Below are positions 1 to 64,000 of a stretch of DNA of 64,000 bases, piece after piece (positions within the stretch are counted from its first letter, which is position 1; each line of letters opens with the position of its first letter). The translations under genes and the position numbers were made by a program. The notes below the pieces were generated by a model. That model saw nothing but the letters and a program-made list of their open reading frames with translations, made no database searches and was not told the origin of the DNA. Source of the stretch: Eledone cirrhosa (lineage: Eukaryota); assembly GCA_964016885.1 (NCBI GenBank), contig OZ024766.1, positions 14,508,001-14,572,000 of the forward strand, written 5' to 3'.

Positions 1-59
1 ATATATATATATATAAATTTATATAATACAACATTAGAATTACTACTACATTTTACTTT

Positions 60-175
60 CTATCTCTGTCTCTCACATCTCTTTCTCTCCCTCTATCTCC
101 CTCTCTCGATATCCCTCTCTTTCTCTCACCCCCCTCTCTCTCTCTATCTCTCTCTATCTCTCCTCCTGTCTCTCC
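60..175. repeat. Degenerate (CT)n tract, with short and long forms among units
   Basis: ctctct-rich run. The long form, with an extra gcctcttccacttttagtctccattc block, occurs at ~15510, 21120, 37030 and 62085. Confidence 0.9.
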
Positions 176-378
176 CATACACTTACCTAAGGTCATGTAA
201 TTTAACTGGGTGTGACTTTCTCAAAAGTTAATACAAAGACTTGCTTTCAACTGACAGAAACATAGCTACAATGTTGCACACTCATATCATGTGTCTGTAT
301 GGCTGACTGCCTGAACTTCATACAGAAATAAAAAACCCCACACAACCAACATTCTGGGGTTGATAAAATATAATTGTT

Positions 379-1050
379 TCTAATTATATTGACTAATTAT
401 ATTTACGAATAATATTGACTAATAATATTGACTAATTATATTGACTAATTATATTTACTAATAATATTGACTAATAATATTGACTAATTATATTGACTAA
501 TTATATTGACTAATTATATTTACTAATAATATTGACTAATAATATTGACTAATTATATTTACTAATAATATTGACTAATAATATTGACTTATTATATTGA
601 CTAATTATATTGACTAATTATATTGACTAATTATATTGACTAATTATATTTACTAATAATATTGACTAATTATATTTACTAATAATATTGACTAATAATA
701 TTGACTAATTATATTGACTAATTATATTGACTAATTATATTGACTAATTATATTGACTAATTATATTGACTAATTATATTGACTAATTATATTTACTAAT
801 AATATTGACTAATTATATTTACTAATAATATTGACTAATTATATTGACTAATTATATTGACTAATTATATTGACTAATTATATTTACTAATAATATTGAC
901 TAATAATATTGACTAATTATATTGACTAATTATATTTACTAATTATATTGACTAATTATATTGACTAATTATATTGACTAATTATATTGACTAATTATAT
1001 TGACTAATTATATTTACTAATAATAGTAACTAATTATATGAACTAATAAT
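379..1050 (+). repeat. 13-bp AT-rich minisatellite (GACTAATWATATT)n, present in every unit with variable length
   Basis: Direct 13-bp periodicity, e.g. 721-780. Confidence 0.95.
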
Positions 1051-1145
1051 TATTTCTACATTAGCCACAAGGCCAGCAATTACCCAGTACATTACTGGTA
1101 CTTTATTTTATCGACCCCGTAAGGATGAAAGGCAAAGTTAACCTC
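1046..1145 (-). mobile_element. SINE 3' half (core + tail)
   Basis: Reverse complement of the ~1932-2030 part of the + strand SINE. Confidence 0.85.
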
Positions 1146-1326
1146 ATTAACTAATTATATTGACTAATAATATTAACTAATTATATTGACTAATTATATT
1201 AACTAATAATATTAACTAATATTATCACCTAATAATATTAACTAATAACATTCACTAATTATATTAACTAATAATATTAACTAATATTATCAACTAATAA
1301 TATTCATTAATAATTTAAATAATGTT

Positions 1327-1429
1327 TACATTAGGCACAAGGCCAGCAATTACCCCAGTGTATTACTGGTACTTTATTTTATCAACCCCGTAAGGATGAA
1401 GGGCAAAGTTAACCTCGGCGGGATTTGAA
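1327..1429 (-). mobile_element. SINE 3' portion, extending into the B box
   Basis: Reverse complement reads ttcaaatcccgccgaggttaactttgcccttcatccttacggggttgataaaataaagtacc...gctggccttgtgcc. Confidence 0.85.
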
Positions 1430-1444
1430 TTAGTTAATATTATT

Positions 1445-1509
1445 CGGTGGATTGGCAGTATCGGTGGAGCGTCGGACGCCATGCTTTGATGCATAGAGTT
1501 ACGGCCCTT
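1445..1509 (+). mobile_element. SINE head fragment (A-box region)
   Basis: cggtggattggcagtatcggtggagcgtcggacgcc matches the head at 1841. Confidence 0.75.
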
Positions 1510-1830
1510 AGTCAATATAATTAGTAAATATTATTAGTTAATATTATTAGTTAATATAATTAGTTAATATTATTAGTTAATATAATTAGTTAATATTATT
1601 AGTTAATATTATTAGTTAATATAATTAGTTAATATTATTAGTTAATATTATTAGTTAATATAATTAGTTAATATTATTAGTTAATATAATTAGTTAATAT
1701 TATTAGTTAATATTATTAGTTAATATAATTAGTTAATATTATTAGTTAATATTATTAGTTAATATTATTAGTCAATATAATTAGTTAATATTATTAATTA
1801 ATATAATTAGTTAATATTATTAGTCAATAA
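1509..1830 (-). repeat. 13-bp minisatellite in the opposite orientation (TAGTTAATATWAT)n
   Basis: Reverse complement of the aattatattaact variant of the 379-1050 array. Confidence 0.93.
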
Positions 1831-1840
1831 TAACATTAAT

Positions 1841-2033
1841 GGCAGTGGATTGGCAGTATCAGTGGAGGGTGGGACGCCATGCTTTGATGCATAGAGTTAC
1901 GGCCCTTGCCATTCTGAGTTCAAATCCCACCGAGGTTAACTTTGCCTTTCATCCTTACGGGGTCGATAAAATAAAGTAGCAGTAATACACTGGGGTAATT
2001 GCTGGCCTTGTGCCTAACGTAGAAACAATTATT
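1841..2033 (+). mobile_element. Near full-length tRNA-derived SINE (octopus-type), present in every unit
   Basis: A-box-like tggcagtatcag, B box gagttcaaatccc, core gcctttcatccttacggggtcgataaaataaagta, tail gctggccttgtgcc...gaaacaattatt. Confidence 0.85.
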
Positions 2034-2108
2034 AACTAATATTACTAACTAATAATATTGATTGTTGACTAGAAATTTAGAGATTATTTTAATGGTTTCT
2101 GATTTAGA

Positions 2109-2247
2109 TGCAAGGCCAACACATTTGGGGAAGGGGTGTTGATTGACCCCAGTGTGTTACTGGTACTTTATTTTATCAACCCAGTAAGGATGAAGGGCAA
2201 AGCTTACCTTGATGGGATTTGAACTCAGAACGTAAAGGGCCGTAACT
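2109..2247 (-). mobile_element. Diverged SINE copy of the same family
   Basis: gggatttgaactcagaacgtaaag is the reverse complement of the B-box region; the core follows. Confidence 0.8.
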
Positions 2248-2294
2248 GGGTTCAAATCCTACTGAAGTTATAGCTCTGGCTTTCATCCTAACAG

Positions 2295-2512
2295 GGTTGA
2301 TAAAGTAAAGTACCAGTAACGTACTGGGGTTGATAAAGTAAAGTACCAGTAACGTACTGGGGTTGATAAAGTAAAGTACCAGTAACGTACTGGGGTTGAT
2401 AAAGTAAAGTACCAGTAACGAACTGGGGTTGATAAAGTAAACTACCAGTAATGTACTGGGGTTAATAAAATAAAGTACCAGTAATGTACTGGGGTTGATA
2501 AAATAAAGTACC
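2295..2512 (+). repeat. 33-bp minisatellite (GGGGTTGATAAAGTAAAGTACCAGTAAYGTACT)n, ~6.6 copies
   Basis: Direct 33-bp period, continuing from a SINE B box/core at 2246-2294. Confidence 0.95.
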
Positions 2513-2555
2513 TGGACTGGTGAGAGATAAAAGCTGAGATATGAAAATAACTAAC

Positions 2556-2693
2556 CTTTCTGACAACTGTTTCTTTCATAACCTGGAGCACATCTACCCC
2601 TTGAACAGATCCCTAATTCCACATTACACCTGTTGTTATCTTCACAATGACACACCTGATCACAGTTGGCACCAAGTCTTCCACTACTGCACA
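2556..2693 (-). CDS. EGF-like exon copy 1 (G41R variant): VCSSGRLGANCDQVCHCEDNNRCNVELGICSRGRCAPGYERNSCQK
   Basis: Polypyrimidine tract + cag at 2696-2694, gt at 2555-2554; 138 nt, phase 1-1, 8 Cys. Confidence 0.9.
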
Positions 2694-4182
2694 CTGTAAC
2701 AGGAAAACATTGGTGTAGATCAGGGATTGCCAACTTCTTTGCCTCCATGGGCCGGACGAACGCCATAAAAGAATAATTATGGAAAATTACACAAGCTAAA
2801 ATTTAATCTCGAGTGTTGACTATACTATTCATTTCTCAAATCTTGAATTATATTCACAAATACCTCTGAATCCTGTGATTTCCCTCCTTGAAATGATGGA
2901 AAATGCACATAATTTTTATTTCAAAGTTGATGTTCCCACAACTGTAGCTTTTTTTCAAAGACAACAATATGGTTATACATTTCATTTACGAGCTGTGTTT
3001 TACCTTGAAGTTGTAAATTTAAGTTATTTAACCCTTTAGCACTTACATTACTCTATATTTACTATTGTAATGTCACAGTAAACACTTTATCTTATATAGT
3101 TATCTCACATAATATTGAATCTATGAGATTTTGATATTATTTATTTTGAGAAGAATACCTTAACGTCAGTATGAGTGGCTAGTTACAGCCGGTTTGAACA
3201 GAAAAAAGTGAGAGATTTCTGGCCGGATATGGCCGGTTTAAATGCTAAAGGGTTAAACGAGTCACAATATCCTCAATAAATACCAAAGTTGTAACAGCAG
3301 GCCTTTTATTGTATTCGAAAGGAATAATACGTATTATTCTTTTATAATCTTTTATAATCTCTATAATTGTATTATTCTTTATCGAAAGGTTGTGAGTTCA
3401 ATTCTCCGACCGGTTAATGTGTTGTTTCCTTGAGCAAGACACTTTATTTCAAATTGCTCCAGTTTACTCAGCTGTAGAAATGAGATGATAGGGACTGGAG
3501 TCCCTATCATTCCACTGTAAAGTGGTCGTAGAGGTGCCACGGCAAAAAATCACCCAGCACTCACTGTAAATGAGGTTGGTTTTAGGAAGGGCATCAAGCT
3601 GTAGAAATCAAGCCAGAATCAGTTCCTGTCCCACTCTTGCAAGCAGGGAAAAGGGGACGTAAAATGAAATGATTTCATAATTCAGGGGTTGATAAAATAT
3701 AGTACCAGTGATATCCTGGAGTAGATTTAATAGAATAGCTTAACACACACTCACATATATATATATATCTACTAACCAAAGTATCGCGTGATCTGGTGCG
3801 TTATGGTCCACCTCGTTCCTTACCATACTTCCTACCACACACACACATATATAGATATATACTTATAAATATATACAGAATAAGGAGCAGGTATTACAAT
3901 AACCTGGGGTTCAAGGGCCCTCACCTCTTCAACAAGCTGCCAAGGAATTTGAGAGATCTGCATGGTGTGGACGTGGATGTTTTCAAGGAACATCTCGACA
4001 CCCTGTTACCAGGATCCTGGATGAGCCCACAGCATGGTTCGAAGGTAACCTAAGGGCAGCAACAACGAACCCCCTCTTTGCCAAATGGCCAACCAACACA
4101 GGTTGGAGAAAGAATGTGTAACAAGGGCATGCCCCAGCATGGCCTCAACTGGATCGCTGGAACACGTTAAAAGAGTAAAAGA

Positions 4183-4215
<33 letters not shown>

Positions 4216-4834
4216 GTAGGAGGTGAGTTTTATTGTAGTACAATAAAGCAATGCAGATATCGGATAAGAAGCACTCTACAGTTTGTAGGACTGGAGTATA
4301 CATAATATAAGATCAAAAGATGGTTAAAGGAGTTCCATGTATTTTATTATGCGCATTTAAAACTGCACTATCCACAAGTGTTTTTTTAGCCTTCATATCA
4401 TGTTCTCCTGTTTTATCTGATGAAAACACAAATATTATTGCATGATGATGTTTGTTTTTGAAATGCGCATAATAAAATACATGGAACTCCTTTAACCATC
4501 TTTTGATCTTATATTATATATACATATATATATATTTATATTTATATTTCTGGCTATTTCTGGCTGTCGATGGTCCTATTCAGGCCACTGGGATGACGTT
4601 GTTCAACGAGTGTATTTTTAAAAAAATGCAACAAGTGGTTCAAATCATTCGCAGATTTGCATTTGCTGTGTAAACGCAGATGGTTATTTTTCTTCTCATT
4701 TGGTGAACATCCAAGAATTTAACTGCTGTGATTTACGGATTAATAGGTGAAATATATTTCTTACTTAAAGAGCCAGGAACCCAACGGCTGAGCTCCGGCC
4801 AGAGATCAGCAGTTGGGGTCCTGACTCTTTTCCT

Positions 4835-4885
<51 letters not shown>

Positions 4886-7800
4886 ACGAAGGAAATGTGG
4901 TAAGGAACCAGGTGGACCATAACGCACCAAAGTACTCAATACTTGAGGTAGTAGAGTGGGTAATAGGAACCTTATTATATATTTATATATATATATATAT
5001 AAATAATATATTAATAAATGGAAACTATATTTATAAAACCATATTTATTTTATTATACATATTTCAAGGGCAACCAAGGCAAACTGTTGAGTGCTTTATA
5101 TCAGTTATAAAAATGTTTAAGCTTATTGAATCCCAACAAATTAAATATAACCTCTGCATATATATATATTTATATATATATATATAAATTTATATAATAC
5201 AACATTAGAATTACTACTACATTTTACTTTCTATCTCTGTCTCTCACATCTCTTTCTCTCCCTCTATCTCCCTCTCTCGATATCCCTCTCTTTCTCTCAC
5301 CCCCCTCTCTCTCTCTATCTCTCTCTATCTCTCCTCCTGTCTCTCCCATACACTTACCTAAGGTCATGTAATTTAACTGGGTGTGACTTTCTCAAAAGTT
5401 AATACAAAGACTTGCTTTCAACTGACAGAAACATAGCTACAATGTTGCACACTCATATCATGTGTCTGTATGGCTGACTGCCTGAACTTCATACAGAAAT
5501 AAAAAACCCCACACAACCAACATTCTGGGGTTGATAAAATATAATTGTTTCTAATTATATTGACTAATTATATTTACGAATAATATTGACTAATAATATT
5601 GACTAATTATATTGACTAATTATATTTACTAATAATATTGACTAATAATATTGACTAATTATATTGACTAATTATATTGACTAATTATATTGACTAATTA
5701 TATTTACTAATAATATTGACTAATAATATTGACTAATTATATTTACTAATAATATTGACTAATAATATTGACTTATTATATTGACTAATTATATTGACTA
5801 ATTATATTGACTAATTATATTGACTAATTATATTTACTAATAATATTGACTAATTATATTTACTAATAATATTGACTAATTATATTGACTAATTATATTG
5901 ACTAATTATATTTACTAATTATATTTACTAATAATATTGACTAATAATATTGACTAATTATATTGACTAATTATATTGACTAATTATATTTACTAATAAT
6001 ATTGACTAATAATATTGACTAATTATATTGACTAATTATATTGACTAATTATATTGACTAATTATATTGACTAATAATATTAACTAATAATATTAACTAA
6101 ATAATATTAACTATCAAGGGCGGTGGATTGGCAGTATCGGTATAAGGTCGGACGCCGTGCTTTCCAGCATAGTTACGTCCCTTTACGATCTGAGTTCAAA
6201 TCCCGCCGAGGTAGACTTTGCCTTTCATCCTTACGGGGTCGATAAAATAAAGTACCAGTTATGCACTGGGTAATTGCTGGCCTTGTGCCTAAAGTAGAAA
6301 CAATTATTAGTAAATATAATTAGTTAATATTATTAGTTAATATAATTAGTTAATATTATTAGTTAATATTATTAGTCAATAATAATATTAATGGCAGTGG
6401 ATTGGCAGTATCAGTGGAGGGTCGGACGCCATGCTTTGATGCATAGAGTTACGGCCCTTGCCATTCTGAGTTCAAATCCCACCGAGGTTAACTTTGCCTT
6501 TCATCCTTACGGGGTCGATAAAATAAAGTAGCAGTAATTCACTGGGGTAATTGCTGGCCTTGTGCCTAACGTAGAAACAATTATTAACTAATATTTCTAA
6601 CTAATAATATTGATTGTTGACTAGAAATTTAGAGATTATTTTAATGGTTTCTGATTTAGATGCAAGGCCAACACATTTGGGGAAGGGGTGTTGATTGACC
6701 CCAGTATGTTACTGGTACTTTATTTTATCAACCCAGTAAGGATGAAAGGCAAAGCTTACCTTGATGGGATTTGAACTCAGAACGTAAAGGGCCGTAACTG
6801 GGTTCAAATCCTACTGAAGTTATAGCTCTGGCTTTCATCCTAACAGGGTTGATAAAGTAAAGTACCAGTAACGTACTGGGGTTGATAAAGTAAAGTACCT
6901 GTAACGTTCTTGGGTTGATAAAGTAAGGTACCAGTAATGTACTGGGGTTGATAAAGTAAAGTACCAGTAATGTACTGGGTTTGATAAAGTAAAGTACCAG
7001 TAACGTACTGGGGTTGATAAAGTAAAGTACCAGTAATGTACGGGGGGTTGATAAAGTAAGGTACCAGTAATGTACTGGGGTTGATAAAGTAAAGTACCAG
7101 TAATGTACTGGGGTTGATAAGGTAAAGTACCTGTAACGTTCTTGGGTTGATAAAGTAAGGTACCAGTAATGTACTGGGGTTGATAAAGTAAAGTACCAGT
7201 AATGTACTGGGTTTGATAAAGTAAAGTATCAGTAACGTACTGGGGTTGATAAAGTAAAGTACCAGTAATGTACTGGGGTTGATAAAGTAAAGTACCAGTA
7301 ACGTACTGGTGTTGATAAAGTAAAGTACCAGTAAAGTACTGGGGTTGACAAAATAAAGTACCAGTAATGTACTGGGATTGATAAAATAAAGTACCAGTAA
7401 TGTACTGGGGTTGATAAAATAAAGTACCTGGAATGGTGAGAGATAAAAGCTGAGATATGAAAATAACTAACCTTTCTGACAACTGTTTCCTTCATAACCT
7501 GGAGCACATCTACCCCTTGAACAGATCCCTAATTCCACATTACACCTGTTGTTATCTTCACAATGACACACCTGATCACAGTTGGCACCAAGTCTTCCAC
7601 TACTGCACACTGTAACAGGAAAACATTGGTGTAGATCAGGGATTGCCAACTTCTTTGCCTCCATGGGCCGGACGAACGCCATAAAAGAATAATTATGGAA
7701 AATTACACAAGCTAAAATTTTTATCTCGAGTGTCGACTATACTATTCATTTCTCAAATCTTGAATTATATTCACAAATACCTCTGAATCCTGTGATTTCC

Positions 7801-9753
7801 CTCCTTGAAATGATGGAAAATGCACATAATTTTTATTTCAAAGTTGATGTTCCCACAACTGTAGCTTTTTTTCAAAGGCAACAATATGGTTATACATTTC
7901 ATTTACGAGCTGAGTTTTACCTTGAAGTTGTAAATTTAAGTTATTTAACCCTTTAGCACTTACATTACTCTATATTTACTATTGTAATGTCACAGTAAAC
8001 ACTTTATCTTATATAGTTATCTCACATAATATTGAATCTATGAGATTTTGATATTATTTATTTTGAGAAGAATACCTTAACGTCAGTATGAGTGGCTAGT
8101 TACAGCCGGTTTGAACAGAAAAAAGTGAGAGATTTCTGGCCGGATATGGCCGGTTTAAATGCTAAAGGGTTAAACGATTCACAATATCCTCAATAAATAC
8201 CAAAGTTGTAACAGCAGGCCTTTTATTGTATTCGAAAGGAATAATACGTATTATTCTTTTATAATCTTTTATAATCTCTATAATTGTATTATTCTTTATC
8301 GAAAGGTTGTGAGTTCAATTCTCCGACCGGTTAATGTGTTGTTTCCTTGAGCAAGACACTTTATTTCAAATTGCTCCAGTTTACTCAGCTGTAGAAATGA
8401 GATGATAGGGACTGGGGTCCCTATCATTCCACTGTAAAGTGGTCCTAGAGGTGCCACGGCAAAAAATCACCCAGCACTCACTGTAAATGAGGTTGGTTTT
8501 AGGAAGGGCATCAAGCTGTAGAAATCAAGCCAGAATCAGTTCCTGTCCCACTCTTGCAAGCAGGGAAAAGGGGACGTAAAATGAAATGATTTCATAATTC
8601 AGGGGTTGATAAAATATAGTACCAGTGATATCCTGGGGTAGATTTAATAGAATAGCTTAACTCGCACTCACATATATATATATCTACTAACCAAAGTATC
8701 GCGTGATCTGGTGCGTTATGGTCCACCTCGTTCCTTACCATACTTCCTACCACACACACACACACACACATATATAGATATATACTTATAAATATATACA
8801 GAATAAGGAGCAGGTATTACAATAACCTGGGGTTCAAGGGCCCTCACCTCTTCAACAAGCTGCCAAGGAATTTGAGAGATCTGCATGGTGTGGACGTGGA
8901 TGTTTTCAAGGAACATCTCGACACCCTGTTACCAGGATCCTGGATGAGCCCACAGCATGGTTCGAAGGTAACCTAAGGGCAGCAACAACGAACCCCCTCT
9001 TTGCCGAATGGCCAACCAACACAGGTTGGAGAAAGAATGTGTAACAAGAGCATGCCCCAGCATGGCCTCAACTGGATCGCTGGAACACGTTAAAAGAGAA
9101 AAAGAGAATATATATATATATATATACATATAATGTAGGAGGTGAGTTTTATTGTGGTACAATAAAGCAATGCAGATATCGGATAAGAAGCACTCTACAG
9201 TTTGTAGGACTGGAGTATACATAATATAAGATCAAAAGATGGTTAAAGGAGTTCCATGTATTTTATTATGCGCATTTAAAACTGCACTATCCACAAGTGT
9301 TTTTTTAGCCTTCATATCATGTTCTCCTGTTTTATCTGATGAAAACACAAATATTATTGCATGATGATGTTTGTTTTTGAAATGCGCATAATAAAATACA
9401 TGGAACTCCTTTAACCATCTTTTGATCTTATATTATATTTACATATATATATATTTATATTTATATTTCTGGCTATTTCTGGCTGTCGATGGTCCTATTC
9501 AGGCCACTGGGATGACGTTGTTCAACGAGTGTATTTTTAAAAAAATGCAACAAGTGGTTCAAATCATTCGCAGATTTGCATTTGCTGTGTAAACGCAGAT
9601 GGTTATTTTTCTTCTCATTTGGTGAACATCCAAGAATTTAACTGCTGTGATTTACGGATTAATAGGTGAAATATATTTCTTACTTAAAGAGCCAGGAACC
9701 CAACGGCTGAGCTCCGGCCAGAGATCAGCAGTTGGGGTCCTGACTCTTTTCCT

Positions 9754-9808
<55 letters not shown>

Positions 9809-12800
9809 ACGAAGGAAATGTGGTAAGGAACCAGGTGGACCATAACGCACCAAAGTACTCAATACTTGAGGTAGTAGAGTGGGTAATAGGAACCTTATTA
9901 TATATTTATATATATATATATATAAATAATATATTAATAAATGGAAACTATATTTATAAAACCATATTTATTTTATTATACATATTTCAAGGGCAACCAA
10001 GGCAAACTGTTGAGTGCTTTATATCAGTTATAAAAATGTTTAAGCTTATTGAATCCCAACAAATTAAATATAACCTCTGCATATATATATATTTATATAT
10101 ATATATATAAATATATATAATACAACATTAGAATTACTACTACATTTTACTTTCTATCTCTGTCTCTCACATCTCTTTCTCTCCCTCTATCTCCCTCTCT
10201 CGATATCCCTCTCTTTCTCTCACCCCCCTCTCTCTCTCTATCTCTCTCTATCTCTCCTCCTGTCTCTCCCATACACTTACCTAAGGTCATGTAATTTAAC
10301 TGGGTGTGACTTTCTCTAAAAGTTAATACAAAGACTTGCTTTCAACTGACAGAAACATAGCTACAATGTTGCACACTCATATCATGTGTCTGTATGGCTG
10401 ACTGCCAGAACTTCATACAGAAATAAAAAACCCACACAACCAACATTCTGGGGTTGATAAAATATAATTGTTTCTAATTATATTGACTAATTATATTTAC
10501 GAATAATATTGACTAATAATATTGACTAATAATATTGACTAATTATATTGACTAATTATATTTACTAATAATATTGACTAATAATATTGACTAATAATAT
10601 TGACTAATTATATTGACTAATTATATTTACTAATAATATTGACTAATAATATTGACTAATAATATTGACTAAGTATATTTACTAATAATATTGACTAATA
10701 ATATTGACTTATTATATTGACTAATTATATTGACTAATTATATTGACTAATTATATTGACTAATTATATTGACTAATTATATTGACTAATAATATTGACT
10801 AATTATATTTACTAATAATATTGACTAATTATATTGACTAATTATATTTACTAATTATATTTACTAATAATATTTACTAATAATATTGACTAATAATATC
10901 GACTAATTATATTGACGAATTATATTGACTAATTATATTTACTAATTATATTGACTAATTATATTGACTAATTATATTTACTAATTATATTGACTAATTA
11001 TATTTACTAATAATAGTAACTAATTATATGAACTAATAATTGTTTCTACGTTAGGAACAAGGCCAGCAATTACCCAGTACATTACTGGTACTTTATTTTA
11101 TCGACCCCGTAAGGATGAAAGGCAAAGTTAACCTCATTAACTAATTATATTGACTAATTATATTAACTAATAATATTAACTAATATTATCACCTAATAAT
11201 ATTAACTAATAACATTCACTAATTATATTAACTAATAATATTAACTAATATTATCATCTAATAATATTCACTAATAATTTAAATAATTTTTACATTAGGC
11301 ACAAGGCCAGCAATTACCCCAGTGTATTACTGGTACTTTATTTTATCAACCCCGTAAGGATGAAAGGCAAAGTTAACCTCGGCGGGATTTGAATTAGTTA
11401 ATATTATTCGGTGGATTGGCAGTATTGTTGGAGCGTCGGACGCCTTGCTTTGATGCATAGAGTTATATAATTAGTAAATATTATTAGTTAATATTATTAG
11501 TTAATATTATTTAGTTAATATTATTAGTTAATATTATTAGTCAATATAATTAGTTAATATTATTAGTTAATATAATTAGTTAATATTATTAGTTAATATT
11601 ATTAGTCAATAATAACATTAATGGCAGTGGATTGGCAGTATCAGTGGAGGGTCGGACGCCATGCTTTGATGCATAGAGTTACGGCCCTTGCCATTCTGAG
11701 TTCAAATCCCACCGAGGTTAACTTTGCCTTTCATCCTTACGGGGTCGATAAAATAAAGTAGCAGTAATTCACTGGGGTAATTGCTGGCCTTGTGCCTAAC
11801 GTAGAAACAATTATTAACTAATATTACTAACTAATAATATTGATTGTTGACTAGAAATTTAGAGATTATTTTAATGGTTTCTGATTTAGATGCAAGGCCA
11901 ACACATTTGGGGAAGGGGTGTTGATTGACCCCAGTGTGTTACTGGTACTTTATTTTATCAACCCAGTAAGGATGAAAGGCAAAGCTTACCTTGATGGGAT
12001 TTGAACTCAGAACGTAAAGGGCCGTAACTGGGTTCAAATCCTACTGAAGTTATAGCTCTGGCTTTCATCCTAACAGGGTTGATAAAGTAAAGTACCAGTA
12101 ACGTACTGGGGTTGATGAAGTAAAGTACCTGTAACGTTCTTGGGTTGATAAAGTAAGGTACCAGTAATGTACTGGGGTTGATAAAGTAAAGTACCAGTAA
12201 TGTACTGGGGTTGATAAAGTAAAGCACCAGTAACGTACTGGGGTTGATAAAGTAAAGTACCAGTAATGTACTGGGGTTGATAAAGTAAAGTACCAGTAAT
12301 GTACTGGGTTTGATAAAGTAAAGTATCAGTAACGTACTGGGGTTGATAAAGTAAAGTACCAGTAACGTACTGGGGTTGATAAAGTAAAGTACCAGTAATG
12401 TACGGGGGTTGATAAAGTAAAGTACCAGTAACGTACTGGGGTTGATAAAGTAAAGTACCAGTAATGTACTGGGGTTGATAAAGTAAAGTACCAGTAATGT
12501 ACTGGGTTTGATAAAGTAAAGTATCAGTAACGTACTGGGGTTGATAAAGTAAAGTACCAGTAACGTACTGGGGTTGATAAAGTAAAGTACCAGTAATGTA
12601 CGGGGGTTGATAAAGTAAAGTACCAGTAACGTACTGGGGTTGATAAAGTAAAGTACCAGTAATGTACTGGGGTTGATAAAGTAAAGTACCAGTAACGTAC
12701 TGGGGTTGATAAAATAAAGTACCAGTAATGTACTGGGATTGATAAAATAAACTACCAGTAACGTACTGGGGTTGATAAAGTAAAGTACCAGGAATGTACT

Positions 12801-14567
12801 GGGGTTGATAAAGTAAAGTACCAGTAATGTACTGGGGTTGATAAAATAAAGTACCAGTAATGTACTGGGGTTGACAAAATAAAGTACCTGGACTGGTGAG
12901 AGATAAAAGCTGAGATATGAAAATAACTAACCTTTCTGACAACTGTTTCCTTCATAACCTGGAGCACATCTACCCCTTGAACAGATCCCTAATTCCACAT
13001 TACACCTGTTGTTATCTTCACAATGACACACCTGATCACAGTTGGCACCAAGTCTTCCACTACTGCACACTGTAACAGGAAAACATTGGTGTAGATCAGG
13101 GATTGCCAACTTCTTTGCCTCCATGGGCCGGACGAACGCCATAAAAGAATAATTATGGAAAATTACACAAGCTAAAATTTTTATCTCGAGTGTCGACTAT
13201 ACTATTCATTTCTCAAATCTTGAATTATATTCACAAATACCTCTGAATCCTGTGATTTCCCTCCTTGAAATGATGGAAAATGCACATAATTTTTATTTCA
13301 AAGTTGATGTTCCCACAACTGTAGCTTTTTTTCAAAGGCAACAATATGGTTATACATTTCATTTACGAGCTGAGTTTTACCTTGAAGTTGTAAATTTAAG
13401 TTATTTAACCCTTTAGCACTTACATTACTCTATATTTACTATTGTAATGTCACAGTAAACACTTAATTTTATATAGTTATCTCACATAATATTGAATCTA
13501 TAAGATTTTGATATTATTTATTTTGAGAAGAATACCTTAACGTCAGTATGAGTGGCTAGTTACAGCCGGTTTGAACAGAAAAAAGTGAGAGATTTCTGGC
13601 CGGATATGGCCGGTTTAAATGCTAAAGGGTTAAACGAGTCACAATATCCTCAATAAATACCAAAGTTGTAACAGCAGGCCTTTTATTGTATTCGAAAGGA
13701 ATAATACGTATTATTCTTTTATAATCTTTTATAATCTCTATAATTGTATTATTCTTTATCGAAAGGTTGTGAGTTCAATTCTCCGACCGGTTAACGTGTT
13801 GTTTCCTTGAGCAAACACTTTATTTCAAATTGCTCCAGTTTACTCAGCTGTAGAAATGAGATGATAGGGACTGGAGTCCCTATCATTCCACTGTAAAGTG
13901 GTCGTAGCGGTGCCACGGCAAAAAATCACCCAGCACTCACTGTAAATGAGGTTGGTTTTAGGAAGGGCATCAAGCTGTAGAAATCAAGCCAGAATCAGTT
14001 CCTGTCCCACTCTTGCAAGCAGGGAAAAGGGGACGTAAAATGAAATGATTTCATAATTCAGGGGTTGATAAAATATAGTACCAGTGATATCCTGGGGTAG
14101 ATTTAATAGAATAGCTTAACACACACTCACATATATATATATATCTACTAACCAAAGTATCGCGTGATCTGGTGCGTTATGGTCCACCTCGTTCCTTACC
14201 ATACTTCCTACCACACACACACACACACATATATAGATATATACTTATAAATATATACAGAATAAGGAGCAGGTATTACAATAACCTGGGGTTCAAGGGC
14301 CCTCACCTCTTCAACAAGCTGCCAAGGAATTTGAGAGATCTGCACGGTGTGGACGTGGATGTTTTCAAGGAACATCTCGACACCCTGTTACCAGGATCCT
14401 GGATGAGCCCACAGCATGGTTCGAAGGTAACCTAAGGGCAGCAACAACGAACCCCCTCTTTGCCGAATGGCCAACCAACACAGGTTGGAGAAAGAATGTG
14501 TAACAAGGGCATGCCCCAGCATGGCCTCAACTGGATCGCTGGAACACGTTAAAAGAGTCAAAGAGAA

Positions 14568-14598
<31 letters not shown>

Positions 14599-15271
14599 TT
14601 ATATTTATATTTCTGGCTATTTCTGGCTGTCGATGGTCCTATTCAGGCCACTGGGATGACGTTGTTCAACGAGTGTATTTTTAAAAAATGCAACACGTGG
14701 TTCAAATCATTCGCAGATTTGCATTTGCTGTGTAAACGCAGATGGTTATTTTTCTTCTCATTTGGTGAACATCGAAGAATTTAACTGCTGTGATTTACGG
14801 ATTAATAGGTGAAATATATTTCTTACTTAAAGAAATATATACAAAGGAGATTAATCATTTTAAAAGGTATCTATATTTGAAGTTCTAGTCAAGCTTTAAT
14901 TAGTTACCTACCTAGCTATGTGTGCCTACATTCTTTACAAATTATTCCCTGTGATTGTTTCATGTATTTATTATATATATATATATATATGTCAATCTAT
15001 TTCTAGTTGATATGTAATGCTCGGATCTAATCTTTCAGCTTATTCTACGCATGGCGCATGTCTCTCAGACATGACAACCCTTAGTTTTAATTTTGGATAT
15101 ATATATATATACATATATGTATATATATATATGTGTGTGTGTGTGTATATATATATATATCTCAGAGTACTCAATACTTAGGGTAGAAGAGTGGGTAATA
15201 GGAAAAGAGCCAGGAACCCAACAGCTGAGCTCTGGCCAGAGATCAGCAGTTGGGGTCCTGACTCTTTTCCT

Positions 15272-15308
<37 letters not shown>

Positions 15309-15449
15309 TAAATGGAAACTATATTTATAAAACCATATTTATTTTATTATACATATTTCAAGGCAAACAAGGCAAACTGTTGAGTGCTTTATATCAGTTA
15401 TAAACATTTTTAAGCTTATTGAATCCCAACAAATTAAATATAACCTCTG

Positions 15450-15480
<31 letters not shown>

Positions 15481-18400
15481 CAACATTAGAATTACTACTA
15501 CATTTTACTTTCTATCTCTCTGCCTCTTCCACTTTTAGTCTCCATTCTTCCCACTTTCTCTCTCTCCCTCTCTCTCTGTCTCTCTCACATCTCTTTCTCT
15601 CCCGCTATCTCCCTCTCTCGATATCCCTCTCTTTCTCTCTCTCTCTGTCTCTCTCGCCCCCTCTCTCTTTATCTCTCCTCCTGTCTCTCCCATACACTTA
15701 CCTAAGGTCATGTAATTTAACTGGGTGTGACTTTCTCTAAAAGTTAATACAAAGACTTGCTTTCAACAGACAGAAACATAGCTACGATGTTGCACACTCA
15801 TATCATGTGTCTGTATGGCTGACTGTCTGAACTTCATACAGAAATAAAAAACCCACACAACCAACATTCTGGGGTTGATAAAATATAATTGTTTCTAATT
15901 ATATTGACTAATTATATTTACTAATAATATTGAGTAATAATATTGACTAATTATATTGACTAATTATATTGACTAATTATATTGAGTAATAATATTGAGT
16001 AATAATATTGACTAATTATATTGACTAATTATATTGACTAATTATATTGACTAATTATATTGACTAATTATATTGACTTATATTGACTAATTATATTTAC
16101 TAATAGTATTGACTAATTATATTGACTAATTATATTGACTAATTATATTGACTAATAATATTGACTAATTATATTGACTAATTATATTGACTAATTATAT
16201 TGACTAATTATATTGACTAATTATATTGACTAATTATATTTACTAATTATATTGACTAATTATATTTACGAATAATAGTAACTAATTATATTAACTAATA
16301 ATTGTTTCTACGTTAGGCACAAGGCCAGCAATTACCCAGTACATTACTGGTACTTTATTTTATCGACCCCGTAAGGATGAAAGGCAAAGTTAACCTCATT
16401 AACTAATTATATTGACTAATTATATTAACTAATAATATTAACTAATATTATCACCTAATAATATTAACTAATAACATTCACTAATTATATTAACTAATAA
16501 TATTAACTAATATTATCAACTAATAATATTCACTAATAATTTAAATAATTTTTACATTAGGCACAAGGCCAGCAATTACCCCAGTGTATTACTGGTACTT
16601 TATTTTATCAACCCCGTAAGGATGAAAGGCAAAGTTAACCTCGGCGGGATTTGAATTAGTTAATATTATTCGGTGGATTGGCAGTATCGGTGGAGCGTCG
16701 GACGCCATGCTTTGATGCATAGAGTTATATAATTAGTAAATATTATTAGTTAATATAATTAGTTAATATAATTAGTTAATATTATTAGTTAATATAATTA
16801 GTTAATATTATTAGTTAATATTATTAGTTAATATTATTAGTTAATATTATTTAGTTAATATTATTAGTCAATATAATTAGTTAATATTATTAGTTAATAT
16901 AATTAGTTAATATTATTAGTTAATATTATTAGTCAATAATAATATTAATGGCAGTGGATTGGCAGTATCAGTGGAGGGTCGGACGCCATGCTTTGATGCA
17001 TAGAGTTACGGCCCTTGCCATTCTGAGTTCAAATCCCACCGAGGTTAACTTTGCCTTTCATCCTTACGGGGTCGATAAAATAAAGTAGCAGTAATTCACT
17101 GGGGTAATTGCTGGCCTTGTGCCTAACGTAGAAAAAATTATTAACTAATATTTCTAACTAATAATATTGATTGTTGACTAGAAATTTAGAGATTATTTTA
17201 ATGGTTTCTGATTTAGATGCAAGGCCAACACATTTGGGGAAGGGGTGTTGATTGACCCCAGTGTGTTACTGGTACTTTATTTTATCAACCCAGTAAGGAT
17301 GAAAGGCAAAGCTTACCTTGATGGGATTTGAACTCAGAACGTAAAGGGCCGTAACTGGGTTCAAATCCTACTGAAGTTATAGCTCTAGCTTTCATCCTAA
17401 CAGGGTTGATAAAGGAAAGTACCAGTAACGTACTGGGGTTGATGAAGTAAAGTACCTGTAACGTTCTTGGGTTGATTAAGTAAGGTACCAGTAATGTACT
17501 GGGGTTGATAAAGTAAAGTACCAGTAATGTACTGGGGTTGATAAAGTAAAGTACCTGTAACGTTCTTGGGTTGATAAAGTAAGGTACCAGTAATGTACTG
17601 GGGTTGATAAAGTAAAGTACCCGTAATGTTCTGGGTTTGATAAAGTAAAGTATCAGTAACGTACTGGGGTTGATAAAGTAAAGTACCAGTAACGTACTGG
17701 GGTTGATAAAGTAAAGTACCAGTAATGTACGGGGGTTGATAAAGTAAAGTACCAGTAACGTACTGGGGTTGATAAAGTAAAGTACCAGTAATGTACTGGG
17801 GTTGATAAAGTAAAGTACCAGTAACGTACTGGCGTTGATAAAGTAAAGTACCAGTAATGTACTGGGGTTGATAAAATAAAGTACCAGTAATGTACTGGAG
17901 TTGATAAAATAAAGTACTAGTAACGTACTGGGGTTGATAAAGTAAAGTACCAGTAATGTACTGGGGTTGATAAAGTAAAGTAACAGTAATGTACTGGGGT
18001 TGATAAAATAAAGTACCAGTAACGTACTGGGGTTGATAAAGTAAAGTACCAGTAAAGTACTGGGGTTGACAAAATAAAGTACCAGTAATGTACTGGGGTT
18101 GACAAAATAAAGTACCAGTAACGTACTGGGGTTGATAAAATAAAGTACCTGGACTGGTGAGAGATAAAAGCTGAGATATGAAAATAACTAACCTTTCTGA
18201 CAACTGTTTCCTTCATAACCTGGAGCACATCTACCCCTTGAACAGATCCCTAATTGCACATTACACCTGTTGTTATCTTCACAATGACACACTTGATCAC
18301 AGTTGGCACCAAGTCTTCCACTACTGCACACTGTAACAGGAAAACATTGGTGTAGATCAGGGATTGGCAACTTCTTTGCCTCCATGGGCCGGACGAACGC

Positions 18401-20672
18401 CATAAAAGAATAATTATGGAAAATTACACAAGCTAAAATTTTTATCTCGAGTGTCGACTATACTATTCATTTCTCAAATCTTGAATTATATTCACAAATA
18501 CCTCTGAATCCTGTGATTTCCCTCCTTGAAATGATGGAAAATGCACATAATTTTTATTTCAAAGTTGATGTTCCCACAACTGTAGCTTTTTTTCAAAGGC
18601 AACAATATGGTTATACATTTCATTTACGAGCTGAGTTTTACCTTGAAGTTGTAAATTTAAGTTATTTAACCCTTTAGCACTTACATTACTCTATATTTAC
18701 TATTCTAGTTTCACAGTAAACACTTTATCTTATATAGTTATCTCACATAATATTGAATCTATGAGATTTTGATATTATTTATTTTGAGAAGAATACCTTA
18801 ACGTCAGTATGAGTGGCTAGTTACAGCCGGTTTGAACAGAAAAAAGTGAGAGATTTCTGGCCGGATATGGCCGGTTTAAATGCTAAAGGGTTAAACGATT
18901 CACAATATCCTCAATAAATACCAAAGTTGTAACAGCAGGCCTTTTATTGTATTCGAAAGGAATAATACGTATTATTCTTTTATAATCTTTTATAATCTCT
19001 ATAATTGTATTATTCTTTATCGAAAGGTTGTGAGTTCAATTCTCAGACCGGGTAATGTGTTGTTTCCTTGAGCAAGACACTTTATTTCAAATTGCTCCAG
19101 TTTACTCAGCTGTAGAAATGAGATGATAGGGACTGGAGTCCCTATCATTCCACTGTAAAGTGGTCGTAGTGGTGCCACGGCAAAAAATCACCCAGCACTC
19201 ACTGTAAATGAGGTTGGTTTTAGGAAGGGCATCAAGCTGTAGAAATCAAGCCAGAATCAGTTCCTGTCCCACTCTTGCAAGCAGGGAAAAGGGGACGTAA
19301 AATGAAATGATTTCATAATTCAGGGGTTGATAAAATATAGTACCAGTGATATCCTGGGGTAGATTTAATAGAATAGCTTAACACACACTCACATATATAT
19401 ATATATCTACTAACCAAAGTATCGCGTGATCTGGTGCGTTATGGTCCACCTCGTTCCTTACCATACTTCCTACCACACACACACACACACATATATAGAT
19501 ATATACTTATAAATATATACAGAATAAGGAGCAGGTATTACAATAACCTGGGGTTCAAGGGCCCTCACCTCTTCAACAAGCTGCCAAGGAATTTGAGAGA
19601 TCTGCATGGTGTGGACGTGGATGTTTTCAAGGAACATCTCGACACCCTGTTACCAGGATCCTGGATGAGCCCACAGCATGGTTCGAAGGTAACCTAAGGG
19701 CAGCAACAACGAACCCCCTCTTTGCCGAATGGCCAACCAACACAGGTTGGAGAAAGAATGTGTAACAAGGGCATGCCCCAGCATGGCCTCAACTGGATCG
19801 CTGGAACACGTTAAAAGAGTAAAAGAGAATATATATATATATATACATATAATGTAGGAGGTGAGTTTTATTGTAGTACAATAAAGCAATGCAGATATCG
19901 GATAAGAAGCACTCTACAGTTTGTAGGACTGGAGTATACATAATATAAGATCAAAAGTTGGTTAAAGGAGTTCCATGTATTTTATTATGCGCATTTAAAA
20001 CTGCACTATCCACAAGTGTTTTTTTAGCCTTCATATCATGTTCTCCTGTTTTATCTGATGAAAACACAAATAATATTGCATGATGATGTTTGTTTTTGAA
20101 ATGCGCATAATAAAATACATGGAACTCCTTTAACCATCTTTTGATCTTATATTATATATACATATATATATATTTATATTTATATTTCTGGCTATTTCTG
20201 GCTGTCGATGGTCCTATTCAGGCCACTGGGATGACGTTGTTCAACGAGTGTATTTTTAAAAAAATGCAACACGTGGTTCATATCATTCGCAGATTTGCAT
20301 TTGCTGCGTAAACGCAGATGGTTATTTTTCTTCTCATTTGGTGAACATCCAAGAATTTAACTGCTGTGATTTACGGATTAATAGGTGAAATATATTTCTT
20401 ACTTAAAGAAATATATACAAAGGAGATTAATCATTTTAAAAGGTATCTATATTTGAAGTTCTAGTCAAGCTTTAATTAGTTACCTACCTAGCTATGTGTG
20501 CCTACATTCTTTACAAATTATTCCCTGTGATTGTTTCATGTATTTATTATATATATATATATATATGTCAATCTATTTCTAGTTGATATGTAATGCTCGG
20601 ATCTAATCTTTCAGCTTATTCTACGCATGGTGCATGTCTCTCAGACATGACAACCCTTAATTTTAATTTTGG

Positions 20673-20726
<54 letters not shown>

Positions 20727-20849
20727 ATATATATATATCTCAGAGTACTCAATACTTAGGGTAGAAGAGTGGGTAATAGGAAAAGAGCATGGAACCCAAC
20801 AGCTGAGCTCTGGCCAGAGATCAGCAGTTGGGGTCCTGACTCTTTTCCT

Positions 20850-20912
<63 letters not shown>

Positions 20913-21051
20913 TAAATGGAAACTATATTTATAAAACTATATTTATTTTATTATACATATTTCAAGGCAACCAAGGCAAACTGTTGAGTGCTTTATATCA
21001 GTTATAAACATTTTTAAGCTTATTGAATCCCAACAAATTAAATATAACCTC

Positions 21052-21086
<35 letters not shown>

Positions 21087-24000
21087 CAACATTAGAATTA
21101 CTACTACATTTTACTTTCTATCTCTCTGCCTCTTCCACTTTTAGTCTCCATTCTTCCCACTTTCTCTCTCTCCCTCTCTCTCTGTCTCTCTCACATCTCT
21201 TTCTCTCCCTCTATCTCCCTCTCTCGATATCCCTCTCTTTCTCTCTCTCTCTGTCTCTCTCGCCCCCTCTCTCTCTATCTCTCCTCCTGTCTCTCCCATA
21301 CACTTACCTAAGGTCATGTAATTTAACTGGGTGTGACTTTCTCTAAAAGTTAATACAAAGACTTGCTTTCAACTGACAGAAACATAGCTACGATGTTGCA
21401 CACTCATATCATGTGTCTGTATGGCTGACTGTCTGAACTTCATACAGAAATAAAAAACCCACACAACCAACATTCTGGGGTTGATAAAATATAATTGTTT
21501 CTAATTATATTGACTAATTATATTTACTAATAATATTGAGTAATAATATTGACTAATTATATTGACTAATTATATTGAGTAATAATATTGAGTAATAATA
21601 TTGACTAATTATATTGACTAATTATATTGACTAATTATATTGACTAATTATATTGACTAATTATATTGACTTATATTGACTAATTATATTTACTAATAGT
21701 ATTGACTAATTATATTGACTAATTATATTGAGTAATAATATTGACTAATTATATTGATTAATTATATTGACTAATTATATTGACTAATTATATTGACTAA
21801 TTATATTGACTTATTATATTGACTAATTATATTTACTAATAGTATTGACTAATAATATTGACTAATTATATTGACTAATTATATTGACTAATTATATTGA
21901 CTAATTATATTGACTGATTATATTGACTAATTATATTGACTAATTATATTTACTAATAATAGTAACTAATTATATGAACTAATAATTGTTTCTACGTTAG
22001 GCACAAGGCCAGCAATTACCCAGTACATTACTGGTACTTTATTTTATCGACCCCGTAAGGATGAAAGGCAAAGTTAACCTCATTAACTAATTATATTGAC
22101 TAATTATATTAACTAATAATATTAACTAATATTATCACCTAATAATATTAACTAATAACATTCACTAATTATATTAACTAATAATATTAACTAATATTAT
22201 CAACTAATAATATTCACTAATAATTTAAATAATTTTTACATTAGGCACAAGGCCAGCAATTACCCCAGTGTATTACTGGTACTTTATTTTATCAACCACG
22301 TAAGGATGAAAGGCAAAGTTAACCTCGGCGGGATTTGAATTAGTTAATATTATTCGGTGGATTGGCAGTATCGGTGGAGCGTCGGACGCCTTGCTTTGAT
22401 GCATAGAGTTATATAATTAGTAAATATTATTAGTTAATATTATTAGTTAATATTATTAGTTAATATAATTAGTTAATATAATTAGTTAATATAATTAGTT
22501 AATATTATTAGTTAATATTATTAGTTAATATAATTAGTTAATATAATTAGTTAATATTATTAGTTAATAGTATTAGTTAATATTACTAGTTAATATTATT
22601 TAGTTAATATTATTAGTTAATATTATTAGTCAATATAATTAGTTAATATTATTAGTTAATATAATTAGTTAATATTATTAGTTAATATTATTAGTCAATA
22701 ATAATATTAATGGCAGTGGATTGGCAGTATCAGTGGAGGGTCGGACGCCATGCTTTGATGCATAGAGTTACGGCCCTTGCCATTCTGATTTCAAATCCCA
22801 CCGAGGTTAACTTTGCCTTTCATCCTTACGGGGTCGATAAAATAAAGTAGCAGTAATTCACTGGGGTAATTGTTGGCCTTGTGCCTAACGTAGAAACAAT
22901 TATTAACTAATATTTCTAACTAATAATATTGATTGTTGACTAGAAATTTAGAGATTATTTTAATGGTTTCTGATTTAGATGCAAGGCCAACACATTTGGG
23001 GAAGGGGTGTTGATTGACCCCAGTGTGTTACTGGTACTTTATTTTATCAACCCAGTCAGGATGAAGGGCAAAGCTTACCTTGATGGGATTTGAACTCAGA
23101 ACGTAAAGGGCCGTAACTGGGTTCAAATCCTACTGAAGTTATAGCTCTGGCTTTCATCCTAACAGGGTTGATAAAGGAAAGTACCAGTAACGTACTGGGG
23201 TTGATGAAGTAAAGTACCTGTAACGTTCTTGGGTTGATAAAGTAAGGTACCAGTAATGTACTGGGGTTGATAAAGTAAAGTACCAGTAATGTACTGGGGT
23301 TGATAAAGTAAAGTACCAGTAACGTACTGGGGTTGATAAAGTAAAGTACCAGTAATGTACTGGGGTTGATAAAGTAAAGTACCAGTAATGTACTGGGTTT
23401 GATAAAGTAAAGTATCAGTAACGTACTGGGGTTGATAAAGTAAAGTACCAGTAACGTACTGGGGTTGATAAAGTAAAGTACCAGTAATGTACGGGGGTTG
23501 ATAAAGTAAAGTACCAGTAACGTACTGGGGTTGATAAAGTAAAGTACCAGTAATGTACTGGGGTTGATAAAGTAAAGTACCAGTAATGTACTGGGTTTGA
23601 TAAAGTAAAGTATCAGTAACGTACTGGGGTTGATAAAGTAAAGTACCAGTAACGTACTGGGGTTGATAAAGTAAAGTACCAGTAATGTACGGGGGTTGAT
23701 AAAGTAAAGTACCAGTAACGTACTGGGGTTGATAAAGTAAAGTACCAGTAATGTACTGGGGTTGATAAAGTAAAGTACCAGTAACGTACTGGGGTTGATA
23801 AAATAAAGTACCAGTAATGTACTGGGATTGATAAAATAAAGTACCAGTAACGTACTGGGGTTGATAAAGTAAAGTACCAGGAATGTACTGGGGTTGATAA
23901 AGTAAAGTACCAGTAATGTACTGGGGTTGATAAAATAAAGTACCAGTAACGTACTGGGGTTGATAAAATAAAGTACCTGGACTGGTGAGAGATAAAAGCT

Positions 24001-25647
24001 GAGATATGAAAATAACTAACCTTTCTGACAACTGTTTCCTTCATAACCTGGAGCACATCTACCCCTTGAACAGATCCCTAATTCCACATTACACCTGTTG
24101 TTATCTTCACAATGACACACCTGATCACGGTTGGCACCAAGTCTTCCACTACTGCACACTGTAACAGGAAAACATTGGTGTAGATCAGGGATTGCCAACT
24201 TCTTTGCCTCCATGGGCCGGACGAACGCCATAAAAGAATAATTATGGAAAATTACACAAGCTAAAATTTAATCTCGAGTGTTGACTATACTATTCATTTC
24301 TCAAATCTTGAATTATATTCACAAATACCTCTGAATCCTGTGATTTCCCTCCTTGAAATGATGGAAAATGCACATAATTTTTATTTCAAAGTTGATGTTC
24401 CCACAACTGTAGCTTTTTTTCAAAGACAACAATATGGTTATACATTTCATTTACGAGCTGTGTTTTACCTTGAAGTTGTAAATTTAAGTTATTTAACCCT
24501 TTAGCACTTACATTATTCTATATTTACTATTGTAGTTTCACAGTAAACACTTTATCTTATATCGTTATCTCACATAATATTGAATCTATGAGATTTTGAT
24601 ATTATTTATTTTGAGAAGAATACCTTAACGTCAGTATGAGTGGCTAGTTACAGCCGGTTTGAACAGAAAAAAGTGAGAGATTTCTGGCCGGATATGGCCG
24701 GTTTAAATGCTAAAGGGTTAAATGAGTCACAATATCCTCAATAAATACCAAAGTTGTAACAGCAGGCCTTTTATTGTATTCGAAAGGAATAATACGTATT
24801 ATTCTTTTATAATCTTTTATAATCTCTATAATTGTATTATTCTTTATCGAAAGGTTGTGAGTTCAATTCTCCGACCGGTTAATGTGTTGTTTCCTTGAGC
24901 AAGACACTTTATTTCAAATTGCTCCAGTTTACTCAGCTGTAGAAATGAGATGATAGGGACTGGAGTCCCTATCATTCCACTGTAAAGTGGTCGTAGAGGT
25001 GCCACGGCAAAAAATCACCCAGCACTCACTGTAAATGAGGTTGGTTTTAGGAAGGGCATCAAGCTGTAGAAATCAAGCCAGAATCAGTTCCTGTCCCACT
25101 CTTGCAAGCAGGGAAAAGGGGACGTAAAATGAAATGATTTCATAATTCAGGGGTTGATAAAATATAGTACCAGTGATATCCTGGAGTAGATTTAATAGAA
25201 TAGCTTAACACACACTCACATATATATATATATCTACTAACCAAAGTATCGCGTGATCTGGTGCGTTATGGTCCACCTCGTTCCTTACCATACTTCCTAC
25301 CACACACACACATATATAGATATATACTTATAAATATATACAGAATAAGGAGCAGGTATTACAATAACCTGGGGTTCAAGGGCCCTCACCTCTTCAACAA
25401 GCTGCCAAGGAATTTGAGAGATCTGCATGGTGTGGACGTGGATGTTTTCAAGGAACATCTCGACACCCTGTTACCAGGATCCTGGATGAGCCCACAGCAT
25501 GGTTCGAAGGTAACCTAAGGGCAGCAACAACGAACCCCCTCTTTGCCAAATGGCCAACCAACACAGGTTGGAGAAAGAATGTGTAACAAGGGCATGCCCC
25601 AGCATGGCCTCAACTGGATCGCTGGAACACGTTAAAAGAGTAAAAGA

Positions 25648-25680
<33 letters not shown>

Positions 25681-26299
25681 GTAGGAGGTGAGTTTTATTG
25701 TAGTACAATAAAGCAATGCAGATATCGGATAAGAAGCACTCTACAGTTTGTAGGACTGGAGTATACATAATATAAGATCAAAAGATGGTTAAAGGAGTTC
25801 CATGTATTTTATTATGCGCATTTAAAACTGCACTATCCACAAGTGTTTTTTTAGCCTTCATATCATGTTCTCCTGTTTTATCTGATGAAAACACAAATAT
25901 TATTGCATGATGATGTTTGTTTTTGAAATGCGCATAATAAAATACATGGAACTCCTTTAACCATCTTTTGATCTTATATTATATATACATATATATATAT
26001 TTATATTTATATTTCTGGCTATTTCTGGCTGTCGATGGTCCTATTCAGGCCACTGGGATGACGTTGTTCAACGAGTGTATTTTTAAAAAAATGCAACAAG
26101 TGGTTCAAATCATTCGCAGATTTGCATTTGCTGTGTAAACGCAGATGGTTATTTTTCTTCTCATTTGGTGAACATCCAAGAATTTAACTGCTGTGATTTA
26201 CGGATTAATAGGTGAAATATATTTCTTACTTAAAGAGCCAGGAACCCAACGGCTGAGCTCCGGCCAGAGATCAGCAGTTGGGGTCCTGACTCTTTTCCT

Positions 26300-26340
<41 letters not shown>

Positions 26341-29300
26341 ACGAAGGAAATGTGGTAAGGAACCAGGTGGACCATAACGCACCAAAGTACTCAATACTTG
26401 AGGTAGTAGAGTGGGTAATAGGAACCTTATTATATATTTATATATATATATATATAAATAATATATTAATAAATGGAAACTATATTTATAAAACCATATT
26501 TATTTTATTATACATATTTCAAGGGCAACCAAGGCAAACTGTTGAGTGCTTTATATTAGTTATAAAAATGTTTAAGCTTATTGAATCCCAACAAATTAAA
26601 TATAACCTCTGCATATATATATATTTATATATATATATATAAATTTATATAATACAACATTAGAATTACTACTACATTTTACTTTCTATCTCTGTCTCTC
26701 ACATCTCTTTCTCTCCCTCTATCTCCCTCTCTCGATATCCCTCTCTTTCTCTCACCCCCCTCTCTCTCTCTATCTCTCTCTATCTCTCCTCTTGTCTCTC
26801 CCATACACTTACCTAAGGTCATGTAATTTAACTGGGTGTGACTTTCTCAAAAGTTAATACAAAGACTTGCTTTCAACTGACAGAAACATAGCTACAATGT
26901 TGCACACTCATATCATGTGTCTGTATGGCTGACTGCCTGAACTTCATACAGAAATAAAAAACCCCACACAACCAACATTCTGGGGTTGATAAAATATAAT
27001 TGTTTCTAATTATATTGACTAATTATATTTACGAATAATATTGACTAATAATATTGACTAATTATATTGACTAATTATATTTACTAATAATATTGACTAA
27101 TAATATTGACTAATTATATTGACTAATTATATTGACTAATTATATTTACTAATAATATTGACTAATAATATTGACTAATTATATTTACTAATAATATTGA
27201 CTAATAATATTGACTTATTATATTGACTAATTATATTGACTAATTATATTGACTAATTATATTGACTAATTATATTTACTAATAATATTGACTAATTATA
27301 TTTACTAATAATATTGACTAATAATATTGACTAATTATATTGACTAATTATATTGACTAATTATATTGACTAATTATATTGACTAATTATATTTACTAAT
27401 AATATTGACTAATTATATTTACTAATAATATTGACTAATTATATTGACTAATTATATTGACTAATTATATTGACTAATTATATTTACTAATAATATTGAC
27501 TAATAATATTGACTAATTATATTGACTAATTATATTTACTAATTATATTGACTAATTATATTGACTAATTATATTGACTAATTATATTGACTAATTATAT
27601 TTACTAATAATATTGACTAATTATATTGACTAATTATATTTACTAATAATATTGACTAATAATATTGACTAATAATATTGACTAATTATATTGACTAATT
27701 ATATTTACTAATTATATTGACTAATTATATTGACTAATTATATTGACTAATTATATTGACTAATTATATTTACTAATAATAGTAACTAATTATATGAACT
27801 AATAATTATTTCTACATTAGCCACAAGGCCAGCAATTACCCAGTACATTACTGGTACTTTATTTTATCGACCCCGTAAGGATGAAAGGCAAAGTTAACCT
27901 CATTAACTAATTATATTGACTAATAATATTAACTAATTATATTGACTAATTATATTAACTAATAATATTAACTAATATTATCACCTAATAATATTAACTA
28001 ATAACATTCACTAATTATATTAACTAATAATATTAACTAATATTATCAACTAATAATATTCACTAATAATTTAAATAATTTTTACATTAGGCACAAGGCC
28101 AGCAATTACCCCAGTGTATTACTGGTACTTTATTTTATCAACCCCGTAAGGATGAAAGGCAAAGTTAACCTCGGCGGGATTTGAATTAGTTAATATTATT
28201 CGGTGGATTGTCAGTATCGGTGGAGCGTCGGACGCCATGCTTTGATGCATAGTTATATAATTAGTAAATATTATTAGTTAATATTATTAGTTAATATAAT
28301 TAGTTAATATTATTAGTTAATATTATTAGTTAATATTATTAGTTAATATTATTAGTTAATATTATTAGTTAATATTATTTAGTTAATATTATTAGTTAAT
28401 ATTATTAGTCAATATAATTAGTTAATATTATTAGTTAATATAATTAGTTAATATTATTAGTTAATATTATTAGTCAATAATAATATTAATGGCAGTGGAT
28501 TGCCAGTATCAGTGGAGGGTCGGACGCCATGCTTTGATGCATAGAGTTACGGCCCTTGCCATTCTGAGTTCAAATCCCACCGAGGTTAACTTTGCCTTTC
28601 ATCCTTACGGAGTCGATAAAATAAAGTAGCAGTAATTCACTGGGGTAATTGCTGGCCTTGTGCCTAACGTAGAAACAATTATTAACTAATATTACTAACT
28701 AATAATATTGATTGTTGACTAGAAATTTAGAGATTATTTTAATGGTTTCTGATTTAGATGCAAGGCCAACACATTTGGGGAAGGGGTGTTGATTGACCCC
28801 AGTGTGTTACTGGTACTTTATTTTATCAACCCAGTAAGGATGAAGGGCAAAGCTTACCTTGATGGGATTTGAACTCAGAACGTAAAGGGCCGTAACTGGG
28901 TTCAAATCCTACTGAAGTTATAGCTCTGGCTTTCATCCTTACAGGGTTGATAAAGTAAAGTACCAGTAACGTACTGGGGTTGATAAAGTAAAGTACCTGT
29001 AAGGTTCTTGGGTTGATAAAGTAAGGTACCAGTAATGTACTGGGGTTGATAAAGTAAAGTACCAGTAATGTACTGGGGTTGATAAAGTAAAGTACCAGTA
29101 ACGTACTGGAGTTGATAAAGTAAAGTACCTGTAAGGTTCTTGGGTTGATAAAGTAAAGTACCAGTAACGTACTGGGGTTGATAAAGTAAAGTACCAGTAA
29201 CGTACTGGGGTTGATAAAGTAAAGTACCAGTAATGTACTGGGGTTGATAAAATAAAGTACCAGTAACGTACTGGGGTTGATAAAGTAAAGTACCAGTAAT

Positions 29301-31627
29301 ATACTGTGGTTGATAAAGTAAAGTACCAGTAACGTACTGGGGTTGATAAAATAAAGTACCAGTAACCTACTGGAGTTGATAAAGTAAAGTACCAGTAATG
29401 TACGGGGGTTGATAAAGTAAAGTACCAGTAACGTACTGGGGTTGATAAAGTAAAGTACCAGTAATGTACTGGGGTTGATAAAGTAAAGTACCGGTAATGT
29501 ACTGGGGTTGATAAAGTAAAGTACCAGTAACGTACTGGGGTTGATAAAATAAAGTACCAGTAACGTACTGGGGTTGATAAAGTAAACTACCAGTAATGTA
29601 CTGGGGTTGATAAAATAAAGTACCTTGACTGGTGAGAGATAAAAGCTGAGATATGAAAATAACTAACCTTTCTGACAACTGTTTCCTTCATAACCTGGAG
29701 CACATCTACCCCTTGAACAGATCCCTAATTCCACATTACACCTGTTGTTATCTTCACAATGACACACCTGATCACAGTTGGCACCAAGTCTTCCACTACT
29801 GCACACTGTAACAGGAAAACATTGGTGTAGATCAGGGATTGGCAACTTCTTTGCCTCCATGGGCCGGACGAACGCCATAAAAGAATAATTATGGAAAATT
29901 ACACAAGCTAAAATTTTTATCTCGAGTGTCGACTATACTATTCATTTCTCAAATCTTGAATTATATTCACAAATACCTCTGAATCCTGTGATTTCCCTCC
30001 TTGAAATGATGGAAAATGCACATAATTTTTATTTCAAAGTTGATGTTCCCACAACTGTAGCTTTTTTTCAAAGGCAACAATATGGTTATACATTTCATTT
30101 ACGAGCTGAGTTTTACCTTGAAGTTGTAAATTTAAGTTATTTAACCCTTTAGCACTTACATTATTCTATATTTACTATTGTAGTTTCACAGTAAACACTT
30201 TATCTTATATAGTTATCTCACATAATATTGAATCTATGAGATTTTGATATTATTTATTTTGAGAAGAATACCTTAACGTCAGTATGAATGGCTAGTTACA
30301 GCCGGTTTGAACAGAAAAAAGTGAGAGATTTCTGGCCGGATATGGCCGGTTTAAATGCTAAAGGGTTAAACGAGTCACAATATCCTCAATAAATACCAAA
30401 GTTGTAACAGCAGGCCTTTTATTGTATTCGAAAGGAATAATACGTATTATTCTTTTAAAATCTTTTATAATCTCTATAATTGTATTATTCTTTATCGAAA
30501 GGTTGTGAGTTCAATTCTCCGACCGGGTAATGTGTTGTTTCCTTGAGCAAACACTTTATTTCAAATTGCTCCAGTTTACTCAGCTGTAGAAATGAGATGA
30601 TAGGGACTGGGGTCCCTATCATTCCACTGTAAAGTGGTCGTAGAGGTGCCACGGCAAAAAATCACCCAGCACTCACTGTAAATGAGGTTGGTTTTAGGAA
30701 GGGCATCAAGCTGTAGAAATCAAGCCAGAATCAGTTCCTGTCCCACTCTTGCAAGCAGGGAAAAGGGGACGTAAAATGAAATGATTTCATAATTCAGGGG
30801 TTGATAAAATATAGTACCAGTGATATCCTGGAGTAGATTTAATAGAATAGCTTAACACACACTCACATATATATATATATCTACTAACCAAAGTATCGCG
30901 TGATCTGGTGCGTTATGGTCCACCTCGTTCCTTACCATACTTCCTACCACACACACACACACACATATATAGATATATACTTATAAATATATACAGAATA
31001 AGGAGCAGGTATTACAATAACCTGGGGTTCAAGGGCCCTCACCTCTTCAACAAGCTGCCAAGGAATTTGAGAGATCTGCATGGTGTGGACGTGGATGTTT
31101 TCAAGGAACATCTCGACACCCTGTTACCAGGATCCTGGATGAGCCCACAGCATGGTTCGAAGGTAACCTAAGGGCAGCAACAACGAACCCCCTCTTTGCC
31201 GAATGGCCAACCAACACAGGTTGGAGAAAGAATGTGTAACAAGGGCATGCCCCAGCATGGCCTCAACTGGATCGCTGGAACACGTTAAAAGAGTAAAAGA
31301 GAATATATATATATACATATATATATATTTATATTTATATTTCTGGCTATTTCTGGCTGTCGATGGTCCTATTCAGGCCACTGGGATGACGTTGTTCAAC
31401 GAGTGTATTTTTAAAAAAATGCAACACGTGGTTCAAATCATTCGCAGATTTGCATTTGCTGTGTAAACGCAGATGGTTATTTTTCTTCTCATTTGGTGAA
31501 CATCCAAGAATTTAACTGCTGTGATTTACGGATTAATAGGTGAAATATATTTCTTACTTAAAGAGCCAGGAACCCAACGGCTGAGCTCCGGCCAGAGATC
31601 AGCAGTTGGGGTCCTGACTCTTTTCCT

Positions 31628-31660
<33 letters not shown>

Positions 31661-31813
31661 AATAATATATTAATAAATGGAAACTATATTTATAAAACCA
31701 TATTTATTTTATTATACATATTTCAAGGGCAACCAAGGCAAACTGTTGAGTGCTTTATATCAGTTATAAAAATGTTTAAGCTTATTGAATCCCAACAAAT
31801 TAAATATAACCTC

Positions 31814-31858
<45 letters not shown>

Positions 31859-34800
31859 ATAAATATATATAATACAACATTAGAATTACTACTACATTTT
31901 ACTTTCTATCTCTGTCTCTCACATCTCTTTCTCTCCCTCTATCTCCCTCTCTCGATATCCCTCTCTTTCTCTCACCCCCCTCTCTCTCTCTATCTCTCTC
32001 TATCTCTCCTCCTGTCTCTCCCATACACTTACCTAAGGTCATGTAATTTAACTGGGTGTGACTTTCTCAAAAGTTAATACAAAGACTTGCTTTCAACTGA
32101 CAGAAACATAGCTACAATGTTGCACACTCATATCATGTGTCTGTATGGCTGACTGCCTGAACTTCATACAGAAATAAAAAACCCCACACAACCAACATTC
32201 TGGGGTTGATAAAATATAATTGTTTCTAATTATATTGACTAATTATATTTACGAATAATATTGACTAATAATATTGACTAATTATATTGACTAATTATAT
32301 TTACTAATAATATTGACTAATAATATTGACTAATTATATTGACTAATTATATTGACTAATTATATTGACTAATTATATTTACTAATAATATTGACTAATA
32401 ATATTGACTAATTATATTTACTAATAATATTGACTAATAATATTGACTTATTATATTGACTAATTATATTGACTAATTATATTGACTAATTATATTGACT
32501 AATTATATTTACTAATAATATTGACTAATTATATTTACTAATAATATTGACTAATTATATTGACTAATTATATTGACTAATTATATTGACTAATTATATT
32601 TACTAATAATATTGACTAATAATATTGACTAATTATATTGACTAATTATATTGACTAATTATATTTACTAATAATATTGACTAATAATATTGACTAATTA
32701 TATTGACGAATTATATTGACTAATTATATTTACTAATTATATTGACTAATTATATTGACTAATTATATTGACGAATTATATTGACTAATTATATTTACTA
32801 ATTATATTGACTAATTATATTGACTAATAATATTAACTAATAATATTAACTAAATAATATTAACTATCAAGGGCGGTGGATTGGCAGTATCGGTATAAGG
32901 TCGGACGCCGTGCTTTCCAGCATAGTTACGTCCCTTTACGATCTGAGTTCAAATCCCGCCGAGGTAGACTTTGCCTTTCATCCTTACGGGGTCGATAAAA
33001 TAAAGTACCAGTTATGCACTGGGTAATTGCTGGCCTTGTGCCTAAAGTAGAAACAATTATTAGTAAATATAATTAGTTAATATTATTAGTTAATATAATT
33101 AGTTAATATTATTAGTTAATATTATTAGTCAATAATAATATTAATGGCAGTGGATTGGCAGTATCAGTGGAGGTCGGACGCCATGCTTTGATGCATAGAG
33201 TTACGGCCCTTGCCATTCTGAGTTCAAATCCCACCGAGGTTAACTTTGCCTTTCATCCTTACGGGGTCGATAAAATAAAGTAGCAGTAATACACTGGGGT
33301 AATTGCTGGCCTTGTGCCTAACGTAGAAACAATTATTAACTAATATTTCTAACTAATAATATTGATTGTTGACTAGAAATTTAGAGATTATTTTAATGGT
33401 TTCTGATTTAGATGCAAGGCCAACACATTTGGGGAAGGGGTGTTGATTGACCCCAGTGTGTTACTGGTACTTTATTTTATCAACCCAGTAAGGATGAAAG
33501 GCAAAGCTTACCTTGATGGGATTTGAACTCAGAACGTAAAGGGCCGTAACTGGGTTCAAATCCTACTGAAGTTATAGCTCTGGCTTTCATCCTAACAGGG
33601 TTGATAAAGTAAAGTACCAGTAACGTACTGGGGTTGATAAAGTAAAGTACCTGTAACGTTCTTGGGTTGATAAAGTAAGGTACCAGTAATGTACTGGGGT
33701 TGATAAAGTAAAGTACCAGTAATGTACTGGGTTTGATAAAGTAAAGTACCAGTAACGTACTGGGGTTGATAAAGTAAAGTACCAGTAATGTACGGGGGGT
33801 TGATAAAGTAAGGTACCAGTAATGTACTGGGGTTGATAAAGTAAAGTACCAGTAATGTACTGGGGTTGATAAGGTAAAGTACCTGTAACGTTCTTGGGTT
33901 GATAAAGTAAGGTACCAGTAATGTACTGGGGTTGATAAAGTAAAGTACCAGTAATGTACTGGGGTTGATAAAGTAAAGTATCAGTAACGTACTGGGGTTG
34001 ATAAAGTAAAGTACCAGTAACGTACTGGAGTTGATAAAGTAAAGTACCAGTAATGTACGGGGGGTTGATAAAGTAAAGTACCAGTAACGTACTGGGGTTG
34101 ATAAAGTAAAGTACCAGTAATGTACTGGGGTTGATAAAGTAAAGTACCAGTAACGTACTGGTGTTGATAAAGTAAAGTACCAGTAAAGTACTGGGGTTGA
34201 CAAAATAAAGTACCAGTAATGTACTGGGATTGATAAAATAAAGTACCAGTAATGTACTGGGGTTGATAAAATAAAGTACCTGGAATGGTGAGAGATAAAA
34301 GCTGAGATATGAAAATAACTAACCTTTCTGACAACTGTTTCCTTCATAACCTGGAGCACATCTACCCCTTGAACAGATCCCTAATTCCACATTACACCTG
34401 TTGTTATCTTCACAATGACACACCTGATCACAGTTGGCACCAAGTCTTCCACTACTGCACACTGTAACAGGAAAACATTGGTGTAGATCAGGGATTGCCA
34501 ACTTCTTTGCCTCCATGGGCCGGACGAACGCCATAAAAGAATAATTATGGAAAATTACACAAGCTAAAATTTAATCTCGAGTGTTGACTATACTATTCAT
34601 TTTTCAAATCTTGAATTATATTCACAAATACCTCTGAATCCTGTGATTTCCCTCCTTGAAATGATGGAAAATGCACATAATTTTTATTTCAAAGTTGATG
34701 TTCCCACAACTGTAGCTTTTTTTCAAAGGCAACAATATGGTTATACATTTCATTTACGAGCTGAGTTTTACCTTGAAGTTGTAAATTTAAGTTATTTAAC

Positions 34801-36602
34801 CCTTTAGCACTTACATTACTCTATATTTACTATTGTAATGTCACAGTAAACACTTTATCTTATATAGTTATCTCACATAATATTGAATCTATGAGATTTT
34901 GATATTATTTATTTTGAGAAGAATACCTTAACGTCAGTATGAGTGGCTAGTTACAGCCGGTTTGAACAGAAAAAAGTGAGAGATTTCTGGCCGGATATGG
35001 CCGGTTTAAATGCTAAAGGGTTAAACGATTCACAATATCCTCAATAAATACCAAAGTTGTAACAGCAGGCCTTTTATTGTATTCGAAAGGAATAATACGT
35101 ATTATTCTTTTATAATCTTTTATAATCTCTATAATTGTATTATTCTTTATCGAAAGGTTGTGAGTTCAATTCTCCGACCGGTTAATGTGTTGTTTCCTTG
35201 AGCAAGACACTTTATTTCAAATTGCTCCAGTTTACTCAGCTGTAGAAATGAGATGATAGGGACTGGGGTCCCTATCATTCCACTGTAAAGTGGTCCTAGA
35301 GGGGCCACGGCAAAAAATCACCCAGCACTCACTGTAAATGAGGTTGGTTTTAGGAAGGGCATCAAGCTGTAGAAATCAAGCCAGAATCAGTTCCTGTCCC
35401 ACTCTTGCAAGCAGGGAAAAGGGGACGTAAAATGAAATGATTTCATAATTCAGGGGTTGATAAAATATAGTACCAGTGATATCCTGGGGTAGATTTAATA
35501 GAATAGCTTAACACGCACTCACATATATATATATCTACTAACCAAAGTATCGCGTGATCTGGTGCGTTATGGTCCACCTCGTTCCTTACCATACTTCCTA
35601 CCACACACACACACACACACATATATAGATATATACTTATAAATATATACAGAATAAGGAGCAGGTATTACAATAACCTGGGGTTCAAGGGCCCTCACCT
35701 CTTCAACAAGCTGCCAAGGAATTTGAGAGATCTGCATGGTGTGGACGTGGATGTTTTCAAGGAACATCTCGACACCCTGTTACCAGGATCCTGGATGAGC
35801 CCACAGCATGGTTCGAAGGTAACCTAAGGGCAGCAACAACGAACCCCCTCTTTGCCGAATGGCCAACCAACACAGGTTGGAGAAAGAATGTGTAACAAGA
35901 GCATGCCCCAGCATGGCCTCAACTGGATCGCTGGAACACGTTAAAAGAGTAAAAGAGAATATATATATATATATACATATAATGTAGGAGGTGAGTTTTA
36001 TTGTGGTACAATAAAGCAATGCAGATATCGGATAAGAAGCACTCTACAGTTTGTAGGACTGGAGTATACATAATATAAGATCAAAAGATGGTTAAAGGAG
36101 TTCCATGTATTTTATTATGCGCATTTAAAACTGCACTATCCACAAGTGTTTTTTTAGCCTTCATATCATGTTCTCCTGTTTTATCTGATGAAAACACAAA
36201 TATTATTGCATGATGATGTTTGTTTTTGAAATGCGCATAATAAAATACATGGAACTCCTTTAACCATCTTTTGATCTTATATTATATATACATATATATA
36301 TATTTATATTTATATTTCTGGCTATTTCTGGCTGTCGATGGTCCTATTCAGGCCACTGGGATGACGTTGTTCAACGAGTGTATTTTTAAAAAAATGCAAC
36401 AAGTGGTTCAAATCATTCGCAGATTTGCATTTGCTGTGTAAACGCAGATGGTTATTTTTCTTCTCATTTGGTGAACATCCAAGAATTTAACTGCTGTGAT
36501 TTACGGATTAATAGGTGAAATATATTTCTTACTTAAAGAGCCAGGAACCCAACGGCTGAGCTCCGGCCAGAGATCAGCAGTTGGGGTCCTGACTCTTTTC
36601 CT

Positions 36603-36691
<89 letters not shown>

Positions 36692-39600
36692 ACGAAGGAA
36701 ATGTGGTAAGGAACCAGGTGGACCATAACGCACCAAAGTACTCAATACTTGAGGTAGTAGAGTGGGTAATAGGAACCTTATTATATATTTATATATATAT
36801 ATATATAAATAATATATTAATAAATGGAAACTATATTTATAAAACCATATTTATTTTATTATACATATTTCAAGGGCAACCAAGGCAAACTGTTGAGTGC
36901 TTTATATCAGTTATAAAAATGTTTAAGCTTATTGAATCCCAACAAATTAAATATAACCTCTGCATATATATATATTTATATATATATATATATATATAAT
37001 ACAACATTAGAATTACTACTACATTTTACTTTCTATCTCTCTGCCTCTTCCACTTTTAGTCTCCATTCTTCCCACTTTCTCTCTCTCCCTCTCTCTCTGT
37101 CTCTCTCACATCTCTTTCTCTCCCTCTATCTCCCTCTCTCGATATCCCTCTCTTTCTCTCTCTCTCTGTCTCTCTCGCCCCCTCTCTCTCTATCTCTCCT
37201 CCTGTCTCTCCCATACACTTACCTAAGGTCATGTAATTTAACTGGGTGTGACTTTCTCTAAAAGTTAATACAAAGACTTGCTTTCAACTGACAGAAACAT
37301 AGCTACGATGTTGCACACTCATATCATGTGTCTGTATGGCTGACTGTCTGAACTTCATACAGAAATAAAAAACCCACACAACCAACATTCTGGGGTTGAT
37401 AAAATATAATTGTTTCTAATTATATTGACTAATTATATTTACTAATAATATTTAGTAATAATATTGACTAATTATATTGACTAATTATATTGACTAATTA
37501 TATTGAGTAATAATATTGACTAATTATATTGACTAATTATATTGACTAATTATATTGACTAATTATATTGACTAATTATATTGACTAATTATATTTACTA
37601 ATAGTATTGACTAATAATATTGACTAATTATATTGACTAATTATATTGACTAATTATATTGACTAATTATATTGACTAATTATATTGACTAATTATATTT
37701 ACTAATTATATTGACTAATTATATTTACTAATAATAGTAACTAATTATATGAACTAATAATTGTTTCTACGTTAGGCACAAGGCCAGCAATTACCCAGTA
37801 CATTACTGGTACTTTATTTTATCGACCCCGTAAGGATGAAAGGCAAAGTTAACCTCATTAACTAATTATATTGACTAATTATATTAACTAATATTATCAC
37901 CTAATAATATTAACTAATAACATTCACTAATTATATTAACTAATAATATTAACTAATATTATCAACTAATAATATTCACTAATAATTTAAATAATTTTTA
38001 CATTAGGCACAAGGCCAGCAATTACCTCAGTGTATTACTGGTACTTTATTTTATCAACCCCGTAAGGATGAAAGGCAAAGTTAACCTCGGCGGGATTTGA
38101 ATTAGTTAATATTATTCGGTGGATTGGCAGTATCGGTGGAGCGTCGGACGCCATGCTTTGATGCATAGAGTTATATAATTAGTAAATATTATTAGTTAAT
38201 ATTATTAGTTAATATTATTAGTTAATATAATTAGTTAATATTATTAGTTAATATTATTAGTTAATATAATTAGTTAATATAATTAGTTAATATTATTAGT
38301 TAATATTATTAGTTAATATTATTAGTTAATATAATTAGTTAATATTATTAGTTAATATTATTAGTTAATATAATTAGTTAATATTATTAGTTAATATTAT
38401 TAGTTAATATTATTAGTTAATATAATTAGTTAATATTATTAGTTAATATTATTAGTTAATATTATTAGTTAATATTATTAGTTAATATTATTAGTTAATA
38501 TAATTAGTTAATATTATTAGTTAATATTATTAGTTAATATAATTAGTTAATATTATTAGTTAATATTATTAGTTAATATTATTAGTCAATATAATTAGTT
38601 AATATTATTAGTTAATATAATTAGTTAATATTATTAGTCAATAATAACATTAATGGCAGTGGATTGGCAGTATCAGTGGAGGGTGGGACGCCATGCTTTG
38701 ATGCATAGAGTTACGGCCCTTGCCATTCTGAGTTCAAATCCCACCGAGGTTAACTTTGCCTTTCATCCTTACGGGGTCGATAAAATAAAGTAGCAGTAAT
38801 TCACTGGGGTAATTGCTGGCCTTGTGCCTAACGTAGAAACAATTATTAACTAATATTACTAACTAATAATATTGATTGTTGACTAGAAATTTAGAGATTA
38901 TTTTAATGGTTTCTGATTTAGATGCAAGGCCAACACATTTGGGGAAGGGGTGTTGATTGACCCCAGTGTGTTACTGGTACTTTATTTTATCAACCCAGTA
39001 AGGATGAAGGGCAAAGCTTACCTTGATGGGATTTGAACTCAGAACGTAAAGGGCCGTAACTGGGTTCAAATCCTACTGAAGTTATAGCTCTGGCTTTCAT
39101 CCTAACAGGGTTGATAAAGTAAAGTACCAGTAACGTACTGGGGTTGATGAAGTAAAGTACCTGTAACGTTCTTGGGTTGATAAAGTAAGGTACCAGTAAT
39201 GTACTGGGTTTGATAAAGTAAAGTACCAGTAACGTACTGGGGTTGATAAAGTAAAGTACCAGTAACGTACTGGGGTTGATAAAGTAAAGTACCAGTAACG
39301 AACTGGGGTTGATAAAGTAAACTACCAGTAATGTACTGGGGTTAATAAAATAAAGTACCAGTAATGTACTGGGGTTGATAAAATAAAGTACCTGGACTGG
39401 TGAGAGATAAAAGCTGAGATATGAAAATAACTAACCTTTCTGACAACTGTTTCCTTCATAACCTGGAGCACATCTACCCCTTGAACAGATCCCTAATTCC
39501 ACATTACACCTGTTGTTATCTTCACAATGACACACCTGATCACAGTTGGCACCAAGTCTTCCACTACTGCACACTGTAACAGGAAAACATTGGTGTAGAT

Positions 39601-41063
39601 CAGGGATTGGCAACTTCTTTGCCTCCATGGGCCGGACGAACGCCATAAAAGAATAATTATGGAAAATTACACAAGCTAAAATTTAATCTCGAGTGTTGAC
39701 TATACTATTCATTTCTCAAATCTTGAATTATATTCACAAATACCTCTGAATCCTGTGATTTCCCTCCTTGAAATGATGGAAAATGCACATAATTTTTATT
39801 TCAAAGTTGATGTTCCCACAACTGTAGCTTTTTTTCAAAGACAACAATATGGTTATACATTTCATTTACGAGCTGTGTTTTACCTTGAAGTTGTAAATTT
39901 AAGTTATTTAACCCTTTAGCACTTACATTATTCTATATTTACTATTGTAGTTTCACAGTAAACACTTTATCTTATATCGTTATCTCACATAATATTGAAT
40001 CTATGAGATTTTGATATTATTTATTTTGAGAAGAATACCTTAACGTCAGTATGAGTGGCTAGTTACAGCCGGTTTGAACAGAAAAAAGTGAGAGATTTCT
40101 GGCCGGATATGGCCGGTTTAAATGCTAAAGGGTTAAACGAGTCACAATATCCTCAATAAATACCAAAGTTGTAACAGCAGGCCTTTTATTGTATTCGAAA
40201 GGAATAATACGTATTATTCTTTTATAATCTTTTATAATCTCTATAATTGTATTATTCTTTATCGAAAGGTTGTGAGTTCAATTCTCCGACCGGTTAATGT
40301 GTTGTTTCCTTGAGCAAGACACTTTATTTCAAATTGCTCCAGTTTACTCAGCTGTAGAAATGAGATGATAGGGACTGGAGTCCCTATCATTCCACTGTAA
40401 AGTGGTCGTAGAGGTGCCACGGCAAAAAATCACCCAGCACTCACTGTAAATGAGGTTGGTTTTAGGAAGGGCATCAAGCTGTAGAAATCAAGCCAGAATC
40501 AGTTCCTGTCCCACTCTTGCAAGCAGGGAAAAGGGGACGTAAAATGAAATGATTTCATAATTCAGGGGTTGATAAAATATAGTACCAGTGATATCCTGGA
40601 GTAGATTTAATAGAATAGCTTAACACACACTCACATATATATATATATCTACTAACCAAAGTATCGCGTGATCTGGTGCGTTATGGTCCACCTCGTTCCT
40701 TACCATACTTCCTACCACACACACACATATATAGATATATACTTATAAATATATACAGAATAAGGAGCAGGTATTACAATAACCTGGGGTTCAAGGGCCC
40801 TCACCTCTTCAACAAGCTGCCAAGGAATTTGAGAGATCTGCATGGTGTGGACGTGGATGTTTTCAAGGAACATCTCGACACCCTGTTACCAGGATCCTGG
40901 ATGAGCCCACAGCATGGTTCGAAGGTAACCTAAGGGCAGCAACAACGAACCCCCTCTTTGCCAAATGGCCAACCAACACAGGTTGGAGAAAGAATGTGTA
41001 ACAAGGGCATGCCCCAGCATGGCCTCAACTGGATCGCTGGAACACGTTAAAAGAGTAAAAGAG

Positions 41064-41094
<31 letters not shown>

Positions 41095-41390
41095 TTATAT
41101 TTATATTTCTGGCTATTTCTGGCTGTCCATGGTCCTATTCAGGCCACTGGGATGACGTTCAACGAGTGTATTTTTTAAAAAATGCAACACGTGGTTCAAA
41201 TCATTCGCAGATTTGCATTTGCTGTGTAAACGCAGATGGTTATTTTTCTTCTCATTTGGTGAACATCCAAGAATTTAACTGCTGTGATTTACGGATTAAT
41301 AGGTGAAATATATTTCTTACTTAAAGAGCCAGGAACCCAACGGCTGAGCTCCGGCCAGAGATCAGCAGTTGGGGTCCTGACTCTTTTCCT

Positions 41391-41423
<33 letters not shown>

Positions 41424-41576
41424 AATAATATATTAATAAATGGAAACTATATTTATAAAACCATATTTATTTTATTATACATATTTCAAGGGCAACCAAG
41501 GCAAACTGTTGAGTGCTTTATATCAGTTATAAAAATGTTTAAGCTTATTGAATCCCAACAAATTAAATATAACCTC

Positions 41577-41621
<45 letters not shown>

Positions 41622-44600
41622 ATAAATATATATAATACAACATTAGAATTACTACTACATTTTACTTTCTATCTCTGTCTCTCACATCTCTTTCTCTCCC
41701 TCTATCTCCCTCTCTCGATATCCCTCTCTTTCTCTCACCCCCCCCTCTCTCTCTATCTCTCTCTATCTCTCCTCCTGTCTCTCCCATACACTTACCTAAG
41801 GTCATGTAATTTAACTGGGTGTGACTTTCTCAAAAGTTAATACAAAGACTTGCTTTCAACTGACAGAAACATAGCTACAATGTTGCACACTCATATCATG
41901 TGTCTGTATGGCTGACTGCCTGAACTTCATACAGAAATAAAAAACCCCACACAACCAACATTCTGGGGTTGATAAAATATAATTGTTTCTAATTATATTG
42001 ACTAATTATATTTACGAATAATATTGACTAATAATATTGACTAATTATATTGACTAATTATATTTACTAATAATATTGACTAATAATATTGACTAATTAT
42101 ATTGACTAATTATATTGACTAATTATATTGACTAATTATATTTACTAATAATATTGACTAATAATATTGACTAATTATATTTACTAATAATATTGACTAA
42201 TAATATTGACTTATTATATTGACTAATTATATTGACTAATTATATTGACTAATTATATTGACTAATTATATTTACTAATAATATTGACTAATTATATTTA
42301 CTAATAATATTGACTAATTATATTGACTAATTATATTGACTAATTATATTTACTAATTATATTTACTAATAATATTGACTAATAATATTGACTAATTATA
42401 TTGACTAATTATATTGACTAATTATATTTACTAATAATATTGACTAATAATATTGACTAATTATATTGACGAATTATATTGACTAATTATATTGACTAAT
42501 TATATTGACTAATTATATTGACTAATAATATTAACTAATAATATTAACTAAATAATATTAACTATCAAGGGCGGTGGATTGGCAGTATCGGTATAAGGTC
42601 GGACGCCGTGCTTTCCAGCATAGTTACGTCCCTTTACGATCTGAGTTCAAATCCCGCCGAGGTAGACTTTGCCTTTCATCCTTACGGGGTCGATAAAATA
42701 AAGTACCAGTTATGCACTGGGTAATTGCTGGCCTTGTGCCTAAAGTAGAAACAATTATTAGTAAATATAATTAGTTAATATTATTAGTTAATATAATTAG
42801 TTAATATTATTAGTTAATATTATTAGTCAATAATAATATTAATGGCAGTGGATTGGCAGTATCAGTGGAGGGTCGGACGCCATGCTTTGATGCATAGAGT
42901 TACGGCCCTTGCCATTCTGAGTTCAAATCCCACCGAGGTTAACTTTGCCTTTCATCCTTACGGGGTCGATAAAATAAAGTAGCAGTAATTCACTGGGGTA
43001 ATTGCTGGCCTTGTGCCTAACGTAGAAACAATTATTAACTAATATTTCTAACTAATAATATTGATTGTTGACTAGAAATTTAGAGATTATTTTAATGGTT
43101 TCTGATTTAGATGCAAGGCCAACACATTTGGGGAAGGGGTGTTGATTGACCCCAGTGTGTTACTGGTACTTTATTTTATCAACCCAGTAAGGATGAAAGG
43201 CAAAGCTTACCTTGATGGGATTTGAACTCAGAACGTAAAGGGCCGTAACTGGGTTCAAATCCTACTGAAGTTATAGCTCTGGCTTTCATCCTAACAGGGT
43301 TGATAAAGTAAAGTACCAGTAACGTACTGGGGTTGATAAAGTAAAGTACCTGTAACGTTCTTGGGTTGATAAAGTAAGGTACCAGTAATGTACTGGGGTT
43401 GATAAAGTAAAGTACCAGTAATGTACTGGGTTTGATAAAGTAAAGTACCAGTAACGTACTGGGGTTGATAAAGTAAAGTACCAGTAATGTACGGGGGGTT
43501 GATAAAGTAAGGTACCAGTAATGTACTGGGGTTGATAAAGTAAAGTACCAGTAATGTACTGGGGTTGATAAGGTAAAGTACCTGTAACGTTCTTGGGTTG
43601 ATAAAGTAAGGTACCAGTAATGTACTGGGGTTGATAAAGTAAAGTACCAGTAATGTACTGGGTTTGATAAAGTAAAGTATCAGTAACGTACTGGGGTTGA
43701 TAAAGTAAAGTACCAGTAATGTACTGGGGTTGATAAAGTAAAGTACCAGTAACGTACTGGTGTTGATAAAGTAAAGTACCAGTAAAGTACTGGGGTTGAC
43801 AAAATAAAGTACCAGTAATGTACTGGGATTGATAAAATAAAGTACCAGTAATGTACTGGGGTTGATAAAATAAAGTACCTGGAATGGTGAGAGATAAAAG
43901 CTGAGATATGAAAATAACTAACCTTTCTGACAACTGTTTCCTTCATAACCTGGAGCACATCTACCCCTTGAACAGATCCCTAATTCCACATTACACCTGT
44001 TGTTATCTTCACAATGACACACCTGATCACAGTTGGCACCAAGTCTTCCACTACTGCACACTGTAACAGGAAAACATTGGTGTAGATCAGGGATTGCCAA
44101 CTTCTTTGCCTCCATGGGCCGGACGAACGCCATAAAAGAATAATTATGGAAAATTACACAAGCTAACGTTTAATCTCGAGTGTTGACTATACTATTCATT
44201 TCTCAAATCTTGAATTATATTCACAAATACCTCTGAATCCTGTGATTTCCCTCCTTGAAATGATGGAAAATGCACATAATTTTTATTTCAAAGTTGATGT
44301 TCCCACAACTGTAGCTTTTTTTCAAATGTATATGGTTATACATTTCATTTACGAGCTGAGTTTTACCTTGAAGTTGTAAATTTAAGTTATTTAACCCTTT
44401 AGCACTTACATTACTCTATATTTACTATTGTAATGTCACAGTAAACACTTTATCTTATATAGTTATCTCACATAATATTGAATCTATGAGATTTTGATAT
44501 TATTTATTTTGAGAAGAATACCTTAACGTCAGTATGAGTGGCTAGTTACAGCCGGTTTGAACAGAAAAAAGTGAGAGATTTCTGGCCGGATATGGCCGGT

Positions 44601-46199
44601 TTAAATGCTAAAGGGTTAAACGAGTCACAATATCCTCAATAAATACCAAAGTTGTAACAGCAGGCCTTTTATTGTATTCGAAAGGAATAATACGTATTAT
44701 TCTTTTATAATCTTTTATAATCTCTATAATTGAATTATTCTTTATCGAAAGGTTGTGAGTTCAATTCTCCGACCGGTTAATGTGTTGTTTCCTTGAGCAA
44801 GACTCTTTATTTCAAATTGCTCCAGTTTACTCAGCTGTAGAAATGAGATGATAGGGACTGGGGTCCCTATCATTCCACTGTAAAGTGGTCCTAGAGGTGC
44901 CACGGCAAAAAATCACCCAGCACTCACTGTAAATGAGGTTGGTTTTAGGAAGGGCATCAAGCTGTAGAAATCAAGCCAGAATCAGTTCCTGTCCCACTCT
45001 TGCAAGCAGGGAAAAGGGGACGTAAAATGAAATGATTTCATAATTCAGGGGTTGATAAAATATAGTACCAGTGATATCCTGGGGTAGATTTAATAGAATA
45101 GCTTAACTCGCACTCACATATATATATATCTACTAACCAAAGTATCGCGTGATCTGGTGCGTTATGGTCCACCTCGTTCCTTACCATACTTCCTACCACA
45201 CACACACACACACACATATATAGATATATACTTATAAATATATACAGAATAAGGAGCAGGTATTACAATAACCTGGGGTTCAAGGGCCCTCACCTCTTCA
45301 ACAAGCTGCCAAGGAATTTGAGAGATCTGCATGGTGTGGACGTGGATGTTTTCAAGGAACATCTCGACACCCTGTTACCAGGATCCTGGATGAGCCCACA
45401 GCATGGTTCGAAGGTAACCTAAGGGCAGCAACAACGAACCCCCTCTTTGCCGAATGGCCAACCAACACAGGTTGGAGAAAGAATGTGTAACAAGATCATG
45501 CCCCAGCATGGCCTCAACTGGATCGCTGGAACACGTTAAAAGAGAAAAAGAGAATATATATATATATATATACATATAATGTAGGAGGTGAGTTTTATTG
45601 TGGTACAATAAAGCAATGCAGATATCGGATAAGAAGCACTCTACAGTTTGTAGGACTGGAGTATACATAATATAAGATCAAAAGATGGTTAAAGGAGTTC
45701 CATGTATTTTATTATGCGCATTTAAAACTGCACTATCCACAAGTGTTTTTTTAGCCTTCATATCATGTTCTCCTGTTTTATCTGATGAAAACACAAATAT
45801 TATTGCATGATGATGTTTGTTTTTGAAATGCGCATAATAAAATACATGGAACTCCTTTAACCATCTTTTGATCTTATATTATATTTACATATATATATAT
45901 TTATATTTATATTTCTGGCTATTTCTGGCTGTCGATGGTCCTATTCAGGCCACTGGGATGACGTTGTTCAACGAGTGTATTTTTAAAAAAATGCAACAAG
46001 TGGTTCAAATCATTCGCAGATTTGCATTTGCTGTGTAAACGCAGATGGTTATTTTTCTTCTCATTTGGTGAACATCCAAGAATTTAACTGCTGTGATTTA
46101 CGGATTAATAGGTGAAATATATTTCTTACTTAAAGAGCCAGGAACCCAACGGCTGAGCTCCGGCCAGAGATCAGCAGTTGGGGTCCTGACTCTTTTCCT

Positions 46200-46278
<79 letters not shown>

Positions 46279-49200
46279 ACGAAGGAAATGTGGTAAGGAA
46301 CCAGGTGGACCATAACGCACCAAAGTACTCAATACTTGAGGTGGTAGAGTGGGTAATAGGAACCTTATTATATATTTATATATATATATATATAAATAAT
46401 ATATTAATAAATGGAAACTATATTTATAAAACCATATTTATTTTATTATACATATTTCAAGGGCAACCAAGGCAAACTGTTGAGTGCTTTATATCAGTTA
46501 TAAAAATGTTTAAGCTTATTGAATCCCAACAAATTAAATATAACCTCTGCATATATATATATTTATATATATATATATAAATTTATATAATACAACATTA
46601 GAATTACTACTACATTTTACTTTCTATCTCTGTCTCTCACATCTCTTTCTCTCCCTCTATCTCCCTCTCTCGATATCCCTCTCTTTCTTTCACCCCCCTC
46701 TCTCTCTCTATCTCTCTCTATCTCTCCTCCTGTCTCTCCCATACACTTACCTAAGGTCATGTAATTTAACTGGGTGTGACTTTCTCAAAAGTTAATACAA
46801 AGACTTGCTTTCAACTGACAGAAACATAGCTACAATGTTGCACACTCATATCATGTGTCTGTATGGCTGACTGCCTGAACTTCATACAGAAATAAAAAAC
46901 CCCACACAACCAACATTCTGGGGTTGATAAAATATAATTGTTTCTAATTATATTGACTAATTATATTTACGAATAATATTGACTAATAATATTGACTAAT
47001 TATATTGACTAATTATATTTACTAATAATATTGACTAATAATATTGACTAATTATATTGACTAATTATATTGACTAATTATATTTACTAATAATATTGAC
47101 TAATAATATTGACTAATTATATTTACTAATAATATTGACTAATAATATTGACTTATTATATTGACTAATTATATTGACTAATTATATTGACTAATTATAT
47201 TGACTAATTATATTTACTAATAATATTGACTAATTATATTTACTAATAATATTGACTAATAATATTGACTAATTATATTGACTAATTATATTGACTAATT
47301 ATATTGACTAATTATATTGACTAATTATATTGACTAATTATATTGACTAATTATATTTACTAATAATATTGACTAATTATATTTACTAATAATATTGACT
47401 AATTATATTGACTAATTATATTGACTAATTATATTGACTAATTATATTTACTAATAATATTGACTAATAATATTGACTAATTATATTGACTAATTATATT
47501 TACTAATTATATTGACTAATTATATTGACTAATTATATTGACTAATTATATTGACTAATTATATTGACTAATTATATTTACTAATAATAGTAACTAATTA
47601 TATGAACTAATAATTATTTCTACATTAGCCACAAGGCCAGCAATTACCCAGTACATTACTGGTACTTTATTTTATCGACCCCGTAAGGATGAAAGGCAAA
47701 GTTAACCTCATTAACTAATTATATTGACTAATAATATTAACTAATTATATTGACTAATTATATTAACTAATAATATTAACTAATATTATCACCTAATAAT
47801 ATTAACTAATAACATTCACTAATTATATTAACTAATAATATTAACTAATATTATCAACTAATAATATTCATTAATAATTTAAATAATGTTTACATTAGGC
47901 ACAAGGCCAGCAATTACCCCAGTGTATTACTGGTACTTTATTTTATCAACCCCGTAAGGATGAAGGGCAAAGTTAACCTCGGCGGGATTTGAATTAGTTA
48001 ATATTATTCGGTGGATTGGCAGTATCGGTGGAGCGTCGGACGCCATGCTTTGATGCATAGAGTTACGGCCCTTAGTCAATATAATTAGTAAATATTATTA
48101 GTTAATATTATTAGTTAATATAATTAGTTAATATTATTAGTTAATATAATTAGTTAATATTATTAGTTAATATTATTAGTTAATATAATTAGTTAATATT
48201 ATTAGTTAATATTATTAGTTAATATAATTAGTTAATATTATTAGTTAATATAATTAGTTAATATTATTAGTTAATATTATTAGTTAATATAATTAGTTAA
48301 TATTATTAGTTAATATTATTAGTTAATATTATTAGTCAATATAATTAGTTAATATTATTAATTAATATAATTAGTTAATATTATTAGTCAATAATAACAT
48401 TAATGGCAGTGGATTGGCAGTATCAGTGGAGGGTGGGACGCCATGCTTTGATGCATAGAGTTACGGCCCTTGCCATTCTGAGTTCAAATCCCACCGAGGT
48501 TAACTTTGCCTTTCATCCTTACGGGGTCGATAAAATAAAGTAGCAGTAATACACTGGGGTAATTGCTGGCCTTGTGCCTAACGTAGAAACAATTATTAAC
48601 TAATATTACTAACTAATAATATTGATTGTTGACTAGAAATTTAGAGATTATTTTAATGGTTTCTGATTTAGATGCAAGGCCAACACATTTGGGGAAGGGG
48701 TGTTGATTGACCCCAGTGTGTTACTGGTACTTTATTTTATCAACCCAGTAAGGATGAAGGGCAAAGCTTACCTTGATGGGATTTGAACTCAGAACGTAAA
48801 GGGCCGTAACTGGGTTCAAATCCTACTGAAGTTATAGCTCTGGCTTTCATCCTAACAGGGTTGATAAAGTAAAGTACCAGTAACGTACTGGGGTTGATAA
48901 AGTAAAGTACCAGTAACGTACTGGGGTTGATAAAGTAAAGTACCAGTAACGTACTGGGGTTGATAAAGTAAAGTACCAGTAACGAACTGGGGTTGATAAA
49001 GTAAACTACCAGTAATGTACTGGGGTTAATAAAATAAAGTACCAGTAATGTACTGGGGTTGATAAAATAAAGTACCTGGACTGGTGAGAGATAAAAGCTG
49101 AGATATGAAAATAACTAACCTTTCTGACAACTGTTTCTTTCATAACCTGGAGCACATCTACCCCTTGAACAGATCCCTAATTCCACATTACACCTGTTGT

Positions 49201-50746
49201 TATCTTCACAATGACACACCTGATCACAGTTGGCACCAAGTCTTCCACTACTGCACACTGTAACAGGAAAACATTGGTGTAGATCAGGGATTGGCAACTT
49301 CTTTGCCTCCATGGGCCGGACGAACGCCATAAAAGAATAATTATGGAAAATTACACAAGCTAAAATTTAATCTCGAGTGTTGACTATACTATTCATTTCT
49401 CAAATCTTGAATTATATTCACAAATACCTCTGAATCCTGTGATTTCCCTCCTTGAAATGATGGAAAATGCACATAATTTTTATTTCAAAGTTGATGTTCC
49501 CACAACTGTAGCTTTTTTTCAAAGACAACAATATGGTTATACATTTCATTTACGAGCTGTGTTTTACCTTGAAGTTGTAAATTTAAGTTATTTAACCCTT
49601 TAGCACTTACATTACTCTATATTTACTATTGTAATGTCACAGTAAACACTTTATCTTATATAGTTATCTCACATAATATTGAATCTATGAGATTTTGATA
49701 TTATTTATTTTGAGAAGAATACCTTAACGTCAGTATGAGTGGCTAGTTACAGCCGGTTTGAACAGAAAAAAGTGAGAGATTTCTGGCCGGATATGGCCGG
49801 TTTAAATGCTAAAGGGTTAAACGAGTCACAATATCCTCAATAAATACCAAAGTTGTAACAGCAGGCCTTTTATTGTATTCGAAAGGAATAATACGTATTA
49901 TTCTTTTATAATCTTTTATAATCTCTATAATTGTATTATTCTTTATCGAAAGGTTGTGAGTTCAATTCTCCGACCGGTTAATGTGTTGTTTCCTTGAGCA
50001 AGACACTTTATTTCAAATTGCTCCAGTTTACTCAGCTGTAGAAATGAGATGATAGGGACTGGAGTCCCTATCATTCCACTGTAAAGTGGTCGTAGAGGTG
50101 CCACGGCAAAAAATCACCCAGCACTCACTGTAAATGAGGTTGGTTTTAGGAAGGGCATCAAGCTGTAGAAATCAAGCCAGAATCAGTTCCTGTCCCACTC
50201 TTGCAAGCAGGGAAAAGGGGACGTAAAATGAAATGATTTCATAATTCAGGGGTTGATAAAATATAGTACCAGTGATATCCTGGAGTAGATTTAATAGAAT
50301 AGCTTAACACACACTCACATATATATATATATCTACTAACCAAAGTATCGCGTGATCTGGTGCGTTATGGTCCACCTCGTTCCTTACCATACTTCCTACC
50401 ACACACACACATATATAGATATATACTTATAAATATATACAGAATAAGGAGCAGGTATTACAATAACCTGGGGTTCAAGGGCCCTCACCTCTTCAACAAG
50501 CTGCCAAGGAATTTGAGAGATCTGCATGGTGTGGACGTGGATGTTTTCAAGGAACATCTCGACACCCTGTTACCAGGATCCTGGATGAGCCCACAGCATG
50601 GTTCGAAGGTAACCTAAGGGCAGCAACAACGAACCCCCTCTTTGCCAAATGGCCAACCAACACAGGTTGGAGAAAGAATGTGTAACAAGGGCATGCCCCA
50701 GCATGGCCTCAACTGGATCGCTGGAACACGTTAAAAGAGTAAAAGA

Positions 50747-50779
<33 letters not shown>

Positions 50780-51398
50780 GTAGGAGGTGAGTTTTATTGT
50801 AGTACAATAAAGCAATGCAGATATCGGATAAGAAGCACTCTACAGTTTGTAGGACTGGAGTATACATAATATAAGATCAAAAGATGGTTAAAGGAGTTCC
50901 ATGTATTTTATTATGCGCATTTAAAACTGCACTATCCACAAGTGTTTTTTTAGCCTTCATATCATGTTCTCCTGTTTTATCTGATGAAAACACAAATATT
51001 ATTGCATGATGATGTTTGTTTTTGAAATGCGCATAATAAAATACATGGAACTCCTTTAACCATCTTTTGATCTTATATTATATATACATATATATATATT
51101 TATATTTATATTTCTGGCTATTTCTGGCTGTCGATGGTCCTATTCAGGCCACTGGGATGACGTTGTTCAACGAGTGTATTTTTAAAAAAATGCAACAAGT
51201 GGTTCAAATCATTCGCAGATTTGCATTTGCTGTGTAAACGCAGATGGTTATTTTTCTTCTCATTTGGTGAACATCCAAGAATTTAACTGCTGTGATTTAC
51301 GGATTAATAGGTGAAATATATTTCTTACTTAAAGAGCCAGGAACCCAACGGCTGAGCTCCGGCCAGAGATCAGCAGTTGGGGTCCTGACTCTTTTCCT

Positions 51399-51449
<51 letters not shown>

Positions 51450-54400
51450 ACGAAGGAAATGTGGTAAGGAACCAGGTGGACCATAACGCACCAAAGTACT
51501 CAATACTTGAGGTAGTAGAGTGGGTAATAGGAACCTTATTATATATTTATATATATATATATATAAATAATATATTAATAAATGGAAACTATATTTATAA
51601 AACCATATTTATTTTATTATACATATTTCAAGGGCAACCAAGGCAAACTGTTGAGTGCTTTATATCAGTTATAAAAATGTTTAAGCTTATTGAATCCCAA
51701 CAAATTAAATATAACCTCTGCATATATATATATTTATATATATATATATAAATTTATATAATACAACATTAGAATTACTACTACATTTTACTTTCTATCT
51801 CTGTCTCTCACATCTCTTTCTCTCCCTCTATCTCCCTCTCTCGATATCCCTCTCTTTCTCTCACCCCCCTCTCTCTCTCTATCTCTCTCTATCTCTCCTC
51901 CTGTCTCTCCCATACACTTACCTAAGGTCATGTAATTTAACTGGGTGTGACTTTCTCAAAAGTTAATACAAAGACTTGCTTTCAACTGACAGAAACATAG
52001 CTACAATGTTGCACACTCATATCATGTGTCTGTATGGCTGACTGCCTGAACTTCATACAGAAATAAAAAACCCCACACAACCAACATTCTGGGGTTGATA
52101 AAATATAATTGTTTCTAATTATATTGACTAATTATATTTACGAATAATATTGACTAATAATATTGACTAATTATATTGACTAATTATATTTACTAATAAT
52201 ATTGACTAATAATATTGACTAATTATATTGACTAATTATATTGACTAATTATATTGACTAATTATATTTACTAATAATATTGACTAATAATATTGACTAA
52301 TTATATTTACTAATAATATTGACTAATAATATTGACTTATTATATTGACTAATTATATTGACTAATTATATTGACTAATTATATTGACTAATTATATTTA
52401 CTAATAATATTGACTAATTATATTTACTAATAATATTGACTAATTATATTGACTAATTATATTGACTAATTATATTTACTAATTATATTTACTAATAATA
52501 TTGACTAATAATATTGACTAATTATATTGACTAATTATATTGACTAATTATATTTACTAATAATATTGACTAATAATATTGACTAATTATATTGACTAAT
52601 TATATTGACTAATTATATTGACTAATTATATTGACTAATAATATTAACTAATAATATTAACTAAATAATATTAACTATCAAGGGCGGTGGATTGGCAGTA
52701 TCGGTATAAGGTCGGACGCCGTGCTTTCCAGCATAGTTACGTCCCTTTACGATCTGAGTTCAAATCCCGCCGAGGTAGACTTTGCCTTTCATCCTTACGG
52801 GGTCGATAAAATAAAGTACCAGTTATGCACTGGGTAATTGCTGGCCTTGTGCCTAAAGTAGAAACAATTATTAGTAAATATAATTAGTTAATATTATTAG
52901 TTAATATAATTAGTTAATATTATTAGTTAATATTATTAGTCAATAATAATATTAATGGCAGTGGATTGGCAGTATCAGTGGAGGGTCGGACGCCATGCTT
53001 TGATGCATAGAGTTACGGCCCTTGCCATTCTGAGTTCAAATCCCACCGAGGTTAACTTTGCCTTTCATCCTTACGGGGTCGATAAAATAAAGTAGCAGTA
53101 ATTCACTGGGGTAATTGCTGGCCTTGTGCCTAACGTAGAAACAATTATTAACTAATATTTCTAACTAATAATATTGATTGTTGACTAGAAATTTAGAGAT
53201 TATTTTAATGGTTTCTGATTTAGATGCAAGGCCAACACATTTGGGGAAGGGGTGTTGATTGACCCCAGTATGTTACTGGTACTTTATTTTATCAACCCAG
53301 TAAGGATGAAAGGCAAAGCTTACCTTGATGGGATTTGAACTCAGAACGTAAAGGGCCGTAACTGGGTTCAAATCCTACTGAAGTTATAGCTCTGGCTTTC
53401 ATCCTAACAGGGTTGATAAAGTAAAGTACCAGTAACGTACTGGGGTTGATAAAGTAAAGTACCTGTAACGTTCTTGGGTTGATAAAGTAAGGTACCAGTA
53501 ATGTACTGGGGTTGATAAAGTAAAGTACCAGTAATGTACTGGGTTTGATAAAGTAAAGTACCAGTAACGTACTGGGGTTGATAAAGTAAAGTACCAGTAA
53601 TGTACGGGGGGTTGATAAAGTAAGGTACCAGTAATGTACTGGGGTTGATAAAGTAAAGTACCAGTAATGTACTGGGGTTGATAAGGTAAAGTACCTGTAA
53701 CGTTCTTGGGTTGATAAAGTAAGGTACCAGTAATGTACTGGGGTTGATAAAGTAAAGTACCAGTAATGTACTGGGTTTGATAAAGTAAAGTATCAGTAAC
53801 GTACTGGGGTTGATAAAGTAAAGTACCAGTAATGTACTGGGGTTGATAAAGTAAAGTACCAGTAACGTACTGGTGTTGATAAAGTAAAGTACCAGTAAAG
53901 TACTGGGGTTGACAAAATAAAGTACCAGTAATGTACTGGGATTGATAAAATAAAGTACCAGTAATGTACTGGGGTTGATAAAATAAAGTACCTGGAATGG
54001 TGAGAGATAAAAGCTGAGATATGAAAATAACTAACCTTTCTGACAACTGTTTCCTTCATAACCTGGAGCACATCTACCCCTTGAACAGATCCCTAATTCC
54101 ACATTACACCTGTTGTTATCTTCACAATGACACACCTGATCACAGTTGGCACCAAGTCTTCCACTACTGCACACTGTAACAGGAAAACATTGGTGTAGAT
54201 CAGGGATTGCCAACTTCTTTGCCTCCATGGGCCGGACGAACGCCATAAAAGAATAATTATGGAAAATTACACAAGCTAAAATTTTTATCTCGAGTGTCGA
54301 CTATACTATTCATTTCTCAAATCTTGAATTATATTCACAAATACCTCTGAATCCTGTGATTTCCCTCCTTGAAATGATGGAAAATGCACATAATTTTTAT

Positions 54401-56317
54401 TTCAAAGTTGATGTTCCCACAACTGTAGCTTTTTTTCAAAGGCAACAATATGGTTATACATTTCATTTACGAGCTGAGTTTTACCTTGAAGTTGTAAATT
54501 TAAGTTATTTAACCCTTTAGCACTTACATTACTCTATATTTACTATTGTAATGTCACAGTAAACACTTTATCTTATATAGTTATCTCACATAATATTGAA
54601 TCTATGAGATTTTGATATTATTTATTTTGAGAAGAATACCTTAACGTCAGTATGAGTGGCTAGTTACAGCCGGTTTGAACAGAAAAAAGTGAGAGATTTC
54701 TGGCCGGATATGGCCGGTTTAAATGCTAAAGGGTTAAACGATTCACAATATCCTCAATAAATACCAAAGTTGTAACAGCAGGCCTTTTATTGTATTCGAA
54801 AGGAATAATACGTATTATTCTTTTATAATCTTTTATAATCTCTATAATTGTATTATTCTTTATCGAAAGGTTGTGAGTTCAATTCTCCGACCGGTTAATG
54901 TGTTGTTTCCTTGAGCAAGACACTTTATTTCAAATTGCTCCAGTTTACTCAGCTGTAGAAATGAGATGATAGGGACTGGGGTCCCTATCATTCCACTGTA
55001 AAGTGGTCCTAGAGGTGCCACGGCAAAAAATCACCCAGCACTCACTGTAAATGAGGTTGGTTTTAGGAAGGGCATCAAGCTGTAGAAATCAAGCCAGAAT
55101 CAGTTCCTGTCCCACTCTTGCAAGCAGGGAAAAGGGGACGTAAAATGAAATGATTTCATAATTCAGGGGTTGATAAAATATAGTACCAGTGATATCCTGG
55201 GGTAGATTTAATAGAATAGCTTAACTCGCACTCACATATATATATATCTACTAACCAAAGTATCGCGTGATCTGGTGCGTTATGGTCCACCTCGTTCCTT
55301 ACCATACTTCCTACCACACACACACACACACACATATATAGATATATACTTATAAATATATACAGAATAAGGAGCAGGTATTACAATAACCTGGGGTTCA
55401 AGGGCCCTCACCTCTTCAACAAGCTGCCAAGGAATTTGAGAGATCTGCATGGTGTGGACGTGGATGTTTTCAAGGAACATCTCGACACCCTGTTACCAGG
55501 ATCCTGGATGAGCCCACAGCATGGTTCGAAGGTAACCTAAGGGCAGCAACAACGAACCCCCTCTTTGCCGAATGGCCAACCAACACAGGTTGGAGAAAGA
55601 ATGTGTAACAAGAGCATGCCCCAGCATGGCCTCAACTGGATCGCTGGAACACGTTAAAAGAGAAAAAGAGAATATATATATATATATATACATATAATGT
55701 AGGAGGTGAGTTTTATTGTGGTACAATAAAGCAATGCAGATATCGGATAAGAAGCACTCTACAGTTTGTAGGACTGGAGTATACATAATATAAGATCAAA
55801 AGATGGTTAAAGGAGTTCCATGTATTTTATTATGCGCATTTAAAACTGCACTATCCACAAGTGTTTTTTTAGCCTTCATATCATGTTCTCCTGTTTTATC
55901 TGATGAAAACACAAATATTATTGCATGATGATGTTTGTTTTTGAAATGCGCATAATAAAATACATGGAACTCCTTTAACCATCTTTTGATCTTATATTAT
56001 ATTTACATATATATATATTTATATTTATATTTCTGGCTATTTCTGGCTGTCGATGGTCCTATTCAGGCCACTGGGATGACGTTGTTCAACGAGTGTATTT
56101 TTAAAAAAATGCAACAAGTGGTTCAAATCATTCGCAGATTTGCATTTGCTGTGTAAACGCAGATGGTTATTTTTCTTCTCATTTGGTGAACATCCAAGAA
56201 TTTAACTGCTGTGATTTACGGATTAATAGGTGAAATATATTTCTTACTTAAAGAGCCAGGAACCCAACGGCTGAGCTCCGGCCAGAGATCAGCAGTTGGG
56301 GTCCTGACTCTTTTCCT

Positions 56318-56372
<55 letters not shown>

Positions 56373-59300
56373 ACGAAGGAAATGTGGTAAGGAACCAGGT
56401 GGACCATAACGCACCAAAGTACTCAATACTTGAGGTAGTAGAGTGGGTAATAGGAACCTTATTATATATTTATATATATATATATATAAATAATATATTA
56501 ATAAATGGAAACTATATTTATAAAACCATATTTATTTTATTATACATATTTCAAGGGCAACCAAGGCAAACTGTTGAGTGCTTTATATCAGTTATAAAAA
56601 TGTTTAAGCTTATTGAATCCCAACAAATTAAATATAACCTCTGCATATATATATATTTATATATATATATATAAATATATATAATACAACATTAGAATTA
56701 CTACTACATTTTACTTTCTATCTCTGTCTCTCACATCTCTTTCTCTCCCTCTATCTCCCTCTCTCGATATCCCTCTCTTTCTCTCACCCCCCTCTCTCTC
56801 TCTATCTCTCTCTATCTCTCCTCCTGTCTCTCCCATACACTTACCTAAGGTCATGTAATTTAACTGGGTGTGACTTTCTCTAAAAGTTAATACAAAGACT
56901 TGCTTTCAACTGACAGAAACATAGCTACAATGTTGCACACTCATATCATGTGTCTGTATGGCTGACTGCCAGAACTTCATACAGAAATAAAAAACCCACA
57001 CAACCAACATTCTGGGGTTGATAAAATATAATTGTTTCTAATTATATTGACTAATTATATTTACGAATAATATTGACTAATAATATTGACTAATAATATT
57101 GACTAATTATATTGACTAATTATATTTACTAATAATATTGACTAATAATATTGACTAATAATATTGACTAATTATATTGACTAATTATATTTACTAATAA
57201 TATTGACTAATAATATTGACTAATAATATTGACTAAGTATATTTACTAATAATATTGACTAATAATATTGACTTATTATATTGACTAATTATATTGACTA
57301 ATTATATTGACTAATTATATTGACTAATTATATTGACTAATTATATTGACTAATAATATTGACTAATTATATTTACTAATAATATTGACTAATTATATTG
57401 ACTAATTATATTTACTAATTATATTTACTAATAATATTTACTAATAATATTGACTAATAATATCGACTAATTATATTGACGAATTATATTGACTAATTAT
57501 ATTTACTAATTATATTGACTAATTATATTGACTAATTATATTTACTAATTATATTGACTAATTATATTTACTAATAATAGTAACTAATTATATGAACTAA
57601 TAATTGTTTCTACGTTAGGAACAAGGCCAGCAATTACCCAGTACATTACTGGTACTTTATTTTATCGACCCCGTAAGGATGAAAGGCAAAGTTAACCTCA
57701 TTAACTAATTATATTGACTAATTATATTAACTAATAATATTAACTAATATTATCACCTAATAATATTAACTAATAACATTCACTAATTATATTAACTAAT
57801 AATATTAACTAATATTATCATCTAATAATATTCACTAATAATTTAAATAATTTTTACATTAGGCACAAGGCCAGCAATTACCCCAGTGTATTACTGGTAC
57901 TTTATTTTATCAACCCCGTAAGGATGAAAGGCAAAGTTAACCTCGGCGGGATTTGAATTAGTTAATATTATTCGGTGGATTGGCAGTATTGTTGGAGCGT
58001 CGGACGCCTTGCTTTGATGCATAGAGTTATATAATTAGTAAATATTATTAGTTAATATTATTAGTTAATATTATTTAGTTAATATTATTAGTTAATATTA
58101 TTAGTCAATATAATTAGTTAATATTATTAGTTAATATAATTAGTTAATATTATTAGTTAATATTATTAGTCAATAATAACATTAATGGCAGTGGATTGGC
58201 AGTATCAGTGGAGGGTCGGACGCCATGCTTTGATGCATAGAGTTACGGCCCTTGCCATTCTGAGTTCAAATCCCACCGAGGTTAACTTTGCCTTTCATCC
58301 TTACGGGGTCGATAAAATAAAGTAGCAGTAATTCACTGGGGTAATTGCTGGCCTTGTGCCTAACGTAGAAACAATTATTAACTAATATTACTAACTAATA
58401 ATATTGATTGTTGACTAGAAATTTAGAGATTATTTTAATGGTTTCTGATTTAGATGCAAGGCCAACACATTTGGGGAAGGGGTGTTGATTGACCCCAGTG
58501 TGTTACTGGTACTTTATTTTATCAACCCAGTAAGGATGAAAGGCAAAGCTTACCTTGATGGGATTTGAACTCAGAACGTAAAGGGCCGTAACTGGGTTCA
58601 AATCCTACTGAAGTTATAGCTCTGGCTTTCATCCTAACAGGGTTGATAAAGTAAAGTACCAGTAACGTACTGGGGTTGATGAAGTAAAGTACCTGTAACG
58701 TTCTTGGGTTGATAAAGTAAGGTACCAGTAATGTACTGGGGTTGATAAAGTAAAGTACCAGTAATGTACTGGGGTTGATAAAGTAAAGTACCAGTAACGT
58801 ACTGGGGTTGATAAAGTAAAGTACCAGTAATGTACTGGGGTTGATAAAGTAAAGTACCAGTAATGTACTGGGTTTGATAAAGTAAAGTATCAGTAACGTA
58901 CTGGGGTTGATAAAGTAAAGTACCAGTAACGTACTGGGGTTGATAAAGTAAAGTACCAGTAATGTACGGGGGTTGATAAAGTAAAGTACCAGTAACGTAC
59001 TGGGGTTGATAAAGTAAAGTACCAGTAATGTACTGGGGTTGATAAAGTAAAGTACCAGTAATGTACTGGGTTTGATAAAGTAAAGTATCAGTAACGTACT
59101 GGGGTTGATAAAGTAAAGTACCAGTAACGTACTGGGGTTGATAAAGTAAAGTACCAGTAATGTACGGGGGTTGATAAAGTAAAGTACCAGTAACGTACTG
59201 GGGTTGATAAAGTAAAGTACCAGTAATGTACTGGGGTTGATAAAGTAAAGTACCAGTAACGTACTGGGGTTGATAAAATAAAGTACCAGTAATGTACTGG

Positions 59301-59633
59301 GATTGATAAAATAAACTACCAGTAACGTACTGGGGTTGATAAAGTAAAGTACCAGGAATGTACTGGGGTTGATAAAGTAAAGTACCAGTAATGTACTGGG
59401 GTTGATAAAATAAAGTACCAGTAATGTACTGGGGTTGACAAAATAAAGTACCTGGACTGGTGAGAGATAAAAGCTGAGATATGAAAATAACTAACCTTTC
59501 TGACAACTGTTTCCTTCATAACCTGGAGCACATCTACCCCTTGAACAGATCCCTAATTCCACATTACACCTGTTGTTATCTTCACAATGACACACCTGAT
59601 CACAGTTGGCACCAAGTCTTCCACTACTGCACA
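2556..59633 (-). CDS. Internal part of a multi-exon gene encoding a multiple-EGF-like-repeat protein (MEGF10/CED-1/Draper/SCARF-type repeats); 12 exons, 552 aa if all are joined
   Basis: Twelve 138-nt exons, each with acceptor tgttttcctgttacag and donor AAAG|gttagt. Joining G+TG gives Val and keeps the frame. The orthologue cannot be named because no start, transmembrane or cytoplasmic exon is visible. Confidence 0.8.
3028..3256. mobile_element. piggyBac-type MITE (~221 bp) with TTAA target-site duplication, present in every unit
   Basis: ttaa-CCCTTTAGCA (3028-3041) ... TGCTAAAGGG-ttaa (3243-3256). Confidence 0.8.
3385..3675 (+). mobile_element. Degenerate or composite SINE remnants of a second type
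   Basis: B-box-like gagttcaattc followed by tccttgagcaagacacttt; later ttaggaagggcatc...ctgtagaaa and the tail ggacgtaaaatgaaatgat. Family recognised from memory only. Confidence 0.6.
3876..4184 (+). mobile_element. 5'-truncated LINE (CR1/L2-like) 3' end: ORF2 C-terminus remnant plus 3' UTR, present in every unit
   Basis: Translates RIRSRYYNNLGFKGPHLFNKLPRNLRDLHGVDVDVFKEHLDTLL, then frameshifts (cctggatgagccc, a DEP-like motif). Ends ccccagcatggcc...taaaagagtaaaaga and lies between (TA)n tracts. Confidence 0.75.
4212..4517 (+). mobile_element. Penelope-like element pLTR fragment with a 57-bp inverted repeat, inserted in (TA)n; present after exons 1, 2, 4, 5, 7, 9, 10 and 11
   Basis: 4302-4358 is the exact reverse complement of 4461-4517. 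The fragment contains a minimal hammerhead motif. Inverted partial pLTRs and hammerheads are known features of Penelope-like elements. Confidence 0.65.
4411..4477 (+). ncRNA. Minimal type I hammerhead ribozyme motif (copy after exon 1)
   Basis: Stem I ttttat (4411-16); CTGATGA (4417-23); stem II 4424-4459 (15 of 16 positions pair, including G-U, with a 4-nt loop); GAAA (4460-63); palindromic tgcgca; UH = TA (4470-71); stem I ataaaa (4472-77). Confidence 0.8.
6118..6306 (+). mobile_element. Additional full SINE copy found only before exons 2, 7, 9 and 11
   Basis: gggcggtggattggcagtatcgg...gagttcaaatcccgccgaggtagactttgcctttcatcc...gaaacaatt; also at ~32871, 42569 and 52682. Confidence 0.85.
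6845..7429 (+). repeat. 33-bp minisatellite, ~17.7 copies (same length at 43296-43880 and 53409-53993)
   Basis: Direct periodicity. Confidence 0.95.
7472..7609 (-). CDS. EGF-like exon copy 2 (consensus, ...GYEGNSCQK)
   Basis: Same splice sites, open frame. Confidence 0.9.
9330..9396 (+). ncRNA. Hammerhead motif (after exon 2)
   Basis: Same sequence as 4411-4477. Confidence 0.8.
12075..12889 (+). repeat. 33-bp minisatellite, ~24.7 copies (same length at 23164-23978 and 58639-59453)
   Basis: Direct periodicity. Confidence 0.95.
12932..13069 (-). CDS. EGF-like exon copy 3 (consensus)
   Basis: Same splice sites, open frame. Confidence 0.9.
15198..15273. repeat. ~76-bp imperfect palindrome, with a truncated form in most units (e.g. 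4767-4830)
   Basis: ataggaaaagagccaggaacccaacagctgagctctgg|ccagagatcagcagttggggtcctgactcttttcctat. Confidence 0.85.
17402..18150 (+). repeat. 33-bp minisatellite, ~22.7 copies
   Basis: Direct periodicity. Confidence 0.95.
18193..18330 (-). CDS. EGF-like exon copy 4 (E26Q plus synonymous CAG>CAA at Q13)
   Basis: Same splice sites; ORF track shows NVQLG; + strand reads acacttgatc instead of acacctgatc. Confidence 0.9.
20049..20115 (+). ncRNA. Hammerhead motif (after exon 4), one stem II substitution
   Basis: Core intact; aaataatattgc instead of aaatattattgc. Confidence 0.78.
24021..24158 (-). CDS. EGF-like exon copy 5 (C11R, 7 Cys)
   Basis: Same splice sites; TGT>CGT, ORF track shows GANRDQ. 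Confidence 0.88.
25876..25942 (+). ncRNA. Hammerhead motif (after exon 5)
   Basis: Same sequence as 4411-4477. Confidence 0.8.
28943..29625 (+). repeat. 33-bp minisatellite, ~20.7 copies
   Basis: Direct periodicity. Confidence 0.95.
29668..29805 (-). CDS. EGF-like exon copy 6 (consensus)
   Basis: Same splice sites, open frame. Confidence 0.9.
33597..34281 (+). repeat. 33-bp minisatellite, ~20.7 copies
   Basis: Direct periodicity. Confidence 0.95.
34324..34461 (-). CDS. EGF-like exon copy 7 (consensus)
   Basis: Same splice sites, open frame. Confidence 0.9.
36179..36245 (+). ncRNA. Hammerhead motif (after exon 7)
   Basis: Same sequence as 4411-4477. Confidence 0.8.
39107..39393 (+). repeat. 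33-bp minisatellite, ~8.7 copies
   Basis: Direct periodicity. Confidence 0.95.
39436..39573 (-). CDS. EGF-like exon copy 8 (consensus)
   Basis: Same splice sites, open frame. Confidence 0.9.
43923..44060 (-). CDS. EGF-like exon copy 9 (consensus)
   Basis: Same splice sites, open frame. Confidence 0.9.
45776..45842 (+). ncRNA. Hammerhead motif (after exon 9)
   Basis: Same sequence as 4411-4477. Confidence 0.8.
49120..49257 (-). CDS. EGF-like exon copy 10 (G41R, as copy 1)
   Basis: Same splice sites; GYERNSC. Confidence 0.9.
50975..51041 (+). ncRNA. Hammerhead motif (after exon 10)
   Basis: Same sequence as 4411-4477. Confidence 0.8.
54036..54173 (-). CDS. EGF-like exon copy 11 (consensus)
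   Basis: Same splice sites, open frame. Confidence 0.9.
55894..55960 (+). ncRNA. Hammerhead motif (after exon 11)
   Basis: Same sequence as 4411-4477. Confidence 0.8.
59496..59633 (-). CDS. EGF-like exon copy 12 (consensus)
   Basis: Same splice sites, open frame. Confidence 0.9.
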
Positions 59634-61131
59634 CTGTAACAGGAAAACATTGGTGTAGATCAGGGATTGCCAACTTCTTTGCCTCCATGGGCCGGACGAA
59701 CGCCATAAAAGAATAATTATGGAAAATTACACAAGCTAAAATTTTTATCTCGAGTGTCGACTATACTATTCATTTCTCAAATCTTGAATTATATTCACAA
59801 ATACCTCTGAATCCTGTGATTTCCCTCCTTGAAATGATGGAAAATGCACATAATTTTTATTTCAAAGTTGATGTTCCCACAACTGTAGCTTTTTTTCAAA
59901 GGCAACAATATGGTTATACATTTCATTTACGAGCTGAGTTTTACCTTGAAGTTGTAAATTTAAGTTATTTAACCCTTTAGCACTTACATTACTCTATATT
60001 TACTATTGTAATGTCACAGTAAACACTTAATTTTATATAGTTATCTCACATAATATTGAATCTATAAGATTTTGATATTATTTATTTTGAGAAGAATACC
60101 TTAACGTCAGTATGAGTGGCTAGTTACAGCCGGTTTGAACAGAAAAAAGTGAGAGATTTCTGGCCGGATATGGCCGGTTTAAATGCTAAAGGGTTAAACG
60201 AGTCACAATATCCTCAATAAATACCAAAGTTGTAACAGCAGGCCTTTTATTGTATTCGAAAGGAATAATACGTATTATTCTTTTATAATCTTTTATAATC
60301 TCTATAATTGTATTATTCTTTATCGAAAGGTTGTGAGTTCAATTCTCCGACCGGTTAACGTGTTGTTTCCTTGAGCAAACACTTTATTTCAAATTGCTCC
60401 AGTTTACTCAGCTGTAGAAATGAGATGATAGGGACTGGAGTCCCTATCATTCCACTGTAAAGTGGTCGTAGCGGTGCCACGGCAAAAAATCACCCAGCAC
60501 TCACTGTAAATGAGGTTGGTTTTAGGAAGGGCATCAAGCTGTAGAAATCAAGCCAGAATCAGTTCCTGTCCCACTCTTGCAAGCAGGGAAAAGGGGACGT
60601 AAAATGAAATGATTTCATAATTCAGGGGTTGATAAAATATAGTACCAGTGATATCCTGGGGTAGATTTAATAGAATAGCTTAACACACACTCACATATAT
60701 ATATATATCTACTAACCAAAGTATCGCGTGATCTGGTGCGTTATGGTCCACCTCGTTCCTTACCATACTTCCTACCACACACACACACACACATATATAG
60801 ATATATACTTATAAATATATACAGAATAAGGAGCAGGTATTACAATAACCTGGGGTTCAAGGGCCCTCACCTCTTCAACAAGCTGCCAAGGAATTTGAGA
60901 GATCTGCACGGTGTGGACGTGGATGTTTTCAAGGAACATCTCGACACCCTGTTACCAGGATCCTGGATGAGCCCACAGCATGGTTCGAAGGTAACCTAAG
61001 GGCAGCAACAACGAACCCCCTCTTTGCCGAATGGCCAACCAACACAGGTTGGAGAAAGAATGTGTAACAAGGGCATGCCCCAGCATGGCCTCAACTGGAT
61101 CGCTGGAACACGTTAAAAGAGTCAAAGAGAA

Positions 61132-61162
<31 letters not shown>

Positions 61163-61835
61163 TTATATTTATATTTCTGGCTATTTCTGGCTGTCGATGG
61201 TCCTATTCAGGCCACTGGGATGACGTTGTTCAACGAGTGTATTTTTAAAAAATGCAACACGTGGTTCAAATCATTCGCAGATTTGCATTTGCTGTGTAAA
61301 CGCAGATGGTTATTTTTCTTCTCATTTGGTGAACATCGAAGAATTTAACTGCTGTGATTTACGGATTAATAGGTGAAATATATTTCTTACTTAAAGAAAT
61401 ATATACAAAGGAGATTAATCATTTTAAAAGGTATCTATATTTGAAGTTCTAGTCAAGCTTTAATTAGTTACCTACCTAGCTATGTGTGCCTACATTCTTT
61501 ACAAATTATTCCCTGTGATTGTTTCATGTATTTATTATATATATATATATATATGTCAATCTATTTCTAGTTGATATGTAATGCTCGGATCTAATCTTTC
61601 AGCTTATTCTACGCATGGCGCATGTCTCTCAGACATGACAACCCTTAGTTTTAATTTTGGATATATATATATATACATATATGTATATATATATATGTGT
61701 GTGTGTGTGTATATATATATATATCTCAGAGTACTCAATACTTAGGGTAGAAGAGTGGGTAATAGGAAAAGAGCCAGGAACCCAACAGCTGAGCTCTGGC
61801 CAGAGATCAGCAGTTGGGGTCCTGACTCTTTTCCT

Positions 61836-61882
<47 letters not shown>

Positions 61883-62023
61883 TAAATGGAAACTATATTT
61901 ATAAAACCATATTTATTTTATTATACATATTTCAAGGCAAACAAGGCAAACTGTTGAGTGCTTTATATCAGTTATAAACATTTTTAAGCTTATTGAATCC
62001 CAACAAATTAAATATAACCTCTG

Positions 62024-62054
<31 letters not shown>

Positions 62055-64000
62055 CAACATTAGAATTACTACTACATTTTACTTTCTATCTCTCTGCCTC
62101 TTCCACTTTTAGTCTCCATTCTTCCCACTTTCTCTCTCTCCCTCTCTCTCTGTCTCTCTCACATCTCTTTCTCTCCCGCTATCTCCCTCTCTCGATATCC
62201 CTCTCTTTCTCTCTCTCTCTGTCTCTCTCGCCCCCTCTCTCTTTATCTCTCCTCCTGTCTCTCCCATACACTTACCTAAGGTCATGTAATTTAACTGGGT
62301 GTGACTTTCTCTAAAAGTTAATACAAAGACTTGCTTTCAACAGACAGAAACATAGCTACGATGTTGCACACTCATATCATGTGTCTGTATGGCTGACTGT
62401 CTGAACTTCATACAGAAATAAAAAACCCACACAACCAACATTCTGGGGTTGATAAAATATAATTGTTTCTAATTATATTGACTAATTATATTTACTAATA
62501 ATATTGAGTAATAATATTGACTAATTATATTGACTAATTATATTGACTAATTATATTGAGTAATAATATTGAGTAATAATATTGACTAATTATATTGACT
62601 AATTATATTGACTAATTATATTGACTAATTATATTGACTAATTATATTGACTTATATTGACTAATTATATTTACTAATAGTATTGACTAATTATATTGAC
62701 TAATTATATTGACTAATTATATTGACTAATAATATTGACTAATTATATTGACTAATTATATTGACTAATTATATTGACTAATTATATTGACTAATTATAT
62801 TGACTAATTATATTGACTAATTATATTTACTAATTATATTGACTAATTATATTTACGAATAATAGTAACTAATTATATTAACTAATAATTGTTTCTACGT
62901 TAGGCACAAGGCCAGCAATTACCCAGTACATTACTGGTACTTTATTTTATCGACCCCGTAAGGATGAAAGGCAAAGTTAACCTCATTAACTAATTATATT
63001 GACTAATTATATTAACTAATAATATTAACTAATATTATCACCTAATAATATTAACTAATAACATTCACTAATTATATTAACTAATAATATTAACTAATAT
63101 TATCAACTAATAATATTCACTAATAATTTAAATAATTTTTACATTAGGCACAAGGCCAGCAATTACCCCAGTGTATTACTGGTACTTTATTTTATCAACC
63201 CCGTAAGGATGAAAGGCAAAGTTAACCTCGGCGGGATTTGAATTAGTTAATATTATTCGGTGGATTGGCAGTATCGGTGGAGCGTCGGACGCCATGCTTT
63301 GATGCATAGAGTTATATAATTAGTAAATATTATTAGTTAATATAATTAGTTAATATAATTAGTTAATATTATTAGTTAATATAATTAGTTAATATTATTA
63401 GTTAATATTATTAGTTAATATTATTAGTTAATATTATTTAGTTAATATTATTAGTCAATATAATTAGTTAATATTATTAGTTAATATAATTAGTTAATAT
63501 TATTAGTTAATATTATTAGTCAATAATAATATTAATGGCAGTGGATTGGCAGTATCAGTGGAGGGTCGGACGCCATGCTTTGATGCATAGAGTTACGGCC
63601 CTTGCCATTCTGAGTTCAAATCCCACCGAGGTTAACTTTGCCTTTCATCCTTACGGGGTCGATAAAATAAAGTAGCAGTAATTCACTGGGGTAATTGCTG
63701 GCCTTGTGCCTAACGTAGAAAAAATTATTAACTAATATTTCTAACTAATAATATTGATTGTTGACTAGAAATTTAGAGATTATTTTAATGGTTTCTGATT
63801 TAGATGCAAGGCCAACACATTTGGGGAAGGGGTGTTGATTGACCCCAGTGTGTTACTGGTACTTTATTTTATCAACCCAGTAAGGATGAAAGGCAAAGCT
63901 TACCTTGATGGGATTTGAACTCAGAACGTAAAGGGCCGTAACTGGGTTCAAATCCTACTGAAGTTATAGCTCTAGCTTTCATCCTAACAGGGTTGATAAA

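Follow-up and report, generated by a model that had tools for sequence, protein, structure and literature searches.

A homogenised tandem array of an EGF-module exon and its intron in Eledone cirrhosa, likely part of a mollusc MEGF-type gene

How does one exon come to be repeated, together with its intron, across tens of kilobases of a cephalopod genome, and is such an array spliced and translated? We took up these questions in a stretch of 64,000 nucleotides from Eledone cirrhosa (assembly GCA_964016885.1, contig OZ024766.1, positions 14,508,001 to 14,572,000 of the forward strand), hereafter the window.

Twelve copies of one EGF-module exon

The window holds exactly 12 copies of a 138-nt exon, head to tail on the minus strand, each encoding one 46-aa, 8-cysteine EGF-type module; the first base of each copy is the higher coordinate.

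59496..59633, minus strand: exon copy 1 in transcription order, majority allele
54036..54173, minus strand: exon copy 2, majority allele
49120..49257, minus strand: exon copy 3, Gly>Arg at exon position 120; Pfam score 19.1 vs 22.9 bits
43923..44060, minus strand: exon copy 4, majority allele
39436..39573, minus strand: exon copy 5, majority allele
34324..34461, minus strand: exon copy 6, majority allele
29668..29805, minus strand: exon copy 7, majority allele
24021..24158, minus strand: exon copy 8, Cys>Arg at exon position 30, losing one of 8 cysteines, one that is invariant in the family alignment
18193..18330, minus strand: exon copy 9, a synonymous change at exon position 38 and Glu>Gln at 75
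12932..13069, minus strand: exon copy 10, higher-order repeat of copy 1
7472..7609, minus strand: exon copy 11, higher-order repeat of copy 2; reference copy for the public contigs
2556..2693, minus strand: exon copy 12, higher-order repeat of copy 3, with the same Gly>Arg

Every copy (12/12) is preceded by an identical pyrimidine-rich acceptor ending in CAG and followed directly by GT; the exon is of phase 1-1, and the frame of the 12 concatenated copies is free of stops. Exactly four sites vary among the copies, 8 of which are identical, and chance is excluded as the source of this pattern. Our recount agrees with a sequence-only reading that had described 12 such exons with intact AG/GT sites, an open frame and four variant sites. 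A tblastn search of the window recovered these 12 exons and no diverged or extra EGF exon beyond them. Exon and intron together form a unit of 4487-5828 bp, and the window lies entirely within the array, its flanks (1-2555 and 59634-64000) being array introns; being all array, it contains no flanking unique exon and no signal-peptide, TM or catalytic exon, and the rest of a host gene would lie outside it.

Two other views of the unit were rejected: that of tandem whole genes, no start, signal or terminal exon being apparent in the unit, and that of a second coding exon, there being no further EGF exon and the long open frames traversing a 33-mer VNTR. Read-through past the exon donor meets a stop at once. 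A micro-exon may lie within the unit.

Three of the four exon changes are non-synonymous, including the lost cysteine, where 81% would be expected under neutrality (p = 0.57), and segregating sites number 4/138 in the exon vs 51/2089 in the intron (p = 0.77); at this low power, purifying selection among the copies is not detectable.

Splicing of the exon and relatives of the module

Indirect support for splicing came from X1, one of four public runs (X1, X10, X11 and X12, of 17 listed) that we compared with the window. One 140-nt contig of this run corresponds exactly, with zero differences, to positions 7472-7611, that is, the exon plus 2 nt; its depth, which is not a measure of copy number, is 145 vs 22-24 in the intron (about 6x), and non-intron paths account for about 96 depth units leaving the donor and about 75 arriving at the acceptor. 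In a k = 31 simulation, window DNA alone (rare variants dropped) gave a unitig of 212 nt, and the addition of spliced exon chains gave exactly 140 nt, from -2 to 138. Because the 140-nt contig was reproduced only with spliced molecules, the exon is likely spliced, as had been proposed; run X1 is of unrecorded type, and its contigs cannot show RNA level or ends.

None of the runs listed as matching the window is recorded as RNA, which is evidence neither way. Under the same organism label contigs total 88 Mb in X1 vs about 1,400 Mb in X2-X4. Much of the match between X1 and the window comes from one intron element.

7945..8174: inverted-repeat element resembling a MITE, present in many copies elsewhere in this organism

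This element takes most of the 3011 X1 records and has loose ends at both borders. Runs X10 and X11 gave 16 and 3 records, those listed being read-length, at depth 2-4 and mostly on the MITE, and X12, the one raw-read run among the four, gave one matching read; the matches of lower-share runs look like traces, not relatives, and no taxonomic range was drawn from them. A self-joint from 7472 to 7609 was absent among the 15 X1 joints listed (11 further joints and 176 loose ends were masked by the MITE), so the neighbours of the spliced exon may be other exons; six joints from a separate table are MITE joints. The contig break at acceptor -2 matches a self-junction, as it would match other exons ending in AG, and the self-junction test is itself ambiguous, since back-splicing of a single exon yields an identical junction.

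The module is an invertebrate MEGF-type 8-cysteine repeat with 219 matches at E<=0.001, the named ones, from molluscs, amphioxus and a sea star, being MEGF/draper-like and EGF-phosphatase proteins. It has the pattern of the 8-cysteine laminin-type/PEAR1-like EGF module, with all 8 cysteines invariant in the family alignment (A1) and an Atlas value of 0.92 to a laminin-EGF cluster, and its sole sequence match in the PDB is SCARF1 (E 0.011). These results bear out the earlier assignment of the module to MEGF/SCARF-like proteins. Members of the MEGF10/CED-1/Draper/SCARF type have an N-terminal EMI domain, a TM helix and cytoplasmic tyrosine motifs, which would be encoded outside the window. Pfam matches of the module lie below curated cut-offs (22.9 bits for the majority allele). 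A structure model (pLDDT 75.8, pTM 0.46) had SCARF1 as its top fold match at a weak E of 0.23, with nothing found by Foldseek at E<=0.001; neither this match nor the single one from VIA (Z 2.1) is used as proof.

Across 352 units compared, the best identity was 60%, to Octopus sinensis P0169. The sequence-only reading had held that repeats of this kind are normally very divergent, which is true of human SCARF1 and mostly of the octopus paralogs compared (largest family at >=90% identity, 3 of 13 units), but it is not borne out more widely: units at least 90% identical occur in 15 of 56 multi-unit invertebrate relatives, and four or more such units in 7 of the 56. In annotated relatives a single protein has as many as 12 near-identical units; the chiton protein XP_064596704, with a 46-aa period, a TM-like segment and a phosphatase, has a partner at least 90% identical for 12 of its 15 units. 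A phosphatase (17) or a galactose-binding domain (27) occurs in no more than 40 of the 109 long relatives, so the host protein may be of one of these types or of another. The module borders are nearly matched at both start and end by six short fragments of other origin that look like single exons. A word-index search, which is weak evidence, found no protein of 24-79 or 80-2000 aa sharing three 5-mers with the unit.

The exon might be expressed with only one or few copies per mRNA, most array copies being skipped, or the array being a runaway satellite with a working copy at its edge or elsewhere. Such an account would sit well with the absent self-joint, the lack of a selection signal, the copy that lost a cysteine, the mostly divergent units of the octopus paralogs and the empty 5-mer search, but it has no ready place for a frame and two splice sites kept in 12 of 12 copies, nor for the runs of near-identical units within single annotated proteins of relatives; the break at acceptor -2 also speaks against it, though other AG-ending exons would give the same break. 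We hold it to be rather improbable.

Introns, exchange between units and a 9-unit period

The introns were also said to be near-identical, and outside VNTRs their identity is about 99.1% (divergence about 0.9%); with 8 of 12 exons identical, this accords with the concerted homogenisation of exon and intron alike that was proposed from the same letters. Differences in unit length stem chiefly from VNTRs of a 13-mer and a 33-mer, from microsatellites and from a few indel blocks of 40-300 bp.

2694..7471, minus strand: one complete intron (example), with TE-like pieces, AT/TC microsatellites, 13-mer and 33-mer VNTRs and no second EGF exon
6846..7435: 33-mer VNTR, beginning 36 nt past the splice donor, 6.6-24.6 copies across units
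5551..6113: 13-mer VNTR, main block, 26-61 copies across units

The 33-mer VNTR has sequence in common with SINE-like pieces of the intron. Two Rfam microRNA matches, sub-threshold and in AT-rich intron sequence, were dismissed as chance.

The intron statistics exclude masked repeats, any column lying 10 or fewer positions from a gap or mask, a 30-nt microsatellite edge and, as duplicates, units 10-11. Any two of the 9 units differ at 6-29 intron sites and by indels besides. The four-gamete test fails for 132 of the 300 pairs formed by the 25 informative sites, giving a minimum of 9 exchanges among the 9 units. Mosaicism of this kind would be the expected outcome of unequal exchange or conversion. 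Units 1-6 alternate between two types, A and B (A-A 6-8, B-B 6-12 and A-B 13-19 differences), and units 7-9 break the pattern, with a permutation p of 0.054 over the 9 units.

Above the unit stands a higher-order repeat, which the sequence-only reading overlooked.

1..17413: higher-order repeat block, first copy, 99.85% identical to the second
46565..64000: higher-order repeat block, second copy

The blocks differ by 3 substitutions and 2 VNTR-length indels and define a period of about 46,564 bp, or 9 units; as three exon copies repeat others almost exactly, the number of independent units falls from 12 to 9. Should the period hold, further copies would be expected to begin about 900 bases beyond the right end of the window and about 2,500 bases ahead of its left end. 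Four of the five differences lie within microsatellite or VNTR sequence, and one identical stretch runs for 9.5 kb; the fifth, at position 2730, is an allele also found in other units (8 vs 4 copies). The 46.6-kb period may be either real or an assembly duplication. In the latter case the array would be real and its length inflated, the 9-unit repeat having been created falsely by either a haplotype switch or an unrolled loop, which is compatible with the stalk-encoding array that we prefer. We regard such inflation as unlikely: so few differences over 17.4 kb would suit it, as would a period beyond the usual length of accurate reads, but an allele common to other units at position 2730 fits conversion or crossover better than random error, and the differences among the 9 units imply many copies in any case.

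The introns contain inverted repeats, SINE- or MITE-like, that could aid back-splicing of the single exon in an array otherwise untranslated, and such a circular RNA would yield the same 140-nt unitig, but we consider this highly improbable, 138 nt being short for a single-exon circle, the non-intron flows being unequal (96 at the donor vs 75 at the acceptor) and relatives having multi-unit proteins.

Proposed origin, and comparison with known systems

Our preferred reading, to which we give moderate credence, is of a tandem array of a phase-1-1 EGF exon with its intron, about 99% homogenised, whose likely setting is an expressed mollusc gene for a MEGF-type extracellular protein or receptor and whose likely product is a long disulfide-bonded stalk. 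The symmetric exon would have been duplicated by unequal crossing-over between repeat-rich introns with the frame kept, and later unequal exchange and gene conversion may have maintained the likeness of exons and introns while shuffling intron alleles between units; the likely order of amplification is from monomer to A/B dimer to 9-unit block. With every exon the protein would gain one 46-aa module of 8 cysteines, and if all copies were joined in one mRNA they would give the ectodomain of at least 550 aa that the sequence-only reading predicted. By analogy with SCARF1 and mollusc MEGF/galactose-binding-domain (GBD) receptors, the modules may line up as an extended rod on which the reach and valency of an N-terminal binding head depend, with copy number putatively differing between alleles.

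A bolder version, which we offer tentatively, is that this is a cephalopod immune or adhesion receptor whose stalk derives from a satellite-like hierarchical array (monomer, A/B dimer, 9-mer) of more than 64 kb, alleles differing in ectodomain length by steps of 1, 2 or 9 modules that set reach; it would be an invertebrate equivalent of LPA and DMBT1 and the mechanism behind near-identical EGF runs in mollusc and amphioxus MEGF proteins. If true, it would add a receptor of polymorphic length to a family with an established link to parasite resistance in snails, would explain why many gene models of molluscs and amphioxus contain such runs, and would warn that genes of this kind are collapsed or inflated in assemblies.

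Most of what is known about homogenised exon-plus-intron arrays comes from spider silk and a few human genes. Ours is a clean case of this known design (LPA KIV-2, DMBT1, spider MaSp2), a multi-kb tandem unit in which a frame-preserving exon and its intron are both homogenised, and the LPA KIV-2-like architecture proposed earlier stands; the array brings no new design, and any function or variation in length is a candidate only. A literature search to which most subscription papers and supplements were closed found no paper on a homogenised EGF exon-plus-intron array in a mollusc.

Human LPA KIV-2 is an intragenic, intron-bearing tandem unit of ~5.5 kb with two exons and a kringle module, for which copy numbers from 1 to more than 40 are proven and paralogous variants spread by duplication or conversion (PMC4378929). 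The Eledone array likewise has a tandem ~5-kb unit with introns, variants spread among units and one disulfide module per unit, but one exon per unit, an EGF-type module and a 9-unit higher-order period. In Argiope MaSp2, intragenic exon-plus-intron units are homogenised (mean 97.6%) and introns sometimes alternate, every second one being nearly identical along the gene (PMC9779670), much as those of units 1-6 appear to do here, although our alternation spans only six units (p = 0.054) and 5-kb TE-rich introns and a folded module replace the small introns and low-complexity silk.

Among receptors, SCARF1 forms a long curved rod of tandem modules (PMC11563577; PDB 8HNA); SCARF1, MEGF10, CED-1, Draper and PEAR1 have the cysteine spacing type of our module, but their repeats are divergent and their family-defining end domains are not visible in the array window. 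Mollusc MEGF/GBD receptor tyrosine phosphatases have a galactose-binding head, a single TM helix and phosphatase domains, and in Biomphalaria sudanica SudRes1 the number of EGF domains differs between snail haplotypes linked to parasite resistance (PMC12297450). SudRes1, Octopus sinensis P0169, O. vulgaris CAI9733298/9 and chiton XP_064596704 have the 8-cysteine pattern in common with the array, and the chiton protein also its 46-aa period and near-identical units; head, TM and phosphatase exons are not visible in our all-array window, our unit is far more uniform than the octopus paralogs, and the part of PMC12297450 available to us does not describe homogenised exon-plus-intron arrays for these receptors. 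Human DMBT1, an SRCR tandem array of innate recognition with nested variable blocks (a single-domain and a 4-domain unit), is known at population level, with 7-20 domains in each molecule, and its mutation rate has been measured (PMC4851238); it is like the Eledone array in its extracellular cysteine-rich tandem module and nested blocks, and differs in module, SRCR rather than EGF-type, and in being the one with population data. The EGF array would be an invertebrate case of the LPA/DMBT1 gene design, likely spliced into a stalk, possibly variable in length, of a probable mollusc surface receptor.

Exon copies and their introns

We found that the minus strand of the window, AT-rich DNA of animal type (~32% G+C), carries 12 copies of a 138-nt exon of phase 1-1, each with an identical CAG acceptor before it and a GT donor after it, whose concatenated frame has 0 stops; the exon array is real and well formed. 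The sequence-only reading had counted four exon variant sites, and we recovered the same four across the 12 copies (numbered in transcription order): Cys>Arg in copy 8, with loss of a cysteine that the alignment shows as invariant, one synonymous change and Glu>Gln in copy 9, and Gly>Arg in copies 3 and 12. No further EGF exon was found within the 64-kb window. The exon-plus-intron units span 4487-5828 bp, with differences that come chiefly from VNTRs (13-mer and 33-mer), microsatellites and a small number of indel blocks; mean divergence among the nine independent units was 0.64% in the exon versus 0.86% in the intron (2089 columns outside VNTRs, microsatellites and indel blocks), and all 12 copies were identical across the 36 nt before the exon and the 38 nt after it.

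Exon conservation above the intron level was not detected among the copies, a comparison of low power (segregating sites 4/138 in exon versus 51/2089 in intron, p=0.77). Power was also low for the non-synonymous share (3/4 exon changes versus 81% expected, p=0.57) and for shared variants (0 in exon versus 25 in intron, p=0.12 to 0.40). Copy uniformity is explained by recent homogenisation, with no sign of selection for identity.

Exon copy 11 and intron elements, by window position:
7472-7609, minus strand: exon copy 11
6846-7435 and equivalents: 33-mer VNTR beginning 36 nt past the donor, sharing sequence with SINE-like pieces; two minus-strand frames open for 286-322 codons
7945-8174, and the corresponding position in other units: MITE-like element bounded by terminal inverted repeats
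~3880-4140, plus strand, and equivalent positions of other units: a frame (seen in the next unit) that we take to resemble the C-terminus of a LINE reverse transcriptase
57812-57973 and equivalents: SINE-like plus 13-mer VNTR block of ~260 bp, present in units 1, 3, 5 and 7-10, absent from 2, 4, 6 and 11

Units 4, 6, 8 and 9 are marked by other blocks of 105-307 bp. The labels MITE-like, SINE-like and LINE-like are our presumption; because all units carry the pieces inspected (MITE-like element, SINE-like pieces and LINE-like fragment), amplification is likely later than their insertion. Exon read-through meets a stop one codon past the donor, and a transcript that retained the intron would therefore encode a truncated product.

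Probable splicing and the encoded module

A search listed 17 public sequencing runs, none recorded as RNA, with organism A (the label of runs X1-X4) at 76-86% of sampled words; we compared four with window 7436-8290, where X10, X11 and X12 gave only traces. In X1, one 140-nt contig equalled 7472-7611 exactly, without differences: the exon plus two acceptor bases shared with the exon's own end. Its depth was 145, versus 22-24 in the intron, and bin depths imply non-intron paths of ~96 units out at the donor and ~75 in at the acceptor, with intron-side depth of 23.2 implied versus 23.4 observed. Because the flanks are invariant, DNA alone, with rare variants dropped, gave a 212-nt unitig in simulation, whereas DNA plus spliced chains gave exactly 140 nt, as in X1. 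X1 assembled to 88 Mb versus ~1,400 Mb for other organism A runs. We infer that spliced RNA is present in X1, whose type is unrecorded, and that both predicted splice sites of the exon are used; the array is probably expressed. X1 and the other best-matching runs belong to one study, and X1 may have a connection with the source of the assembly.

The alternative that survives best, though we think it unlikely, is that each mRNA uses one or few copies: no exon self-joint was among the 15 X1 joints listed (11 further exist), and the contig break at -2 is compatible with any upstream exon whose last two bases are AG, provided that no C precedes them.

The MITE-like element attracts most of 3011 X1 contigs and so belongs to a very high-copy family in the organism. 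X1 differences listed on 7436-8290 comprise 18 A>G versus 7 T>C, 7 G>A and 6 C>T, a skew not shared by X10 that hints weakly at A-to-I editing in the MITE and is confounded by its many copies.

The exon encodes a 46-aa, eight-cysteine EGF-type module that Pfam EGF families match below curated cut-offs (best E 1.1e-4), with SCARF1 as sole match in a PDB sequence search (E 0.011) and laminin-EGF/PEAR1-like clusters as atlas match (0.92); its predicted fold, of middling confidence, gave weak structural matches, SCARF1 first. A representative protein search returned 219 matches, 150 of them listed; of 20 looked up, 16 carried names, from MEGF6/10/11-like and draper-like to EGF-phosphatase or hypothetical protein, and came from molluscs, amphioxus and a sea star, with varying other domains (phosphatase, galactose-binding, fibrinogen, FN3, 7TM). 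Among 109 matches of at least 400 aa, 17 had a phosphatase and 27 a galactose-binding domain. The closest single unit among 352 compared, from an Octopus sinensis receptor, was 60% identical, and internal units of octopus paralogs were more divergent. That weak score, together with an apparent likeness of the intron's SINE-like repeats, makes a mollusc the probable source, likely an octopus.

Near-identical repeats are common in these relatives, whose sequences were predicted from assemblies and carry the same assembly caveat as the array: an exact repeated 20-mer occurs within 43/150 matches listed, and units are at least 90% alike in 15/56 proteins with two or more pattern-matched units (four or more such units in 7/56). 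A chiton protein (XP_064596704, P0003) has the same 46-aa period, a TM-like segment and a phosphatase. This and three further amphioxus, chiton or oyster gene models, P0001 (KAI8487025), P0002 (KAI8519535) and P0086 (XP_056003593), carry long near-identical runs of EGF or other repeats with very different ends (7TM, fibrinogen/TIR, phosphatase).

Nested periods and proposed array growth

The most distinctive feature of the array is its higher-order period. Positions 1-17413 match 46565-64000 at 99.85%, the differences being three substitutions and two indels of VNTR length. One period comprises nine units, which makes copies 10-12 repeats of copies 1-3; the window begins and ends within the array. 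An inflated assembly, with the 9-unit repeat a false duplication, would be compatible with our preferred explanation and would suit the four of five differences between these ~17.4-kb blocks that lie inside repeats, but the fifth, at position 2730, is an allele common to other units and leans towards real exchange; we regard false duplication as improbable.

Intron types alternate in units 1-6 (6-12 differences within type, 13-19 between), a two-type pattern that is suggestive only (p=0.054); unit 7 is a mosaic, with units 8 and 9 further removed. Among 300 pairs of informative intron sites, 132 were incompatible, implying 9 or more exchanges, as would be expected of unequal crossing-over and conversion.

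The exon is symmetric, the units are homogenised and mosaic, and the periods are nested. On balance, and with modest confidence, the best explanation overall is an array grown by unequal exchange that would encode an extended disulfide rod. Exchange between repeat-rich introns would duplicate the exon, frame-neutrally because of its 1-1 phase, and dimer and then 9-mer amplification would follow the initial duplication. By analogy with the SCARF1 ectodomain (PMC11563577), the modules may form a rod that would set a binding head apart from the membrane or other domains. That the spliced signal is circular RNA is very improbable; back-splicing would mimic tandem exon joining.

Comparison with known systems

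The array would work like LPA KIV-2, a 5.5-kb two-exon unit in 1 to more than 40 copies (PMC4378929), and like DMBT1, with nested variable blocks of 1 and 4 domains (PMC4851238). With its homogenised and perhaps alternating introns it also resembles Argiope MaSp2, whose authors were aware of no further gene in which homogenised introns alternate (PMC9779670), and it differs from dumpy, whose concerted array lies inside one large exon, outside the EGF part (PMC2930355). Length variation in MEGF-type proteins is plausible and relevant because EGF-domain content of snail MEGF/GBD phosphatases differs between resistant and susceptible haplotypes (PMC12297450). We found no description of a homogenised EGF exon-plus-intron array in a mollusc in the part of the literature covered. 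The design itself is already known from LPA KIV-2 and DMBT1, and the EGF exon-plus-intron array is a further case of it.
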